From Candidatus Omnitrophota bacterium (GTDB lineage: Bacteria; Omnitrophota; Gorgyraeia; Zapsychrales; JANLHA01), in assembly GCA_963662715.1 (NCBI GenBank), contig OY759724.1, positions 3,293,845 to 3,357,844 on the forward strand: a stretch of DNA of 64,000 nucleotides, in the 5' to 3' direction. Below, piece by piece: positions 1 to 64,000 of this stretch. The notes beneath the pieces are model-generated. The model was not told where the DNA came from. It was given only the letters and a program-made list of their open reading frames with translations, and did not search any database. A program made the position numbers and the translations under genes. Positions within the stretch are counted from its first letter, which is position 1. Every line of letters begins with the position of its first letter.

Positions 1-941
1 GTCTCACCAATGCCTTCATTAACACATTCGGCGGCTTTATTTAACTTCATCTCTTTGAGTTTTTGATAAATCGCCTGGGCTTTGTTAAAGGCGGCTGACG
101 AACATTCTTGGGCATGAATAGCTTTTAGCATGGTGGCAACCGTCTTAATTTTTCCGTTTGGCACATAACGGAAAACATTTCTGTAGAAATGAACCATACA
201 TCTTTGCCATTTAGCCATGGGATATATTTCTTCTGCGGCATTGAGCAATCCCAGACATTTATCGGTGATCAATAATTGAATCCGGTTAAGTCCTCGTTGC
301 TTTAAATGTCTCATCAACGCTTGCCATCCCGTCTTGTCTTCCCGGGCCCCCTCTATAATCCCGATGATCTTTCGATATCCATGCCAATCAACTCCTATGG
401 CAATTAAGACGGATACATTGCTGACTTCACCACCCCAGCTCCGCTTTAAGCTAATCCCATCCATATAAACATACGGATATTCTTCATCTAAAGGCTCATG
501 TCTCCATTGATTGATCCGTTCATAGATCTTCTTGTTTACTCGGCTGACTGTGCTAGCCGATACTTTTGATCCCCATAATGCTTCAGTTATATCTTCAACT
601 CGTCTTACCGACACTCCTGCTAAATACATCTCCATCATCGCTTCTTCTACTGATATCTCTCGTCGTTTATATCGTTCAACTATGGCTGTCTCAAACGGTA
701 ATTTTCTTAGCTTCGGCATTCTTAATTTTACTTTTCCTACTCGTGTCTGCAATTGCCGCTCATAATAGCCCGCCCGTGTGTCCTTCCGGGCTTCTGTGCG
801 TTGATATCTCTCGGCTCCAACCAAGTGATCGGCTTCTGCATTCAATAAATTATTCAATGTCTCTTCCACGCTGCCCCGAATCTTCTCATCAAGTTTTTCT
901 TGGATTTTTTCTTCATTAACTGTAATAATAGTATTGTTCAT
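1..941 (-). mobile_element. IS256-family (mutator-type) transposase, partial; the 3' end runs off the left window edge
   Basis: The reverse-complement translation from the ATG at 941-939 (AGGAGG RBS just upstream) reads MNNTIITVNEEKIQEKLDEKIRGSVEETLNNLLNAEADHLVGAERYQRTEARKDTRAGYYERQLQTRVGKVKLRMPKLR...VHFYRNVF..., which matches the conserved IS256/MULE transposase N-terminal and DDE-region motifs. It is absent from the ORF track because no stop codon lies inside the window. Confidence 0.85.
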
Positions 942-1065
942 TGAGTCCTCCTTTTTGGTTAGGTTTGGTTGCCTAGTTATTATACCAATTGGAGGACTTT
1001 TTTTGTCCCTTCTGCAAATGTGCGAAAAATATTATACGTTATCCCAGGAGAAACATCTGTTGCGA

Positions 1066-1143
1066 GGACTGTCTGAGCGAAAAGGGTTCTCCCTCTCCGT
1101 GGAAAGCTAATTTATTTGCCCTGTCCCTTTTTGGGGACTGGCA
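1066..1143. repeat. Copy A of a two-module intergenic repeat: 'GAGCGAAAAGGGTTCTCCCTCTCCG' followed by the 'TTGCCCTGTCCC-N6-GGGGACTGGC' hairpin module
   Basis: Near-identical to the element at 11552-11616. The hairpin module also occurs at 10411-10437, and a half-copy at 12758-12776. All four sit at or just past the 3' end of a minus-strand gene. Confidence 0.5.
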
Positions 1144-1166
1144 CTTTCATTCTTTCATTTAACTGT

Positions 1167-1628
1167 TTACAGAAGGAATAAACATACAATCAATGACAAA
1201 ATATAGAATGTTAGGGAGACAATAAGAACAAAAAGAATATAAAAAATACTTCTAGAAATATTTTTAGCGAAAAATGATAACGTATTTAAAGGAATTAAAA
1301 ACAGTATACAACCTACCCCCCCTAATAATGCACCTTCTAAATGAGAAAAAGATATCAATCTACTACTTAAAGCCCCTAGAATAAATCCAACTACGGAACC
1401 CAACAATAATCTTTTAAGTATAAATTTAAAATAGCTATTCTTATCAGTTTCTAACATTTCACTTAAATTATGACTTAATACAATCCCTACGCCTAAAATA
1501 ACAAAAAATAAAATTTCACTAATATCTTTTCCAATAAATAAGATTGAATAGATACCCCCCAAAATAATAGCAAGGAGAATTAGTCGAAAATTAACGAATA
1601 AAAGATCTTTAAAAGATTTAATACTCAT
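1167..1628 (-). CDS. Small polytopic membrane protein (153 aa); candidate cognate immunity protein for the upstream RHS toxin
   Basis: The ORF begins 13 nt after the RHS stop, with an AGGAGA-like RBS. It is very hydrophobic (I/L/F-rich, about 4-5 predicted TM segments). An ORF directly downstream of the toxin is the canonical immunity position in RHS/polymorphic-toxin loci. Confidence 0.45.
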   Translation of the reverse strand: MSIKSFKDLLFVNFRLILLAIILGGIYSILFIGKDISEILFFVILGVGIVLSHNLSEMLETDKNSYFKFILKRLLLGSVVGFILGALSSRLISFSHLEGALLGGVGCILFLIPLNTLSFFAKNISRSIFYILFVLIVSLTFYILSLIVCLFLL

Positions 1629-1640
1629 ATACCATATCTC

Positions 1641-4600
1641 CTATTTTGGACAAATTTTATTTAATTCTTCCTTCGCCCTATTGTACTCCTCATTTCCAAT
1701 TTCACCGAGATCATCCCAAGGCAGATTTGGATTAATTTCTTTTAACTCCTCAAGCAATAAATCACCCTCTTCTTTTGACTTATCTAACATCTCATTTAAT
1801 TCTTTTAAATCTTGAGAAGTCAATTCACCTTTGTCGTAAATTTCTTTTGTTCTTTCTTCTCGCTTTTGAATATTTTTAATATCTTTTAATGTAAGTTTAT
1901 CAGCGATAGCTTCAGCCATTGCGTTTCTAGTTTTTTCACTTATTTTAGGTAATTTAGATTTAATTTGGTCAGAAATTTTATTCCTTGCAATTCTCCATAC
2001 TGGATTGGACTTCATCGGACCTCTAGGTACTAATCCAAAAGAATCAATCAAGTTAACTGGATCATCCAAAGCGTAAACATATAGATCCGCATCCCCATCG
2101 GCAAAGCCAATCGGGTCTTTGGCAGTCCAACGGCCGGTCTCGGGCGAATAATCTCTCATCCCAAAGCGAACGAGGCCAGTATCCCGGTCATGCAAACCCC
2201 CTGCGAACCCGAAAGGCACCTCAAAGGACGGGTCAGAATCAGCAATGATGTTGCCGAATGAATCATAGTCGATCTGCTTGATGATGGTTCCGGTTGAATC
2301 CGCAACAGCCCGCAAAGAGCCGACCTGGTCATACGTCAGGTAATACGTGGTCCCTGACTTGTTCATGCTAAGCGGCATGCGGCTGTCAGCATATTCAAAC
2401 CGCATCAGGAGATTATCCGAGCCATCATAAATAGCGAGTAATCGCGTTAACCCAAGCCATAAATACTTCTCGGTAATACTTCCATTGACTACCTTGGCGA
2501 TCCGCCGGCCTAAAGGATCATGTTGATAGGTGATGATATCGCCTGAAGGCAAGTCGACCTGCAGCAGTTCCCCTCTCGAAGAATAATCATAAGATGTTGT
2601 ATCCGCGCCATCAACCTTATTCCACAGGAAACCATCCTGATCATACTGATAGGTCGCTGTTCCTACGCTTAAGAGCTGATCCTCAGTATTATATGATAAA
2701 GAACGTCCCGCAATCCCCCTTAAACTGTTCATCTCATACGTCCGCACTCCCAGGGGATCAGTATCATTATAGCGGTATTCCTCTACCAGCACACCATCTT
2801 TTTCCACATGCGTCAACCGCCCCACCTCATCGTAAGTGTAAACATAATTTACGTTTACCCCAGCTACCGATTCCGACTTGGTCGCGATCTGTCCGTTATT
2901 ATCATGCGTCAGCGTCCAGGACGAAACGGCTGTCCCGCTCACCGACGACGCCTGACTGGCCACTTCCCCGTAACCGTTAAAGGTGCGCACCGTATCAAAT
3001 GTCCCGTTGCCCACCCCCTCCGGCAGACCGTTCGACGCATTATTCGTAATAATAAAGCCCGAAGCCTGCGTGAGGAGCCCGTCATCATCGTAGATGTAAT
3101 TGCTCGTCCCCCCGGCATAGGTGAAAGCGGTGAGGTTGAAATCATCGTTGTAAGTGTAAGACAAGGTTTGACTGACCGTTCCCAATAAAGTCTGGGAGGT
3201 GAGCAGGTCCCCGTCATAACCATAGAAGATCTGCTCCCCGCCTTTAGAGGTGGACTGCACCTGGCCCGATGCCAGGTAGCTCAGACTCACATGGCCTTCC
3301 GGGGTCTGAATCTCAGTGAGCTGCCCGCCGGTGTAAACATTCACGATCTGCGCGCCGGAAGGATAGGTGGTCTGCGTGAGCCGCCGGTCCCGGTCATACG
3401 TATAGGTCGTGGAACCGGAAAGCGGCGGGTCGTATTCTTCCGCGAGGTTAACGTTATTATATTGAAAACCATGGTCAATGCCTGACGGGTTGGTCAGCAC
3501 CGTCATATTGCCGTTGTTGTCATAATCATAATACAGGTCGGTACCGTCCGGCCGGTGCACCGCTGTGGTGCGGCCCAAGGCGTCGTACTCAAAGGTGGTC
3601 AGATGGTTTTCCGGGTCAAGGATCGAATAGACGTTGCCGTCAGCGTCATACTCAAATCTTGTCTGGCGCGTCCCGGTCTGCACGGTTTCAACCCGGCCCC
3701 GGGTATCATAGGTGTAACTTGTATCTAACAGCCCCGGCACGCTCACGCTACTGGTCAGCAAAGTTGCCGGATCATACGTGGTTGTCACCACCCGGCCTTC
3801 CGGGGACGTGGCCGTGCTCTGAGACGTTAACAGATCCTGCACCACGGCTGTCGTCTTTCCGTTGAGGGAAGCCGTGCGGGTAATACGGTCGGTATCCCCA
3901 TCGGAATTCGTATCTTCATAGAGCCGGTTATAAACCATCTGGGCGGTTAGCCCGGCCGGGGTGACGGTCGTTGCCTGCCGCGTATATTTAAAGCGGTATT
4001 TGGGATCATAATCTATAATATATTCCCGCTCGGTTTCATTCGGCTGGGTGACCTGGGTCGTGAAGCCGTCGGATGACCGGAAATACACCGTGGAATTCGT
4101 ACTGGATGACGTGGTCACGGTGGTCTGCGCCCCGCCGGCAACCTCCTGGTCAAGATAGGTTGTGGCATAGCCTTCAACCGTGGTCACTCCTGATTCCACA
4201 TCACCGCTGACCAAAACCTGCCGGGTAAAAGGATTCTGCTTTCCGGCCTGGTCTTCAGTGGTGTTTATCCGGCCGTCAGCATTAAACGTGTGAATAAAGA
4301 AATTGCCGTTAGGTTCGGTTTCCTGAGTCATCAAGCCGTTGTTGTACAAGAAATGATACGCTGTCGCATCCGGGTAGCTGATCTGGCTGAGCAGATAGCT
4401 GCTCGGGTTAACAGCCAGTTCTGTCCGTATGCCGTCCGGAGAAATAATGGCCGTCGGCACCCCTCCGGCGGTGCGTTCGACCGTGACCTGATTGCCGAAC
4501 CTATCGGTCACTGAAACCAGCCGGTCGCTGGCATCATAATTAAAAGTTTCCAAGACCATACCTGTATTCAGGTCCACCGTCTCTTTATGCCGGCCGTCGG

Positions 4601-7600
4601 CATAAAAAATATACCCCACGCCTTCTTCAATAAACTGATTATCGGTCGGGTCGGAAGAAAGGGCAAACGCCGTGCTTTGTGAAGCTTCGACCTTGCGGAC
4701 GCGCTTATTGTACCAGTCAGCGATATACACGCTGCCGCCGTCATCCACCGCCACGTCCTGGGCATAACTTATCTGGGCTTCGTTCGCCGGGCCGCCGTCC
4801 CCGCTGAACCCGCTCAGCCCGGTGCCGGTTATGGTCGTGATGATCCCGTTGGTATCGACTTTACGGACCACGGAAAAGTAAAGTTCGCCGATATACAAAT
4901 TTCCGTTGGTGTCCATAGCCAGACCGTTTGGATTCGGCAAGCCTGCGCTGGTGGCCGGGCCGCCGTCCCCGCTGGGTTCTATGATATCCCCGCCCTGCCA
5001 GATTTTTCCGGCCACGGTTGTGATAATACCGCTGGCCGCATCGACTTTACGGACCCGGCTGTAATCCGCGATATAAAAATTGTCCGAACTGTCTACGATG
5101 ACGTTTTTGGCATTGGTCAGAATAACGGACGCGGCCGGGTCTCCGTCATCATAATAAGGAAGGCCTCCTCCGGCAACAGTGGTGATGATCCCGCTGGTAT
5201 CGACTTTTCTTATCCGCAGGTTCCCTGAATCAGCGATATAAAGATTGCCCGCGCTGTCCACGGCAATGCCGGAAGGGGCATTGAGCTTCGCAGATGTGGC
5301 CGGGCCGTTATCCCCGCTGAACCCGACACTCCCGTTACCGGCTACAGTGGTGATAATCCCGCCGGTGTCGATCTTACGGATACAATTGTTCCCATTATCC
5401 GCGAAGTAAATGTTGCCCGTATTGTCCACGGTCAACCTGCGGGGATTGTTCAAACCGGCAGAGGTCGCCGGGCCGCCGTCCCCGGTGTAATCCGCGCTGC
5501 CGTTACCGGCAACATGGTAAATATATCCGTCCGGTTCGACTCTGAAAATACGGTTGGAATAATATAAGGCAATATAGAAATTACCGGAACTGTCCGTGGC
5601 CAGACCGGAGATATGGCTCATATCCCTGTTTACCGCCAGCGGATCTGCCCCGTTGCCGTTACCCGGATCCCCAGTCCCGGCAACCGTCGTGATAATCGTG
5701 CTCCCGGACTCAAGCTGACGGCCGTTGCCTTTATTGAGGATCCTCGTATCTTTAGGAGTAATGAACAGGTGATGGTGGTTGGATAAAGTCCAGCCTTCGG
5801 CAAGTTTGCTCGGTAAAGCGGCTATGTTATAAAGGGTCTGCATCTCCTCTGTCCAGGAGATGATTTCATTCCGGGCCGGAACTTCGGTGACGGTTGTGCC
5901 CGGAGTGCCGAAGGACGGCATGGTCGGGGTTGAGCCGAAACCGTAATAGATCGCGTCATACACAAAACCGACACGGATCGAAGCGGTCGGGGCCAAGACT
6001 CTTTGCCCTAAATAATCCAAACCGTCCCAGGAAAACACCGCCTGCTGGTCCGGCAAGGCCGGAAGCGTCTGTTCAAATAAACGTCCGCCCACTTCAACCT
6101 GGACAATAATTTCTTTTAAACTGGCCGGCACGGTGGAACCGCTGGCCGGAACGGTAATGACCGTGTGATACCCGCCCGTGCGGCTGGTGGCATAATGCAG
6201 GGTCAGGCCGGTCCCGGCAACAGGGATATCTTCATGATAAACCCGGCTGCGGCAAGAGACGTAAGAATCTTCAGAAACATCGCTTCTAACGGCATGAGCT
6301 TTACATTGATCTGTCTGCTGTTCGACATTAGAGCTTTTTCCGGAATTCGGGTCAGTCGAACCTTCCGGAGGGCCGGACGGATAATTGCAGTCCCAGGCCG
6401 AAAAATGAGGCACCTCAACCCGCCAGTATGTATCGCCGGGTGTGTATTCAGATGGGTCATCAAGTCCCGCAACTTCATCCGCATAATCTCCGTCACTGTC
6501 CAGATCATCCGGAAGAAAATCGCCGTCCATATCCAGGCTGTCAACAATACCGTCGCTGTTATCATCCAGCAGGGTCACCACCCTGCCGTTTTCTGAAGCG
6601 ATCCATTCCGCCTGGTCCGGGTCGTAATATCCGACCGGAACAATTTCCCCCACGTCAAACCCTAAAAAGTTATCGATCCAGGTGATAACCGGGTTCTCAA
6701 ACCGCACGTTGGCAACACCGTCCACGCTCAATTCCACACAATACGTGTAGGATGTGGTCGGCGGCAGGATCGCGGGCATGGATTCCGGGGTTTTAAACTC
6801 CGTGGCCCGGATGGTCATCGTCGAAAGAGCGAAAAGGTCATCGCCGTTTTCATCAACGGCAAAAGCCTGATTGTCGCCGGTCATCACCACAGTGGCTTTA
6901 CGGGTGCCGAACGTGTCGGTCACCGGGCTGCTTTCATGCAGCAACACGGTTTGTGCATTGCCGTCCAGGGTAAGTGTCGTGGCTTTTTGGTCTTCGGCTA
7001 ATAATACCGGGGTTTCAACAATAACCACATCGTTGATAGGCACCTCGACTTTACGGTACGCGGTTATCAGCCCCTGCTTTTGAAAAATCACGTTAAGAGT
7101 TGCGTCGCCTTCAACCGGCAGAGAATATTCGCCGCTGGTGTCGGTCTGTACTGTGCCGTATTCCGGATGACCGTCAATTGTGACCAGGACATCAGGAACA
7201 GGGTCGTCATAAATATCCAGCACCTGGCCTCTTATCACGGCAAAAGTATCCGGATCGTATTCTGCGATAGTGGCATCGTCCGGGACAAGCTGTTCATATT
7301 GCTGGCCGTAAGCCCCGTCCGGCTGAGAAGCAGGTTCCGACTGCACGGAAACCAGCACCTGCGCGCTGGCCGAGCCGTTAGGCCCGGTGGCCGTGACAGT
7401 ATACGTTGTCGTATGCTGGGGCGTCACTTCGAGTGTTCCGCTCACCCCGACAGCCCCCATATCCTGATCCATATACACGTCATAAGCATCTGTTGACGTC
7501 CAGGAAAGGGTTGTGGATTCTCCGGCCTGAATCACCGCCGGGTTGGCGGAAATTTCAATAGCGGGCCGTCCATCATCCACCAAAACTGTTACGGTATCTC

Positions 7601-9956
7601 TGGCCGTGCCTTCGGGCCCGGTCGCGGTAATGGTATAAGTCGTATCCGTGACCGGATAAACAGCCACAGCCCCGTTAGGATCTACTGCTCCGATTTCAGG
7701 TTCGATCGTACAAGTATCCGCATCCGTGGAAATCCAGTACAGGGTTGTAAACTCCCCGGCCTGAATCGCCGTAGGCTCCGCCTCAATGCTCACGGTCGGC
7801 GGAAGCGTGGTATATTCGGTGACGACATCAAAATTCGTGTCATGGTTCAGCCAGCCGTTGGCATCGCCATACTGAATATAATAATAGGCGATATCATTAT
7901 CAGCGATATCTCCGTAATCCGGGATACTAGTCCAGGCAAATGTCACTGTTATTGTATCCGTGCCGATCACGACTTCGCTGTCCCCAGCCTGCAAATTTAT
8001 GAATTCAGAGCCGTACCCGCCTTCCTTAATAAACCCCGTATCCTTATACCAGCTTAAGTATCCCCGGTTGGGATTGCCCGAATCATCCTGGTAATTGATC
8101 AGAATCGACACCCTCTCCATGGAATCCGGTTCCGGCACGTTAAACACCAAGGTCGCCTTCTGCACATCCGCACTATTGGCCAGCACGGTTTGTTTATCCA
8201 CAGTCAAAGAAGAAAGGCCGGCCCGCATATCCTGCACGTCAAAGTTCGTGTCATGGTTCAGCCAGCCGTTGGCATCGCCATACTGAATATAGTAATAGGC
8301 GATATCATTATCCGTTATGCCGCCGTAATCCGGCAGACTCCTCCAGGCAAACGTCACGGTTATTGTATCCGTGCCGGTCACGATTTCGCTTTCTGCTGTC
8401 TGCAAATCGATGTACTGAGAGCCGTAACCGCCTTCCTTAATAAATCCCGTATCCTTATACCAGCTTAAATACCCCCGGTTGGGATTGCCCGAATCATCCT
8501 GGTAATTGATCAGAATCGACACCCTCTCCATGGAATCCGGTTCCGGCACGTTAAACACCAAGGTCGCCTTCTGCACATCTGCACTATCAGCCAGCACGGT
8601 CTGTTTATCCACGGTCAGGGAGCCTAAACTTGCCCGCATGTCCTGCACGTCAAAGTTCGTGTCGTGGTTCAGCCAGCCGTTAGCGTCGCCATACTGAATA
8701 TAGTAATAGGCGATATCATTATCCGTTATGCCGCCGTAATCCGGCAGACTCCTCCAGGCAAACGTCACGGTTATTGTATCCGTGCCGGTCACGATTTCGC
8801 TTTCTGCTGTCTGCAAATCGATGTACTGAGAGCCGTAACCGCCTTCCTTAATAAATCCCGTATCCTTATACCAGCTTAAATACCCCCGGTTGGGATTGCC
8901 CGAATCATCCTGGTAATTGATCAGAATCGACACCCTCTCCATGGAATCCGGTTCCGGCACGTTAAACACCAAGGTCGCCTTCTGCACATCTGCACTATCA
9001 GCCAGCACGGTCTGTTTATCCACGGTCAGGGAGCCTAAACTTGCCCGCATGTCCTGCACGTCAAAATTCGTGTCATGGTTCAGCCAGCCGTTAGCATCGC
9101 CATACTGAATATAGTAATAGGCGATATCATTATCCGTTATGCCGCCGTAATCCGGCAGACTCCTCCAGGCAAACGTCACGGTTATTGTATCTGTACCGGT
9201 CACGACCTCGCTGTCCCCGGCCTGCAAATCGATGTACTGAGAACCGTAACCGCCTTCCTTAATAAATCCCGTATCCTTATACCAGCTTAAATACCCCCGG
9301 TTGGGATTGCCCGAATCATCCTGATAATTGATCAGAATCGACACCCTCTCCATGGAATCCGGTTCCGGCACGTTAAACACCAAAGTCGCCTTCTGCACAT
9401 CCGCACTATTGGCCAGCATGGTCTGTTTATCTACGGTCAGGGAACCTAAACTCGCCCGCATGTCCTGCACGTCAAAGTTCGTGTCATGGTTCAGCCAGCC
9501 GTTAGCGTCGCCATACTGAATATAGTAATAGGCGATATCATTATCCGTTATGCCGCCGTAATCCGGCAGACTCCTCCAGGCAAACGTCACGGTTATTGTA
9601 TCTGTACCGGTCACGACCTCGCTGTCCCCGGCCTGCAAATCTATAAATTCAGAGCCGTAACCGCCTTCCTTAATAAATCCCGTATCCTTATACCAGCTTA
9701 AATACCCCCGGTTGGGATTGCCCGAATCATCCTGGTAATTGATTAATATCGAAACCCTTTCGATTGTCTCGGGTTCGCTGGTGCTGAATTGCAAAGTCGC
9801 TGTCTGAAGGTCAGAATTATTAGCCAGCACCGTTGTTTTCCCGACAGTTAAAGACTCCAAGACCGCGGGATCTTCGGCAAAAACCGGAGAAGAAAAACAG
9901 GCGATTAATAATACGGCGGCTACTCCTTTGAGAATTTTTTTGCAGTGGCTGGACAT
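1641..9956 (-). CDS. Secreted RHS/YD-repeat (teneurin-like) polymorphic toxin, 2771 aa
   Basis: Domains read from the translation, N- to C-terminus: a Sec-type signal peptide (MSSHCKKILKGVAAVLLIACFSSPVFA); five tandem 137-aa repeats; two Ig-like domains; a CarboxypepD_reg-like domain; DxDGD Ca-binding-like acidic clusters; NHL-type beta-propeller repeats (…GNLYIADSGNLRIRKVDTSGIITTVAG…); many YD repeats (YDxxGRL/YxYDxxG); and the RHS core terminus RFGMRDYSPETGRWTAKDPIGFADGDADLYVYALDDPVNLIDSFGL. A ~135-aa charged C-terminal tip of unknown function follows. Confidence 0.9.
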   Translation of the reverse strand: MSSHCKKILKGVAAVLLIACFSSPVFAEDPAVLESLTVGKTTVLANNSDLQTATLQFSTSEPETIERVSILINYQDDSGNPNRGYLSWYKDTGFIKEGGYGSEFIDLQAGDSEVVTGTDTITVTFAWRSLPDYGGITDNDIAYYYIQYGDANGWLNHDTNFDVQDMRASLGSLTVDKQTMLANSADVQKATLVFNVPEPDSMERVSILINYQDDSGNPNRGYLSWYKDTGFIKEGGYGSQYIDLQAGDSEVVTGTDTITVTFAWRSLPDYGGITDNDIAYYYIQYGDANGWLNHDTNFDVQDMRASLGSLTVDKQTVLADSADVQKATLVFNVPEPDSMERVSILINYQDDSGNPNRGYLSWYKDTGFIKEGGYGSQYIDLQTAESEIVTGTDTITVTFAWRSLPDYGGITDNDIAYYYIQYGDANGWLNHDTNFDVQDMRASLGSLTVDKQTVLADSADVQKATLVFNVPEPDSMERVSILINYQDDSGNPNRGYLSWYKDTGFIKEGGYGSQYIDLQTAESEIVTGTDTITVTFAWRSLPDYGGITDNDIAYYYIQYGDANGWLNHDTNFDVQDMRAGLSSLTVDKQTVLANSADVQKATLVFNVPEPDSMERVSILINYQDDSGNPNRGYLSWYKDTGFIKEGGYGSEFINLQAGDSEVVIGTDTITVTFAWTSIPDYGDIADNDIAYYYIQYGDANGWLNHDTNFDVVTEYTTLPPTVSIEAEPTAIQAGEFTTLYWISTDADTCTIEPEIGAVDPNGAVAVYPVTDTTYTITATGPEGTARDTVTVLVDDGRPAIEISANPAVIQAGESTTLSWTSTDAYDVYMDQDMGAVGVSGTLEVTPQHTTTYTVTATGPNGSASAQVLVSVQSEPASQPDGAYGQQYEQLVPDDATIAEYDPDTFAVIRGQVLDIYDDPVPDVLVTIDGHPEYGTVQTDTSGEYSLPVEGDATLNVIFQKQGLITAYRKVEVPINDVVIVETPVLLAEDQKATTLTLDGNAQTVLLHESSPVTDTFGTRKATVVMTGDNQAFAVDENGDDLFALSTMTIRATEFKTPESMPAILPPTTSYTYCVELSVDGVANVRFENPVITWIDNFLGFDVGEIVPVGYYDPDQAEWIASENGRVVTLLDDNSDGIVDSLDMDGDFLPDDLDSDGDYADEVAGLDDPSEYTPGDTYWRVEVPHFSAWDCNYPSGPPEGSTDPNSGKSSNVEQQTDQCKAHAVRSDVSEDSYVSCRSRVYHEDIPVAGTGLTLHYATSRTGGYHTVITVPASGSTVPASLKEIIVQVEVGGRLFEQTLPALPDQQAVFSWDGLDYLGQRVLAPTASIRVGFVYDAIYYGFGSTPTMPSFGTPGTTVTEVPARNEIISWTEEMQTLYNIAALPSKLAEGWTLSNHHHLFITPKDTRILNKGNGRQLESGSTIITTVAGTGDPGNGNGADPLAVNRDMSHISGLATDSSGNFYIALYYSNRIFRVEPDGYIYHVAGNGSADYTGDGGPATSAGLNNPRRLTVDNTGNIYFADNGNNCIRKIDTGGIITTVAGNGSVGFSGDNGPATSAKLNAPSGIAVDSAGNLYIADSGNLRIRKVDTSGIITTVAGGGLPYYDDGDPAASVILTNAKNVIVDSSDNFYIADYSRVRKVDAASGIITTVAGKIWQGGDIIEPSGDGGPATSAGLPNPNGLAMDTNGNLYIGELYFSVVRKVDTNGIITTITGTGLSGFSGDGGPANEAQISYAQDVAVDDGGSVYIADWYNKRVRKVEASQSTAFALSSDPTDNQFIEEGVGYIFYADGRHKETVDLNTGMVLETFNYDASDRLVSVTDRFGNQVTVERTAGGVPTAIISPDGIRTELAVNPSSYLLSQISYPDATAYHFLYNNGLMTQETEPNGNFFIHTFNADGRINTTEDQAGKQNPFTRQVLVSGDVESGVTTVEGYATTYLDQEVAGGAQTTVTTSSSTNSTVYFRSSDGFTTQVTQPNETEREYIIDYDPKYRFKYTRQATTVTPAGLTAQMVYNRLYEDTNSDGDTDRITRTASLNGKTTAVVQDLLTSQSTATSPEGRVVTTTYDPATLLTSSVSVPGLLDTSYTYDTRGRVETVQTGTRQTRFEYDADGNVYSILDPENHLTTFEYDALGRTTAVHRPDGTDLYYDYDNNGNMTVLTNPSGIDHGFQYNNVNLAEEYDPPLSGSTTYTYDRDRRLTQTTYPSGAQIVNVYTGGQLTEIQTPEGHVSLSYLASGQVQSTSKGGEQIFYGYDGDLLTSQTLLGTVSQTLSYTYNDDFNLTAFTYAGGTSNYIYDDDGLLTQASGFIITNNASNGLPEGVGNGTFDTVRTFNGYGEVASQASSVSGTAVSSWTLTHDNNGQIATKSESVAGVNVNYVYTYDEVGRLTHVEKDGVLVEEYRYNDTDPLGVRTYEMNSLRGIAGRSLSYNTEDQLLSVGTATYQYDQDGFLWNKVDGADTTSYDYSSRGELLQVDLPSGDIITYQHDPLGRRIAKVVNGSITEKYLWLGLTRLLAIYDGSDNLLMRFEYADSRMPLSMNKSGTTYYLTYDQVGSLRAVADSTGTIIKQIDYDSFGNIIADSDPSFEVPFGFAGGLHDRDTGLVRFGMRDYSPETGRWTAKDPIGFADGDADLYVYALDDPVNLIDSFGLVPRGPMKSNPVWRIARNKISDQIKSKLPKISEKTRNAMAEAIADKLTLKDIKNIQKREERTKEIYDKGELTSQDLKELNEMLDKSKEEGDLLLEELKEINPNLPWDDLGEIGNEEYNRAKEELNKICPK
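7811..9866 (-). repeat. Five tandem near-identical 411-bp (137-aa) repeats encoding the N-terminal domain array of the RHS protein
   Basis: The protein repeats begin SLTVDKQTVLA...YLSWYKDTGFIKEGGYGSQYIDLQ...AWRSLPDYGGITDNDIAYYYIQYGDANGWLNHDTNFDVQDMRA, and copies 3 and 4 are identical at the protein level. Antisense ORFs in the track recur with exact 411-bp spacing (8095, 8506, 8917, 9328 and 8664, 9075, 9486). Confidence 0.85.
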
Positions 9957-10220
9957 GAACTTTTCCTTTCGAGGATAAAATTGGATAAGGAATAAAAAAT
10001 TATAAATGGGGTATTTAATAAATTAAAAAACAGAAAATCTATTCAAAGAATCAGGGGAAAAAATTTATCTCACCCTTCTCTTTTTGAGATAACCCGTCAC
10101 TGAAAACACATTCATCTCTTTAGAAGGGCGATGATTTATTTAAGGGGTAGTATTATTTTACCAGGGGAAAATTTTTTGCCAATCGGCTGACTTGACATTA
10201 ACTGACTTTTCTTACTGCTT

Positions 10221-10246
10221 TTGTGAAATTTTTTTAAATTTCACAA
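10221..10246. promoter_or_regulatory. Perfect 11-bp inverted repeat TTGTGAAATTT-tttt-AAATTTCACAA in the rhs upstream region; candidate operator
   Basis: Read directly from the sequence, about 265 bp upstream of the rhs start in a 550-bp AT-rich intergenic region. The arms are exact reverse complements. The AT-only stem makes a terminator function unlikely. Confidence 0.3.
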
Positions 10247-10410
10247 AACATAAAGCAAAAAAAGCCCGCGCTCACTTTCTGTTTGACGAAAATTCCTGTA
10301 GTAAAATATTTAATTTATGGGGATAGATAGGGGAAAAATGTGTGAATCTGGGGTAGTAAAATTATTATAAGATGATTTTATGCAAAAATCAATATGACAA
10401 ACCAGGACAT

Positions 10411-10437
10411 GTTGCCCTGTCCCTAAAAGGGGACAGC
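10411..10437. repeat. Copy C of the hairpin module GTTGCCCTGTCCC-TAAAAG-GGGACAGC, with a perfect 7-bp stem
   Basis: It lies 70 nt downstream of the 3' end of the minus-strand sulfotransferase-like gene and has the same core as 1118-1143 and 11590-11616. Confidence 0.45.
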
Positions 10438-10506
10438 TCCTTTCTTTTTCTTGACCATCCAGACTACAAAACGTATTTTTGAAACCATTAAAGGGCATTC
10501 TATAAC

Positions 10507-11406
10507 TTATAGATAACCCAAATCTTTCAAAACAGGACCTGTAATAGAAACAATTTCCTCAATAGGTTTAGGATCAGAGTTCTTCCATTTTCCAATTCGA
10601 TTCTTGTTAGGAATCTCACACAATTGCTCCATATTTTTATAATCTCTCATCCCGACATGATCAAGCATTTTGGAAATGATCTCTTTTGGATTTTGACACA
10701 AATCCTCATATCGAAGGACCAAAACCCGCGTATGGTCTCTGTGCGCAATAAGCCGAGACGTACTCTCCTTCCAAAGAAGGGCTCCAAACATATTTTTTCT
10801 AGGAGGATTTTTAGCCTCTTTAGAATGAATGGAATCGAAAGATAATCCCTCATACTCTTTTATATCAATCTTATTAAAAAAACATTTCTTTTTCAATTTT
10901 GTAAACATATACCAATCCGCACGAAATAACAGACAAAATTTAAGATAACCAAGGATGTGAGGAAATTCACTAGCCGTTAGACATCGAGTCGGAACACCCA
11001 TCCCCAACCCCGAAAGAACAACATCCCGACTATCACGAACGATTCCGATAATCTGGCCACGAGGAAACAATTTAAGCATATACGGAATCATGTATGACAA
11101 GAAGGGCATCTTAAAACCCCACGGACGAGAAAAATCAAAGTATTGAGACAAAATTTTATAAGCTCTCTTGATTTCATTTTGAGTAGGACTCCGTAAACCT
11201 TCATGGCGAAGAAAGGCCTTTTGACATAATCGATTAAACTCTTTATTAGAAAAGTCGTTATTATCGGCTATTATAGCTTTTTTCCCACGACCAAAATCGA
11301 CCCCCCTCTTTTCAAAAATCTCAACCAGCATCCTCGTTCCCGCATGCCACATACCTGTGAGAATGATCGGCTTATCAAAAAATAAAAGTCTTTCTTCTTG
11401 AGCCAT
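10507..11406 (-). CDS. Sulfotransferase-family protein (299 aa)
   Basis: It carries a P-loop-like 5'-PSB motif (IILTGMWHAGTRML), a 3'-PB-like motif (IVRDSRDVV) and the C-terminal LVLRYEDLCQNP, which is typical of the Sulfotransfer_1/3 families. Confidence 0.5.
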   Translation of the reverse strand: MAQEERLLFFDKPIILTGMWHAGTRMLVEIFEKRGVDFGRGKKAIIADNNDFSNKEFNRLCQKAFLRHEGLRSPTQNEIKRAYKILSQYFDFSRPWGFKMPFLSYMIPYMLKLFPRGQIIGIVRDSRDVVLSGLGMGVPTRCLTASEFPHILGYLKFCLLFRADWYMFTKLKKKCFFNKIDIKEYEGLSFDSIHSKEAKNPPRKNMFGALLWKESTSRLIAHRDHTRVLVLRYEDLCQNPKEIISKMLDHVGMRDYKNMEQLCEIPNKNRIGKWKNSDPKPIEEIVSITGPVLKDLGYL

Positions 11407-11551
11407 CGTTAACCTCCCTTTATAATTCCTTTAATTTCGAAGCCAAGGGCCTTCATTGAAACATCCTTAACGTAGATTCAGCGAAGAATCCTTCAAAGCG
11501 AGTTCCGCAGCCGTTCCGCTTTCATTGTCCAAGAGTCGCGGAACGCTGAAA

Positions 11552-11616
11552 GGACTGTTTAAGCGAAAAGAGTTCTCCTCTCCGAAAAGTTGCCCTGTCC
11601 CTAAACGGGGACTGGC
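11552..11616. repeat. Copy B of the two-module intergenic repeat; its hairpin loop spans the tal stop codon
   Basis: The sequence is GGACTGTTTAAGCGAAAAGAGTTCTCCTCTCCGAAAAGTTGCCCTGTCCCTAAACGGGGACTGGC. About 80% of positions match copy A. Confidence 0.5.
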
Positions 11617-12734
11617 CCCTCCTTCTTCTTTTCGATGGCATGGAACAAATCAGCGAAGGATTTCTTGAAAGCATCTACGCCGTCTGCGAGCAGGCTCCGG
11701 CAGATATCGTCTATCTGAATTCCGGTTTGCGGAAGGACTTTAAAAACTGTGCGCGCTTCCTGTTCATCCAAGGCCAGATCATGTTTCAGCTGACCATGGT
11801 CTAAATAGGCAAATAGCGTCTTTTCCGGCACGGTGTTGACGGTGTCTTTCGCGATAAGCTCTTCCACATATTTGATATCACTGTAGGCGGGGTTTTTGGT
11901 CGATGTCGACGCCCATAAAACACGCTGGGGACAGGCCCCTTTCTTTTTCAGCTGAAGCGCCTGACCGGAAGAAAACAGCTGCCGGTATTTTTCGTAAATG
12001 AGCCGGGCATTGGCCACGGCAACCCGGCCCTGCAGAGAGGAAAAGATCGCTCTTTCATGATCCGTCTGCGCGGCAAGCAGTTTTTCTTTCAAAACCTGAT
12101 CGACCTTTGTATCAACACGGCTCACAAACACACTCGCCACCGAATGAATCCGGCGTAAATCCTTTTGCCGGGCATTGGCCTGCTGAAGTCCGTCCAAATA
12201 AGCGGCCGCTGTCTGACAGTATTGTTCGATGGAGAAAATGAGCGTCACATTCACATTGACCCCCTGCGCCAACAGGGCTGTCACAACCGGGAACCCGGCT
12301 TCTGTAGCCGGCACTTTGATCATCACGTTCGGGCGGTGAACAGCGTCAAAAAGCCGCAGCCCTTCCTTAATAGAGGCCTCTGTATCGTCAGCCATCAGGG
12401 GATTGATCTCCAGGCTCACGTAACCATCCAGAGCATTGGACTGTTCATAAACCGGGTTAAAACAATCGGCCGCGTCCTGAATATCCCTGATCGTCAAAGC
12501 ATCGTAAATATCAGGGACAGAACAGCCCTCCTGATGCATGCGGGTGATCACATCATCATAATCCGTCCCCCGGCTGATCACCTGGTTAAAAATGGCGGGA
12601 TTGGAGGTCATGCCTTTCAGGCCTTGCGCGATCCATTCATTCAACGCACCGCTTTCGATCAGCTGACGGTTGATATAATCAAGCCATATGCTCTGTCCGA
12701 AAACAGCCAATTGTTCGAGCTTGTCGGCCGGCAT
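11601..12734 (-). CDS. tal: Transaldolase (377 aa)
   Basis: Motifs GMTSNPAIF (the TTNPSL-type motif), MIKVPATEAGFPVVTALLAQGVNVNVTLIFS (the Schiff-base Lys region) and ASVFVSRVD are all present. Confidence 0.85.
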   Translation of the reverse strand: MPADKLEQLAVFGQSIWLDYINRQLIESGALNEWIAQGLKGMTSNPAIFNQVISRGTDYDDVITRMHQEGCSVPDIYDALTIRDIQDAADCFNPVYEQSNALDGYVSLEINPLMADDTEASIKEGLRLFDAVHRPNVMIKVPATEAGFPVVTALLAQGVNVNVTLIFSIEQYCQTAAAYLDGLQQANARQKDLRRIHSVASVFVSRVDTKVDQVLKEKLLAAQTDHERAIFSSLQGRVAVANARLIYEKYRQLFSSGQALQLKKKGACPQRVLWASTSTKNPAYSDIKYVEELIAKDTVNTVPEKTLFAYLDHGQLKHDLALDEQEARTVFKVLPQTGIQIDDICRSLLADGVDAFKKSFADLFHAIEKKKEGPVPV

Positions 12735-12757
12735 AACTTTCCTCTATGATTTCTTCC

Positions 12758-12776
12758 GAGAAGTTGCCCTGTCCCC
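12758..12776. repeat. Half-copy D of the hairpin module (GAGAAGTTGCCCTGTCCCC) followed by a T-run
   Basis: It shares the 21-nt core TCCGARAAGTTGCCCTGTCCC with copy B and lies between the tal start and the transketolase C-subunit stop. Confidence 0.35.
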
Positions 12777-12794
12777 TTTTATTTTTTTTATCTT

Positions 12795-13733
12795 TTATTT
12801 CCGTTTGACCGCTTTCTTGGCCGCGACCGCGATATCCACATCTTTCAGATGATAGGCTTTGAGCAGTTCCTGCGGAGAACCGGTTTCCCCGAAACGGTCC
12901 TGTACGGCAACCATCTCCATGGGAACAGGACAAAAACGCACAAGCACTTCCGCCACAGCGCTGCCCAGCCCGCCGTGGATCTGGTGCTCTTCAGCCGTAA
13001 CAATCGCCCCGGTTTCGGCTGCCGCCTGCTGGATGGCGGAAATGTCGATCGGCTTAATCGTGTGCATATTGATCACACGGGCCTCGATCCCGTCCTTCTT
13101 CAATATCTCTGCGGCCTGCAGGGACTCGTAGACCATGAGTCCGCAGGCAATAAGAGTGACATCCGTGCCTTCTCTCATGACCACAGCCTTGCCGACCTCA
13201 AAAGGATCCGACTCTTTGGTCATAACCGGAAAAGGCGCCCGGGACGTTCTCATGTAAACAGGGCCTTCTGCCTGGCTGATCACGCGCGTGGCTTTGGCGG
13301 CTTCAACGGCATCCACCGGGCAGATCACCTGTATATTCGGAAGGACACGCATAATCGCCAAATCCTCCAGGCATTGCGCGGAAGCGCCGTCTTCCCCGAC
13401 CGTAATCCCGGCGTGGGAACAAACAAATTTCACATTGCGGTTGTTATAGCAGACGTCCAGCCGGATCATATCATAAGCGCGGTTGGTCATGAAAACGGCA
13501 AAAGAACAGGCAAACGGGATAAAGCCATGGAAACTCAACCCGGCCGCCGTGCCCACGACATCCTGTTCGGCTATCCCCAGGTTATAAAATCTCTCGGGAA
13601 AAGCTTCCTTAAAATATTCCGCCCGGGTCGCGTCTTCCAAATCACCGGATAAGACCACAATTTTCTCATTCGTTTTTCCTAATGCCACCAGTTCATTGCC
13701 GAAACCGTCCCTGGTCGGGATCATTTCACTCAT
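12795..13733 (-). CDS. Transketolase, C-terminal (pyrimidine-binding/C-terminal) subunit of a split transketolase
   Basis: The sequence YNLGIAEQDVVGTAAGLSFHGFIPFACSFAVFMTNRAYDMIR... is typical of the TktB-type subunit. Confidence 0.85.
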   Translation of the reverse strand: MSEMIPTRDGFGNELVALGKTNEKIVVLSGDLEDATRAEYFKEAFPERFYNLGIAEQDVVGTAAGLSFHGFIPFACSFAVFMTNRAYDMIRLDVCYNNRNVKFVCSHAGITVGEDGASAQCLEDLAIMRVLPNIQVICPVDAVEAAKATRVISQAEGPVYMRTSRAPFPVMTKESDPFEVGKAVVMREGTDVTLIACGLMVYESLQAAEILKKDGIEARVINMHTIKPIDISAIQQAAAETGAIVTAEEHQIHGGLGSAVAEVLVRFCPVPMEMVAVQDRFGETGSPQELLKAYHLKDVDIAVAAKKAVKRK

Positions 13734-13762
13734 CTTTTTCTCCTGTTGACTTCTCTGTAAAT

Positions 13763-14599
13763 TTAATTCGAATTAACCTGTTCCAATTCCGTTAAAGCAG
13801 CCTGCAGCTGGTCCGCCTTCGGCGCCTTGCCGTGCCACTGGGATTTTCCCTCCATGAAAGACACGCCTTTGCCTTTAACCGTATGGGCGATGATAACAAA
13901 AGGCTTTTCCGGGACGCTGTCAAACTGGTCCAGCGCGCTGAACAATTCATGAAAATCATGTCCGTTCACCTCAACGGCATGCCACCCGAAACTGTTCCAT
14001 TTGGATAAAAGCGGCTCAAGGTTCTTGATGTCATTCGTCGGACCGTTTTCCTGGACTTTATTATAATCAACGATGGCGCACAAATTATCTAATTTATAAT
14101 GGGCGGAGGTCATGGCCGCCTCCCAGATGGATCCTTCCTGGATTTCCCCGTCGCCTAAAATACAGTAGGTCTTAAAATCTTTTTTCAGCATCTTGGCGCC
14201 CAGGGCGATGCCGTTGGCCACAGCCAGGCCGTGACCGAGCGACCCAGTATTAAATTCGACGCCGGGTGTCTTGACATGGACATGCCCCTGCAGAGGGCTG
14301 CCGTACTTGCGGTAACGCTTCAGCTCCTCTTCCGGGAAATATCCGCTGTCGGCCAAAGCCACATAAGCGACCGGAGTGCAGTGCCCCTTGGAAATAATGC
14401 ATCTGTCCCGGTCCGCCCAGTCAGGGTTATCCGGACGATGGTTCATTTTATAATGATACAGCGCGATAAAAATCTCCACGGCCGAAAGAGAACCGCCGGG
14501 ATGGCCGGAACCGGCAGAATGGACGATTTGTAAAATCTTCTTCCGGAATTCTGTTGCCTTTTCTTTCAGTTCGTTCATATCAACTCTTTTGGTTGTCAC
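13763..14599 (-). CDS. Transketolase, N-terminal (TPP-binding) subunit of a split transketolase
   Basis: The sequences HSAGSGHPGGSLSAVEI...GSLGHGLAVANGIALG...ILGDGEIQEGSIWEA are TPP-binding motifs. Confidence 0.85.
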   Translation of the reverse strand: MTTKRVDMNELKEKATEFRKKILQIVHSAGSGHPGGSLSAVEIFIALYHYKMNHRPDNPDWADRDRCIISKGHCTPVAYVALADSGYFPEEELKRYRKYGSPLQGHVHVKTPGVEFNTGSLGHGLAVANGIALGAKMLKKDFKTYCILGDGEIQEGSIWEAAMTSAHYKLDNLCAIVDYNKVQENGPTNDIKNLEPLLSKWNSFGWHAVEVNGHDFHELFSALDQFDSVPEKPFVIIAHTVKGKGVSFMEGKSQWHGKAPKADQLQAALTELEQVNSN

Positions 14600-14784
14600 A
14601 AAATCCTCCTTTACTAAGCAGAAAATCAGCTTATAACTAAACCGTTGACTTGTATCATTGTATTACATATTTAAACAGTAAATATAGGGAAAGATGGCCA
14701 AGGTGATTGTCATGGAATAAACGTCCATTCTTTTTGAAACAATGATTTTTGCGGAAAACAGCCGAGACATAAGAAGAAATAAAA

Positions 14785-14858
14785 TGGGCCATGGAGGACT
14801 CGAACCTCCCGCCCTCTGATTAAGAGTCAGATGCTCTACCAAGATGAGCTAATGGCCC
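14785..14858 (-). tRNA. tRNA-Lys (anticodon CTT)
   Basis: The reverse complement folds as a cloverleaf. It has a 7-bp acceptor stem (GGGCCAT/ATGGCCC), a D-arm (GCTC...GAGC), an anticodon stem (TCTGA/TCAGA) with loop CTCTTAA, a T-arm (GGAGG-TTCGAGT-CCTCC) and discriminator A. CCA is not encoded. Confidence 0.85.
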
Positions 14859-15101
14859 AAATGTTACAACTTATTTATTTTCAATTTTTTAGCACAAAAG
14901 GATCTGGTCATCTTTATTCATAATCATCCAATATGCTAAAATAGCGCTATTTTCAGAGTCTTTATTATACCTGATATACATAGCGTGTAAATTATTTTTT
15001 TCGTATATTTGATAGCCATACTCAGTCCTGTGGCCTCCCCTTATCCCTGATCCACAGCCCCAATAACAGTCCCTTTACGATAACTGATTTATTATCCTGT
15101 C

Positions 15102-15575
15102 TTAATTGAATAAAATAAAGGTAATGATTCCGCCCATGTATCCCAGGAAAACCGGGAAGCTCATTTTCCGGACATACCAGCCAAAGTCCATTTTCTCCAT
15201 GCCCATCACGACCACACCCGCCGCAGAGCCGATAACCAGCAAACTTCCCCCTGTCCCCACACAATAGGCAATGAGCTGCCAAAGCGGCGCGTCTTTGGGA
15301 TAAACGTTGACATCAAACATCCCCATGGTTGAAGCCGTTAAAGGGACATTATCCACCACAGAGGATGTGACACCCAGGAAAGCGACCATGACATTCTTGT
15401 TCCGGAACATTGTGTCCAGCACATGAGCGATTCGCAACAGGATGCCGGCTGAATCCAGAGCCGCAACGGTTAGAAGGATGCCTAAAAAAAACAGAAGACT
15501 CGAATAATCGACTTGTTTCAATATGCGCGGGACCTGAAGCCTGGCCTTCTTTTTATGGGCTTTGTCCGTATACAC
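15102..15575 (-). pseudogene. C-terminal fragment of a disrupted NhaD/ArsB-superfamily ion transporter gene
   Basis: The fragment reads ...VVDNVPLTASTMGMFDVNVYPKDAPLWQLIAYCVGTGGSLLVIGSAAGVVVMGMEKMDFGWYV... and is the apparent continuation of the N-terminal fragment at 18144-18911. The two are separated by about 2.6 kb that carries an IS1182 transposase and an orphan RHS tip cassette. Confidence 0.5.
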
Positions 15576-15960
15576 CGATAGTGTCGGAAAACCTATTGTA
15601 GAAACAAATCTGTACTCTTATACCGGAAATGACCCCGTAAATTGGATAGATCCTTTGGGTTTGTTGAAGAGGGATCATCGTTTCTGGGAGAATGTCAAAG
15701 AAGGGGTAATGAATAATCTTAAAAAGAAGTATGCTAAGTTTAAGAAAGAGAATCCCTGTGAAGAAGCTCCGCCAATTGCCGGGGAAGATTTGGAGAGCTC
15801 ATTAGATAAATTTGCAGAAGCTTTTGCCGATGAATTAACAGAGAAAGAATTCGGTTTCTTGGGCAGGGGCGTTGAAAAAAATAGTGATGCTGTTAAGGAA
15901 CGCTTAAAAATTAAATATCCTGATTGGCCATGGGAAGAATGGGACATAATTTTTAAATGA
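15562..15960 (+). CDS. Orphan RHS C-terminal fragment: residual core end plus alternative toxin tip (132 aa)
   Basis: It begins ...YTDSVGKPIVETNLYSYTGNDPVNWIDPLGL, which is the RHS core terminus (PxxxxDPxGL motif), followed by a ~100-aa charged tip. There is no upstream RHS body, and the ORF starts with TTG inside the transporter fragment. Confidence 0.6.
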   Translation: MSVYTDSVGKPIVETNLYSYTGNDPVNWIDPLGLLKRDHRFWENVKEGVMNNLKKKYAKFKKENPCEEAPPIAGEDLESSLDKFAEAFADELTEKEFGFLGRGVEKNSDAVKERLKIKYPDWPWEEWDIIFK

Positions 15961-16334
15961 GAAATAACCTGAGAGAGCACGTTCCAAGGCGGAAACTAAT
16001 ATTGGGATGTTTTATGGGGTTTTGCTTTGGTATTCTAATAATCGTTTGCGGGGATTTTGTTTCAAATATTCCGAATTATTCAAGCAGCTTTTTCCTGAAT
16101 TCAATTTATTGGGTATGTACCTATTTAGCCAGTGTGGCGGCAATACTGGCAAAGCTAATATTAGGAACATTCTTTAATAAATGGTACTCAGTGGTATTAA
16201 ATTTAATCGCATTGATGTATTTTTCAGTATTGGGAATGTGTTGTGTTGTTCTGTTTAGAAGGGGTAAAAAAATTTTTATATTTGTTTTCATTGCTCTTCT
16301 GGTCGTTCATGGAGCAGGTCTGTATTTATTCTGA
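15957..16334 (+). CDS. Small polytopic membrane protein (125 aa); candidate immunity protein for the orphan RHS tip
   Basis: It overlaps the orphan tip ORF by 4 nt and is hydrophobic with about 4 TM segments, the same architecture as the 1167-1628 ORF that follows the full-length RHS. Confidence 0.4.
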   Translation: MRNNLREHVPRRKLILGCFMGFCFGILIIVCGDFVSNIPNYSSSFFLNSIYWVCTYLASVAAILAKLILGTFFNKWYSVVLNLIALMYFSVLGMCCVVLFRRGKKIFIFVFIALLVVHGAGLYLF

Positions 16335-16448
16335 GATGTCCGTAATTTCAAAAAGGGATTTTCCTGTAAAATAATATATAAAACAATAATGTCGTCGAGA
16401 TTATGAAGTATAATAGAGGTGTCCGAATAAAAGAAAGGAGCCTCTTGA

Positions 16449-18044
16449 ATGTTAAAGAATCCCCAAAACCAAGCCTCATTTTTTGATGCTGAGTATATCT
16501 GCGAAGACTTAATCCCTGCCGATAGTTACTACCGCAAGTTCAGGGAAATAGTCTTCCCGCTCATGGATGAGTTGGATTTTGAATCCATGTATTGTCAGGA
16601 TAATGGCCGTCCGCCGATCTCGCCGAAGTTGTTGGCCATGGCGTTGCTGTTGCAATTCCATAAGAATTTGTCAGATCGGGGAATGGAGCGGGCATGCATG
16701 TATGATATTGAGATCAAGTATGCCTTGGGATTAAAACTCAACGAGCGACCGTTCGATCATTCAAGTCTGGGAGATTTTAGGAAGCGATTGTATGAGCATG
16801 GACAAAGCAAGAGGGTTTTTGACCAGATACTCAACAAGTTGATTGAGGCAGATTTGATAGAGCGTGATGAAATTCAGCGGATTGATGCGACGCATATGAT
16901 TGCTGATATTGCGATACCGACGGTGGTGGCGTTGGTCAAGAAAGGCATTCGTGAAATATTAAAACCGTTGAAAGGCCAAAAGCCCGAGTTATACGCTAAG
17001 GTTATAAAAAATATCGATGTCGAAGAATATACGCGGGAAAAAGTCAACCAGGCGGATGAAGGACGGCTGGATATTGAGAAACGGCAAAGAAAGCTGGTCA
17101 AGGTCGTTACCGATGCGCGAAACCTTTTGAGAGAAGTCGAGGATGTTAACATGAGTCGTGGATTGCGAAAGCGGATTGAATTGCTTCAGAGGATACTGCA
17201 GGAGAACGTTAAGGAAGCCGACGAGGGCAAGATTGAGGAACGCAAATATAAAGATAAACCGCCGGACTTGCTGGTAAGTCCGATTGACGAAGACGCGCGG
17301 TATGGCGCAAAGTCGGATACAAAAAGATTTATGGGATACAAGGCAAATGTGACAGAGAGTGTGAAAAATCGGTTGATCACAAATATTGAAGTGATGCCCG
17401 GAAACAGACGGGATGGTGAGCCGACAGTGAAGATGGTGGTGGAGCAGAAACTGAACGGATTAGTCCCTAAGAAGCTGGTAGGAGACGCGGCGTACGCGGA
17501 CGGGATGTATAGAAAATTGCTCAAAGATAATGAAACCCTGCTGGTCGCACCGTTAAGAAAAGTTAATGAAAGTGCACAAAAAATTTACCCCAAAAGCATG
17601 TTTTATTACGATGAGAAAACAGGAACAGTAACGTGTCCGCAAGGCGTAAAAACAAAAACATGTTTTGAAGATCGTCGCCATGGGTTAAAGCAATTTCATT
17701 TTCCGATGAGCGCGTGCAATCAGTGTGGCGTTCAGAAAGAGTGTACAAAAGCAAAAGAAGGACGCCGGACGATAGGGATCAGTATCTTTAATAAAGAGCT
17801 GCGCGAAGCCGAAGTATACAACGAAACAGAACAATTCAAAAAGGACATGAAGCTGCGTCCACCGATTGAAGGAAAGCTGTCGGAGTTGACGCGGTATCAC
17901 GGCTTAAGGCGCGCACGATATCGAAGGTTATATAAAGTGCGGCTTCAGGGTTATTTTACAGCGGCTGCGGTGAACATCAAGCGGTGGTTCAAGCTGATTA
18001 TCGAAGGAATAGCAAGGCACCCGGAGGTTGCGATGGGCTTTTAG
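16449..18044 (+). mobile_element. IS1182-family (IS5 group) transposase, 531 aa, apparently intact
   Basis: The N-terminal GRPPISPKLLAMALLLQFHKNLSDRGMERACMYDIEIKYALGL...FDHSSLGDFRKRL and the C-terminal YHGLRRARYRRLYKVRLQGYFTAAAVNIKRW are hallmark IS1182-family motifs. Confidence 0.8.
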
Positions 18045-18143
18045 AAGATTGAAGGGCGTAAAATAAGTGCGCCCCAAAAATAATGCTCTTTGAAACTGGA
18101 CCAAAAGTCCAACGGCGGAAAAATACCGGGTTTTCAGACGGTA

Positions 18144-18911
18144 TCACACCCATAATAACCCTAATCCCAATAAAACGCTCAGATAAGGCGGCAGATCGAA
18201 AACGGCTTTTAAAACAGGGACCAGCAATAAAGCACCCGTCCCTATCAAAAAGACCGTATTGGTTTCAACGGAGCTGACGCACCGCACTGGCATAAGCCCC
18301 TTGGCGTTTTTGCCCTTGATCCGGAAAGAGAAATACAACAAAGGAAGCAATACGCTCACGAGACTGGAAAAAAACACTTTTTGAATCACCGCAGCAGATG
18401 TTAGATATCCTTTTATCCACAACATTGTTGTTGTCACATCCCCTATAGGCGTCCACGCCCCGCCGGCATTCGCCGCGACAATAATCATGCTGGCGAAGGT
18501 CAGGCGCTCTGCTGTTTTCGGCAGGAATTGATGCAGAAGCGTCATCATAATGATAGACGTTGTCACAAAAGCGGAAAGGAAGAACGTCATGAACGTGGTC
18601 AGCCAAAGCAGGGACAAATGGCTCCTGGCCTGAATCAGGCGGGAAATAACGCAAAAGCCGTGATAAGAATCAATAATTTCCACGATCGTCATCACCCCCA
18701 TCAAGAAAAAGAATATCTGTGCGATATCCGAGACATGGTCATTCAGCTGCTGGAGCACCACGGCATCATGATGCCAGCTGTCGATTAAAACAATGCTCCA
18801 GCAAAAGAAAGCGAGCAGTATCGCGACGGCAGATTTATTCACTTCAAACTTCTGTTCGAAAGAAATAAAAACATAGCCGCCGATAAAAACAATTAAGAGG
18901 ATGATATCCAT
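18144..18911 (-). pseudogene. N-terminal fragment (255 aa) of the same disrupted NhaD/ArsB-superfamily transporter gene
   Basis: The fragment is polytopic and contains ...ANAGGAWTPIGDVTTTMLW... . It ends with a stop codon immediately before the inserted segment. Confidence 0.5.
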
Positions 18912-18932
18912 AATGTCATTATCTTCTGTCTG

Positions 18933-19889
18933 TTATTTCCGGATAAGGAGGATCACGATGTATCCCACATAACACAGGCAGAAAACCACCCCTTCCCATC
19001 TGTCTAACTTGCGTTTTCCTCCGGTAAACATGAACAGGAACAACAGCAGGCTGGCAAGGACAGCGACCCCGATATCAAAATTGACGGCATGAGGAAACGG
19101 GATCGGCTTTATGACCGACGTTATTCCTAACACAAAAAATATGTTGAAAATATTAGAGCCCACAATATTACCGACGGCAATCTCGGGATTCTTCTTTAAC
19201 GCCGCCATGACAGAGGTCGCTAATTCAGGCAGGGAGGTCCCGACCGCCACGACCGTTAAGGCAATCAGCGTCGTGCTGACATTTAAGGCTTGGGCGGCCG
19301 AGACCGCCCCGTCCACGATCAACTTCCCCCCTAATGTTAAACCTAAAAGCCCGAACACCACCATACTTCCGGCCTGAAGCATCCCCGCGGTTTGCGCGGG
19401 GACATGCTGGGACATACCGTCAATCTGCTGGGCTATGCTGAAGGAATAGTATAAAAAGATAATAAAAAAAGATAACAGGACAAGGCCGTCTGTGCGGGTT
19501 AACGCGGAGTCCTGTGCCCGGTCGATGACCTGATCGTTCGCCATAATCGCAAGCAGAACAATAGCCAAAAGACTTAAAGGGATCTCTTTCCAAACGGTCC
19601 CTTTTGACACGGCCAAAGGCGTTATGGCCGAAGATATCCCAAGGATCAGCAGGATGTTGGCAATATTGCTCCCGAGGATGTTCCCCACGGCAATATCGGT
19701 TGTGCCTTTTAAGGCTGAAAGGACATTGACAGCCAGTTCAGGGGTAGAGGTCCCAAAAGCGACGACCGTGAGCCCGACCACCAGATCAGAAACCTTCCAT
19801 TTCCTGGCCAAACTCGACGCCCCGTCCACCAGGATATCCGCGCCTTTTATCAGCAGAGTGAAGCCGATGATGATCCACACATAGGACAT
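18933..19889 (-). CDS. Ca2+/Na+ antiporter (CaCA, YrbG-like), 318 aa
   Basis: It contains the two alpha-repeat signatures GTSTPELAVNV and GTSLPELATSV, and is polytopic. Confidence 0.8.
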   Translation of the reverse strand: MSYVWIIIGFTLLIKGADILVDGASSLARKWKVSDLVVGLTVVAFGTSTPELAVNVLSALKGTTDIAVGNILGSNIANILLILGISSAITPLAVSKGTVWKEIPLSLLAIVLLAIMANDQVIDRAQDSALTRTDGLVLLSFFIIFLYYSFSIAQQIDGMSQHVPAQTAGMLQAGSMVVFGLLGLTLGGKLIVDGAVSAAQALNVSTTLIALTVVAVGTSLPELATSVMAALKKNPEIAVGNIVGSNIFNIFFVLGITSVIKPIPFPHAVNFDIGVAVLASLLLFLFMFTGGKRKLDRWEGVVFCLCYVGYIVILLIRK

Positions 19890-19958
19890 AGACGGACTCT
19901 GTTTCTTAAAAAAAGTTATCGCCCTTTAAAACGCTTCCCCCGGCCGGACAGTGCGGCA

Positions 19959-20402
19959 TTACAGCTGGGACATCCTCTTTGTGATTGTCCTGTCATTCTG
20001 CGTAATGACGCGCAGTCTTTCCTTCGGGGCATGGCTGAATTTCCCGATCTTCTTCACGTCCATGACGATACGCCACAAAACCTGAGGCAGGGTTTTGGTT
20101 TTTTTGTCGCCGAACTTATGGCCTTCCAAAAACGCCAACGTCTGCATTTCCGTGACTTGCCCCGTCAACCCGAACCCTTCATCTTTATTTTCGTCCCAGA
20201 CCAACAAGGTGCAATTTTTATTATCATACAGGTTCATGACCGTGCAGTCGCAGAGCCATTCCTTAATCACGACCCTGTTCCTGGAATCCAATTTGATCGT
20301 TTTGACAGTGTCTATCCCCGGCTCACCGTCTTTGTTCGCCGTGGCGATAAAAACATATTCCACCTTCCTGCTGAAGGCCATGACATCTTTAAGGTTTTTC
20401 AT
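19959..20402 (-). CDS. Small soluble protein, possibly of the pyridoxamine-5'-phosphate-oxidase-like/FMN-binding split-barrel family (147 aa)
   Basis: Based on the general pattern only (...VFIATANKDGEPGIDTVKTIKLDSRNRVVIKEWL...CTLLVWDEN...). The assignment is weak. Confidence 0.3.
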   Translation of the reverse strand: MKNLKDVMAFSRKVEYVFIATANKDGEPGIDTVKTIKLDSRNRVVIKEWLCDCTVMNLYDNKNCTLLVWDENKDEGFGLTGQVTEMQTLAFLEGHKFGDKKTKTLPQVLWRIVMDVKKIGKFSHAPKERLRVITQNDRTITKRMSQL

Positions 20403-20513
20403 AATCGGCTCCGTAAAGACTTAATCTTATATTTCATCTATGGAATTCAGGCTTTGTGTCCTTAAAAAACAGGGCGCCCCCTCTTCAGACAAGTCCGGGC
20501 ATTCTTTTAAAAT

Positions 20514-21419
20514 CTAACGGGATCCGGGAATCTTCTTTCCTGGCCGCGGCGGGGACAGCAGGCCCCCTGTTTTAACGGAAAAGGTCGTGGACCCTGTCTT
20601 TCCGACCATCACAGGCGTTGCCGTGATAAGGTACCCGTCCTCTTTTAAGTCGCAGTGGATGAGAAACCCGTTTCTGTTCTGGCCGCAGTAGTTCTCTTCA
20701 ATCCGGGGAGGCATGCCCACGATCCAGTCAGGATTCACCGGGTACTTTTTGTCGTGACTTGCCGCGTATCTTTCCAAAACATTTGATATTCTCCGGACAA
20801 TCTGCAGGGCTTTCTTGTCGTTATCTTCAAGATATTTGTGTTTCGGAACATAAAAAACGGCGAATAAAAAACCCAACACCACGACCGTCGGCATAGTAAA
20901 AACGATACACGCCCTGACCGTACTTAAAGCATGGACTTTTTTCAGGCCGAGAACCCCGAGGTATATTCCCCAGACCATGCTGATTAAAATCCCGGCCAAG
21001 GGAATGACCTGAAAAATGGCCGTAACACTGCTGAAAGCCATAACGCCGTAAGTCGCCTTGTAACCGCCCTGTCCGCCCAGAAGCCTGACAAAAATGTGGG
21101 CAAACCCGCTGATGGCAAAAAGGCTGACGATGATGATCGGGACAATGAAAATGAACATGATCACGAAGCCGACATAAGATTCAAGGGGACGGAACAGCAC
21201 CTGCAGAATCGTCATAGATAAAACCGTTAACAGCTGTATTGTTAAATAAAAAAGCAGATGCTCCCCCAGGTCCTGGTGGGTTTTGACCCGGGCAAAAACA
21301 ATTTCCGGCCGCGTCAGCAACAGTTTTACGGTCTGCCCCAAGGCCTTAAAAAAGCCGATGCGCCTGCGCTGATCCCAGGGCACTGTGTTTTCACTGGTTG
21401 TTTTTGTTATTTCTTCCAT
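20514..21419 (-). CDS. Polytopic membrane protein (Yip1-like N-terminal domain) with a C-terminal soluble domain, 301 aa
   Basis: The call rests on the hydrophobicity pattern. No catalytic motif was recognised. Confidence 0.35.
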   Translation of the reverse strand: MEEITKTTSENTVPWDQRRRIGFFKALGQTVKLLLTRPEIVFARVKTHQDLGEHLLFYLTIQLLTVLSMTILQVLFRPLESYVGFVIMFIFIVPIIIVSLFAISGFAHIFVRLLGGQGGYKATYGVMAFSSVTAIFQVIPLAGILISMVWGIYLGVLGLKKVHALSTVRACIVFTMPTVVVLGFLFAVFYVPKHKYLEDNDKKALQIVRRISNVLERYAASHDKKYPVNPDWIVGMPPRIEENYCGQNRNGFLIHCDLKEDGYLITATPVMVGKTGSTTFSVKTGGLLSPPRPGKKIPGSR

Positions 21420-21572
21420 AATAAAGCTGACATCCCGTTGCAGACATAGAACCGGCGGTGAAAGACAAAGACGTATATCTCAAGCACGGCAGACAATGTC
21501 CGGCAGTATCTTTTAATTTAATAACAAATTTCGATTTGGTCAAGCCCGTATTTATCATATATACTTATATTT

Positions 21573-22349
21573 ATGAGTACTGGTTTCTCTCAAAAGGCTT
21601 TCCTACCCATCGTCTTTCTCTTTTTTTCCTGTCTTTTGATTCATACGGCCTCGGCCCAGGAATCCATTATTTCCCAGATGACAGCCGCCCAAGAATCTTT
21701 GGTCGAAATTTCCGCGGAAAATTTCAATCTGTCGAAATCTCCCGCCTACGGACCGGTTCTAGATCCCCAATCCGGACGCATCGGGGTCATCCGCAATGTC
21801 CAGCAATCCTTTTACCGCCGGACCGGTTCCGGCGTCATTATCCATAAATCCGGAATCATCGTGACCAACGCGCACACAGTCAACCGCGCCCAGCAGATTC
21901 TGGTGAAACTGCACAATAACCTTGAGGTGCCGGCAGAAGTCATCCGTCTGGTCAGCCATATCGACCTGGCTTTACTGCGCGTCCGGGTTCCTTACCCGCT
22001 GACGCCTGTCCCCCTGGCGGATTCCAACAAAATACAGCTTGGAGATGATGTCCTGACCATAGGAAATTCTCCCCTGTTAAAACAAACGCTATCCGGCGGC
22101 AAGATCATCGGCCTTGGACGAAACCGGACCGCAGCCCAGCGGGGAGAGACCCGGAATGATTTCTTTCAGACCACGTTTAACGTCTATGAAGGGGACAGCG
22201 GCGGCCCGTTATTTAACCGGCAAGGGTCTCTCATAGGGCTGATGACAGCCAAGGAGACGGGGGCTGACCGGTCCAGCTTTGCCATACCCGCCAACCAAAT
22301 CTTTTTTTATTTGTCAGACTATCTTCATGGAACAAAACAAAAAAAATAA
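21573..22349 (+). CDS. Secreted trypsin-like serine protease (S1 family, DegP-like protease domain without PDZ), 258 aa
   Basis: It has a signal peptide and a catalytic triad in the contexts TNAHTV (His), DLALLRV (Asp) and GDSGGPLF (Ser). Confidence 0.75.
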   Translation: MSTGFSQKAFLPIVFLFFSCLLIHTASAQESIISQMTAAQESLVEISAENFNLSKSPAYGPVLDPQSGRIGVIRNVQQSFYRRTGSGVIIHKSGIIVTNAHTVNRAQQILVKLHNNLEVPAEVIRLVSHIDLALLRVRVPYPLTPVPLADSNKIQLGDDVLTIGNSPLLKQTLSGGKIIGLGRNRTAAQRGETRNDFFQTTFNVYEGDSGGPLFNRQGSLIGLMTAKETGADRSSFAIPANQIFFYLSDYLHGTKQKK

Positions 22350-22379
22350 TGTAAACCTTATGTCCCTTTTACTATAATC

Positions 22380-24938
22380 ATGGTCAAGACTATGAACGCG
22401 ACCAAGACATATTTTCTGTCTGTTCTTAAATCATGCCGCTGCCGGGGTTTTCTGCTGGCCTGGATTATTGTTTCTGCCATCGGCATCCACATGCGGCTTT
22501 ATCCGTTAAGACACCATACTTCGGATGAAGTCAAGGATAAGGCTTCGCTTTTGGTCATCACCCAGATCAAACAAACCGTCCAGAAGGCGGTGGCCGCCAA
22601 CTTTCCGCAGCTCAGTGCCGTCGAAAAAGAGTTGCTCATCCAAAAACAGTTCAACCGGATCCTGCGCACGGAAAAAGCCAATGTCAGGAAAAGCATTCAC
22701 GAGTTAAGCCGCAAACTTCAGGAACAGGACCCGGAACAAAGCCCGTTTTACCTCCTCGCTTCCGACTCATTTTATTATTACGACTTAACAAAAAACATCC
22801 TGAAAACCGGCCGGATCAGCGACAAAATCAAAGGGAGCAAATATTATAATAACAAAATGAACGCCCCGCACGGGTACTGGGAACCGTTCAACCTGCATCC
22901 CTATACCGGAGCCCTGATACACCGCTGCCTGTCCCGGATAAAACCCGGGATTCCGCTTATGTCCTCGGTCAGCGTTACGCCTTTAATCATTATGTGTATC
23001 AGCCTCCTGCCTTTTATCTGGATATGCCGGCACCTCCAGTGTTCTCTGCCCGGGACTATCACAGCCGCGCTTTTTCTCGTCTCCGCGCCCATCTTTCTTA
23101 AACGCAGCATGTACGGCTGGTATGATAACGACCCTTACAGCATCCTGTTTCCGCTGACCATCCTGTCTGTGGCCTTTTCAGGATTCAAAAGCATTCAGGA
23201 GCAGCGGCCCTGGCTCCCTCCCGCGCTTTTCTGCGGTTTGAGCATCTGGCTCTACTCCCTTTTCTGGCACGGGTGGGTTTTCCTGGAAGCCCTGCTTTTT
23301 GCCGGAGGGGTTCTTTACGGGCTTTATACTTTATTTTTCCTTAAACAAAGGTCCCGGGCCAAACGCCTGTTTCATTTTTTTACGATCGTCATCTCAACCA
23401 GCTTTCTGGGGGTGAGCCTCTTCTTCGGATGGCGGGAATTTTTCATATTATTTCAGGAAGGCCTTGCGGCATTAAAACATTTCTGGCAGCCTTCCTTCTC
23501 TTTATGGCCGGACCTGTACATTGCAGTCGGGGAACTGAAAAGGGCAAGCCTTCCTTTCCTCGTTGAACTGTGCGGAGGATATCTGTTTTGCCTTCTGGCT
23601 TTTCTGGGGTTGGGGAGCTGTGTCTGGCAGCTTATCACAAAGAAAACAGACTTTCCCGGAGAAAACATTTTTCTGATTCTTTTCGTGGGCGTGATCGTTC
23701 CCATGACCCTAGGGGCGCAAAGGTTTGCCCTGCTCTGCATCGTCCCCGCATCTCTACTGGCAGCGGTGGGGATCAAACAGGCCCTTTGCTTTATCAGGCA
23801 AGCCTGTCTGCGGCTGCCCCGGACAGCACTGCCCGTTCAAGCCGTCCAGACCATACTCACATCCCTGGTTCTGCTGGCATTGGCCTGTTTCCCTGTGGCC
23901 CGCGCCTATCACAACACGGAATCTCTGCTGAACCCCATCTTCAACGCGACCTGGGACCAGGCCTTGACCCGGGTTAAGAACGGCACTCCGGCTGACAGCA
24001 TCATCAATACCTGGTGGCCGCCCGGTCATTTTATAAAAGCCATCGCTGAACGCCGGGTCACGTTCGACGGCGCAACCATCAACCAGCCGCAGGCCTACTG
24101 GCTGGCGAATATCCTCCTGGCCGAGGATGAAGATACCGCCCTGGGTCTGTTGCGCATGTTAAACAATTCCTCTAATGAGGCCACGGACTACCTGCTGAGT
24201 ACCGGGATGAAGTTATCCGAGGCTGTCGCGACGCTTCATGAAATTTCCAAACTTGATAAAGACCGCGCACGGGATGATTTAAAGGATAAGTTGAACGAAG
24301 TCCAGCAGACGCATTTACTGAATTTAACGCATAGCCGGCCGCCGCCCAGTTATCTCTTGATCTATAATGAGCTCATTGAAGCTCACATCCTTATCAGTTT
24401 TACGGGACGGTGGGACTTTCAGGAAGCCGAAAACATCAATGAAGATCCCGCCCGGATGAAAAAGGTCCCGCGGGCCGGGTCAAAAGAATACATCTCTTTT
24501 CTCTGGGGAATTGCCGGGGGATACCCCCGCTACAGCGGCATCCTCAGCCCTGTCCATTCAGAAGAGAACAAAGTGCTCTTCTCAGACAATGTCCTCTGCC
24601 AAACAGACACCAAAGAATGCCTGATCAATTCTCCGACTTACGGCAAAGGCGTCCCCAAGTATATTCACTTCCTGGACAGCGGAAAAATCGTCGAGAAAGA
24701 ACTTCCCAACGCAAACCTCAATTACTCTGTCTTATTGAGTCCAACGGAAAGCGGCTATCAGTGCGCGTTAATGGACCATAACCTGGCCCGGTCCCTGCTG
24801 ATGCGGCTCTATTTTTTCAAAGGCGCCGGTTTCCGGGATATCAAACCCTTCCTGCAGACAAAAGACCTCACCACCCGCACCCAGATTTCCGTCTATGAAG
24901 TCGATTGGAATGCTTATCTGAGCCGCACGGCCCCTTAA
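22380..24938 (+). CDS. Large polytopic membrane protein (852 aa) with a C-terminal soluble domain; possibly an STT3/PglB-like oligosaccharyltransferase or another GT-C glycosyltransferase
   Basis: About 12-13 N-terminal TM segments are followed by NTWWPPGHFIK, which is reminiscent of the WWDYG motif of OST catalytic subunits. The resemblance is not exact, so the call is tentative. Confidence 0.3.
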   Translation: MVKTMNATKTYFLSVLKSCRCRGFLLAWIIVSAIGIHMRLYPLRHHTSDEVKDKASLLVITQIKQTVQKAVAANFPQLSAVEKELLIQKQFNRILRTEKANVRKSIHELSRKLQEQDPEQSPFYLLASDSFYYYDLTKNILKTGRISDKIKGSKYYNNKMNAPHGYWEPFNLHPYTGALIHRCLSRIKPGIPLMSSVSVTPLIIMCISLLPFIWICRHLQCSLPGTITAALFLVSAPIFLKRSMYGWYDNDPYSILFPLTILSVAFSGFKSIQEQRPWLPPALFCGLSIWLYSLFWHGWVFLEALLFAGGVLYGLYTLFFLKQRSRAKRLFHFFTIVISTSFLGVSLFFGWREFFILFQEGLAALKHFWQPSFSLWPDLYIAVGELKRASLPFLVELCGGYLFCLLAFLGLGSCVWQLITKKTDFPGENIFLILFVGVIVPMTLGAQRFALLCIVPASLLAAVGIKQALCFIRQACLRLPRTALPVQAVQTILTSLVLLALACFPVARAYHNTESLLNPIFNATWDQALTRVKNGTPADSIINTWWPPGHFIKAIAERRVTFDGATINQPQAYWLANILLAEDEDTALGLLRMLNNSSNEATDYLLSTGMKLSEAVATLHEISKLDKDRARDDLKDKLNEVQQTHLLNLTHSRPPPSYLLIYNELIEAHILISFTGRWDFQEAENINEDPARMKKVPRAGSKEYISFLWGIAGGYPRYSGILSPVHSEENKVLFSDNVLCQTDTKECLINSPTYGKGVPKYIHFLDSGKIVEKELPNANLNYSVLLSPTESGYQCALMDHNLARSLLMRLYFFKGAGFRDIKPFLQTKDLTTRTQISVYEVDWNAYLSRTAP

Positions 24939-24953
24939 ACCCAGACGGACGAC

Positions 24954-26486
24954 TCACCTATATAACCCCCCGCTATATGCTCCCCTGGCATCCCTTCTCT
25001 GCTGTGCTGGAGAGTCCAATTTTTGATATCTTTGAAATTGCCTATTATAATTATCTGAAATCCTTGAATCAGAAATATTCGATCTAATATGATTGGTCCT
25101 ACTATTAATACGAGAAGAAGCTGATATCGCTTCCCTAGCCCTAATAGCATCCCTGGGGCTAATAGTATTTCTAGACCTATTATTCTTAAGTTGGTCATCA
25201 ACGCTGGAAAGATTTGATTTTACTGGATCGGAAGCTCTCCAATTTGTAGATGTCCCGTTTATTTGTGAATATTCACTATTTTTCGCATTTCTATTACTTA
25301 ATTCAATTATCTGATTTCTTGAATTAATCATATCATTTATTAAATCTTGCGTCTGCTGCCAATGACCTTTTATATCTTGGCTTAAAACGATCTCGTTAGA
25401 TTCAAATTGTCTTAATAAATTGCTTCGCTCAGTGTTCCAAGCGTTGCGAGCATTTACTAAATCACTGAAATCCTTACCATACATTTTCTTTAACTGTTCT
25501 ATTGCGTTATTTATAATCGTTTCTACTCTTTCCTCAGCTTGCTTAAAACGAACAAGACTAATCTCTAAATTTTCTAACACCATATCCTGTTCTTCCTTTA
25601 ATTCCGCATAAAGATTCATCAAGTCCCTGAATTCCCCTTCAGTAATGTCTACCAGCTGTTCGCTTAAATCCTTCAGTTCACTTTCAATTTTCTGATTGTT
25701 CTCCTGCAAGTAGCCTTCAGAAGATTCGAAAGTTTCGATTAACAAATCATACTCGTTTCCCAACAAATCTGTTATTTCCGATAATTCTTCAAGTTTTGCT
25801 TTTTCTCTTTCAATATTCTTACTAAAAATTTCCTTAAAATAACTGTCGATATCTGTGACATATCTATTCAAACATTCTTCAAATCCCCCGCAATACGCGA
25901 TATCATTCTTTTCTTGCCCAACGGCTATCTTCTCTATGGTACTTAAATTATTCTCTAATCTAACGGCGTCTGCTCTTCTTATTCTACCGGATTTCTCGGC
26001 AATCGACGCTAAAAGTTCTTCTTTGATTTCTTGATACTTTTTTGCCCGCAAGTCTTGATCGCTTATATTTTTAAATTCAACAATGTCTTTTTGAAATTTA
26101 TCTAACTCAGGGAATTCATTTAAAAAAGCCTCCCTTTCTTTTTCAATTATTTCTGCAAACGTTGCCGCCTCCTCTTGCAGGTGTCCGTTAACTTCCTTTA
26201 TTTGTTTTAAAATCTCTCCTCTCTTACGTATCAATTCTATCCGCTTCTCCTGAATCTCTTTATGAAATTTTTTTAATTCTCCCAATTTATTTTGCAATCT
26301 GACTTGGCTTTGCTTTCTAACTATTTCTACGGATGGCTCTTTCTTGGAATAGTCGGCTATTCCCGCAAAATCAATGATCTGGCCCACCAAACTTAATTCT
26401 CCCTTATTAATAAGATATTGGTTATAGGAAAAAAAACCAACCATCAGAAAAAGAACTATTAAATATACATAAGGTTGTCCCGCCAT
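24954..26486 (-). CDS. N-terminally anchored long coiled-coil protein (510 aa) with a Ser/Arg/Asn-rich disordered C-terminus; last gene of the T2SS-like array
   Basis: An N-terminal TM segment (LIVLFLMVGFFSY) is followed by heptad-like E/K/L-rich sequence. No catalytic motif was found. Confidence 0.45.
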   Translation of the reverse strand: MAGQPYVYLIVLFLMVGFFSYNQYLINKGELSLVGQIIDFAGIADYSKKEPSVEIVRKQSQVRLQNKLGELKKFHKEIQEKRIELIRKRGEILKQIKEVNGHLQEEAATFAEIIEKEREAFLNEFPELDKFQKDIVEFKNISDQDLRAKKYQEIKEELLASIAEKSGRIRRADAVRLENNLSTIEKIAVGQEKNDIAYCGGFEECLNRYVTDIDSYFKEIFSKNIEREKAKLEELSEITDLLGNEYDLLIETFESSEGYLQENNQKIESELKDLSEQLVDITEGEFRDLMNLYAELKEEQDMVLENLEISLVRFKQAEERVETIINNAIEQLKKMYGKDFSDLVNARNAWNTERSNLLRQFESNEIVLSQDIKGHWQQTQDLINDMINSRNQIIELSNRNAKNSEYSQINGTSTNWRASDPVKSNLSSVDDQLKNNRSRNTISPRDAIRAREAISASSRINSRTNHIRSNISDSRISDNYNRQFQRYQKLDSPAQQRRDARGAYSGGLYR

Positions 26487-26700
26487 ATTGCATATTCCTT
26501 TCTTTTACAATTAATAAGGAGCTTCGCAACTCTGTCGTTTAGGGCGCGTTCCAAATCTAGCGTAAAATCATCTTTTATTTTATCATATTTCGTCATTCCT
26601 TCAACCAATCCGAAGAATGGGGAAATGCCGGACGACAAGCGAATCCGAAACATCTCTTAAAGGCCGGACGCGTACGGCACGGGATCAAGTTTAAAAAGGA

Positions 26701-27612
26701 TTACTCCGGAGATAAGGAGCCTGGATGGATAAACGGCGTCGGGGTGGGAACGACACGTCCGGTCCCGTCATCGGCCTGGGGGATGGTGTTCAAGGTGCCC
26801 TTCAGACGGATCTTCATCGTGGGGCCGCCCCCGGCCGGAGCGTTTGTCACCGCCGGTTTGGGTTTAGGCGTCGACTCCACCAGATGACCTGATGTTGCCG
26901 CCGAAGGAGAATGATAAAGGAACTGCTCCTGGGAAATCCGGGCCTCTTCCGGGTTGACAATGGATCTTTCCAGCTGTCTGGCTAAATTGTTTTCCCCCAT
27001 ATGCCGTAAAAGGGTGATAACTTCCAGGACCCTGGCCCGCTCATTGTTCTGCGCATAGGCCAATCCCAGCCCAAAATACACCATCGGACTCTGAACCTTT
27101 TCCGCAACGTCATTAAAATATAAGATGGCATCGGCCGGCTGTTGCTTGCCGACCAGGTAAATCCAGGCCAAAGAAAGTTTTACGCCGGCCAGTTCCGGGT
27201 TAATCGCCAAAGCTTTCCGGCAGGCCTGTTCGGCTTCATTATGTTTTCCGGCCTGATAATAAACCCTGCACATATTATGGTAAGCGTCCGTGTTTTGGGG
27301 ATCAATATCCACAGCCACTTTAAAGAACCATATCACGTCAGAGAGCGGGTCCTGTATGGCCTGATGAGCCAAACCCAGGGCGTTATAAACCGGGGCAAAA
27401 TTAGGATCAACCTCAACCGCCTTTTCATAATGCTGTATGGCCTGGGCATAATTGCCGCTATGGTATTCTGTTTCTCCTTTTTCATAAAGTTCTCGGAAAG
27501 ACTGGGCCCCCGCTGTTGCCGGCCCCAACAGGCTGAAGCTTATAAAAACAAAAAACAGCGATAAACATTTCCTCATAATCCTGCACTCCTTGTTAGCTAG
27601 AATAAGGCTCAT
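26701..27612 (-). CDS. Secreted tetratricopeptide-repeat protein (303 aa)
   Basis: A signal peptide is followed by several TPR units (YAQAIQHYEKAVEVDPNFAPVYNALGLAH..., DAYHNMCRVYYQAGKHNEAEQACRKALAINP). Confidence 0.65.
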   Translation of the reverse strand: MSLILANKECRIMRKCLSLFFVFISFSLLGPATAGAQSFRELYEKGETEYHSGNYAQAIQHYEKAVEVDPNFAPVYNALGLAHQAIQDPLSDVIWFFKVAVDIDPQNTDAYHNMCRVYYQAGKHNEAEQACRKALAINPELAGVKLSLAWIYLVGKQQPADAILYFNDVAEKVQSPMVYFGLGLAYAQNNERARVLEVITLLRHMGENNLARQLERSIVNPEEARISQEQFLYHSPSAATSGHLVESTPKPKPAVTNAPAGGGPTMKIRLKGTLNTIPQADDGTGRVVPTPTPFIHPGSLSPE

Positions 27613-27616
27613 GACA

Positions 27617-29851
27617 TTAGGGTTTTATCATGCGCTCCCAGACATTCGTTTCTTCCTCTTCTTCCGCTTCTTCCGACGCATCATCCTGTAAAGCTTTTAA
27701 TCCTTTTCTGACCGGTCTGGAACTCTTTTCCTTGGATGATTTCTTCTTGCTGGAAGTCTTTTTAGACTTCGTCTGAGATTCCTCGCTTGCTTTGTCTTCC
27801 GATCCCCAGAACTGCCTCCACAAGGTGTACAAGTCATCCAAACGGAAACCTTTGGCTTTACGGCTGTTTAACAATTTATCAAAATCCTTTGTATGTTCCT
27901 TAATCGGCTGGATATACGCCGGGGGTGTCGGTTGCGGCGTGGGTGTCCCCCGGGGAGATTCTTTTCCCTCCTGAGTTTCTTCACCGCCTCCCGTGCCTCT
28001 TCCGCGGGCGTCTTCGTCGTTACCCCCGCCCTCTCCGCCGGAACCGCTCCCGCTTTCCTGCGCGCCTTCCCCCTCGCCTTCGCCAGCGCCCTGCCCTTCT
28101 CCCCGGGCTCCCTCGCCTTCGCCTCCGCCTTGAGACTCGTCACTCTGATCCCCCACGCCTTGAGATTCGCCGTCACCTCCCTGAACGTCTCCACTCCCCT
28201 CGCCTTCGCCTTCCCCGCCGCCTTGCCCTTCACCTTCTCCGGACCCGCTTCCCGCTCCGCTGCCTTCCCCGGCCCCTGTCCCTTCACCGCCGCTGTCTCC
28301 TTCTCCTTCGCCGGATGTATCACCCTGCCCTCCGGCATCCCCTCCGCCGTCCATGGAAATATCACTTCCCCCGTCGCCGGCCCCTCCCCCGGAACCGTCA
28401 GCCCCTCCGCCGTCTCCCTGCCCGCCGCCTGATCCATCCTGCCCGCCGGAACCTTCACCCGAACTTCCGGCACCGCTTCCCGCTCCGGCCCCCTGCCCGC
28501 TCCCGGCGCCGTCGCCGGAACTGGACCCGCCTCCTCCGTCACCCTGCCCGGCACCCGTACCGCCCTGCCCTCCGGAAGACCCCTGCCCCTGCCCTGCCCC
28601 GGAACCGCCCGCCGATGAACCAGCACCGCCTCCGCCGGGCCCCTGACCGCCCTGCCCGGCGCCGCCATCACCGGTACCGGCGCCCTGGCCGCTGCCGGTG
28701 CCGCTGCCGAGACCTGATCCGGCCCCTTCTCCGCCGTCACCGGAGCCGCTTTGCTGCGAATCACCTCCGCCGGTCGTCCCTTTCCCCTCTCCGCCGGCTC
28801 CCTGCCCGCCGCCATCGCCCTGCCCCTGGGCATTTCCGCTCTGCCCTCCGGCGCCCTGGCCGTCGTTCTGTCCCTGCCCCTGGGAGTCTGCCGAGCCGCT
28901 GCCTCCCCCTTGCGCCGAACCGTCTTCTGAACCTCCGTCCTCCGATTCATTTCCTTCGGTCTTCTGGGCCTGTCCTTCGGCACCCTCCCCTTCCGGGGAC
29001 GCGCCGCCCTCCTGCGCCTGTCCCTGCGTTTCTGTCTCCTGCCCTTTTTGACCGGCAACATCATCATCCGCCGAGGAAGCTCCGTCCTTTGTTTCCTGTC
29101 CGGGAATATCTCCTCCGTCTTTTCCCTCCTGCCCGTCCGAACCTTCGCCTTTCCCGTCTCCGTCAGAATCAGACCCGCCCTCTCCCGAGCCCGCCCCCTT
29201 GCCTTTGGCCTCTCCGTCTCCCGGCGCCCCGTCTTCCGCGGTCCTGTCCGCCCCGGCCGAAAAATCAATATCATCTTCCGAAAATTCCACACTGCCGATC
29301 GTCTTGGGATCAATAATCAATTTCGCGACCTTAAAAGCGGCGGTGACTCCGTCGGCCGAAGCTTTCTGTCCGGAAATGCTCATTTTGACAATCTTTAACA
29401 AATTCGTCGTCGTGTCGATCTTGTACATAAAACTGACCATATCCTCCAGCCGGCCGGAACATTCCATGTTGGCATAATATTCAACATACCCTTTTTTCTG
29501 GGTCATATCCGAAGAGATCAGTTTGATAAGATTGATATTCGCTTCTGACGCTAAATTTTCAATCGTCTGCAAAAAGGCAGCAATGATCTCTTCTTCCGAC
29601 TCCGGCGTTTTCTCCAGATAAATGCTGTATTCCTGCTCTTCCTGCAGGATCTTACTTTCATACGAGAGAAACCGGGAACTGTTTTTAATCCCGATCATCT
29701 TTTCTTTTGTTTCTGTATCGATAGCGTGTTTCTTGCTCGTATACGGGCGGAAAACAAGCCCGTCAAACAAAGCCAGGACAGCCACTCCGACGGCAATATA
29801 AAAGATTTTTCTTTCCTGCTCAGACAATTTGCTGTAAAAATTCTGAAACAA
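27617..29851 (-). CDS. GspM-like T2SS inner-membrane component (N-terminal ~190 aa) with a ~500-aa Gly/Ser/Glu/Asp-rich low-complexity insert and a Lys-rich C-terminus, 744 aa
   Basis: A short cytoplasmic N-terminus, a single TM segment (IFYIAVGVAVLALFDGLVF) and a periplasmic domain of GspM/PilO size lie immediately downstream of the GspL-like gene. These are followed by GxGxGEGEG... low complexity. Confidence 0.4.
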   Translation of the reverse strand: MFQNFYSKLSEQERKIFYIAVGVAVLALFDGLVFRPYTSKKHAIDTETKEKMIGIKNSSRFLSYESKILQEEQEYSIYLEKTPESEEEIIAAFLQTIENLASEANINLIKLISSDMTQKKGYVEYYANMECSGRLEDMVSFMYKIDTTTNLLKIVKMSISGQKASADGVTAAFKVAKLIIDPKTIGSVEFSEDDIDFSAGADRTAEDGAPGDGEAKGKGAGSGEGGSDSDGDGKGEGSDGQEGKDGGDIPGQETKDGASSADDDVAGQKGQETETQGQAQEGGASPEGEGAEGQAQKTEGNESEDGGSEDGSAQGGGSGSADSQGQGQNDGQGAGGQSGNAQGQGDGGGQGAGGEGKGTTGGGDSQQSGSGDGGEGAGSGLGSGTGSGQGAGTGDGGAGQGGQGPGGGGAGSSAGGSGAGQGQGSSGGQGGTGAGQGDGGGGSSSGDGAGSGQGAGAGSGAGSSGEGSGGQDGSGGGQGDGGGADGSGGGAGDGGSDISMDGGGDAGGQGDTSGEGEGDSGGEGTGAGEGSGAGSGSGEGEGQGGGEGEGEGSGDVQGGDGESQGVGDQSDESQGGGEGEGARGEGQGAGEGEGEGAQESGSGSGGEGGGNDEDARGRGTGGGEETQEGKESPRGTPTPQPTPPAYIQPIKEHTKDFDKLLNSRKAKGFRLDDLYTLWRQFWGSEDKASEESQTKSKKTSSKKKSSKEKSSRPVRKGLKALQDDASEEAEEEEETNVWERMIKP
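27784..29269 (-). repeat. GC-rich low-complexity coding tract (imperfect GGx/GAx/GSx codon repeats) inside the GspM-like gene
   Basis: The translation is dominated by G, S, E, D and A with no regular unit. The opposite strand gives Pro/Arg-rich pseudo-ORFs. Confidence 0.6.
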
Positions 29852-29869
29852 AACGACACTCCTTAATGA

Positions 29870-31393
29870 CTATTCTTCTTTACCTTCTTCCTCTCCGGCG
29901 CCTTCCCCGTCTTCTAACACATCCTCCGCCGCCGGGATCTCTTCTTCATCATCAGCCCATTCCAGCTTAAAGGCAATCTCAAAAGCCGCCACATCCTTCC
30001 CCCGTTCCTTTTTGGCCGATGTCGATCTTGTCTTAACATTCTTGAACAACTCCGATTCTTCAAGCGCCGTAACGAAATTGAAAACCCGGGACATCGTTTC
30101 GGAAACACCGGTGATCTCAACGCTGCCGTTTTCTGTCATGCTGATGGACTGGAGATAAATTTCATCCGGGATAAGTTTATACAGGGTCGTCACAACTTCC
30201 AATCCGACCATACGGCTTTGCAAGTACCCCTTCATGATACGGGTCTTTTGCGCTTTACGGTCAAGCGCCAGGACTTTCTTCCGTTTTTCCTGATAGTCTG
30301 TCCGCAGGCGTTCAAGGTAGAGGTTATTGAAATGTTCCTTGCTGACGAAGATAAAAGCAAAAATAATAAAAATGAGAAAAGCTAATATTCCCGTCTTAAT
30401 GACCTGCCGGCCTTTTTCTTCGATGACCCGCTGGGTTTTAATTTCCTCCGGCGTCAGGTCAACCTTCATTTGCTCAAGGCTCCATCCGCAGCCGATTATA
30501 GTGAAGAAGGAATCGTCGTTGTACTCCGAAACAAGCTTCATCATCTCCGGCTGCCCCGCCTGGATGATATCCAGATAAGGCATCATCTTAATGTTGGCTT
30601 TCAGTTTTTCCTGCAGAAGCGGCTGCATCTCTTTCAGCGTGGCGTCATCGCTCGTTATAATAAACGTTTCCGGAAGGCGGTTAATATCCTCGTTCTGATA
30701 AGCTTCAACGGATTGACTTAACTCCATCAACAATTTGTCCCGCGCCTCGGCCCCTTCCTTAAGGAGGTGCGACAGACCGATAGGGATATGCCGGTACATA
30801 GCTACGGTTTTATTGGATTCGATCAGGAAAGACGTGTACGGGTTGGCCACATCAATGATCCCCAGGGGGATATCATCCTCTTTGAGGTTCATGGCTTTGG
30901 CATAAAAATGAGCCATGCCTTCCGGGGCGAAAAGGACCTTATCCACCTTAATACCCGCTTCATCAAGCACTTCCAGTTGTTTCTTCACGACGTTCCGGTT
31001 GACAAGAATCAACAGGACCTTGGTGTAATTACGCTGGAAAACGCCGATCTTAATATAGCCGACGAGGATCTCCTCTCGGGAGAAAGGCGTGTGCCGTCCG
31101 GCCTGCAGCTCGATAATGGACTGTATTTCCTCGGCATCCAAAGAAGGGATTTCGATGTTTTTTGTGATCACCTGGCTGGGAGGAAGAGTACAGATGGCCG
31201 GCGTCTTTTTGATATGGATATCCGCCAGGCAAGAATGGATTGTTTTGGCCAGCTCTTCTTCGGGGAGATCCCGCAGGTCCCCTTTGGTCACGTGAAGAAG
31301 TCTTTTATCAGACTCCTTGCCCCTGATCTGAGCGACCTTGATGGAGACATCATCCAGACTGACGATAACGGTTTCTTTATCTTTGCTAAACAT
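29870..31393 (-). CDS. GspL-like protein (PilM-like cytoplasmic actin-fold domain, TM segment, PilN-like periplasmic domain), 507 aa
   Basis: The call rests on domain order, on the position between gspK and the gspM-like gene, and on an acidic C-terminal tail. Confidence 0.5.
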   Translation of the reverse strand: MFSKDKETVIVSLDDVSIKVAQIRGKESDKRLLHVTKGDLRDLPEEELAKTIHSCLADIHIKKTPAICTLPPSQVITKNIEIPSLDAEEIQSIIELQAGRHTPFSREEILVGYIKIGVFQRNYTKVLLILVNRNVVKKQLEVLDEAGIKVDKVLFAPEGMAHFYAKAMNLKEDDIPLGIIDVANPYTSFLIESNKTVAMYRHIPIGLSHLLKEGAEARDKLLMELSQSVEAYQNEDINRLPETFIITSDDATLKEMQPLLQEKLKANIKMMPYLDIIQAGQPEMMKLVSEYNDDSFFTIIGCGWSLEQMKVDLTPEEIKTQRVIEEKGRQVIKTGILAFLIFIIFAFIFVSKEHFNNLYLERLRTDYQEKRKKVLALDRKAQKTRIMKGYLQSRMVGLEVVTTLYKLIPDEIYLQSISMTENGSVEITGVSETMSRVFNFVTALEESELFKNVKTRSTSAKKERGKDVAAFEIAFKLEWADDEEEIPAAEDVLEDGEGAGEEEGKEE

Positions 31394-31418
31394 AGATCAT
31401 GAGCCTAATGTTAAAAAA

Positions 31419-32462
31419 TCATAATTCTTTCCAATAGACAATTTTTTGCTCCGGCGCGAAAAAAACGCAGGAAATGAGTTTTTTGCCCTTGGACGACGCT
31501 ATAGTGGCGTAACTGTGAATACGGTAATAGTACGATTGTGTTCCCAGCCAGCCCTGGGCATTGAGTTCCTCGATAAGCTGAATATCCTCCTTTTCTATGG
31601 ACTTCTGAGCCGCCATAAAAGACACGAGTTGGGGGAGATCAGGGAAGACCATATCATCGGCCGTCCAGTCCATCCCGTCGACCCCTCTTCTTATAGCCAG
31701 AAAACGGCTCACAAAAACATCAGGGAATCCCAGCGACAGCAGGACAGGACGGGATGCGGTATTTATGTTCACCTTCCCGCTGCCGAAGACCGTCAGGTAA
31801 GGAAGGAGTTGCCCCGCCACTTCGGGAGTCCAGCCCCGAAGAAGAGCTAATTCGTGCGTGGTCTCAAAATTCGCCTTTTTCTCCGGGAAAGGGAACTCCA
31901 GGTTATCATAATACTCGTCACTGTAGAACCCGACGATTTCACTGTCGCCGTACTTGCGCCAGTCAATAACGGCCTGAGCCAGATCGTTAGCATCCTCCTC
32001 ATCCATAGACAAAACAGTCTGGATCAGCTTTGTCAGGACATCTTCATCGGCCTTGTTGATATTGATTCTTCTTTCCTCATCGGTAAAGCCGTATAAGACC
32101 CGTGCCCGGCCGGCCGCGGACTCTTCCTCTGAGCGGTATTTCAACTCAAAAGAGCCCGGCCCCCGGGAAGCATCCTTGAAGACAGCCGGGTTATTCATCC
32201 ACTGAATTCTCCGGACAGCAGGAGGCGTCCGGGTCCCCGCTTTATTCTTATGGGCTTCATAAAAAATATACATCGCCTTGGCGACTCCTGATTTAGCCAG
32301 CCAATAAAGGTCCTGGCGCTGTTCCAGCCGTGAAACGAGCGTCATCTTTTGACGGATCTGCGCCCCGAGGCTGACGGTCAGAAAGCCCAGCAGGCCCAAC
32401 GCCCATATGGCCAGAATAAGAATCGTCCCTTCTTTTTTCTGCAGCTTACGCATGTTCATCAA
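31419..32462 (-). CDS. gspK: GspK-like minor pseudopilin (347 aa)
   Basis: An N-terminal hydrophobic segment (GTILILAIWALGLLGFL) and a helix-hairpin-helix-like GSGKVNINTASRPVL motif are characteristic of GspK. Confidence 0.6.
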   Translation of the reverse strand: MMNMRKLQKKEGTILILAIWALGLLGFLTVSLGAQIRQKMTLVSRLEQRQDLYWLAKSGVAKAMYIFYEAHKNKAGTRTPPAVRRIQWMNNPAVFKDASRGPGSFELKYRSEEESAAGRARVLYGFTDEERRININKADEDVLTKLIQTVLSMDEEDANDLAQAVIDWRKYGDSEIVGFYSDEYYDNLEFPFPEKKANFETTHELALLRGWTPEVAGQLLPYLTVFGSGKVNINTASRPVLLSLGFPDVFVSRFLAIRRGVDGMDWTADDMVFPDLPQLVSFMAAQKSIEKEDIQLIEELNAQGWLGTQSYYYRIHSYATIASSKGKKLISCVFFAPEQKIVYWKEL

Positions 32463-33100
32463 CCCGCAATAGGCAGATCCAGTAAACGTGTTAATGTTCT
32501 TGTATCCCCGTTCCGTTCCCGGACCTGTATTTCAACAAGCACGGCAACCGGCAAAACATGATCGAGCTCTTTCTTCCAGATATAATCCTGTCCGTCAGGG
32601 ACAAGATAGGACAATTTCAGCGCCTGAACCGGGGAGACCACAACGCGCTGGGTCCCGAATTCCGATTTTAAGGCCTGGCTGTAATTCGCCTGTTTGCGGA
32701 TAACCGCATGACTCGCCTTGTCATATAAGTATTCAACTTTTCCGATCTGGTCAACATAGCGGACAGAGTGCTCGGATATCTTCTTGTCCTGCGGGACACG
32801 CACCAAGGTCGGGATGGAAAGCCGGGTTTCTTCCCCTTCAAAATTAAACTGAGAAAAAGCAAAAGCATTACGCAGGTCAACGCCTATTTTATCCAGGAAA
32901 ACAATGGCATCCTCCTCAAGGGTAAAATGCCGGCTCAACTCCCACAATTTAAGGCTGTTGACAACAGACCGGTTAACGGCCAGCCCGATCATGGCCAGGA
33001 TTGAAATGACAAGAGTCATTTCAATGACGGTAAAGGACCTGAGCGAACGCCTGTTTTCCGATATTTTATCGCGGTGAATTCTCATGACACCATCCGTCAA
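32459..33100 (-). CDS. Minor pseudopilin (GspJ-like) with a prepilin-type N-terminal domain, 213 aa
   Basis: It contains ...LRSFTVIEMTLVISILAMIGLA with the conserved Glu at +5. The residue at -1 is Ser rather than Gly, which is non-canonical. Confidence 0.5.
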   Translation of the reverse strand: MTDGVMRIHRDKISENRRSLRSFTVIEMTLVISILAMIGLAVNRSVVNSLKLWELSRHFTLEEDAIVFLDKIGVDLRNAFAFSQFNFEGEETRLSIPTLVRVPQDKKISEHSVRYVDQIGKVEYLYDKASHAVIRKQANYSQALKSEFGTQRVVVSPVQALKLSYLVPDGQDYIWKKELDHVLPVAVLVEIQVRERNGDTRTLTRLLDLPIAG

Positions 33101-33549
33101 AAATAAGACAAGTACGCTGACCGGCTGAGCCTGGCCGTCCGGCTGCGTTCCGGCCAGGAAAGGGTCATCTCCATCTCATAAAAATCTTTTTCCGTGTTGA
33201 GCGGTTTCATGCTCACCGAAAGCCGGAACGGAATCAGTCGCTTGTTTAATCTGACCGCATGCACGGACCCGTTTAAGTCCTTGGGGAGAGCGGCCCCGCT
33301 CTTAAAAAGGTATTGTATACGGGTAGCCTGATGATCAAGATAATTCTTGGCAAACAACCGGTTCGTTAAATGCTGCTGATAATCAAAAGACAGCAGCATC
33401 GCCTTGTGGATCATCACGAGGCCGAGGGAGAAAACGACAACGGTGACCATAACTTCGAAGAAGGTAAACCCCCGCCTCTTCAGACAACGCAGCTCCCCGG
33501 CGCTATCTTCATTCCCAGTTAACGATATCATCCTCGTCCGTATTTTCAT
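33097..33549 (-). CDS. Minor pseudopilin (GspI/H-like) with a prepilin-type N-terminus
   Basis: It contains ...KRRGFTFFEVMVTVVVFSLGLVMI. I moved the start from the track ORF start (33645) to an internal Met to avoid a 137-nt overlap with gspG. Confidence 0.45.
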   Translation of the reverse strand: MKIRTRMISLTGNEDSAGELRCLKRRGFTFFEVMVTVVVFSLGLVMIHKAMLLSFDYQQHLTNRLFAKNYLDHQATRIQYLFKSGAALPKDLNGSVHAVRLNKRLIPFRLSVSMKPLNTEKDFYEMEMTLSWPERSRTARLSRSAYLSYF

Positions 33550-33952
33550 CCTTCCCCTTTGAATAAAGGTCATAATCCATGCGATGATCCCCGGGAGAGC
33601 GATACTCGTATACCTGCCCCCAGGGATCAACGGGCCTTTTTTCAATATAAGGACCGTTCCAGTTCGTCGGGACCGGACTGCTCGTCGGCTGCTTCAGCAG
33701 GGCTTCCAGGCCCTGGCTGGTCGTCGGGAAATGGCCATTATCCAGCTCGTACAATTTCAAAGCTGTCGCTAAATTGGTCTCTATATCCGCCTTGGCCACG
33801 GCCTTTTTCGCTTGCTCTGAACGCCCGGTTAACCGGGGGACAACCATGGCGGCCAGCGCCCCGATGATAACCACCACCATAATGATTTCCACCAGGGTAA
33901 AACCTGCCTCTCGGGATCTATAAGAATTTTTCCTGCAAGGCATTCCTTTCAT
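33509..33952 (-). CDS. gspG: Major pseudopilin GspG
   Basis: The leader MKGMPCRKNSYRSREAG precedes FTLVEIIMVVVIIGALAAMVVPRL; the downstream sequence ...ADIETNLATALKLYELDNGHFPTTSQGLEALL...NWNGPYIEKRPVDPWGQVYEYRSPGDH..DYDLYSKGKDENTDEDD is a strong GspG signature that includes the Ca-binding loop. I moved the start to the internal Met at 33952. Confidence 0.85.
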   Translation of the reverse strand: MKGMPCRKNSYRSREAGFTLVEIIMVVVIIGALAAMVVPRLTGRSEQAKKAVAKADIETNLATALKLYELDNGHFPTTSQGLEALLKQPTSSPVPTNWNGPYIEKRPVDPWGQVYEYRSPGDHRMDYDLYSKGKDENTDEDDIVNWE

Positions 33953-33996
33953 TTTCGTATCACCTCTCTCCCGTTGATTCATCATAATCTCTAAAA

Positions 33997-34857
33997 TTAC
34001 CGCCCATCCATCATGGACGACTGTTTCATAAACGAGATCCATTTTCTTTCAAGGTCATTCAAATCCTTGATCGTGCTGGGATACACGCGTTGAAGGGCGG
34101 ACTCAAAATCCCGCCCGTCGCGTATCTGACGGCAAAGCCGGCCAAAGGCATCACTGCCGTGCTTTTTAATCAGGAACTCTACGATGGAAAGACTTTGAGC
34201 GTAAAAAACCGCAACCTTAAGAGGATCCGTTTCCTGCTGTATATCCCAGATCATCAGATGTTCCAAAGGGATATATTGATCCTGGGCAAGAAAAGACCGC
34301 ATGATTTTAAATGCTGATTCACTTTTGCCGGCCTCATAGAGCTGCGCGATCCCTTCGTCAAACCACATCGGGATACGCTCCGTGTCCGGGATGAAATCAT
34401 GCAGTATTAAATGACCGATCTCATGAGGCAAAAGCCCGTCAAAGAATTCCTGGTCCTGCCGATACGTCACGATGACCCTCCCCAGCAGAGTATAGGAGTC
34501 TTTGTTGACATACCCGGTGGACCATTCAGGCTGTCCGGTCTGCTCGGAGAAAGTCTTCCGGTCCGGGAACAGATAAATGTTGACCCGCTGCTCCCAGGTC
34601 CAGAAATTACCGTAACGGGTAAACCCGATCTTAGCTCCGATGTTCTGATAGTAACGTTCCGCCTCCCGGAGGATCCGCTGGGCTGTTTTTTTATCTTTCG
34701 TTTCCTGGAAATGCACAACAAAATGCTTGTCTTTTAACTGCTGCCAGTCTTCTTCCTGAAAAACATTTTGGAGGCGAGGTTCTCCATAAACTGTCCCCGG
34801 AGAAAGGACCAGCACCTGCCAAAGAACAAAGATATGAATCATTTTTCTGCGCACCAT
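33997..34857 (-). CDS. Secreted zinc metalloprotease (HExxH, peptidase MA clan), 286 aa
   Basis: A signal peptide and an LLPHEIGHLILH zinc-binding motif are present. The gene is embedded between gspF and gspG. Confidence 0.5.
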   Translation of the reverse strand: MVRRKMIHIFVLWQVLVLSPGTVYGEPRLQNVFQEEDWQQLKDKHFVVHFQETKDKKTAQRILREAERYYQNIGAKIGFTRYGNFWTWEQRVNIYLFPDRKTFSEQTGQPEWSTGYVNKDSYTLLGRVIVTYRQDQEFFDGLLPHEIGHLILHDFIPDTERIPMWFDEGIAQLYEAGKSESAFKIMRSFLAQDQYIPLEHLMIWDIQQETDPLKVAVFYAQSLSIVEFLIKKHGSDAFGRLCRQIRDGRDFESALQRVYPSTIKDLNDLERKWISFMKQSSMMDGR

Positions 34858-34874
34858 AATCGTCCTTGGAAATT

Positions 34875-36086
34875 CTATCCGGCAAAAACATCCAGCTGAA
34901 AAATGGGTAATAACATCGCGATAACAATAAACCCGATAACAGCCCCGATAATAACAATCATAAGCGGTTCCAGCATTGTCGTCATGATCTTAATCTTTTC
35001 ATTCGTCTCCTGCTCATAATTTTCTGCGATATCCAGCAAAGTTTCCCCTAACAGCCCTGATTCCTCTCCCACACTAATAAGATGACTGACCATTTCAGGG
35101 ATCATCGGGGATTCCCCCAGAATTTCCCCAAAAGACCGCCCGGCCACCAACTCTTCCTGACACGTTTTAAGGTGATCCTGAAGGATAGAATTGCCGGTCA
35201 CCGGGATGGACAGTTGAAAAGCCCTGACGACAGGGACTCCGCTCTGAATAAGTAAACGCAAGGCCCTGGCAAAACGGGCTATCTCAAGTTTCAGCAGAAA
35301 GTCCCCCCAAAAGGGAGTTGCCAGACTCAATTGATTAAGGAATAACCGTCCCGCGGAGGTTCTCGCCCACTGCTTCAACAGGGCCGTCAGAACAATGACC
35401 GCCACCCCGCAGAAAAATCCGTACTGCAGCAAGAAATCACTCATATTCATAACCATCAGGGTCGGCGCCGGGAGGGTTTGGTTAAAATTCTCATATAACG
35501 CCGTTATTTTCGGCATCACGTACGTTAAGGTGAAAATGATGGACGCGATACCAAAAACAAGCATAAAAAGAGGGTACGCAAGCGCAGACCGCACTTTTGA
35601 TAGGATCTCTTCCTGCTGTTTCTGATATTCCGTGATACTCAGCAAAGACTCCTTCAAACGGCCGCTTTCTTCCCCGGCCTTCACGAGAGTGACATATAAC
35701 GGAGAAAATATTTTGGGATAATCCGCAAAGGATTCTGAAAGCGATTTACCTCCCCGCACCTTCGCCTGAATGGAATCGATGATAAAACGGGAATACGAAT
35801 TCTTTGTCTGCTGGCTTAAGACTTCCAAGGCTCTTAAAATCGGGACCCCGGCCTTGATTAAACTGACGAGCTGCTTGCTGAAAAGGTACCGCTCCTTTGA
35901 GCTGATCCGCCCGAAACGGTACGCCTTGCGGTCCGGCGCCGTTACCGGGGAGATTTCTTCAACGGAGACAGGAACGTAGCCCAGCTGATGGACCTTTTCA
36001 ATAGCGTCTTCCCGGCTTTCCGCTGTCAGACGTCCGACGATTGTCTCAGCGTTTTGTTGTTTGGCTTTATAATGATATTGTGGCAT
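34875..36086 (-). CDS. gspF: T2SS/T4P inner-membrane platform protein GspF (403 aa)
   Basis: Two GspF repeats are present, with ...LVKAGEESGRLKESL... and ...LISVGEESGLLGETL... motifs, and three TM segments. Confidence 0.85.
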   Translation of the reverse strand: MPQYHYKAKQQNAETIVGRLTAESREDAIEKVHQLGYVPVSVEEISPVTAPDRKAYRFGRISSKERYLFSKQLVSLIKAGVPILRALEVLSQQTKNSYSRFIIDSIQAKVRGGKSLSESFADYPKIFSPLYVTLVKAGEESGRLKESLLSITEYQKQQEEILSKVRSALAYPLFMLVFGIASIIFTLTYVMPKITALYENFNQTLPAPTLMVMNMSDFLLQYGFFCGVAVIVLTALLKQWARTSAGRLFLNQLSLATPFWGDFLLKLEIARFARALRLLIQSGVPVVRAFQLSIPVTGNSILQDHLKTCQEELVAGRSFGEILGESPMIPEMVSHLISVGEESGLLGETLLDIAENYEQETNEKIKIMTTMLEPLMIVIIGAVIGFIVIAMLLPIFQLDVFAG

Positions 36087-36120
36087 AAGCTTCCCTGATC
36101 ATGATGTCCGGTGAAATTGT

Positions 36121-38337
36121 TTAACTTTCCTGGTTTTGCTGCTTCCCTTTTTTCCGTTGTTCCCGGACAAAATGATTAATATGAACACGGTCGGCGCTCG
36201 AAATATCCAGATAATAAACGACAATGTTAAACATCGCTGAAAGGTTGTCGTCTTCAACACGGCAAACCCGGGCCAGACAATTGACCCGTTTTTCCGCTCC
36301 CGGCAATTGGATGCGAAGGTCAACGATAGCCCCGACCGGGAGCGTGTAGCCGGAGACGAAACGCAGTCCTCCGGCACTGATGTCGCGCGTCACAGAAGCG
36401 TGCTCGACCTGGTCATAAAACAATTTCAACGGGTTTTTCGGATCCTGCCGTACGATCGAGTACCGTATGCTGACCTTCTCCTCGGCCCGGTCATAAGCGC
36501 GTGAATTGTAGTCATCCTTGACCGAAAGGATTTCCTTGTTGATGACCCGGACATTTTCCGGGTTTTTGTTTAACCCTGTGACGATCAGGCCCTGCGACAA
36601 AGCCGGAGCTTCTTCACCTTGACTGAGATCATCTTTCACCGTAACGTTAATGACTTCGCCGGGGGTCGTAATCCCGGCCAGGACTTTTTGCCACCCATTC
36701 TGTCTCAATGTCGTCATACCCCGTTTAACGGCCAGCCGTTTAATCTGATCTGCACGCTGTTTCTCCAGGATGGCGCCACGGATATCTTCATCAATAACCA
36801 GAATCTCATAAAGAGCCGTGCGGCCGTAATACCCTGTCTGATGACAGAAATCGCATCCCCGTCCCTGAAAAATTTTTATGTGACGCGGGTCCGTGATCCC
36901 CAGGGAAGCAGCCATCTCCTGCCTAATCTCCTGGGGCTGACTCAAATCTTCTTTTTTGCATTGAGGACAGATCGTCCGCACAAGCCGCTGCGCTATAAAA
37001 GCCTCTATGCTGGAAGACACCAGAAACGGCTCCATCCCCATTTCTATAAGCCGGGTGATTCCGCTGGAGGCATCATTGGTATGCAGGGTCGAAAAAACCA
37101 AATGTCCTGTTAAAGCCGTACGGATCGCGATTTCCGCTGTTTCAAGATCCCTGATCTCCCCGACCATGATAATGTCCGGATCATGCCGCAAAACACTTCT
37201 CAATCCCGTGGCAAAATCGAACTCCACCCGGGGATTGATTTGAATTTGCGTAATCCCCTCCATCTCATATTCCAGGGGATCCTCCAGTGTCACGATCTTT
37301 CTGTCGGGGGAATTGATCTCATGAAGACAGGCATAAAGCGTCGTTGTTTTTCCGCTGCCGGTCGGGCCGGTCACTAAAATGATCCCGTGCGGCCGTTTGA
37401 CCAGATCACGGAAGACATCCAGGTTTTTCTGATCCAGCCCCAATTTCTCAAGGCTTAACAACATAACATTCGTGGGAAGAATACGGATCACCATACTTTC
37501 GCCATGAGAAGTCGGGATCGTGGAAATACGAAGATCCAGGGTCTGTTCTTTGGTTCTAACGACCGCGCTGCCGTCCTGAGGAAGCCGTTTTTCAACAATA
37601 CTGAGGTTGGCGATGATTTTAATTCTGGATATGATGGACGGCAGAAAACCTTTAACCGCCTGAGGAATATTGGCGTCGAGCAAACGTCCGTCTATGCGGT
37701 AACGCACCCGGACAATATTCCGGTAAGGCTCAATATGAATATCGGTCGCCCTTTTCTTATGGGCTTCCAGGAGAATCTGGTTAACTAATCTTGTTATCGT
37801 AACTTCATCGGCACCTTCGTCCAGATCCTCAACCGCTGTTTCCGCCTGTCTTGAAGGGGCCGATTCCCTGGACAACCGCTCAAGAGTATCAGCCGCCAGG
37901 CCGTAATATTTATTCAGAGCGTTCATAACATCAGCTTCCCTGGCAAGAACGATTTTCGGCTCCAAGGACAAATGCACCCGGATTTCATCCTGGGATTTGA
38001 CATTCAGAGGATTGGCACAAGCCAAAAGAACGCTTTTGTCCGTTATCTTAACGGGCATAAACTTGTAATACCAGGCGAACCGGACAGGAACCCGGGTCAG
38101 GACCGTTTGATCGACAGGATAACTCTGCAGGGAAATAATTTCAAGCTGATACAAATCCGAAAGAATCTGCAAAAGCTGATCTTCGGGAAGGATTTTCTTC
38201 TCCACGAGAATATCCTTAAGAGAAACAGGGGAATTCTCAACAGCGCGCAGCTGTTCTTCAACAAGCGCCCCTGTTAACAGGCCTCTTTTAACAAGTTCTT
38301 TAGCGAGTATTTTATCGGATTGCTTCATCGGGAACAC
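36121..38337 (-). CDS. gspE: T2SS ATPase GspE with a C-terminal PilZ domain (738 aa)
   Basis: It has an N-terminal T2SSE_N domain, Walker A (VTGPTGSGKTTTLYA), an Asp box/Walker B (IMVGEIRDLETAEIA) and a His box (LVFSTLHTNDA). The additional ~115-aa C-terminus carries the PilZ signatures RYSIVR (RxxxR) and DISAGGLRF (DxSxGG). Confidence 0.9.
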   Translation of the reverse strand: MFPMKQSDKILAKELVKRGLLTGALVEEQLRAVENSPVSLKDILVEKKILPEDQLLQILSDLYQLEIISLQSYPVDQTVLTRVPVRFAWYYKFMPVKITDKSVLLACANPLNVKSQDEIRVHLSLEPKIVLAREADVMNALNKYYGLAADTLERLSRESAPSRQAETAVEDLDEGADEVTITRLVNQILLEAHKKRATDIHIEPYRNIVRVRYRIDGRLLDANIPQAVKGFLPSIISRIKIIANLSIVEKRLPQDGSAVVRTKEQTLDLRISTIPTSHGESMVIRILPTNVMLLSLEKLGLDQKNLDVFRDLVKRPHGIILVTGPTGSGKTTTLYACLHEINSPDRKIVTLEDPLEYEMEGITQIQINPRVEFDFATGLRSVLRHDPDIIMVGEIRDLETAEIAIRTALTGHLVFSTLHTNDASSGITRLIEMGMEPFLVSSSIEAFIAQRLVRTICPQCKKEDLSQPQEIRQEMAASLGITDPRHIKIFQGRGCDFCHQTGYYGRTALYEILVIDEDIRGAILEKQRADQIKRLAVKRGMTTLRQNGWQKVLAGITTPGEVINVTVKDDLSQGEEAPALSQGLIVTGLNKNPENVRVINKEILSVKDDYNSRAYDRAEEKVSIRYSIVRQDPKNPLKLFYDQVEHASVTRDISAGGLRFVSGYTLPVGAIVDLRIQLPGAEKRVNCLARVCRVEDDNLSAMFNIVVYYLDISSADRVHINHFVREQRKKGKQQNQES

Positions 38338-38370
38338 CCCGGTAACCGTCTCTGCAGCAAGACGCCGTTA

Positions 38371-40771
<2,401 letters not shown>

Positions 40772-40783
40772 AGCCTTTCATCC

Positions 40784-41542
40784 TTAACTCAGGATGCCCT
40801 TCTCCAATTTCTCTTTAACCTGTTCCCCGGTGTTATTCAGGGCGCTTTTTAAAGTGCCGTCCAGCGACAGGGTTCCGAATTTGCACAAAATACCTCCGAT
40901 AATACTTTGGTCAACTTTTTTGTCGATCTGCATATCCCTGTTAAGCCGCTTATTTAAAATATCGCGCAATCTCTGTTCCAGTTTTTCATCCAAAGGACGG
41001 GCCGTCATGATTTCGATGGTGGTCACATCGTCAGCGATCATCCCGGTATCGACATTTTCCATATCATTGAAGAATTCCGAAATAATCGTCTCATCCAGGG
41101 CTTCAAAAGAACGGCTCGTGAAGAATTCTTCCATGAGCAGAATACAGTAATCAATGGCTTGCAGCTTCATCTCCTTTTCCAGTTCCAGCCGGACCTGGTC
41201 TTTCGTGTGATGGGCTTTATTGATAATTTCTTCCGCGTCCTGGCGCGCCTTTTGAATAATCTTCTCCCTTTCCTGGTTCGCTTTCTCCTCCGCGTCGTCT
41301 TTCATCTTAGCCACCAGGGCATCGGCTTCCTTTCTGCGCGTGACCAACTCTTCATTCGCTTCCTTGATTTTGGCATTCAGTTCGGTTTGTTTATTCCGGA
41401 CGTCTTCCGTCTCTTTGTTCAGCCGGCCGACAGCCGTTTCCGTGTGCCTTGACATATAACGGATAAAAAAGAACCCCAGCACCCCGGTAAAAATCATCCC
41501 AAAAATCAATGCTTTAATAAGTAACATGGTTGCTTCACCCAT
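40784..41542 (-). CDS. F-type ATPase b subunit fused to a delta (OSCP) domain, 252 aa
   Basis: An N-terminal TM segment and a long charged helix (b-like) are followed by the C-terminal DKKVDQSIIGGILCKFGTLSLDGTLKSAL, which matches the delta C-terminal motif. Confidence 0.5.
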   Translation of the reverse strand: MGEATMLLIKALIFGMIFTGVLGFFFIRYMSRHTETAVGRLNKETEDVRNKQTELNAKIKEANEELVTRRKEADALVAKMKDDAEEKANQEREKIIQKARQDAEEIINKAHHTKDQVRLELEKEMKLQAIDYCILLMEEFFTSRSFEALDETIISEFFNDMENVDTGMIADDVTTIEIMTARPLDEKLEQRLRDILNKRLNRDMQIDKKVDQSIIGGILCKFGTLSLDGTLKSALNNTGEQVKEKLEKGILS

Positions 41543-41559
41543 AACAATCTCCTCATTGT

Positions 41560-41787
41560 TTATTCAGAAACTAATGCTTTAAAAAATGTTAATATCAGCG
41601 CAAAGGAAACGGTTTCAACAATAACTAGCTTCAGTAAAATACTCATTTGTATAGCCGGTGTCTTGCTGGGGGCCCGGCCTAACCGGTTAATAAGCTGCAC
41701 CCCCACCCAAGCGGCGCCGATACAGGGGATAATAATCAAAATCCAGAAAATGATAATAAAAACCAGGGCAACATTCGCCATAAACAC
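41560..41787 (-). CDS. ATP synthase c-subunit paralog (75 aa, divergent)
   Basis: It is a two-TM hairpin with a loop LGRAPSK and a conserved carboxylate in helix 2 (VIVETVSFALIL). Confidence 0.55.
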   Translation of the reverse strand: MFMANVALVFIIIFWILIIIPCIGAAWVGVQLINRLGRAPSKTPAIQMSILLKLVIVETVSFALILTFFKALVSE

Positions 41788-41805
41788 CTCTTCCGATAAT
41801 GACTC

Positions 41806-42027
41806 TTACTTTCCAAAAAGCTGAAAAATAACTAATATCGCGATAACGGAAATGGCTTCGACAAAAATAAGCATGACGACCATTCCCATAAAAATTTTCG
41901 ATGCCGCTGAAGGATTCCGGCTCAAAGCCTTAATAACAGCATACCCTAAAACAGCGATAACAATGGAAGGGCCCAAGACAGCGATCAACATAATGGAGAC
42001 AATTAATAAGGTTTCTGCCCACTGCAC
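41806..42027 (-). CDS. atpE: ATP synthase c-subunit (73 aa)
   Basis: The sequence ...ALSRNPSAASKIFMGMVVMLIFVEAISVIAILVIFQ has the RNP loop and the ion-binding Glu. Confidence 0.75.
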   Translation of the reverse strand: MQWAETLLIVSIMLIAVLGPSIVIAVLGYAVIKALSRNPSAASKIFMGMVVMLIFVEAISVIAILVIFQLFGK

Positions 42028-42097
42028 AACACAACTCCTTTTTCATCATTGTATTCAGAAAGCACGGATAGTCCGGCTATAACATGTTTCCTCTCGG

Positions 42098-42430
42098 CTA
42101 AAGGTGATGGACTTCATCATCCGAATCCGTAAGGATATCTTGATCTTTCTTCCCTTTCTTTGGACGGAAGCGTTCAATTTCTTCAACAAGCACAATGCAA
42201 TCGTTGGCGAAAAACTTAAGAATTCCGAACTTGATAGGCACGGCTTCCCGCCAATTGATGATGATATTACTTTGATTTAAGATTCCCAGGACCGGATAAT
42301 GATACGGCAATAATTCGTATTCTCCGGTGTCCCCGGAGAAAAAAACACTTTCAACCTCTCCCTGGTAAAGCAGAGCCTCGGGTGTCATAATGGAAATTTT
42401 AAATGTCGGACGGTAAGTCGTGCCGGCCAT
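42098..42430 (-). CDS. atpC: ATP synthase epsilon subunit (beta-sandwich domain only; C-terminal helices absent), 110 aa
   Basis: The sequence FKISIMTPEALLYQGEVESVFFSGDTGEYELLPYHYPVLGILNQSNII fits the epsilon N-terminal domain consensus. Confidence 0.55.
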   Translation of the reverse strand: MAGTTYRPTFKISIMTPEALLYQGEVESVFFSGDTGEYELLPYHYPVLGILNQSNIIINWREAVPIKFGILKFFANDCIVLVEEIERFRPKKGKKDQDILTDSDDEVHHL

Positions 42431-42447
42431 AAGCCCAAGGAATCTCC

Positions 42448-43992
42448 TTATTCTTTTTTCTTTGATGTGGCGCGGTCTAAAACATCAACGCCCACATTAC
42501 TGCTGTCCTCATCTGATTCAAACGACTCTTTCGGCCGTTTCGCGATGAGCTCTTCCAAATACTCGGCCAAAAGGTCATCCAGGATTTTCTTCATCTCGTC
42601 ATCCAGATCCCGTTTCGCACGCATTGTTTTTAAAAGTTCTTCATTCTTCCTCTTCACGTAGTCATAAATATCATCCTGAAAAGCGATAACTTCTTCAATC
42701 ATCATCTCATGTAAAACACGCTTATTGTAGGCATAAAGGATAATCACCAAAGACTCCATCGGAACAGGTTTCCCGGGGCCCTGTTTCAGCAACTCTGTCA
42801 AAATGCTCCCGGTCTTTAACTGCTGTTCAGCTTCTTCAGATTGACCGGATGTTTTCAACTTCGAGACACGCAAAACTTCCCGGTACTGCAGATACTCCAA
42901 ACGTAAAGGTCCGCTTAACTTCTTGATGATAGGCCACTGGACTTTACTTCCGACCCGGGAAACAGAAAGCCCCAGGTCAACCGCCGGTTTTTGTCCTTCA
43001 CCAAAAAGCGGAGCGCTGACCATGATTTGCCCGTCCGTCATAGAGACCAAGTTCGACTGAACGTATCCGGTAAGGTCTCCCTCGAGTGTTTCGACAATCG
43101 GCAAATGCGTCATAGACCCGCCGCCATGGTCTTTCGACAAATATGCTGCTCTTTCAACGAGTTTGGAATGTAGATAGAAAATATCCCCCGGGTAGGAATC
43201 ACGGCCCGGAGCGCGTTCCAACAGCAGGGAAATTTCCCGATAGGCCCAGGCATGTTTCGTAAAGTCATCAAAAACGACGAATACATCTTTCCCCTGGTTC
43301 ATAAAATATTCTCCGATCGCACAGGCAATGTAGGGGGCGAGGTACAACTGTCCCGGAGGCGCCGCTGCCGTAGCGGAAATAATACATGTATACTTAAAAC
43401 AATCTTTATCTAAAAAAAGCTGAACGACCTTCCCCAAGGAAGATTGGGCCTTACCGATACAGCAATAAACGCAAATAACCCCCGTATGTCTTTGGTTAAT
43501 AATCGCATCGGTGCCGATCGTCGTTTTCCCGGTCATTTTATCTCCGAGGATCAACTCCCTCTGCCCAAAACCTATCGGGATCATGGAGTCAATAACTTTG
43601 ATCCCCGTTTCAAGTGTTTTTTCCAAGATTCCACGCTGTAAGATGGAAGGGGCATCAATGAAAATCTGAGTATTCTTATTCGGTTTAAGCGGACCCAGCC
43701 CATCCATCGGTTCTCCCAGGGGATTAATGATGCGTCCGATGTAATTATCACCCACAGGAGTCGTAAAAGGCTCCAAAGTCGCCTTGGCTTTATCCCCGGT
43801 TTTTAACTGAGATTGCTGCCGGATGATGAGAACCTGGGCTTCATCCTCAGAAAAACCGATAATAACACCTAACGTGCCATATCCGAAACGGATGACCTGA
43901 CCGTTAATACAGTTCTTAAACCCTTCCACAATAACGATACAGCCCCGAATGACACGGATGGTTCCTTCTTCAGAGTACTTTAAATCACCCAT
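42448..43992 (-). CDS. atpA: F1 ATP synthase alpha subunit with an extended charged C-terminus (514 aa)
   Basis: Walker A (GDKMTGKTTIGTDAIINQ) and the alpha-type central domain are present. Confidence 0.85.
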   Translation of the reverse strand: MGDLKYSEEGTIRVIRGCIVIVEGFKNCINGQVIRFGYGTLGVIIGFSEDEAQVLIIRQQSQLKTGDKAKATLEPFTTPVGDNYIGRIINPLGEPMDGLGPLKPNKNTQIFIDAPSILQRGILEKTLETGIKVIDSMIPIGFGQRELILGDKMTGKTTIGTDAIINQRHTGVICVYCCIGKAQSSLGKVVQLFLDKDCFKYTCIISATAAAPPGQLYLAPYIACAIGEYFMNQGKDVFVVFDDFTKHAWAYREISLLLERAPGRDSYPGDIFYLHSKLVERAAYLSKDHGGGSMTHLPIVETLEGDLTGYVQSNLVSMTDGQIMVSAPLFGEGQKPAVDLGLSVSRVGSKVQWPIIKKLSGPLRLEYLQYREVLRVSKLKTSGQSEEAEQQLKTGSILTELLKQGPGKPVPMESLVIILYAYNKRVLHEMMIEEVIAFQDDIYDYVKRKNEELLKTMRAKRDLDDEMKKILDDLLAEYLEELIAKRPKESFESDEDSSNVGVDVLDRATSKKKE

Positions 43993-44023
43993 TTTGATAT
44001 CCCTTGTGAATATTCATACTTGA

Positions 44024-44060
44024 TAAAAAATTATAGCAAAAGGTGTGGCTGAAATCGAAA
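44024..44060 (-). promoter_or_regulatory. Candidate sigma70-type promoter with an extended -10 (TGcTATAAT on the minus strand) upstream of atpA
   Basis: The reverse complement of 44030-44038 is TGCTATAAT, about 38 nt upstream of the atpA ATG, and an AAGGGA RBS lies 8 nt before the ATG. No good -35 element was found. Confidence 0.3.
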
Positions 44061-44095
44061 ACAAATTCATTATTTTTCCGTCGACTAATCATCAT

Positions 44096-45478
44096 TTACT
44101 CCTCCGCAGCCCCTTCTTCTCCCGGTTTGGGAACGACCCGGATTCCCCCACCGTCTTTAACAGCGAGATCTTCTCCCATTTTCCCAGAGCGCTTCGCCCA
44201 CAGCACAAAATGAATGGTTGTGAATGTTGCGACAAAAATGATCGTCCCAAAAACAATCTTCCACGTCATGGTAACGGAAATCCCTCGCTTAAATATCGCA
44301 TCGGATAATGCGGACAGCCCTCGCAGCGCTTTTAAGCGCTGCAACACGTTTTGAACCTTTCCGACTTCTATATCTCTCAACTTTTTAGCCCGGACGATAC
44401 TCATCATTTTTTCTAATCTTTCGACATCCTTTTTCGCCTCATCATATCTCTTTTCATTCAGCCGAAATATTCCGATATGCTGTTCAATAGGCAATTCCAA
44501 AGCCTTTGATTCTTTGATGGCTTTGACCCTCTCCTGAATTTCTTCAAACAAATACGTGGCACTCTGTTCATATATTGTTTCCTTTAATTCCCCCATAGCG
44601 AGATCCGCCCTCACCTGCAGAGCCTCAGCCTTGTTCTGGGGGAAGTCCCATATATCTTTTATCAATATTTCATACGTCTTTTTTTCTCCGGGGTTAAACT
44701 TTTCTTCCTTTGTTAAGAACGCCTGTTTCTTTTTTTCATCAAACCGGACATCAAAATCCTTTTTCTCAACGATATCCCCTTCCCGCACCTCTGCCGGCAA
44801 ATAATGTTTATGTTTGATTTCCTTCAGCTCCTCATGCGGATTCTGAACCTCAATAATAAACTTAACCAGCTTTCTCTGCTCAATTTCATCCAAGGCTTTT
44901 GATTCGTGTTCAAGGTAATCAAGATCATAGGCATTGTTCCGGATTTTCTCCAGAGCGGCTTTATAAGCGCGGTATTCTTCGATACGACGGTCTATATTAT
45001 CGGAATAACTCTCCTGCTGGCCATAAATAAAATCAATGTCCTTGATCATCTGATCCCGGGCCTTGACCGCATAATCATAATTCTCACTGCCTTCCAGGAG
45101 TTTTAAATTCTCTTCAACCTGATTCTTCAGGACATTAATCTCTTCCTCCGTAATACGCCAGACATCTCTCACGACCACTTTAAAAGTCTTGGACTCTTTA
45201 GCATTAAATTGCATCTTCTTACTGACAAAATACAATCCCTTATCAACATCATAATCCACATCCAGATCACCTGTACTTACGATATCCTCCGGCTGCAATT
45301 CATCGGGCAGGTAGTACTTAACATCTATTTCTTTAGAGTCTGTTTCCGAAGCATTCACGGCAATAAAACGGATGGCAACCTGCGCATAAGCCAGCAGAGG
45401 CTGCACGAGCAAAAGGAGGAAAAACAGCCATGCGACAAACCTCTTCTTCATCCAATACATCATCTTCACCCCGGACAC
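44096..45478 (-). CDS. Secreted, C-terminally membrane-anchored protein with two internal ~75-aa repeats (460 aa); function unknown
   Basis: It has a signal peptide, a duplicated KYYLPDELQPEDIV.../KHYLPAEVREGDIV... module, a coiled-coil middle, and a C-terminal TM segment followed by an acidic tail. It sits between the giant gene and atpA. Confidence 0.45.
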   Translation of the reverse strand: MSGVKMMYWMKKRFVAWLFFLLLLVQPLLAYAQVAIRFIAVNASETDSKEIDVKYYLPDELQPEDIVSTGDLDVDYDVDKGLYFVSKKMQFNAKESKTFKVVVRDVWRITEEEINVLKNQVEENLKLLEGSENYDYAVKARDQMIKDIDFIYGQQESYSDNIDRRIEEYRAYKAALEKIRNNAYDLDYLEHESKALDEIEQRKLVKFIIEVQNPHEELKEIKHKHYLPAEVREGDIVEKKDFDVRFDEKKKQAFLTKEEKFNPGEKKTYEILIKDIWDFPQNKAEALQVRADLAMGELKETIYEQSATYLFEEIQERVKAIKESKALELPIEQHIGIFRLNEKRYDEAKKDVERLEKMMSIVRAKKLRDIEVGKVQNVLQRLKALRGLSALSDAIFKRGISVTMTWKIVFGTIIFVATFTTIHFVLWAKRSGKMGEDLAVKDGGGIRVVPKPGEEGAAEE

Positions 45479-45510
45479 TTCCTCAGTATCAATTTCGTTT
45501 ATAATAAAAA

Positions 45511-48500
45511 CTATTCAGCACTTTCAAACCAAGTTTTAACCACGACTTCATCTGTCTCTATGGCTTCCTTCAGAGCATTCAATTTGGCATTAATCTCATC
45601 CAGTTTGGAGTATATCTTTTCATCTTCCCCGGCCTCTTCTTCCGTCAAATCCTCAACAGTCATGTCCGAATCCCCCAACCCTAAAGCCTCTGCCGCTTCA
45701 TTCACGAAATTCGTTAAAGTTGACAATATCTGGGAGGCCACGTTATTAGCTGAAACCTGCTCTTCCGAAATAGTCGTCATAGACGTTTTTAATTCCGTAA
45801 GAGTGGATTCCAATTGTTTAAGTTTGTTGTAAGTGTCCGGGCTCTGTCCGGCGGCACCCAGCTCATCCCGGATACTTTGGGCCTCTGTTAATGCTGCGCC
45901 CGCGCTGCTTTTGGCCGAATCCACATTCGTTTTGATCTCTTCCAGTTTACTCAACTCCCCAAAAACTGTTTCCGAAGACTCATCATCCTCATAGATTCCG
46001 ACCAGGACCTCTAAAGTATCCACATACTCAATAATTTCCTGCAAGTTACCAAAAACCGTATCTGCTGAAGACGTGTCTGTGGCTGTCCCAATAAGCGTCG
46101 TCAGGGATGTAATATTATCGTTAAGGGTGGTCACGTCCAAATCCTGTAAAGATTCAATAGCCGTAGTAAGCGCCGTAACGTCTAAACCGTTAAGAAGACC
46201 AAACAGTGTCCCGTCAGCCGCCGTATCAGCAGGATCCCCAATGTTATTATTCAGCGTCGTTACGGTTGTCAATATGGAGGCGACATTGGCGACCAAAGTC
46301 TGCGCATTGTCTGCTAAATAAGCGATGTCACTCCAATTAATATTTGCAGAAGTCATGGCAGATAAATCAGACCAGTTGATTCCCGCCGTAGATGTAATTC
46401 CCAAATCAACCCAGTTGACTCCTGCCCCCGTCATTTCCGTTAGATCCAGCCAGTTAACCGCAACATTTGTCATACTGCTCATATCTGTCCAATTGACGGC
46501 AGCAGACGACATGACAGCCAAATCCTGCCAATTAATTCCCGCATCGCTCATCACATCAATATCCAGCCAGTTAACTCCGGAGCCGGATAAAACTCCGATA
46601 CTGGACCAATTAACACCTGCCGATGCCATCACCCCGACATCCTGCCAGTTAACCCCTGCACGGCTTAGGCTGTTCATATCATTCCAATTAATACCGGCTC
46701 GAGTTAAATCATTAATCGATGTCCAATTAACACCACTTGTCGTGAGCGTCTGCATATCCTCCCAGTTGATCCCGGCCAAAGTCAAAGTACTTATATCATA
46801 CCAGTTGATGCCGGAAGACGAGAGAACTCCCAAATTCGTCCAGTTGATCCCTGAAGCGCTCATTTCATTAACATTATCCCAATTGATGCCGGCCTCGGAT
46901 AAAGAATCAATACTATCCCAGTTGATTCCCGTACTGCTCATAAGATCTATACTTGTCCAATTAATACCTCTACTTGTCATCACCTCAAGATCCTGCCAGT
47001 TAATTCCCACATCCGACATCACCTCGATATCCAGCCAGTTGATCCCCGCATCACTCAGCATATTGATACTGCTCCAATTGACTCCTGAATCACTTAACAC
47101 ATCAATGTCTGCCCAGTTGATCCCTGCATCACTTAACACATCAATATCTTTCCAGTTTATGCCGAATCCGCTCATTATACCTATATCTAACCAATTCACC
47201 CCGGCGTCGCTCATATCATTAATGCTTTCCCAGTTTATACCCGCATTAGCTAGTTCTCCGATATTTGTCCAATTAATACCTGTGGTAGACAGTTCGTTAA
47301 TATTATTCCAATTGATCCCGATATCCGACATTCTACCGATATCAGACCAATTAATACCTTGCGTTGACATTTCTGATATATTAGTCCAGTTAATATTTGA
47401 ACTTGACATTTCATCAATGCTGAGCCAATTAACTCCGGAATCTGATAATTCACTGATATTGGTCCAATTAATTTGCTGACTCGACAACACATCCAGATCT
47501 ATCCAGTTAATCCCCGCATCACTCATCTCGTTAATACTCAGCCAATTAATGCCTGTCTCACTCATAGAACTGATATCATTCCAATTAATACCACTACTGG
47601 TTAACTCCTCGATGTTATACCAGTTAACAGCAGCACTACTCATTACATCGATATCCAGCCAGTTGATCCCCGCTTCACTTAACACATCCAAATCCTTCCA
47701 ATTAATTCCCGCATCGCTTAACACGTCAATATCCAGCCAGTTGATCCCTGACGTACTCATAAGCCCTAGATGACTCCAGTTTATCCCCGTATCACTCATC
47801 ACATTGATATCCTGCCAGTTGATCCCTGCCTCACTCATGTCATTCACGCTTACCCAGTTGATCCCCATATCACTCAGAACATTGATATCCTGCCAGTTAA
47901 CTCCTGCATCACTTAATTCCGCAATACTCGTCCAGTTGATCCCCGTGTCCGAAAGCTCACTGATGTTCTCCCAGTTGATCCCCGTGTCCGACATCTCACT
48001 GATGTTCTCCCAGTTGATTCCCGTATCCGACAGCTCGCTGATGTTCTCCCAGTTGATCCCCGTGTCCGACATCTCGCTGATGTTCTCCCAGTTCACCCCG
48101 CTTGAGGACATCTCCCCGATGTTCACCCAATTGATCCCCGTCGTTGTCAATTCACTAATATTGCTCCAATTCACTCCGCTCGATGTCATCTCCCCAATAT
48201 TAACCCAGTTGATCCCCGTAGCACTCATATCCCCGATATTCACCCAATTGATCCCCATATCACTCATCACATTTATGTCCTGCCAGTTGATCCCCGTATC
48301 GCTCAGCACATCAATATCCAGCCAGTTGATCCCCGCATCGCTCAACACATCAATGTCCAGCCAATTGATCCCCGCGTCACTCATCACATTGATATCCTGC
48401 CAGTTGACTCCTGCATCACTTAATTCCGCAATACTCGTCCAGTTGATCCCCGTGTCCGACATCTCGCTGATATTCTCCCAGTTGATCCCCGTATCCGACA

Positions 48501-51500
48501 GCTCGCTGATACTCTGCCAGTTGATTCCCGTATCCGACAACTCGCTGATATTCTCCCAGTTCACCCCGCTTGAGGACATCTCCCCGATGTTCACCCAATT
48601 GATCCCCGTCGTTGTCAATTCACTAATATTGCTCCAATTCACTCCGCTCGATGTCATCTCCCCAATATTAACCCAGTTGATCCCCGTAGCACTCATGTCA
48701 CTGATGTTTGTCCAATTAATCCCTCTGTCACTCATCACATCAATATCCTGCCAATTGATTCCCGCTTCACTTAAATCATTCACACTCACCCAGTTGATCC
48801 CCGCGTCACTTAATACCCCTAAGTCCTGCCAATTAATCCCTGTATCACTTAATACATCCACATCCAGCCAGTTGATCCCCGCATCACTCATCACATCGAT
48901 ATCCAGCCAGTTGATCCCCGCATCGCTCATATCACTCACACTCACCCAATTGATCCCCGTATCACTTAACACATCCACATCCAGCCAGTTGATTCCCGCG
49001 TCACTCAAAATATCAAAATCTGCCCAGTTAATTCCTGCATCACTCAATACATCCACATCCAGCCAGTTGATCCCCGCGTCACTTAACACATCGATATCTG
49101 TCCAATTGACTCCCGCCTCTGTCATTTCTCCTATATTCAACCAGTTTATCCCTTGCGTTGTCATCTCTCCGATGTTTGCCCAATTCACTCCCGTTGTACT
49201 CATCTCGCTGATGTTCTCCCAGTTGATCCCCGTGTCCGATAACTCACTGATATTTTCCCAGTTCACCCCGCTTGAGGACATCTCCCCGATATTCGCCCAG
49301 TTGATCCCCGTACTGCTCATCTCACTGATATTGACCCAATTCACTCCCCGCGAGGACATCTCCCCGACATTTGCCCAATTGATCCCCGTCGTACTCATCT
49401 CGCTGATATTTTCCCAGTTAATTCCTGTATCTGACAACTCGCTGATGTTCTCCCAGTTAATCCCCGTATCTGACATCTCGCTGATGTTCTCCCAGTTGAT
49501 TCCCGTGTCCGATAACTCGCTGATATTTTCCCAATTGATTCCCGTTGTACTCATCTCACTGATATTTTCCCAATTTACTCCGCTTGATGACAACTCTCCA
49601 ATATTTACCCAATTAATCCCTGCGGCACTCATATCATAAACATTAGTCCAATTAATCCCCTTATCACTCATCACATCGATGTCCGACCAATTGATTCCTG
49701 ATTCACTCATATCTCCAATACTCGTCCAATTAATCCCTGCCGTTGTCAATTCTCCAATATTTACCCAGTTGATCCCCGTCGTACTCATCTCGCTGATATT
49801 TTCCCAGTTGATCCCCGTATCCGACAGCTCGCTGATGTTCTCCCAGTTGATCCCCGTATCCGACATCTCGCTGATGTTCTCCCAGTTGATCCCCGTATCC
49901 GACAGCTCGCTGATGTTCTCCCAGTTGATCCCCGTATCCGACATCTCGCTGATATTCTCCCAGTTGATCCCCGTATCCGACAATTCGCTGATATTCTCCC
50001 AGTTGATCCCCGTACTGCTCATCTCGCTGATATTTTCCCAGTTAATCCCTGTATCACTCATCACATCGATGTCCAGCCAGTTGATCCCCGCATCACTCAT
50101 ATCATTCACACTCACCCAGTTGATCCCCATATCACTCATCACATTGATATCCTGCCAGTTGATCCCTGCCTCACTTAACTCCGCAATACTCATCCAGTTG
50201 ATCCCCGTATCCGACAGTTCACTGATGTTCTCCCAGTTGATCCCCGTACTGCTCATCTCGCTGATGTTCTCCCAGTTGATCCCCGTATCCGACATTTCAC
50301 TGATGTTTTCCCAGTTAATCCCCGTGTCCGACATCTCACTGATATTCTCCCAGTTGATCCCCGTATCCGACAGCTCGCTGATGTTCTCCCAGTTGATCCC
50401 CGTACTGCTCATTTCGCTGATATTTTCCCAGTTCACTCCGCTTGACGATAACTCCCCGATATTCGTCCAATTAATTCCCGCAACACTCATATCATTCATA
50501 TTGGTCCAGTTAATCCCCGTATCACTCAATACATCCACGTCTAACCAATTAATCCCCGCATCACTTAAATCATTCACGCTCACCCAGTTGATCCCCGCAT
50601 CACTCATTACATCAATATCCAGCCAGTTGATCCCCGTCTCTGTCATAACATCCAAATCCTTCCAATTAATCCCCGCCGTTGTTAGCTCCCCTAAATCAAC
50701 CCAATTAACTCCTGAACTGCTTAATTCATCTATCCCGATCCAGTTAATTCCTGTATCACTCATCACATCGATATCCAGCCAGTTGATCCCCGCATCACTC
50801 ATATCATTCACACTCACCCAGTTGATCCCCATATCACTCATCACATTTATATCCTGCCAGTTAACTCCTGCGTCACTTAATTCCGCAATACTCATCCAGT
50901 TAATCCCCGTATCCGAAAGCTCACTGATGTTCTCCCAGTTGATCCCCGTGTCCGACATCTCACTGATGTTCTCCCAGTTGATCCCCGTATCCGACAGCTC
51001 ACTGATGTTCTCCCAGTTGATCCCCGTGTCCGACATCTCACTGATATTCTCCCAGTTAATCCCCGTATCCGACAGCTCGCTGATGTTCTCCCAGTTGATC
51101 CCCGTACTGCTCATCTCGCTGATATTTTCCCAGTTCACTCCGCTTGACGATAACTCCCCGATATTCGTCCAATTAATTCCCGCAGCACTCATATCATTCA
51201 TATTGGTCCAGTTAATCCCCGTATCACTCAACACATCCACGTCTAACCAATTAATCCCCGCATCACTTAAATCATTCACACTCACCCAGTTGATCCCCGC
51301 ATCACTCATCACATCAATATCCAGCCAGTTGATCCCCGTATCTGTCAGAACATCCAAATCCTTCCAATTAATCCCCGCCGTTGTTAGCTCCCCTAAATCA
51401 ACCCAATTAACTCCTGAACTGCTTAATTCATCTATCCCGATCCAGTTAATTCCTGTATCACTCATCACATCGATATCCAGCCAGTTGATCCCTGCTTCAC

Positions 51501-54500
51501 TCATATCATTCACACTCACCCAGTTGATCCCCATATCACTCATCACATTGATATCCTGCCAGTTAACTCCTGCGTCACTTAATTCCGCAATACTCATCCA
51601 GTTGATCCCCGTATCCGAAAGCTCACTGATGTTCTCCCAGTTGATCCCCGTGTCCGACATCTCACTGATGTTCTCCCAGTTGATTCCCGTATCCGACAGC
51701 TCGCTGATGTTCTCCCAGTTGATCCCCGTGTCCGACATCTCGCTGATGTTCTCCCAGTTCACCCCGCTTGAGGACATCTCCCCGATGTTCACCCAATTGA
51801 TCCCCGTCGTTGTCAATTCACTAATATTGCTCCAATTCACTCCGCTCGATGTCATCTCCCCAATATTAACCCAGTTGATCCCCGTAGCACTCATATCCCC
51901 GATATTCACCCAATTGATCCCCATATCACTCATCACATTTATGTCCTGCCAGTTGATCCCCGTATCGCTCAGCACATCAATATCCAGCCAGTTGATCCCC
52001 GCGTCACTCATCACATCTATGTCCAGCCAATTGATCCCCGCATCACTCATCACATCTATGTCCAGCCAATTGATCCCCGTTTCTGTTAACTCCCCAATAT
52101 TTAACCAATTAATTCCTCCCGTACTCATCTCACTGATATTCTCCCAGTTCACCCCGCTTGAGGACATCTCTCCGATATTCACCCAATTCACACCCGTTGT
52201 GCTCATCTCGCTGATATTCTCCCAGTTCACCCCGCTTGAGGACATCTCCCCGATGTTCACCCAATTGATTCCCGTCGTCGTTAATTCACTAATATTGCTC
52301 CAATTCACTCCGCTCGATGTCATCTCCCCAATATTAACCCAGTTGATCCCCGTAGCACTCATGTCACTGATGTTTGTCCAATTAATCCCTCTGTCACTCA
52401 TCACATCAATATCCTGCCAATTGATTCCCGCTTCACTTAAATCATTCACACTCACCCAGTTGATCCCCGCGTCACTTAATACCCCTAAGTCCTGCCAATT
52501 AATCCCTGTATCACTTAATACATCCACATCCAGCCAGTTGATCCCCGCATCACTCATCACATCGATATCCAGCCAGTTGATCCCCGCATCGCTCATATCA
52601 CTCACACTCACCCAATTGATCCCCGTATCACTTAACACATCCACATCCAGCCAGTTGATTCCCGCGTCACTCAAAATATCAAAATCTGCCCAGTTAATTC
52701 CTGCATCACTCAATACATCCACATCCAGCCAGTTGATCCCCGCGTCACTTAACACATCGATATCTGTCCAATTGACTCCCGCCTCTGTCATTTCTCCTAT
52801 ATTCAACCAGTTTATCCCTTGCGTTGTCATCTCTCCGATGTTTGCCCAATTCACTCCCGTTGTACTCATCTCGCTGATGTTCTCCCAGTTGATCCCCGTG
52901 TCCGATAACTCACTGATATTTTCCCAGTTCACCCCGCTTGAGGACATCTCCCCGATATTCGCCCAGTTGATCCCCGTACTGCTCATCTCACTGATATTGA
53001 CCCAATTCACTCCCCGCGAGGACATCTCCCCGACATTTGCCCAATTGATCCCCGTCGTACTCATCTCGCTGATATTTGTCCAATTAATCCCTCTGTCACT
53101 CATCACATCGATATCGTCCCAATTGATCCCCGCATCACTCAAATCATTCACACTCACCCAGTTAATCCCCGCGTCTGCAAGAACTCCGAGATCTCGCCAA
53201 TTAACCCCCGTATCACTCAATACATCAATGTCCAGCCAGTTAATCCCCGCATCACTCAATACATCGATGTCCAGCCAGTTGATCCCCGCATCACTTAAGT
53301 CATTCATACTTACCCAATTTATCCCGGTATCACTTAGCACATCGATATCATTCCAATTTATCCCTGCCTCACTCATATCTCCAATATTTGTCCAATTAAT
53401 TCCCGCTCTTGTAAAGACACCTAGATCACTCCAATTAATTCCTGAACGAGTTAATTCATTCATTTCAACCCAGTTGATCCCTGTATCACTCATCACATCG
53501 ATGTCCAGCCAGTTGATCCCCGCATCACTCATATCATTCACACTCACCCAGTTGATCCCCATATCACTCATCACATTGATATCCTGCCAGTTGATCCCTG
53601 CCTCACTTAACTCCGCAATACTCATCCAGTTGATCCCCGTATCCGACAGTTCACTGATGTTCTCCCAGTTGATCCCCGTACTGCTCATCTCGCTGATGTT
53701 CTCCCAGTTGATCCCCGTATCCGACATTTCACTGATGTTTTCCCAGTTAATCCCCGTGTCCGACATCTCACTGATATTCTCCCAGTTGATCCCCGTATCC
53801 GACAGCTCGCTGATGTTCTCCCAGTTGATCCCCGTACTGCTCATTTCGCTGATATTTTCCCAGTTCACTCCGCTTGACGATAACTCCCCGATATTCGTCC
53901 AATTAATTCCCGCAACACTCATATCATTCATATTGGTCCAGTTAATCCCCGTATCACTCAATACATCCACGTCTAACCAATTAATCCCCGCATCACTTAA
54001 ATCATTCACGCTCACCCAGTTGATCCCCGCATCACTCATTACATCAATATCCAGCCAGTTGATCCCCGTCTCTGTCATAACATCCAAATCCTTCCAATTA
54101 ATCCCCGCCGTTGTTAGCTCCCCTAAATCAACCCAATTAACTCCTGAACTGCTTAATTCATCTATCCCGATCCAGTTAATTCCTGTATCACTCATCACAT
54201 CGATATCCAGCCAGTTGATCCCCGCATCACTCATATCATTCACACTCACCCAGTTGATCCCCATATCACTCATCACATTTATATCCTGCCAGTTAACTCC
54301 TGCGTCACTTAATTCCGCAATACTCATCCAGTTAATCCCCGTATCCGAAAGCTCACTGATGTTCTCCCAGTTGATCCCCGTGTCCGACATCTCACTGATG
54401 TTCTCCCAGTTGATCCCCGTATCCGACAGCTCACTGATGTTCTCCCAGTTGATCCCCGTGTCCGACATCTCACTGATATTCTCCCAGTTAATCCCCGTAT

Positions 54501-57500
54501 CCGACAGCTCGCTGATGTTCTCCCAGTTGATCCCCGTACTGCTCATCTCGCTGATATTTTCCCAGTTCACTCCGCTTGACGATAACTCCCCGATATTCGT
54601 CCAATTAATTCCCGCAGCACTCATATCATTCATATTGGTCCAGTTAATCCCCGTATCACTCAACACATCCACGTCTAACCAATTAATCCCCGCATCACTT
54701 AAATCATTCACACTCACCCAGTTGATCCCCGCATCACTCATCACATCAATATCCAGCCAGTTGATCCCCGTATCTGTCAGAACATCCAAATCCTTCCAAT
54801 TAATCCCCGCCGTTGTTAGCTCCCCTAAATCAACCCAATTAACTCCTGAACTGCTTAATTCATCTATCCCGATCCAGTTAATTCCTGTATCACTCATCAC
54901 ATCGATATCCAGCCAGTTGATCCCTGCTTCACTCATATCATTCACACTCACCCAGTTGATCCCCATATCACTCATCACATTGATATCCTGCCAGTTAACT
55001 CCTGCGTCACTTAATTCCGCAATACTCATCCAGTTGATCCCCGTATCCGAAAGCTCACTGATGTTCTCCCAGTTGATCCCCGTGTCCGACATCTCACTGA
55101 TGTTCTCCCAGTTGATTCCCGTATCCGACAGCTCGCTGATGTTCTCCCAGTTGATCCCCGTGTCCGACATCTCGCTGATGTTCTCCCAGTTCACCCCGCT
55201 TGAGGACATCTCCCCGATGTTCACCCAATTGATCCCCGTCGTTGTCAATTCACTAATATTGCTCCAATTCACTCCGCTCGATGTCATCTCCCCAATATTA
55301 ACCCAGTTGATCCCCGTAGCACTCATATCCCCGATATTCACCCAATTGATCCCCATATCACTCATCACATTTATGTCCTGCCAGTTGATCCCCGTATCGC
55401 TCAGCACATCAATATCCAGCCAGTTGATCCCCGCGTCACTCATCACATCTATGTCCAGCCAATTGATCCCCGCATCACTCATCACATCTATGTCCAGCCA
55501 ATTGATCCCCGTTTCTGTTAACTCCCCAATATTTAACCAATTAATTCCTCCCGTACTCATCTCACTGATATTCTCCCAGTTCACCCCGCTTGAGGACATC
55601 TCTCCGATATTCACCCAATTCACACCCGTTGTGCTCATCTCGCTGATATTCTCCCAGTTCACCCCGCTTGAGGACATCTCCCCGATGTTCACCCAATTGA
55701 TTCCCGTCGTCGTTAATTCACTAATATTGCTCCAATTCACTCCGCTCGATGTCATCTCCCCAATATTAACCCAGTTGATCCCCGTAGCACTCATGTCACT
55801 GATGTTTGTCCAATTAATCCCTCTGTCACTCATCACATCAATATCCTGCCAATTGATTCCCGCTTCACTTAAATCATTCACACTCACCCAGTTGATCCCC
55901 GCGTCACTTAATACCCCTAAGTCCTGCCAATTAATCCCTGTATCACTTAATACATCCACATCCAGCCAGTTGATCCCCGCATCACTCATCACATCGATAT
56001 CCAGCCAGTTGATCCCCGCATCGCTCATATCACTCACACTCACCCAATTGATCCCCGTATCACTTAACACATCCACATCCAGCCAGTTGATTCCCGCGTC
56101 ACTCAAAATATCAAAATCTGCCCAGTTAATTCCTGCATCACTCAATACATCCACATCCAGCCAGTTGATCCCCGCGTCACTTAACACATCGATATCTGTC
56201 CAATTGACTCCCGCCTCTGTCATTTCTCCTATATTCAACCAGTTTATCCCTTGCGTTGTCATCTCTCCGATGTTTGCCCAATTCACTCCCGTTGTACTCA
56301 TCTCGCTGATGTTCTCCCAGTTGATCCCCGTGTCCGATAACTCACTGATATTTTCCCAGTTCACCCCGCTTGAGGACATCTCCCCGATATTCGCCCAGTT
56401 GATCCCCGTACTGCTCATCTCACTGATATTGACCCAATTCACTCCCCGCGAGGACATCTCCCCGACATTTGCCCAATTGATCCCCGTCGTACTCATCTCG
56501 CTGATATTTGTCCAATTAATCCCTCTGTCACTCATCACATCGATATCGTCCCAATTGATCCCCGCATCACTCAAATCATTCACACTCACCCAGTTAATCC
56601 CCGCGTCTGCAAGAACTCCGAGATCTCGCCAATTAACCCCCGTATCACTCAATACATCAATGTCCAGCCAGTTAATCCCCGCATCACTCAATACATCGAT
56701 GTCCAGCCAGTTGATCCCCGCATCACTTAAGTCATTCATACTTACCCAATTTATCCCGGTATCACTTAGCACATCGATATCATTCCAATTTATCCCTGCC
56801 TCACTCATATCTCCAATATTTGTCCAATTAATTCCCGCTCTTGTAAAGACACCTAGATCACTCCAATTAATTCCTGAACGAGTTAATTCATTCATTTCAA
56901 CCCAGTTGATCCCTGTATCACTCATCACATCGATGTCCAGCCAGTTGATCCCCGCATCACTCATATCATTCACACTCACCCAGTTGATCCCCATATCACT
57001 CATCACATTGATATCCTGCCAGTTGATCCCTGTGTCACTTAACACATCGATATCCATCCAGTTGATCCCTGCTTCGCTTAACTGCCCGATATTTTGCCAA
57101 TTAATCCCTGATCTACTTAACTCACTGATATTCTCCCAGTTGATCCCCGTATCCGACATTTCACTGATGTTTTCCCAGTTAATCCCCGTGTCCGACATCT
57201 CACTGATATTCTCCCAGTTAATCCCCGTATCCGACAGCTCGCTGATGTTCGCCCAGTTAATCCCCGTACTGCTCATCTCACTGATATTCTCCCAGTTCAC
57301 CCCGCTTGATGACATCTCCCCGATATTCAACCAGTTGATCCCCGTACTGCTCATCTCCCCAATATTTAACCAGTTGATCCCTCGGTCACTTAACACATCT
57401 ATATCCAGCCAGTTGATCCCTGCATTCGTCATATCACTCATACTCACCCAATTCATCCCTGCATCACTCATCACATCGATGTCCTCCCAGTTAATCCCCG

Positions 57501-60500
57501 CATCACTCAATACATCAATATCTTCCCAGTTGATCCCCGCCGTTGTTAGCTCCCCTAAATCAACCCAATTAACTCCTGCCCGGCTCAACTCGTCTATTCC
57601 CGACCAATTGATCCCTGCATCACTTAACACATCTATGTCCGCCCAGTTGATCCCCGCTTCACTCATATCATTCACACTCACCCAATTGATTCCCATATCA
57701 CTCATCACATTTATATCCTGCCAGTTGATCCCCGTATCACTTAACACATCGATATCCGTCCAGTTGATCCCTGCTTCGCTCAGAACATCCAAATCTAACC
57801 AGTTAACCCCTGCATCACTTAACACATCTATGTCCGCCCAGTTGATCCCCGCTTCACTCATCACATCTACGTCCAACCAGTTTATCCCCGCGTCACTTAA
57901 ATCATTCACACTCACCCAGTTGATCCCCGCATCACTCAATACATCTACGTCCTGCCAGTTGATCCCCGCTTCACTTAACACATCCAAATCTAACCAGTTA
58001 ACCCCCGCATCACTCAATACATCTACGTCCTGCCAGTTGATCCCCGCGTTCGTCATATCACTCATATTTACCCAGTTCATCCCCGCATCACTCATCACAT
58101 CCACATCCAGCCAATTGATCCCCGCGTCACTCATATCATTCACACTCACCCAGTTGATCCCCATATCACTCATCACATTTATATCCTGCCAGTTGATCCC
58201 CGTATCTGAGAGTACATCCAAGTCCACCCAGTTGATTCCCGCATCCGATAATACATCTAAATCCAACCAATTAACCCCTGCATCACTCAGCGCATCCACA
58301 TCCTGCCAGTTAATCCCCGCATCACTTAACACATCTATGTCCGCCCAGTTGATTCCCGCGTCACTCATATCATTCACACTCACCCAGTTGATCCCCGCCT
58401 CACTCAGTACATTTATATCCTCCCAATTAATCCCCGTATCACTTAACACATCGATATCCGCCCAGTTGATTCCCGCGTCACTTAACTCCCCGATATTCGC
58501 CCAGTTAATTCCTTCTGTACTCATCTCACTGATATTCGCCCAGTTCACCCCGCTTGACGACATCTCCCCAATATTCAACCAGTTCACTCCTGTCGTACTC
58601 ATCTCACTGACATTCGCCCAGTTCACCCCGCTTGACGACATCTCCCCGATATTCAACCAGTTGATCCCCGTATCCGACATCTCACTGATATTCGCCCAGT
58701 TCACCCCACTCGTGGATAACTCCCCGATATTCAACCAGTTCACTCCTGTCGTACTCATTTCACTGACATTCGTCCAGTTGATCCCCGCATCACTCAATAC
58801 ATCCACATCCTGCCAGTTGATCCCCGCGTCACTCATATCATTCACACTCACCCAGTTGATCCCCGCATCACTCAATACATTTATATCCTCCCAGTTAATC
58901 CCCGTATCACTTAACACATCTATATCCGCCCAGTTGATTCCCGCGTCACTTAATTCCCCGATACTCTCCCAGTTAATTCCTGTCGTACTCATTTCACTAA
59001 TATTAATCCAATTAATCCCATTTGATGACATCTCCCCGATATTCGCCCAATTGATACCCGTGTCCGACATCTCGCTGATATTCTCCCAGTTCACCCCACT
59101 CGTGGATAACTCCCCGATATTCAACCAGTTCACTCCTGTCGTACTCATCTCGCTGATATTCTCCCAATTTACCCCACTCGTGGATAACTCCCCGATATTC
59201 AACCAGTTCACTCCTGTCGTACTCATTTCACTGACATTCGTCCAGTTGATCCCCACATCACTCATCACATCTATGTCCTGCCAATTGATCCCCGCTTCAC
59301 TTAAATCATTCACACTCACCCAATTAATTCCTGCATCTGACAAAACGTCCACATCCAGCCAGTTTATCCCCGTATCACTTAACACATCCAGGTCCACCCA
59401 ATTAATTCCTGCATCTGACAGAACGTCCACATCCAGCCAGTTGATCCCCGCATTCGTCATATCACTCATACTCACCCAGTTCATCCCTGCATCACTCATC
59501 ACATCAATATCCGCCCAGTTGATCCCCGCATCACTTAAATCATTCACACTCACCCAATTGATTCCCGCGTCACTTAATACATCAATATCATCCCAGTTGA
59601 TCCCCGTATCACTTAACACATCGATATCCAGCCAGTTGATCCCTGCTTCACTCAATACTTCTACGTCCAGCCAGTTGATCCCCGCATTCGTCATATCACT
59701 CATACTCACCCAGTTCATCCCCGCATCACTCATCACATCGATGTCCTGCCAATTAACCCCCGTATCACTTAACACATCGATATCCGTCCAGTTAATTCCT
59801 GCTTCACTCAATGCATTAATATCCGTCCAGTTGATCCCCGTATCACTTAACACATCCAGGTCCACCCAGTTAATTCCTGCATCACTCAGTATATCTACGT
59901 CCAGCCAGTTGATCCCCGCATTCGTCATATCACTCATACTCACCCAGTTCATCCCTGCATCACTCATCACATCAATATCCGTCCAGTTGATCCCCGCGTC
60001 ACTTAGATCATTCACACTCACCCAATTAATTCCTGCATCACTTAACACATCGATGTCCTGCCAGTTTATCCCCGTATCACTCAGCACATCTATGTCCGCC
60101 CAGTTGATTCCCGCGTCACTCAATACTTCTACGTCCAGCCAGTTTATCCCCGCATTCGTCATATCACCCATGCTCACCCAGTTCATCCCCGCGTCACTCA
60201 TCACATCGATATCCTGCCAGTTTATCCCCGTATCACTTAACACATCGATATCCGCCCAGTTGATCCCCGCGTCACTTAACACATCCAGATCCAGCCAATT
60301 AATCCCCGTATCACTTAATACATCCAAATCCAACCAGTTAACCCCTGCATCACTCATCACATCCACATCCAGCCAGTTGATCCCCGCGTCACTTAACACA
60401 TCTATATCCGCCCAGTTGATCCCTGCTTCACTCATCACATCGATGTCCTGCCAGTTGATCCCTGCGTCACTTAATTCCCCAATACTTTCCCAATTGATCC

Positions 60501-63500
60501 CCGCCGTTGTCATCTCCCCGATATTTTCCCAATTAATCCCTGATCTACTTAACTCACTGATATTCTCCCAGTTGATCCCCGTATCCGACATTTCACTGAT
60601 GTTTTCCCAGTTAATCCCCGTGTCCGACATCTCGCTGATATTCTCCCAGTTCACTCCGCTTGATGACATCTCCCCGATATTCGCCCAGTTAATCCCCGTA
60701 CTGCTCATCTCACTGATATTCTCCCAGTTCACCCCGCTTGATGACATCTCCCCGATATTCAACCAGTTGATCCCCGTACTGCTCATCTCCCCAATATTTA
60801 ACCAGTTGATCCCTCGGTCACTTAACACATCTATATCCAGCCAGTTGATCCCTGCATTCGTCATATCACTCATACTCACCCAATTCATCCCTGCATCACT
60901 CATCACATCGATGTCCTCCCAGTTAATCCCCGCATCACTCAATACATCAATATCTTCCCAGTTGATCCCCGCCGTTGTTAGCTCCCCTAAATCAACCCAA
61001 TTAACTCCTGCCCGGCTCAACTCGTCTATTCCCGACCAATTGATCCCTGCATCACTTAACACATCTATGTCCGCCCAGTTGATCCCCGCTTCACTCATAT
61101 CATTCACACTCACCCAATTGATTCCCATATCACTCATCACATTTATATCCTGCCAGTTGATCCCCGTATCACTTAACACATCGATATCCGTCCAGTTGAT
61201 CCCTGCTTCGCTCAGAACATCCAAATCTAACCAGTTAACCCCTGCATCACTTAACACATCTATGTCCGCCCAGTTGATCCCCGCTTCACTCATCACATCT
61301 ACGTCCAACCAGTTTATCCCCGCGTCACTTAAATCATTCACACTCACCCAGTTGATCCCCGCATCACTCAATACATCTACGTCCTGCCAGTTGATCCCCG
61401 CTTCACTTAACACATCCAAATCTAACCAGTTAACCCCCGCATCACTCAATACATCTACGTCCTGCCAGTTGATCCCCGCGTTCGTCATATCACTCATATT
61501 TACCCAGTTCATCCCCGCATCACTCATCACATCCACATCCAGCCAATTGATCCCCGCGTCACTCATATCATTCACACTCACCCAGTTGATCCCCATATCA
61601 CTCATCACATTTATATCCTGCCAGTTGATCCCCGTATCTGAGAGTACATCCAAGTCCACCCAGTTGATTCCCGCATCCGATAATACATCTAAATCCAACC
61701 AATTAACCCCTGCATCACTCAGCGCATCCACATCCTGCCAGTTAATCCCCGCATCACTTAACACATCTATGTCCGCCCAGTTGATTCCCGCGTCACTCAT
61801 ATCATTCACACTCACCCAGTTGATCCCCGCCTCACTCAGTACATTTATATCCTCCCAATTAATCCCCGTATCACTTAACACATCGATATCCGCCCAGTTG
61901 ATTCCCGCGTCACTTAACTCCCCGATATTCGCCCAGTTAATTCCTTCTGTACTCATCTCACTGATATTCGCCCAGTTCACCCCGCTTGACGACATCTCCC
62001 CAATATTCAACCAGTTCACTCCTGTCGTACTCATCTCACTGACATTCGCCCAGTTCACCCCGCTTGACGACATCTCCCCGATATTCAACCAGTTGATCCC
62101 CGTATCCGACATCTCACTGATATTCGCCCAGTTCACCCCACTCGTGGATAACTCCCCGATATTCAACCAGTTCACTCCTGTCGTACTCATTTCACTGACA
62201 TTCGTCCAGTTGATCCCCGCATCACTCAATACATCCACATCCTGCCAGTTGATCCCCGCGTCACTCATATCATTCACACTCACCCAGTTGATCCCCGCAT
62301 CACTCAATACATTTATATCCTCCCAGTTAATCCCCGTATCACTTAACACATCTATATCCGCCCAGTTGATTCCCGCGTCACTTAATTCCCCGATACTCTC
62401 CCAGTTAATTCCTGTCGTACTCATTTCACTAATATTAATCCAATTAATCCCATTTGATGACATCTCCCCGATATTCGCCCAATTGATACCCGTGTCCGAC
62501 ATCTCGCTGATATTCTCCCAGTTCACCCCACTCGTGGATAACTCCCCGATATTCAACCAGTTCACTCCTGTCGTACTCATCTCGCTGATATTCTCCCAAT
62601 TTACCCCACTCGTGGATAACTCCCCGATATTCAACCAGTTCACTCCTGTCGTACTCATTTCACTGACATTCGTCCAGTTGATCCCCACATCACTCATCAC
62701 ATCTATGTCCTGCCAATTGATCCCCGCTTCACTTAAATCATTCACACTCACCCAATTAATTCCTGCATCTGACAAAACGTCCACATCCAGCCAGTTTATC
62801 CCCGTATCACTTAACACATCCAGGTCCACCCAATTAATTCCTGCATCTGACAGAACGTCCACATCCAGCCAGTTGATCCCCGCATTCGTCATATCACTCA
62901 TACTCACCCAGTTCATCCCTGCATCACTCATCACATCAATATCCGCCCAGTTGATCCCCGCATCACTTAAATCATTCACACTCACCCAATTGATTCCCGC
63001 GTCACTTAATACATCAATATCATCCCAGTTGATCCCCGTATCACTTAACACATCGATATCCAGCCAGTTGATCCCTGCTTCACTCAATACTTCTACGTCC
63101 AGCCAGTTGATCCCCGCATTCGTCATATCACTCATACTCACCCAGTTCATCCCCGCATCACTCATCACATCGATGTCCTGCCAATTAACCCCCGTATCAC
63201 TTAACACATCGATATCCGTCCAGTTAATTCCTGCTTCACTCAATGCATTAATATCCGTCCAGTTGATCCCCGTATCACTTAACACATCCAGGTCCACCCA
63301 GTTAATTCCTGCATCACTCAGTATATCTACGTCCAGCCAGTTGATCCCCGCATTCGTCATATCACTCATACTCACCCAGTTCATCCCTGCATCACTCATC
63401 ACATCAATATCCGTCCAGTTGATCCCCGCGTCACTTAGATCATTCACACTCACCCAATTAATTCCTGCATCACTTAACACATCGATGTCCTGCCAGTTTA

Positions 63501-64000
63501 TCCCCGTATCACTCAGCACATCTATGTCCGCCCAGTTGATTCCCGCGTCACTCAATACTTCTACGTCCAGCCAGTTTATCCCCGCATTCGTCATATCACC
63601 CATGCTCACCCAGTTCATCCCCGCGTCACTCATCACATCGATATCCTGCCAGTTTATCCCCGTATCACTTAACACATCGATATCCGCCCAGTTGATCCCC
63701 GCGTCACTTAACACATCCAGATCCAGCCAATTAATCCCCGTATCACTTAATACATCCAAATCCAACCAGTTAACCCCTGCATCACTCATCACATCCACAT
63801 CCAGCCAGTTGATCCCCGCGTCACTTAACACATCTATATCCGCCCAGTTGATCCCTGCTTCACTCATCACATCGATGTCCTGCCAGTTGATCCCTGCGTC
63901 ACTTAATTCCCCAATACTTTCCCAATTGATCCCCGCCGTTGTCATCTCCCCGATATTTTCCCAATTAATCCCTGATCTACTTAACTCACTGATATTCTCC
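45511..64000 (-). CDS. Giant repeat protein, 3' portion (at least 6160 aa here); the gene continues beyond the right window edge
   Basis: One minus-strand frame is open for 18.4 kb, whereas the antisense frames break into pieces of 2 kb or less. The body is about 450 tandem 13-aa units [LM]S[DES]xG[IV]NWx[DN][IV][DSG][EVD]. A unique ~270-aa C-terminal domain (coiled-coil-like, D/E/T-rich) leads in-frame to the stop at 45511. The repeat pattern continues unchanged to position 64000, so the true start lies outside the window. Confidence 0.85.
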   Translation of the reverse strand, partial: ENISELSRSGINWENIGEMTTAGINWESIGELSDAGINWQDIDVMSEAGINWADIDVLSDAGINWLDVDVMSDAGVNWLDLDVLSDTGINWLDLDVLSDAGINWADIDVLSDTGINWQDIDVMSDAGMNWVSMGDMTNAGINWLDVEVLSDAGINWADIDVLSDTGINWQDIDVLSDAGINWVSVNDLSDAGINWTDIDVMSDAGMNWVSMSDMTNAGINWLDVDILSDAGINWVDLDVLSDTGINWTDINALSEAGINWTDIDVLSDTGVNWQDIDVMSDAGMNWVSMSDMTNAGINWLDVEVLSEAGINWLDIDVLSDTGINWDDIDVLSDAGINWVSVNDLSDAGINWADIDVMSDAGMNWVSMSDMTNAGINWLDVDVLSDAGINWVDLDVLSDTGINWLDVDVLSDAGINWVSVNDLSEAGINWQDIDVMSDVGINWTNVSEMSTTGVNWLNIGELSTSGVNWENISEMSTTGVNWLNIGELSTSGVNWENISEMSDTGINWANIGEMSSNGINWINISEMSTTGINWESIGELSDAGINWADIDVLSDTGINWEDINVLSDAGINWVSVNDMSDAGINWQDVDVLSDAGINWTNVSEMSTTGVNWLNIGELSTSGVNWANISEMSDTGINWLNIGEMSSSGVNWANVSEMSTTGVNWLNIGEMSSSGVNWANISEMSTEGINWANIGELSDAGINWADIDVLSDTGINWEDINVLSEAGINWVSVNDMSDAGINWADIDVLSDAGINWQDVDALSDAGVNWLDLDVLSDAGINWVDLDVLSDTGINWQDINVMSDMGINWVSVNDMSDAGINWLDVDVMSDAGMNWVNMSDMTNAGINWQDVDVLSDAGVNWLDLDVLSEAGINWQDVDVLSDAGINWVSVNDLSDAGINWLDVDVMSEAGINWADIDVLSDAGVNWLDLDVLSEAGINWTDIDVLSDTGINWQDINVMSDMGINWVSVNDMSEAGINWADIDVLSDAGINWSGIDELSRAGVNWVDLGELTTAGINWEDIDVLSDAGINWEDIDVMSDAGMNWVSMSDMTNAGINWLDIDVLSDRGINWLNIGEMSSTGINWLNIGEMSSSGVNWENISEMSSTGINWANIGEMSSSGVNWENISEMSDTGINWENISEMSDTGINWENISELSRSGINWENIGEMTTAGINWESIGELSDAGINWQDIDVMSEAGINWADIDVLSDAGINWLDVDVMSDAGVNWLDLDVLSDTGINWLDLDVLSDAGINWADIDVLSDTGINWQDIDVMSDAGMNWVSMGDMTNAGINWLDVEVLSDAGINWADIDVLSDTGINWQDIDVLSDAGINWVSVNDLSDAGINWTDIDVMSDAGMNWVSMSDMTNAGINWLDVDILSDAGINWVDLDVLSDTGINWTDINALSEAGINWTDIDVLSDTGVNWQDIDVMSDAGMNWVSMSDMTNAGINWLDVEVLSEAGINWLDIDVLSDTGINWDDIDVLSDAGINWVSVNDLSDAGINWADIDVMSDAGMNWVSMSDMTNAGINWLDVDVLSDAGINWVDLDVLSDTGINWLDVDVLSDAGINWVSVNDLSEAGINWQDIDVMSDVGINWTNVSEMSTTGVNWLNIGELSTSGVNWENISEMSTTGVNWLNIGELSTSGVNWENISEMSDTGINWANIGEMSSNGINWINISEMSTTGINWESIGELSDAGINWADIDVLSDTGINWEDINVLSDAGINWVSVNDMSDAGINWQDVDVLSDAGINWTNVSEMSTTGVNWLNIGELSTSGVNWANISEMSDTGINWLNIGEMSSSGVNWANVSEMSTTGVNWLNIGEMSSSGVNWANISEMSTEGINWANIGELSDAGINWADIDVLSDTGINWEDINVLSEAGINWVSVNDMSDAGINWADIDVLSDAGINWQDVDALSDAGVNWLDLDVLSDAGINWVDLDVLSDTGINWQDINVMSDMGINWVSVNDMSDAGINWLDVDVMSDAGMNWVNMSDMTNAGINWQDVDVLSDAGVNWLDLDVLSEAGINWQDVDVLSDAGINWVSVNDLSDAGINWLDVDVMSEAGINWADIDVLSDAGVNWLDLDVLSEAGINWTDIDVLSDTGINWQDINVMSDMGINWVSVNDMSEAGINWADIDVLSDAGINWSGIDELSRAGVNWVDLGELTTAGINWEDIDVLSDAGINWEDIDVMSDAGMNWVSMSDMTNAGINWLDIDVLSDRGINWLNIGEMSSTGINWLNIGEMSSSGVNWENISEMSSTGINWANISELSDTGINWENISEMSDTGINWENISEMSDTGINWENISELSRSGINWQNIGQLSEAGINWMDIDVLSDTGINWQDINVMSDMGINWVSVNDMSDAGINWLDIDVMSDTGINWVEMNELTRSGINWSDLGVFTRAGINWTNIGDMSEAGINWNDIDVLSDTGINWVSMNDLSDAGINWLDIDVLSDAGINWLDIDVLSDTGVNWRDLGVLADAGINWVSVNDLSDAGINWDDIDVMSDRGINWTNISEMSTTGINWANVGEMSSRGVNWVNISEMSSTGINWANIGEMSSSGVNWENISELSDTGINWENISEMSTTGVNWANIGEMTTQGINWLNIGEMTEAGVNWTDIDVLSDAGINWLDVDVLSDAGINWADFDILSDAGINWLDVDVLSDTGINWVSVSDMSDAGINWLDIDVMSDAGINWLDVDVLSDTGINWQDLGVLSDAGINWVSVNDLSEAGINWQDIDVMSDRGINWTNISDMSATGINWVNIGEMTSSGVNWSNISELTTTGINWVNIGEMSSSGVNWENISEMSTTGVNWVNIGEMSSSGVNWENISEMSTGGINWLNIGELTETGINWLDIDVMSDAGINWLDIDVMSDAGINWLDIDVLSDTGINWQDINVMSDMGINWVNIGDMSATGINWVNIGEMTSSGVNWSNISELTTTGINWVNIGEMSSSGVNWENISEMSDTGINWENISELSDTGINWENISEMSDTGINWENISELSDTGINWMSIAELSDAGVNWQDINVMSDMGINWVSVNDMSEAGINWLDIDVMSDTGINWIGIDELSSSGVNWVDLGELTTAGINWKDLDVLTDTGINWLDIDVMSDAGINWVSVNDLSDAGINWLDVDVLSDTGINWTNMNDMSAAGINWTNIGELSSSGVNWENISEMSSTGINWENISELSDTGINWENISEMSDTGINWENISELSDTGINWENISEMSDTGINWENISELSDTGINWMSIAELSDAGVNWQDINVMSDMGINWVSVNDMSDAGINWLDIDVMSDTGINWIGIDELSSSGVNWVDLGELTTAGINWKDLDVMTETGINWLDIDVMSDAGINWVSVNDLSDAGINWLDVDVLSDTGINWTNMNDMSVAGINWTNIGELSSSGVNWENISEMSSTGINWENISELSDTGINWENISEMSDTGINWENISEMSDTGINWENISEMSSTGINWENISELSDTGINWMSIAELSEAGINWQDINVMSDMGINWVSVNDMSDAGINWLDIDVMSDTGINWVEMNELTRSGINWSDLGVFTRAGINWTNIGDMSEAGINWNDIDVLSDTGINWVSMNDLSDAGINWLDIDVLSDAGINWLDIDVLSDTGVNWRDLGVLADAGINWVSVNDLSDAGINWDDIDVMSDRGINWTNISEMSTTGINWANVGEMSSRGVNWVNISEMSSTGINWANIGEMSSSGVNWENISELSDTGINWENISEMSTTGVNWANIGEMTTQGINWLNIGEMTEAGVNWTDIDVLSDAGINWLDVDVLSDAGINWADFDILSDAGINWLDVDVLSDTGINWVSVSDMSDAGINWLDIDVMSDAGINWLDVDVLSDTGINWQDLGVLSDAGINWVSVNDLSEAGINWQDIDVMSDRGINWTNISDMSATGINWVNIGEMTSSGVNWSNISELTTTGINWVNIGEMSSSGVNWENISEMSTTGVNWVNIGEMSSSGVNWENISEMSTGGINWLNIGELTETGINWLDIDVMSDAGINWLDIDVMSDAGINWLDIDVLSDTGINWQDINVMSDMGINWVNIGDMSATGINWVNIGEMTSSGVNWSNISELTTTGINWVNIGEMSSSGVNWENISEMSDTGINWENISELSDTGINWENISEMSDTGINWENISELSDTGINWMSIAELSDAGVNWQDINVMSDMGINWVSVNDMSEAGINWLDIDVMSDTGINWIGIDELSSSGVNWVDLGELTTAGINWKDLDVLTDTGINWLDIDVMSDAGINWVSVNDLSDAGINWLDVDVLSDTGINWTNMNDMSAAGINWTNIGELSSSGVNWENISEMSSTGINWENISELSDTGINWENISEMSDTGINWENISELSDTGINWENISEMSDTGINWENISELSDTGINWMSIAELSDAGVNWQDINVMSDMGINWVSVNDMSDAGINWLDIDVMSDTGINWIGIDELSSSGVNWVDLGELTTAGINWKDLDVMTETGINWLDIDVMSDAGINWVSVNDLSDAGINWLDVDVLSDTGINWTNMNDMSVAGINWTNIGELSSSGVNWENISEMSSTGINWENISELSDTGINWENISEMSDTGINWENISEMSDTGINWENISEMSSTGINWENISELSDTGINWMSIAELSEAGINWQDINVMSDMGINWVSVNDMSDAGINWLDIDVMSDTGINWENISEMSSTGINWENISELSDTGINWENISEMSDTGINWENISELSDTGINWENISEMSDTGINWENISELSDTGINWENISEMSTTGINWVNIGELTTAGINWTSIGDMSESGINWSDIDVMSDKGINWTNVYDMSAAGINWVNIGELSSSGVNWENISEMSTTGINWENISELSDTGINWENISEMSDTGINWENISELSDTGINWENISEMSTTGINWANVGEMSSRGVNWVNISEMSSTGINWANIGEMSSSGVNWENISELSDTGINWENISEMSTTGVNWANIGEMTTQGINWLNIGEMTEAGVNWTDIDVLSDAGINWLDVDVLSDAGINWADFDILSDAGINWLDVDVLSDTGINWVSVSDMSDAGINWLDIDVMSDAGINWLDVDVLSDTGINWQDLGVLSDAGINWVSVNDLSEAGINWQDIDVMSDRGINWTNISDMSATGINWVNIGEMTSSGVNWSNISELTTTGINWVNIGEMSSSGVNWENISELSDTGINWQSISELSDTGINWENISEMSDTGINWTSIAELSDAGVNWQDINVMSDAGINWLDIDVLSDAGINWLDIDVLSDTGINWQDINVMSDMGINWVNIGDMSATGINWVNIGEMTSSGVNWSNISELTTTGINWVNIGEMSSSGVNWENISEMSDTGINWENISELSDTGINWENISEMSDTGINWENISELSDTGINWTSIAELSDAGVNWQDINVLSDMGINWVSVNDMSEAGINWQDINVMSDTGINWSHLGLMSTSGINWLDIDVLSDAGINWKDLDVLSEAGINWLDIDVMSSAAVNWYNIEELTSSGINWNDISSMSETGINWLSINEMSDAGINWIDLDVLSSQQINWTNISELSDSGVNWLSIDEMSSSNINWTNISEMSTQGINWSDIGRMSDIGINWNNINELSTTGINWTNIGELANAGINWESINDMSDAGVNWLDIGIMSGFGINWKDIDVLSDAGINWADIDVLSDSGVNWSSINMLSDAGINWLDIEVMSDVGINWQDLEVMTSRGINWTSIDLMSSTGINWDSIDSLSEAGINWDNVNEMSASGINWTNLGVLSSSGINWYDISTLTLAGINWEDMQTLTTSGVNWTSINDLTRAGINWNDMNSLSRAGVNWQDVGVMASAGVNWSSIGVLSGSGVNWLDIDVMSDAGINWQDLAVMSSAAVNWTDMSSMTNVAVNWLDLTEMTGAGVNWVDLGITSTAGINWSDLSAMTSANINWSDIAYLADNAQTLVANVASILTTVTTLNNNIGDPADTAADGTLFGLLNGLDVTALTTAIESLQDLDVTTLNDNITSLTTLIGTATDTSSADTVFGNLQEIIEYVDTLEVLVGIYEDDESSETVFGELSKLEEIKTNVDSAKSSAGAALTEAQSIRDELGAAGQSPDTYNKLKQLESTLTELKTSMTTISEEQVSANNVASQILSTLTNFVNEAAEALGLGDSDMTVEDLTEEEAGEDEKIYSKLDEINAKLNALKEAIETDEVVVKTWFESAE
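46330..64000 (-). repeat. 39-bp coding tandem repeat array (about 450 units) with superimposed ~3.43 kb near-identical higher-order repeats
   Basis: Exact 39-nt periodicity is visible, for example CTCACTGATGTTCTCCCAGTTGATCCCCGTGTCCGACAT. Positions 57101-60532 and 60533-63964 match at an offset of 3432 bp (88 x 39), and a third copy starts near 63913. A second higher-order family occurs around 46.5-57 kb (for example ~50.0 kb and ~53.5 kb). Confidence 0.9.

Follow-up and report, generated by a model that had tools for sequence, protein, structure and literature searches.

Analysis of a 64,000-nucleotide stretch of DNA from a Candidatus Omnitrophota bacterium (the 64-kb window) revealed a gene, here called gspE-PilZ, whose product is a GspE/PilB-family ATPase composed of an MshEN-fold N-domain, a T2SSE core, a Zn tetracysteine, a linker and a C-terminal PilZ domain. 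The conservation pattern of the family suggests, with a probability of roughly 0.7, that c-di-GMP controls (pseudo)pilus assembly through this tethered PilZ domain, which would have replaced the N-terminal sensor. The features of the gene, in positions of the window, are as follows.

36121..38337, minus strand: gspE/pilB-PilZ fusion gene, a single open reading frame of 738 aa from GTG at 38337
36121-36123, minus strand: stop codon TAA
36124..36549, minus strand: PilZ module of 142 aa, residues 597-738 (PF07238, AF2, Foldseek)
36187..36279, minus strand: family-specific conserved patches C687-L-A-R-V-C-R-V-E695 and Y708-Y-L-D-I-S-S-A-D-R717
36367-36384, minus strand: (D/N)xSxxG motif D652-I-S-A-G-G657, 34 residues after RxxxR
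36448..36465, minus strand: R-YSIV-R segment (R625..R630), beta-strand 1 of the barrel (strand 623-631 in the AF2 model)
36487-36501, minus strand: true RxxxR motif R613-A-Y-D-R617 (conservation and verified translation)
36550..36639, minus strand: disordered linker 2, residues 567-596, a length-variable tether from the ATPase CTD to PilZ
36652..37812, minus strand: T2SSE ATPase core (N2D and CTD), residues 176-562 (PF00437, 443.5 bits)
36844-36969, minus strand: Zn tetracysteine C457/C460/C495/C498, inside the T2SSE core
37342-37368, minus strand: Walker A GPTGSGKTT, inside the T2SSE core
37813..37884, minus strand: disordered linker 1, residues 152-175, from the N-domain to N2D/ATPase (pLDDT <50, full-length AF2 model)
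37894..38151, minus strand: ND1 subdomain, residues 63-148, the Pfam MshEN/T2SSE_N region (PF05157, 57.3 bits)
38149..38325, minus strand: ND0 four-helix bundle, residues 5-63, an MshEN_N-like subdomain
38152-38223, minus strand: degenerate half-motif II, 24 residues (39-62), from the ungapped alignment to 5HTL
38239-38310, minus strand: degenerate half-motif I, 24 residues (10-33), from the same ungapped alignment

Comparison of codon context and homologue N-termini indicated that the true start is probably the ATG at 38328 (M4), giving a protein of 735 aa, because the homologues begin with M-[IMV]-K-Q. The PilZ profile matched residues 634-725 of the full protein with 48.8 bits against a gathering cutoff of 22.5 (E=9.7e-13), and the tail alone, for which the earlier note had proposed this search, scored 47.5 bits; the fusion of PilZ to the C-terminus of a GspE ATPase within one reading frame, which that note had read from the letters, was thereby confirmed. 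In the T2SSE domain of the family, GPTGSGKTT and the catalytic columns (Walker A/B, Asp and His boxes) were invariant, as were the four Zn-binding cysteines (CxxC...CxxC) across 69 sequences. Among PDB sequences the ATPase matched Geobacter PilB (5TSG) with 422 bits and Vibrio GspE (4PHT) with 406 bits. The protein is a member of the GspE/PilB family that reaches no subfamily cutoff, scoring 571.7 bits against 630.25 for GspE (TIGR02533) and 551.7 against 675.65 for PilB (TIGR02538). Beyond the ATPase core it extends by about 172 aa, made up of a linker of about 30 aa and the 142-aa PilZ module, and not by the 115 aa or so of the first estimate. Columns 571-596 of linker 2 were gappy and unconserved in the homologue alignment, and pLDDT was below 50 for residues 575-592 in the AF2 model.

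A comparison of the PilZ tail with PDB sequences by phmmer gave no match, and a fold search was therefore required. Structure prediction, another check proposed at the outset, returned a PilZ barrel of seven strands with a C-terminal helix (118-141) at a pLDDT of 95.4 and a pTM of 0.87. The best PDB matches of this model in Foldseek were c-di-GMP-binding PilZ domains with a probability of 1.00, namely those of MotI/DgrA, Alg44, PA0012, BcsA and YcgR (entries 5VX6, 4RT0, 4XRN, 4P00, 8U0I and 5Y6G), the closest fold being MotI/DgrA 5VX6 (E=8.5e-7, TM 0.65). A word-indexed homology search with the tail alone returned six contig-end fragments only and was uninformative.

The interval 36121-36520, to which the domain had first been assigned, covers residues 607-738 together with the stop codon and contains both PilZ ligand motifs. 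The reading of D-I-S-A-G-G (residues 652-657) as the canonical (D/N)xSxxG proved correct in its Asp, Ser and Gly: across 120 homologues the three positions held D in 110 and N in nine, S in 119, and G in all 120. The arginine pair, in contrast, had been mis-assigned. R-YSIV-R has the spacing RxxxxR and its second arginine, R630, is variable (R33, K26, H22, E12), so that it was rejected as the PilZ Arg motif; the true pair, RAYDR, sits 12 residues upstream, and R613 and R617 were each invariant in 120 of 120 homologues. The Pfam PilZ alignment begins at profile position 11, which leaves RAYDR outside it. Among the 43 full-length species-level loci, RxxxR occurred in all and (D/N)xSxxG in 40, the exceptions being two Ca. 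Aceula loci with NIGAGG and a third locus with DISAAG, with a constant spacing of 33-38 residues between the motifs. Judged by these motifs, the module is a canonical, ligand-competent PilZ domain, for which c-di-GMP binding is predicted. Strong conservation was also observed outside the ligand motifs, in the patches CLARVCRVE and YYLDISSADR, where C687 was retained in 118, C692 in 115, R693 in 120, E695 in 118, L710 in 120 and D711 in 119 of the 120 sequences.

The N-terminal domain had been described as carrying an MshEN-like stretch, LAKELVKRGLLTGALVEEQLRAVEN, and this description held for the fold. The stretch gives a gap-free alignment with residues 10-34 of MshE in PDB 5HTL, and residues 3-145 align to the same entry with E=2.6e-6 (query residues 1-164) or 1.8e-5 (full-length query); the domain also matches 7LKM (E=2.7e-4 and 0.0017 for the same two queries), and the ND1 region matches the N-domains of PilB, PilF and MshE in the PDB. 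The ND0 helices (6-17, 23-34, 40-46 and 52-63) were modelled by AF2 with a pLDDT of about 90, and the Leu scaffold and the 5-residue spacer between the two half-motifs are retained. The c-di-GMP contacts, however, are replaced relative to 5HTL (R9 by I, G11 by A, Q32 by V, R38 by S, G40 by K, G47 by K and Q61 by L). According to the motif definitions of Wang et al. (2016; PMC5013675), the protein departs even from the relaxed 24-mer at three positions in motif I (1, 3 and 24) and at four in motif II (1, 3, 10 and 24), and the relaxed motif, searched as a regular expression, occurred in 0 of 124 full-length relatives. The NCBIfam model NF053729 scored 16.7 against a cutoff of 38. The segment was rejected as a second c-di-GMP site on these published definitions, and it appears to be MshEN-like in fold only.

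The fusion had been thought uncommon. It was found in 120 of the 120 top homologue matches. Clustering at 90% identity gave more than 220 protein clusters that carry it, and it was present in 45 GTDB species loci; the sequences compared indicate that it is the rule in Omnitrophota and conserved across the phylum. The expectation held to the extent that a search covering the relatives of this PilZ lineage found the fusion only there and in MAGs labelled Planctomycetota. Some of the latter relatives have lost the D or G of DxSxxG and still keep both conserved patches; the canonical site is thus not required for the domain to be retained. The literature searched on c-di-GMP, PilZ, PilB and Omnitrophota yielded no description of the fusion; subscription literature or InterPro architecture tables may mention it in passing.

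The gene lies in an operon context that is conserved in 45 related loci, in the order giant gene, F-type ATPase, gspE-PilZ, gspF/G/K and pilMNO. The neighbouring features are as follows.

26701..34857, minus strand: filament-machine cluster downstream of gspF, in an order shared by 45 related loci
26701..27612, minus strand: TPR protein (Pfam)
27617..29851, minus strand: PilO/GspM-like protein of 744 aa (Pfam)
29870..31393, minus strand: PilM-PilN fusion (Pfam)
31419..32462, minus strand: GspK (PF21687)
32459..33100, minus strand: prepilin-like protein 2 (N_methyl motif/Pfam)
33097..33645, minus strand: prepilin-like protein 1 (N_methyl motif/Pfam; weak GspM/GspJ hints in the cluster)
33509..34042, minus strand: GspG major pseudopilin (PF08334, 111.9 bits)
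33997..34857, minus strand: MA-family peptidase (Pfam)
34875..36086, minus strand: gspF/pilC platform gene (PF00482, 197 bits, two repeats)
38371..45478, minus strand: F-type ATPase cluster, directly upstream (Pfam/NCBIfam, synteny)
45511..63945, minus strand: giant gene of 6144 aa at the head of the conserved locus (Pfam: at least 15 Lysostaphin_N repeats)

At the junction, the gspF start codon follows the gspE-PilZ stop codon by 34 nt. The T2SS core set of GspE, GspF, the major pseudopilin GspG, GspK and minor pseudopilins is present in one cluster, and the PilM-PilN fusion and the PilO-like protein take the place of GspL/M. No Pfam match to the secretin GspD or to GspC was obtained in the 64-kb window, and a secretin gene may lie in another part of the genome; PilT, PilQ and PilP were likewise absent from the window. 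Compared with T4aP systems, PilM/N/O-like genes are present and the major pilin is of the T2SSG type, and Omnitrophota clusters of this kind were classed as T4aP by TXSScan (Seymour et al.; PMC10066038). The gene content points to a T2SS/T4aP-like type IV filament machine. The F-type cluster contains genes for a 460-aa unknown protein, alpha, epsilon, two c-like ORFs, a b/delta fusion, gamma and beta; a cluster devoid of Fo subunits was rejected in part, given the two c-like ORFs, and no a-subunit was recognisable in it. Co-location of F-type ATPase and pilus clusters has been reported (PMC10066038), and the C-terminus of a homologous giant gene was found upstream in nearly all related loci.

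With regard to the signal, neither Pfam nor tblastn detected a GGDEF domain anywhere in the 64-kb window or, for the 45 related loci, in the 10 kb flanking the gene on each side, and no EAL or HD-GYP domain was found in the window by Pfam. The PilZ domains of GGDEF-PilZ proteins are related to that of gspE-PilZ. In favour of c-di-GMP synthesis within the phylum, GGDEF domains have been reported in giant proteins of Omnitrophota; the papers of Seymour et al. (2023; PMC10066038) and West-Roberts et al. (2023; bioRxiv 10.1101/2023.11.21.568195) mention them, together with small stand-alone pilZ genes.

The earlier note had proposed direct c-di-GMP control of the motor through PilZ. The strict conservation of both ligand motifs makes direct c-di-GMP input to the motor ATPase the best reading, while a second input at the N-terminus is not part of it. 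In the proposed mechanism, a GspE/PilB-family assembly ATPase would have gained a C-terminal PilZ domain, tethered by a disordered segment of about 30 residues. In this domain c-di-GMP would be held between the DxSxxG turn (D652/S654/G657) and the RxxxR loop (R613/R617), which lies at the junction of tether and barrel. The ligand may order the RxxxR loop and thereby shorten or rigidify the tether, so that the barrel is repositioned against the ATPase hexamer or against the N-terminal ND0/ND1; the effect would be to switch either the activity of the ATPase or the way in which it is coupled to the PilM-like partner and the GspF platform, and hence (pseudo)pilus assembly. Given its decay, the ancestral MshEN c-di-GMP site may have been reduced to a purely structural domain, so that PilZ would have taken over as the new sensor in a sensor swap. 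In the full-length AF2 model (pTM 0.56) PilZ was not placed against the ATPase with confidence, which leaves the allosteric route conjectural.

Whether the ligand activates or inhibits is less certain. Analogy with MshE, BcsA and Alg44 perhaps tips the balance slightly towards activation or licensing by high c-di-GMP rather than inhibition. A c-di-GMP-dependent brake, in which the ligand would inhibit the ATPase or uncouple the platform in the manner of YcgR/MotI, is a doubtful but serious alternative. Inhibition of motors is a general principle among PilZ proteins, and the closest structural match, MotI/DgrA, is a c-di-GMP-dependent motor inhibitor; this likeness of fold is, however, uninformative on the sign, and c-di-GMP promotes output both in the homologous filament ATPases MshE and M. 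xanthus PilB and in the PilZ-bearing BcsA and Alg44. It is quite improbable that the fused PilZ serves chiefly as an adaptor between proteins, with little or no role for c-di-GMP, in the way of the non-binding PilZ proteins of Xanthomonas and PA2960, its candidate partners being its own ND0/ND1, the neighbouring F-type ATPase and the giant protein. Non-binding PilZ domains typically lack RxxxR and DxSxxG, whereas here both motifs are near-invariant at a tail identity among homologues of 40-80%, the pattern expected from ligand-binding selection. An adaptor would nevertheless agree with the tight synteny linking gspE-PilZ to both the giant gene and the F-type ATPase, with the persistence of C687-E695 and Y708-R717 where DxSxxG has decayed, and with the X. 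citri PilZ, which attaches to the N-domain of PilB although it does not bind c-di-GMP (PMC8389850). Retention of the domain in relatives with a decayed DxSxxG hints that the fused PilZ may have a ligand-independent role as well.

Least probable of all is dual sensing, in which the divergent site of the N-terminal bundle would still bind c-di-GMP or another dinucleotide, with PilZ as a second input. The bundle is confidently folded and keeps three features of the MshEN 53-mer, namely its Leu scaffold, the helix periodicity and the 5-residue spacer, and MshEN-type domains show varied binding modes in PilF (PMC11731258). Against this stand the replacement of seven key contacts, including both Arg, both Gln, and G40 and G47 by Lys, the NF053729 score and the family-wide extent of the losses. 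In MshE, single mutations of such contact residues markedly lower c-di-GMP binding (PMC5013675), and XpsE (PMC5013675) and X. citri PilB (PMC8389850), with similar residue losses, do not bind it.

A wider reading, which joins a phylum-wide sensor swap to GGDEF domains of giant proteins as the signal source and to PilZ docking on ND0/ND1, is unlikely in its entirety. The MshEN site would have been exchanged for the C-terminal PilZ in an ancestor shared by Omnitrophota and related PVC lineages, and a conserved predation or attachment super-locus, in which a giant surface protein is combined with a T2SS/T4P-like filament and a non-respiratory F-type motor, would be under direct and possibly local c-di-GMP control. 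Ligand-dependent docking of PilZ on the vacant ND0/ND1 would then be the cis counterpart of the interaction between PilB and PilZ in Xanthomonas.

With the MshEN-type ATPases compared (V. cholerae MshE, P. aeruginosa PA14_29490, M. xanthus PilB, C. perfringens PilB2 and T. thermophilus PilF), gspE-PilZ shares the ATPase family, the N-terminal fold and, by prediction, the direct action of c-di-GMP on the motor. Their sensor is the N-terminal 53-residue double motif, through which c-di-GMP controls homologous ATPases (PMC5013675), whereas this motif is degenerate in gspE-PilZ and the predicted sensor is the C-terminal PilZ barrel with a different binding mode (RxxxR/DxSxxG). In the PilB-PilZ-FimX system of X. 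citri (7LKM, 7LKN and 7LKO), the PilB N-domain likewise lacks the MshEN c-di-GMP residues, and a PilZ-fold protein docks on ND0/ND1 (PMC8389850), of which ND1 in homologues is the surface that binds GspL/PilM and PilZ (PMC8389850); the same docking may be hypothesised here. That PilZ, however, is a separate protein without RxxxR/DxSxxG that does not bind c-di-GMP, the ligand being sensed by the EAL domain of FimX, whereas in gspE-PilZ the domain is canonical and in cis and a FimX-like partner is not needed. As in BcsA and Alg44, whose folds gave significant matches (4P00 and 4RT0), the export machine carries a canonical PilZ in covalent linkage, and in BcsA it is also C-terminal to the catalytic unit; their output is a glycosyltransferase or co-polymerase, unlike the hexameric secretion ATPase of gspE-PilZ. 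In BcsA, c-di-GMP releases an autoinhibitory gating loop, which has no demonstrated counterpart in gspE-PilZ. YcgR and MotI (DgrA) share the PilZ fold (5VX6) and regulate a rotary or assembly motor in a c-di-GMP-dependent way, but they are free two-domain proteins, unfused to a motor ATPase, that act in trans on flagellar stators or rotors.

Two established routes lead c-di-GMP to type IV filament motors, the N-terminal MshEN site and the trans-acting PilZ/FimX adaptor. If the preferred reading of control through the tethered PilZ is true, a canonical PilZ in cis on the motor would be a third route, in a lineage in which the first has decayed. The locus type, MshEN control and PilZ-fused enzymes are known, whereas no description was found of the PilZ-ATPase fusion and the MshEN decay, which appear to be new. 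The fusion would provide a natural experiment on C-terminal allosteric regulation of a hexameric secretion ATPase and a testable handle on regulation in Omnitrophota; since the protein is soluble and modular, heterologous binding and ATPase assays should be feasible although the organism is ungrown. The 64-kb window is one instance of the Omnitrophota loci that combine a type-4a pilus, a symbiotic F-type ATPase and a big ORF, as described in PMC10066038 and bioRxiv 10.1101/2023.11.21.568195, neither of which mentions the fusion or the motif decay. Members of this phylum are uncultured, ultra-small and probably predatory or parasitic, and the fused gene is situated in their most conserved lifestyle locus, beside giant genes and a Mycoplasma-like F-type ATPase.

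The gspE-PilZ gene, which encodes a GspE/PilB-family ATPase with a C-terminal PilZ domain, lies on the minus strand, and the region at 36121-36520, where the earlier note had placed PilZ motifs, is its 3' end, encoding residues 607-738 and the stop codon. The open reading frame and its Pfam domains were as follows:

36121..38337, minus strand, gspE-PilZ open reading frame, 738 aa
residues 63-148, MshEN/T2SSE_N (PF05157), 57 bits
residues 176-562, T2SSE (PF00437), 443 bits
residues 634-725, PilZ (PF07238), 48.8 bits, E ~1e-12

The PilZ match compares with a Pfam gathering score of 22.5, and the last 139 aa by themselves scored 47.5 bits, which places the assignment far above chance. Homologues open with M-[IMV]-K-Q and a GGGGTG is found 9-14 nt upstream of the ATG at 38328 (M4), and thus this codon, 9 nt inside the listed GTG, is the likely translation start; residue numbers follow the 738-aa version. 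The ATPase core was nearly equally similar to Geobacter PilB (422 bits) and Vibrio GspE (406 bits), and both equivalog scores of the protein (GspE, 571.7; PilB, 551.7) fell short of the curated cutoffs. Walker A and the Zn tetracysteine were invariant in the family alignment, and the product was shown to be a complete assembly ATPase.

Alignment of the best 120 homologues (identity 53-100%) revealed that the D-I-S-A-G-G motif is well conserved, with D652 as D in 110 and N in nine sequences, S654 as S in 119 and G657 as G in all 120. The R-YSIV-R segment, which had been read as the other half of the PilZ signature, was rejected as a ligand motif: it spans six residues (RxxxxR), sits in the first beta-strand, and varies at the second Arg (R33, K26, H22, E12). 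The true RxxxR is R613-A-Y-D-R617, twelve residues upstream, where both arginines were present in 120/120 homologues (consensus R[VI]YPR); it was not displayed by Pfam because the Pfam alignment opened at profile position 11. Two further patches, C687-LARVC-R693-V-E695 and Y708-YLDISSADR717, equalled the ligand motifs in conservation. AlphaFold2, given 38 sequences, modelled residues 597-738 with very high confidence (pLDDT 95.4, pTM 0.87) as a barrel of seven strands and a long helix at the C-terminus, and Foldseek against the PDB returned as top matches only PilZ domains, nearly all in c-di-GMP-bound structures: MotI/DgrA (5VX6, E=8.5e-7, the best fold match), Alg44 (4RT0), 4XRN, BcsA (4P00), PA0012 (8U0I) and YcgR (5Y6G). 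The earlier note was broadly right in proposing a PilZ domain on the secretion ATPase, and the tail was shown to be a canonical PilZ whose predicted ligand residues are under strict selection. The residue preceding R613 is small (S/A/G); in work on PP4397 and VCA0042, a small residue before RxxxR reportedly favours one c-di-GMP over an intercalated dimer. That this PilZ might take a single c-di-GMP is, by this analogy, a lead only.

The earlier note had also pointed to an MshEN-like stretch in the N-terminal domain. The MshEN motif consists of two 24-residue half-motifs and a five-residue joiner (Wang et al. 2016, PMC5013675). Residues 3-76 aligned without gaps to V. cholerae MshE (5HTL), residue n of the query corresponding to n-1 of MshE; the five-residue spacer and the scaffold positions L10, L25, L29, L39, L54 and L58 are preserved, five as Leu and L25 as a conservative Val, and the ND0 four-helix bundle was confidently folded in the full-length AlphaFold2 model. 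However, the contact residues R9, G11, Q32, R38, G40, G47 and Q61 of MshE are replaced, respectively, by I, A, V, S, K, K and L. Column counts showed the same losses across the 120 homologues, none of 124 full-length relatives matched the relaxed MshEN pattern (PMC5013675), and the NCBIfam model of the MshE-related c-di-GMP motif scored 16.7, under its cutoff of 38. The site was thus shown at the sequence level to be degenerate; the segment is MshEN-like as a fold, but it does not qualify as a c-di-GMP site.

The fusion, judged uncommon in the earlier note, was not rare within Omnitrophota. All 120 best database matches carried PF05157, PF00437 and PF07238, the named ones being Candidatus Omnitrophota MAGs, and the tail alignment, when run against the GTDB species representatives, recovered 45 loci, all from Omnitrophota or generically labelled MAGs (e.g., Ca. 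Zapsychrus, Ca. Aceula and Omnitrophica WOR_2). Wherever the gene is complete (43 loci), PilZ and the Walker-A ATPase share one open reading frame of 723-761 codons and RxxxR is invariant (43/43); the only exceptions in the second motif were NIGAGG in two Ca. Aceula loci and DISAAG in locus L030. The gene order was constant in essentially all of the 45 loci long enough to display it: giant gene, unknown, atpA, atpE, b/delta, atpG, atpB, gspE-PilZ, gspF, peptidase, gspG, two pseudopilins, gspK, pilMN, pilO and TPR.

An exhaustive HMMER search of the PilZ tail against 1.84 billion cluster representatives returned 282 relatives at E<=1e-3. Every long sequence among them had the same three-domain architecture or was a truncated copy of it. 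The PilZ domains of a GGDEF-PilZ (P0264, 391 aa) and a GGDEF-AAA_16-PilZ protein (P0269, 611 aa) were among the nearer relatives. The most divergent fusion (P0203), used as second query, revealed two more groups. One is a second Omnitrophota clade, with gspE-PilZ of ~712-716 aa in a modified version of this locus. One locus of this clade (L049) encodes, immediately upstream of gspE-PilZ (9534-10001, plus strand), a stand-alone MshEN protein of 155 aa whose double motif is nearer the c-di-GMP consensus (QLG..G..L..L..Q, a 5-aa spacer and FLG..L..L..Q) and lacks both Arg and G47; several two-component genes and a second T2SSE ATPase also occur there. The other is a Planctomycetes/Planctomycetota-labelled clade in which the fused gene is an orphan away from any filament cluster, as in locus L048 (10001-12166, plus strand). 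Here DxSxxG is eroded in steps, DISAGG giving way to DISATG, DISPTG and AISASG, the relatives with DISPTG/AISASG including a Ca. Brocadiia MAG, while the CxxRxxRxE and YYLDIxS patches are retained (P0283-P0295), which suggests that the PilZ domain may have a ligand-independent role. That these family-specific patches are shared argues that the fusion arose once, long ago, and not repeatedly.

The full-length AlphaFold2 model, built from 69 sequences (pLDDT 83.5, pTM 0.56), contained two disordered segments between folded domains, residues 152-175 and 575-592, and no docking position of PilZ on the ATPase could be read from it. Segment 575-592 coincides with gappy, unconserved alignment columns, and PilZ is therefore a module on a flexible tether. 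In VCA0042/PlzD, YcgR and BcsA, ligand binding to the RxxxR loop switches the arrangement of the domains. In the proposed mechanism, c-di-GMP would sit between the RxxxR loop and the DxSxxG turn; since this loop is located where the tether meets the barrel, the tether should become ordered and shorter upon binding, and the barrel would be repositioned relative to the hexamer or to the N-domain subdomains ND0/ND1, the surface on which the trans-acting X. citri PilZ docks (PMC8389850). The analogous cases of MshE, M. xanthus PilB, BcsA and Alg44 incline us to activation of the motor; MotI, a motor inhibitor, as top fold match does not decide the sign of regulation.

Genomic context analysis showed that gspE-PilZ belongs to a co-directional minus-strand cluster and is coupled by operon to platform and pseudopilin genes:

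45511-63945, minus, giant gene, 6144 aa, at least 15 Lysostaphin_N (PF25533) repeats
38371-45478, minus, F-type ATPase cluster including a 460-aa ORF, immediately upstream of gspE-PilZ
42448..43992, minus, F-type alpha, passes the NCBIfam atpA cutoff
42098..42430, minus, F-type epsilon
41806..42027 and 41560..41787, minus, F-type c-like ORFs
40784..41542, minus, F-type b/delta fusion
39920..40771, minus, F-type gamma
38371..39891, minus, F-type beta, passes the NCBIfam atpD cutoff
downstream of gspE-PilZ, minus, gspF, start 34 nt past the gspE-PilZ stop
33997-34857, minus, MA-family peptidase (Peptidase_MA_2), between gspF and gspG
downstream, minus, GspG major pseudopilin
downstream, minus, two prepilin-like proteins
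downstream, minus, GspK
downstream, minus, PilM-PilN fusion
27617-29851, minus, PilO/GspM-like protein, 744 aa
downstream, minus, TPR protein

The F-type gene order (alpha, epsilon, two c-like ORFs, b/delta fusion, gamma, beta) is unusual; beta carries an acidic N-terminal extension of ~50 aa, and no a-subunit was recognised in 38371-45478. This arrangement is kept in the 45 loci, and pilus-adjacent F-ATPase clusters have been described as non-respiratory "symbiotic" type 2/3 (Seymour et al. 2023, PMC10066038). The 460-aa ORF (44096-45478, minus) had no Pfam or NCBIfam match and is conserved in related loci between the giant gene and atpA. Nearly all related genomes have a homologue of the giant-gene C-terminus at the head of the locus; the 6144-aa protein itself had no detectable GGDEF domain, and GC skew is extremely negative (~-0.5) across 48-64 kb. 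The peptidase gene occurs in most related loci and is missing from ~8. No secretin, prepilin peptidase, PilT, GGDEF, EAL or HD-GYP gene was found within the 64-kb window.

The component parts and signalling logic are already familiar. Two routes are established, control of GspE/PilB-family ATPases by c-di-GMP via MshEN and control of PilB through FimX and a stand-alone PilZ that does not bind the ligand (PMC5013675; PMC8389850; 2024 PilB review; 2023 c-di-GMP evolution review). Fusion of PilZ to an export enzyme is established in BcsA and Alg44. The locus type, with big ORF, "symbiotic" F-type ATPase and type-4a-pilus-like cluster, has been published (Seymour et al. 2023, PMC10066038; West-Roberts et al. 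2023, bioRxiv 10.1101/2023.11.21.568195; a 2026 preprint), and none of these three mentions PilZ on the ATPase. A PilZ-GspE/PilB fusion is likewise unmentioned in two PilZ-architecture surveys, the MshEN paper (PMC5013675), the 2024 PilB review, the 2023 c-di-GMP evolution review and the full-text literature searched; the MshEN-T2SSE-PilZ architecture is present in precomputed Pfam annotations under generic protein names. What is new is that PilZ is fused in cis to the motor, that the MshEN site has been lost alongside, and that this state is conserved across the phylum in a lifestyle locus. The fusion represents a clean regulatory variant, open to testing, in a little-understood phylum and no new principle.

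Regarding other genes, the 744-aa PilO/GspM-like protein is far longer than usual PilO/GspM, and the centre of its gene falls in a 61% GC stretch (28-30 kb) with long overlapping other-frame ORFs, which suggests a low-complexity or repeat region. The 510-aa ORF at 24954-26486 (minus) had no Pfam/NCBIfam match and no counterpart detected in related loci. Just past the filament cluster, on the opposite strand, a STT3/PglB-type oligosaccharyltransferase gene (22380-24938, plus, 852 aa) adjoins a trypsin-like peptidase gene. A bacterial shell protein of the polymorphic-toxin or teneurin type is encoded at 1641-9956 (minus); this teneurin-like protein has 2771 aa and contains TTR, FN-plug, NHL, YD-shell and RHS-repeat domains. 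A CitMHS transporter gene is interrupted by an IS-type transposase gene (16449..18044, plus; DDE_Tnp_1_6/DUF772), the transporter halves covering profile positions 1-215 (18144..18911) and 237-336 (15102..15575), and GC skew turns locally positive at this split region (15102-18911).

Follow-up and report, generated by a model that had tools for sequence, protein, structure and literature searches.

The question raised by this locus is what is encoded by a giant, highly repetitive open reading frame (ORF), and whether it is a gene at all. In the window, the 64,000-nucleotide stretch of Omnitrophota DNA analysed here, the ORF is composed as follows.

45511-64000, minus strand: giant ORF, truncated at its 5' end by the window edge; 6,162 codons plus stop, the sole frame without internal stops
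46318-64000, minus strand: array of 453 units of 13 aa (39 nt), consensus [LM][ST]x[ATS]G[IV]NWx[DNS][IVL]xx
45514-46317, minus strand: non-repeat C-terminal module of 268 aa, predicted helical, with TxFG(x)L motifs and ending VVKTWFESAE

The stop codon occupies 45511-45513 and the frame is unbroken up to base 64000, as expected of the giant incomplete ORF reported in a first-pass annotation made from the letters alone. The real start is not the first ATG inside the window (63945), because the in-frame sequence 5' of it, ENISELSRSGINWENIGE, has no stop. The four out-of-phase frames over the same span carry 226-737 stops each. Invariant repeat residues are encoded by mixed synonymous codons (Asn by AAC in 312 cases and AAT in 141; Gly by four codons), and nucleotide diversity across repeat units is greatest at codon position 3 (0.51), followed by positions 1 (0.36) and 2 (0.26). 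The ORF is confirmed as a genuine coding sequence, the 3' 18.5 kb of an Omnitrophota gene that is incomplete at its 5' end. Searches for that end found neither a 60-mer from the window end among the metagenome contigs searched nor a 100% match to the window among the genome contigs scanned, and look-ups of the exact atpA and gamma proteins gave no match either. The 6,162-aa product contains no TM-like segment (maximum Kyte-Doolittle 19-residue mean, 1.22).

The array comprises 453 Asn-Trp (NW) motifs. Each of the 452 intervals between one motif and the next is exactly 13 aa, and no indel interrupts the series; the earlier estimate of about 450 units of 13 residues was therefore accurate, and its consensus agrees with the computed unit profile, [M50/L49][S87/T13][D57..][A44/T34/S12]G99[I78/V20]N100 W100 x [D44/N38/S15][I66/V19/L9][D/S/G/N][E41/V39/D15]. 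TRF reports periods of 39, 78 and 117 nt spanning 47638-63936, and the units resolve into 151 distinct peptides and 225 distinct 39-mers. Even unit offsets are more identical than odd ones in 48 of 57 arrays, a two-unit periodicity by which the structural period is probably two units (26 aa). Two other regularities were considered and rejected: an alternation of Met and Leu at unit position 1 throughout the array (231 of 452 neighbouring units share the residue) and a six-unit signature common to lineages (the six-unit consensus varies by locus).

The first-pass annotation recognised no known repeat class in this unit, an impression borne out by the searches, which gave no real family match for the GINW repeat in Pfam, NCBIfam or PDB sequences. 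Leucine-rich (20-29 residues), pentapeptide (5), hexapeptide (6) and RTX (9) repeats differ in period from the 13 residues found here, and none gave a profile match at E<=1. Lysostaphin_N (PF25533), the N-terminal repeats of lysostaphin, scored 47.5 and 39.6 bits in two 540-650 aa segments and 18.8 bits in the relative P0012, all below the 60-bit gathering cutoff on the whole-protein score that defines membership; these sub-threshold matches arise because the two repeats have the same 13-residue period, and they share no motif. For Ntox33 (PF15533), membership of which takes at least one domain-level match to the 65-residue toxin profile, whole-protein sums (35.8 and 56 bits) lay above the cutoff, yet no single stretch passed and only profile positions 5-37 were covered. 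We dismiss this match as additive, since the whole-protein score sums partial matches and a 65-aa fragment of five GINW units had no Pfam match. EF-hand- or dockerin-like Ca2+ loops were also rejected: inspection by eye gave no fit of the motif to DxDxDG, and dockerin, EF-hand, TSP3 and RTX profiles had no match in the window protein, nor did the first three in its relatives. A literature search on the name 'GINW' returned surnames only.

Relatives are numerous. A scan of species-representative genomes identified 161, almost all from Omnitrophota MAGs, and the best 80 stretches of these 161, when retrieved, represented 76 distinct loci. Homologue searches gave 29 and 72 homologues; every named one is from Omnitrophota and the best-matching locus is 75% identical, which settles the lineage that had been suspected at first reading. 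The 13-aa motif is kept in 8,331 units, drawn from 78 loci in other genomes, and array size across the family is put at about 30 to more than 1,200 units. In six loci (L019, L021, L030, L042, L048 and L051), the ORF fills the entire upstream flank (9.7-10 kb; >3,800-4,100 aa, 276-300 units), and in every case with 10 kb of upstream flank the array took up all of it (>4,100 aa). The gene call in L002 is 16,204 aa long, and L075 and L034 together span ~29.7 kb on one 1.2 Mb contig. Many relatives' contigs break within the array, and short-read MAGs systematically cut this gene short. As judged from sequence, the protein, which we refer to as the GINW fibre, is an undescribed, phylum-wide family in which very long arrays are common, and not the singular oddity it had first seemed.

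The C-terminal module extends this relationship beyond the repeat. A 307-aa query, comprising the module and the last three repeat units, retrieved 160 relatives among 1.84 billion representatives, with E down to 1e-191, and the module matched no family in Pfam, NCBIfam or PDB-sequence searches. AF2 models it with long helices at pLDDT 70-90. The family C-terminal signature [VI][VI]K[ST][WY][FY]E is present in the window protein, which aligns here with P0001, P0002, P0004 and P0010; the window protein thus has the array, the C-terminal module and the downstream locus position by which the GINW fibre family is defined. The module also ends proteins that lack GINW repeats. One of these, P0121, has the same N- and C-terminal modules and the same locus slot, with Kre9_KNH Ig-like domains replacing the GINW units, and the stalk is therefore interchangeable. 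Complete relatives carry an N-terminal signal peptide followed by an Ig-like domain, in some cases with LamG; for the window gene, whose 5' end lies beyond base 64000, a signal peptide and head are presumed by analogy with relatives, none of which is more than 75% identical to it.

Turning to the neighbouring genes, three features follow the giant gene on the same strand.

44096-45478, minus strand: 460-aa partner gene (hyp460), 32 nt downstream of the giant gene
38371-43992, minus strand: F-type ATPase-like cluster encoding alpha, epsilon, two c-like subunits, a b/delta fusion, gamma and beta
26701-38337, minus strand: T2SS/T4aP-like genes

In the hyp460 product, a signal peptide and a C-terminal TM helix accompany two repeated domains and coiled-coil-like segments; it gave no Pfam, NCBIfam or PDB match. 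The ATPase-like cluster contains no subunit a; by NCBIfam, its alpha and beta subunits score above the ordinary atpA/atpD cutoffs and do not reach those of the gliding families. The end of the beta gene is followed, 33 nt further on, by GspE/PilB, a protein with MshEN and PilZ domains. It is accompanied by GspF, an MA-clan peptidase, GspG, minor pseudopilins, GspK, PilM/N, a PilO-like protein and a TPR protein, with gene gaps of -137 to 34 nt across this region. The spacing of the locus is operon-like, and no minus-strand terminator was found after the giant gene. This order is conserved: in all 59 loci holding the C-terminus, hyp460, the F1-like ATPase and then GspE/GspF lie downstream. Upstream, 10 of the 12 loci holding the N-terminus have hyp192, a secretin and a TPR gene on the same strand, often with one or two FGE-sulfatase-like genes; of the other two, L068 lacks only the hyp192 match (near the locus edge) and L075 has too short a flank to show these genes. 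With secretin and TPR genes preceding it in these relatives, the giant gene is not the lead cistron that the first-pass annotation had made it.

A 'symbiotic' type-2/3 F-type ATPase adjoining type-4a pilus (T4aP) genes has been described in Omnitrophota, and such F1-like ATPase/T4aP loci were proposed to serve attachment (Seymour et al. 2023, PMC10066038). By gene content this locus is present in the window, where alpha/beta adjoin GspE/PilB, GspF and pseudopilins, and its F-type alpha and beta genes lie within 10 kb of T4aP genes, the arrangement by which those authors recognised it. Seymour et al. treat giant ORFs and the ATPase/T4aP locus as separate traits, whereas here the fibre and hyp460 are constant members of the locus. 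Two hallmarks of the phylum that had been discussed apart, and with little mechanism, are now linked, with a Pfam-invisible giant-repeat family as a constant locus component across the phylum.

Giant ORFs of Omnitrophota have been reported as Archaeovorins and Dockerin-type proteins (West-Roberts et al. 2023, 10.1101/2023.11.21.568195; Seymour et al. 2023, PMC10066038; a 2026 preprint, 10.64898/2026.06.07.730766), and share with the GINW protein their phylum, extreme length, T2SS/T4P-like neighbours and a proposed role in host or prey contact. As judged from its in-window part, the GINW protein is not an Archaeovorin, a type that West-Roberts et al. (2023) characterise by many transmembrane regions together with HEAT repeats and a SecA DEAD-like domain: it has no TM-like window in 6,162 aa and, in three segments scanned, no SecA-DEAD or HEAT Pfam match. 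Nor is it a Dockerin-type giant, defined by dockerin/EF-hand and TSP3 repeats, for which the profile searches above were negative in the window protein and in relatives alike. Unlike both, it is built almost wholly of one 13-aa unit that no Pfam model recognises, and its gene has a fixed slot between secretin and F1-like ATPase. Giant proteins were sorted by Pfam content in 10.1101/2023.11.21.568195 and 10.64898/2026.06.07.730766, and the word 'repeat' has no occurrence in PMC10066038; the GINW fibre is not described in any of these three works.

What, then, might this protein do? Our preferred reading, to which we give somewhat better than even weight, is that the ORF encodes the C-terminal part, at least 6,162 residues, of a secreted cell-surface fibre with a length-variable stalk, handled by a secretin/pilus-like machine; we infer its secretion, surface location, stalk function and coupling to the machine from the features above. 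By comparison with relatives, the fibre would begin with a Sec signal peptide and a Gly/Ser-rich linker, followed by an Ig-like domain and then another beta domain, with LamG and further uncharacterised N-terminal extensions preceding the array in some lineages; the variable GINW array would follow, and then the conserved helical C-terminal module ending ...VVKTWFE. The array could act as a rigid solenoid stalk or spacer, the length of which would set the distance between head and cell. The fibre may be exported, anchored or operated by the secretin/pseudopilus machine and could contact host or prey cells. Because the gene is always embedded between secretin-TPR and hyp460/F1-like ATPase/GspE/F/G-PilMNO genes, handling by this machine is most likely, conserved adjacency being in itself no proof of it. 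A T2SS substrate is defined by a Sec/Tat signal peptide and by dependence on the co-encoded T2SS; here the signal peptides are those of relatives and the co-location is observed. We know of no T2SS substrate of this size.

Giant fibrillar and RTX adhesins provide one parallel through their extender regions, which in ice-binding or biofilm adhesins, for example, are tandem Ig-like repeats. As in those extenders, a head would be held off the cell by a stalk of variable copy number, and the sister protein in the same slot has tandem Ig-like domains. Unlike them, the GINW units are 13 aa rather than ~100 aa domains, and the family has an N-terminal signal peptide and no T1SS signal.

A second parallel, to which Seymour et al. 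(2023) also refer, is the gliding machinery of Mycoplasma mobile. In that machinery an F1-like ATPase motor is combined with giant surface 'leg' proteins, in a system without an outer membrane or secretin. Here too, an F1-like ATPase cluster is tied to a very large surface protein and a membrane protein; unlike in M. mobile, the alpha/beta subunits fall short of the gliding families and the fibre has no homology to Gli proteins. As a speculation that we rate as unlikely, the GINW fibre, hyp460, the subunit-a-less F1-like ATPase, the secretin and the pseudopilus platform could form one unrecognised Omnitrophota envelope machine, a leg-and-motor analogue on a diderm T2SS/T4P chassis, in which the rotary ATPase and/or pilus motor would extend, retract or move a fibre of at least 100-300 nm to capture or crawl on host cells, its stalk being a new solenoid class of single 13-residue helix-turn units. 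In any case, the GINW fibre can be named as a specific candidate for the part of the apparatus that works outside the cell; the reading predicts fibres at the secretin, fibre length that scales with unit number, and heads that bind host surfaces.

A solenoid-type stalk, in line with the solenoid-forming repeat proposed at first reading, is plausible; the single unit as its structural period gives way to a probable 26-residue period, and the fold is disputed between alpha and beta. AF2 predictions of the array disagree: a helical model has a 9-residue helix and a 4-residue loop in each unit (pLDDT ~45), and a beta-helix model has one strand per unit, alternating long and short (pLDDT 77.2, pTM 0.77). 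The latter came from a run on 16 core units, within the range of 10-20 for which structure prediction had been suggested, and was the confident one of five models, the remaining four having pLDDT 36-47; its alignment of 144 self-derived rows consisted of paralogous segments of the same protein.

In the reading that we put at about an even chance, each unit is a short amphipathic alpha-helix (from ~W8 to A4 of the next unit) with a two-residue Gly-Ile turn, helix pairs form a 26-residue alpha-solenoid, and the beta-helix is an AF2 artefact. Besides the helical model, this fold is supported by covariation across 7,981 distinct three-unit windows, in which separations 3 and 4 dominate and separation 2 is weak, with positions 10-13 (MIp 0.20) and 12-3' (MIp 0.19) as top pairs; the analysis is not formal DCA, and unit subtypes spread by duplication can inflate the signal. 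In 31 of 35 loci, whichever mean was higher, that for separation 3 or that for separation 4, lay above the mean for separation 2. Acidic residues swap between positions 10 and 13, K-E and R-E pairs occur at i/i+4, and in our assignment, which follows established helix-capping rules, I6 (N'), N7 (N-cap), D10 (N3) and I11 (N4) would form a hydrophobic staple and capping box, and L1 (C3), G5 (C') and I6 (C'') a Schellman motif. Covariation at i+3/i+4 and these capping motifs favour one short alpha-helix per unit. Against this fold stand the low pLDDT of the helical model and the fact that the sole confident model is beta; moreover, we know of no alpha-solenoid with helices this short. The stalk function would be the same with an alpha fold.

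The alternative, which we regard as possible but doubtful, is a right-handed parallel beta-helix in which two units (26 aa) make up one coil, a fold resembling the stalks of pertactin, FHA or EtpA-type adhesins and phage tailspikes. It draws on the best AF2 model and on the excess of even-offset identity, and the top Foldseek matches of that model are mostly beta-solenoids, none of them significant; Foldseek against the PDB gave nothing significant for either fold model, membership of the beta-helices being judged by coils of ~22-27 residues forming parallel sheets and by superposition on known members. That one model in five is confident argues against it, as do the paralogous make-up of the MSA and the missing i+2 covariation expected of strands, and AF2 is documented to over-predict beta-solenoids for near-perfect repeats (PMC11795689), so that the GINW beta model may itself be an artefact. 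Beta-helix adhesins and tailspikes of the pectate-lyase fold (pertactin, FHA/EtpA, UpaB, phage tailspikes) have no sequence similarity to the array, whose period is exactly 13/26 and whose likely export is by Sec and the secretin/pseudopilus locus, not type V secretion. The in-window stalk would be ~110 nm long if each coil of a beta-helix took two units, and around double that length as a two-helix alpha-solenoid. This very regular natural repeat lends itself to testing the beta-solenoid bias of AlphaFold2 against sequence covariation.

We consider it quite improbable that the protein forms no discrete fibre and is instead a polyanionic, cation-binding coat or matrix (a 'velum'-type layer) or a means of Ca2+/metal sequestration. 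Such a role would suit the window array, which is rich in Asp, Asn and Ser, with 0.5% K+R and a net charge of -979 over 5,894 aa, and the giant protein of V. archaeovorus has been proposed as a coat (PMC10066038). However, acidity is not a family trait and was rejected as the functional core: net charge per unit varies from -2.9 to -0.1 among lineages, and in L002, L048, L051 and L052 the units are near neutral and Lys-rich, yet retain the G-[IV]-N-W...D-[IL] core. The negative EF-hand, dockerin, TSP3 and RTX searches also tell against a coat, and the exact spacing and conserved hydrophobic positions point to a folded scaffold.

Returning to the fibre, the length of its array in this genome is affected by two tandem segmental duplications.

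57248-64000, minus strand: tandem segmental duplication 1, with ~60680-64000 100% identical to ~57248-60568
50045-57032, minus strand: tandem segmental duplication 2, with ~53477-57032 100% identical to ~50045-53600

Both have the same offset of 3,432 nt (88 units) and are identical over about 3.3 and 3.6 kb, respectively. Because the copies are 100% identical, the true unit count depends on the assembly; these 3.4 kb duplications may have been introduced by assembly or polishing, which leaves the array length uncertain. In the proposed model, array length would change fast through unequal recombination among units and higher-order blocks.

As to coding status, the idea that the region is a non-coding satellite, an assembly artefact or the source of an antisense 'SQLIPVS...' product is largely refuted and extremely improbable: the identical duplications, an antisense frame open over 4,787 codons and a source contig not found in the public collections searched speak for it, but the sense frame is stop-free for all 18.5 kb and continues into a conserved non-repeat domain for which 160 relatives were retrieved, invariant residues vary synonymously, orientation and position in an operon-like cluster are the same in 59 loci, and 44 independent related arrays each lie inside one unbroken sense ORF. 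The nearly open antisense frame, which the first-pass annotation had missed, contains six stops in the window and is broken by 3-98 stops in 41 of the 44 related arrays; with the sense ORFs intact, it is therefore a by-product of the repeat and was rejected as a real gene.

The minus strand of the window carries a giant open reading frame, the fibre gene, and downstream of it genes for a membrane protein (hyp460), an F-type ATPase-like set and a T2SS/T4aP-like set:

45511–64000, minus: fibre gene; stop codon at 45511–45513, frame still open at base 64000 (6,162 codons in the window)
45514–46317, minus: C-terminal module of the fibre protein, its last 268 residues, non-repetitive
44096–45478, minus: hyp460, 460 aa, with a signal peptide and a C-terminal TM helix, directly downstream of the fibre gene
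38371–43992, minus: F-type ATPase-like set (alpha, epsilon, two c-like subunits of 73 and 75 aa, a b/delta fusion, gamma, beta)
downstream, minus: T2SS/T4aP-like set (GspE/PilB with MshEN and PilZ domains, GspF, MA-clan peptidase, GspG, minor pseudopilins, GspK, PilM/N, PilO-like protein, TPR protein)
27617–29851, minus: the PilO-like protein, with a ~470-aa Gly/Ser/Glu/Asp/Gln low-complexity region

The giant ORF contains 453 Asn-Trp dipeptides. Each of the 452 intervals between neighbours is exactly 13 residues long, and the array is free of indels across the window. The ORF finder places the start at an ATG at 63945, but the in-frame repeat runs on upstream of it without a stop, so this ATG is internal. 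These counts bear out the first-pass annotation, which described a 5′-incomplete ORF of ~450 13-residue 'GINW' units; its consensus agrees with the profile computed from the 453 units, [M/L][S/T](D>S,T,E)(A/T/S)G[I/V]NWx[D/N/S][I/V/L](D/S/G/N)(E/V/D), in which Gly is present at 99% and Asn and Trp at 100%. Tandem Repeats Finder reports periods of 39, 78 and 117 nt, the 78-nt period scoring best. The array is strongly acidic (net charge −979 over 5,894 aa; K+R 0.5%).

The ORF is a real giant gene. Of the six frames, only the sense frame is free of internal stops (226–737 occur in each of the four that are out of phase), invariant residues are written in several synonymous codons (Asn as AAC 312 and AAT 141 times, Gly in four codons), and nucleotide diversity among 225 distinct 39-mers is highest at codon position 3 (0.51), followed by positions 1 (0.36) and 2 (0.26). 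Each of 44 related arrays from other genomes likewise lies within one uninterrupted sense ORF. Satellite DNA with stops in every frame, the alternative raised in the first-pass annotation, is rejected on the stop-free sense frame, the synonymous codon use and the intact ORFs of these relatives. One antisense frame is also nearly open (6 stops; longest run 4,787 codons, 49640–64000, plus strand) and would read as a 13-aa repeat 'SQLIPVSDSSLMF'; the corresponding frame in related arrays is stop-poor, yet broken by 3–98 stops in 41 of 44. It is therefore not a gene but a by-product of the codon content of the repeat, which automatic gene callers could mis-annotate.

The proposal that the repeat belongs to no known class is upheld. 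Pfam searches returned solely sub-threshold or additive matches: Lysostaphin_N, likewise of 13-residue period, scored 47.5 and 39.6 bits against a 60-bit cutoff, and Ntox33 was rejected since its whole-protein cutoff was reached just by adding partial matches, no domain passing singly. Five GINW units alone gave no Pfam match either. The significant match to a known Pfam repeat that the first-pass annotation named as refuting its view was thus absent. The C-terminal module matched nothing in NCBIfam, and a PDB sequence search with the repeat profile and the C-terminal module gave nothing significant. Looser, irregularly spaced 'GINW'/'INW' motifs occur in other secreted proteins (P0016, P0022–P0029), some of which have fibre-like 'GNVGIGT' repeats or a common C-terminal '...GGVIYAE' domain, so the motif may predate and extend beyond the Omnitrophota family.

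The exact number of units is provisional. Self-comparison reveals a 3,432-nt (88-unit) period, and two pairs of segments are 100% identical (~60680–64000 with 57248–60568; ~53477–57032 with 50045–53600), whereas adjacent blocks between the two pairs are just 62–94% identical. From sequence, the array looks like four higher-order copies forming two identical pairs. These could stem from very recent unequal crossing-over or gene conversion, or from homogenisation during long-read assembly or polishing.

The fibre family is phylum-wide, with conserved termini. A protein search with the last 699 residues recovered 29 homologues, all named ones from Candidatus Omnitrophota. The complete 868-aa homologue P0002 opens with a signal peptide and a Gly/Ser-rich stretch; next come an Ig-like domain and a second beta domain, then a few 'KAKTDTINWxDI' transitional units leading into ~30 regular units of 13 aa, and finally a C-terminal module whose last residues are VVKAWYESE. 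A scan of one genome for each species turned up 161 stretches that encode relatives, the best 80 of which, once retrieved, represented 76 distinct loci. Nearly all derive from Omnitrophota MAGs. The title 'uncultured Planctomycetales' is borne by several binning-pipeline records, and a small number of short contigs were binned with other taxa. The closest loci (L003, L004) share 74–75% identity over the 528-aa query, indicating that the genome of the window is absent from the species-representative set. Across the phylum (8,331 units, 78 loci), the profile is L/M1, S/T2, A/T/S4, G5 (90%), I/V6, N7, W8, D10 (78%), I/L11. The net charge of a unit lies between −2.9 and about −0.1, and some lineages are rich in Lys; acidity is thus a trait of the lineage of the window and not of the family.

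In every one of the six loci with a near-10-kb upstream flank (L019, L021, L030, L042, L048, L051), the ORF occupies the entire flank (>3,800–4,100 aa, 276–300 units), and many contigs start or stop inside the array. Giant arrays are therefore the norm, cut off in short-read assemblies; this truncation accounts for the finding of just 160 relatives, mostly fragments (longest 2,809 aa), when 1.84 billion protein representatives were searched with the C-terminal module and last three units. On a JGI metagenome contig the gene call for the fibre is 16,204 aa long, and the 582-aa N-terminal fragment before it was probably separated by a frameshift. On the 1.2 Mb contig JBFWOS010000001, two loci jointly cover ~29.7 kb, starting with a signal peptide and finishing with the conserved C-terminus.

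Turning to genomic context, the fibre gene occupies an invariant slot in a secretin/pseudopilus/F1-like ATPase cluster. In the window, intergenic gaps from the giant gene through the TPR gene are at most 103 nt or the genes overlap, and no minus-strand terminator-like site was found after the giant gene. The order hyp460–alpha–epsilon–c–b/delta–gamma–beta–GspE–GspF, traced by tblastn with the window proteins, is matched in all 59 loci with a fibre C-terminus, even at 25–35% hyp460 identity; L079 has a GGDEF protein in place of hyp460. Same-strand genes for hyp192, a secretin and a TPR protein precede the fibre gene in 10 of 12 loci with an N-terminus (in L068 only hyp192 is unmatched, close to the locus edge; the flank of L075 is too short for secretin and TPR). 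The giant gene is therefore mid-cluster and not, as first annotated, the lead cistron. In 8 of the 12, namely L001 (6796–9991), L063, L066, L070, L073, L075, L076 and L079, the TPR and fibre genes are separated by one or two FGE-sulfatase-like (SUMF1-type) genes; modification or assembly of the fibre is a possible role. The hyp460 protein contains two internally repeated domains and coiled-coil-like regions, and had no match in family and PDB searches. Of the ATPase subunits, alpha and beta pass the NCBIfam atpA/atpD cutoffs, while gamma, delta, epsilon and c fall far under theirs. The subunit order is identical in the relatives examined; subunit a was found neither in the window cluster nor, between c and b/delta, in those relatives. 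The low-complexity region of the PilO-like protein causes a local 61% GC and strong skew.

The C-terminal module (TxFG(K)L-type helices, ...PV[IV]KTWFE end) also occurs in large proteins devoid of GINW units (P0121, P0124, P0132, P0184). P0121 (1,827 aa) resembles the fibre in the layout of its N-terminal region, its stalk contains a Kre9_KNH-type Ig-like domain, and its gene sits in the fibre slot, with secretin, TPR and two FGE-like genes before it and GGDEF protein, ATPase genes and GspE after it. Some GINW proteins have extra N-terminal modules (LamG, a Rha78A-like Ig domain, long unannotated extensions). Such a pattern, in which the ends are conserved, the head varies and the repetitive middle can be exchanged, is expected of a surface-fibre spacer or stalk.

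Structure prediction of 10–20 units, suggested in the first-pass annotation, gave a helix in one run, but the two AlphaFold2 runs conflict. In run 1 (last 20 units plus C-terminal module; 22-row alignment), each unit forms a 9-residue helix (W8 to the next D3) and a 4-residue loop at pLDDT ~45, and the C-terminal module is confidently helical (pLDDT 70–90); Foldseek with this model found nothing significant. Evidence independent of AlphaFold2 leans towards helix. Over 7,981 distinct three-unit windows, the strongest APC-corrected couplings join positions 10–13 (separation 3) and 12–3′ (separation 4), with more pairs at these separations and separation 2 weak. In loci analysed singly, separations 3, 4 and 7 recur among the three strongest pairs, and in 31 of 35 the mean at separation 3 or at separation 4, whichever is higher, is above that at separation 2. 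Pair tables show an acidic residue at position 10 or 13, seldom both, and K-E and R-E pairs at i/i+4. We take I6-N7-W8-x-D10-I11 to fit an N-terminal hydrophobic staple and capping box, and L1-...-A4-G5-I6 a Schellman C-cap, following established helix-capping rules. AlphaFold2 is documented to over-predict beta-solenoids for near-perfect repeats (2025, PMC11795689). We give the alpha fold about an even chance; the beta-helix of the second run (16 core units; pLDDT 77.2, one of five models confident) we consider less likely.

Alpha and beta models alike imply a two-unit structural period, which fits the 48 of 57 arrays (each at least 40 units, L002–L077) whose units are more alike at even offsets than at odd ones. 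Units are most alike when six apart in 29 of the 57, and when two apart in 11, a pattern spread over deeply diverged lineages that may reflect structure or amplification history; the six-unit consensus varies between lineages. The models and offsets thus support the solenoid first proposed, as a regular stalk of 26-residue structural period. The in-window array would measure an estimated ~110 nm as a beta-helix (226 coils × 0.48 nm) and about twice that as a two-helix alpha-solenoid.

Giant surface proteins and an ATPase/T4aP locus are already known in Omnitrophota. Seymour et al. (2023, PMC10066038) reported a 'symbiotic' F-type ATPase beside T4aP genes, in loci proposed to act in attachment, and treated giant ORFs as a different trait, widespread and without a known function; West-Roberts et al. 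(2023) observed that T2SS-like genes adjoin giant genes and defined Archaeovorin and Dockerin-type proteins; and a 2026 preprint classified long proteins by Pfam content. The GINW family and its fixed slot are absent from all three. The novel points are the repeat family, found to be ubiquitous and systematically truncated in MAGs, the fixed position joining two known traits and the evidence for a modular stalk. Signal peptides in relatives (the window ends before the 5′ end) suggest that the fibre protein would be exported by Sec, and it may then be threaded through, or anchored at, the secretin machine, with the conserved C-terminal module and co-conserved hyp460 as candidate anchoring partners. 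It could project Ig/LamG-type heads from a ~0.2 µm cell to touch hosts or prey, its reach adjusted through fast array expansion and contraction. We regard it as improbable that fibre and cluster together make up one new envelope machine whose solenoid belongs to a new class.

N-glycosylation of the fibre is possible, judging from 163 N-x-S/T sequons, mostly within 'WENISE' units; none has D/E at position −2. An STT3-family oligosaccharyltransferase gene lies near the cluster (22380–24938, plus). Other genes in the window are:

16449–18044, plus: DDE transposase, between two CitMHS transporter gene fragments
18144–18911 and 15102–15575, minus: the CitMHS fragments
10507–14599, minus: sulfotransferase, transaldolase and split (two-gene) transketolase, ordinary metabolic genes flanking the cluster
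1641–9956, minus: teneurin-like protein, 2,771 aa (TTR, FN-plug, NHL, YD-shell, RHS repeats)
1167–1628, minus: unannotated 153-aa ORF after the teneurin-like gene

The CitMHS gene looks to have been split by an IS insertion. The teneurin-like protein is a candidate polymorphic toxin, and the 153-aa ORF could encode an immunity protein.
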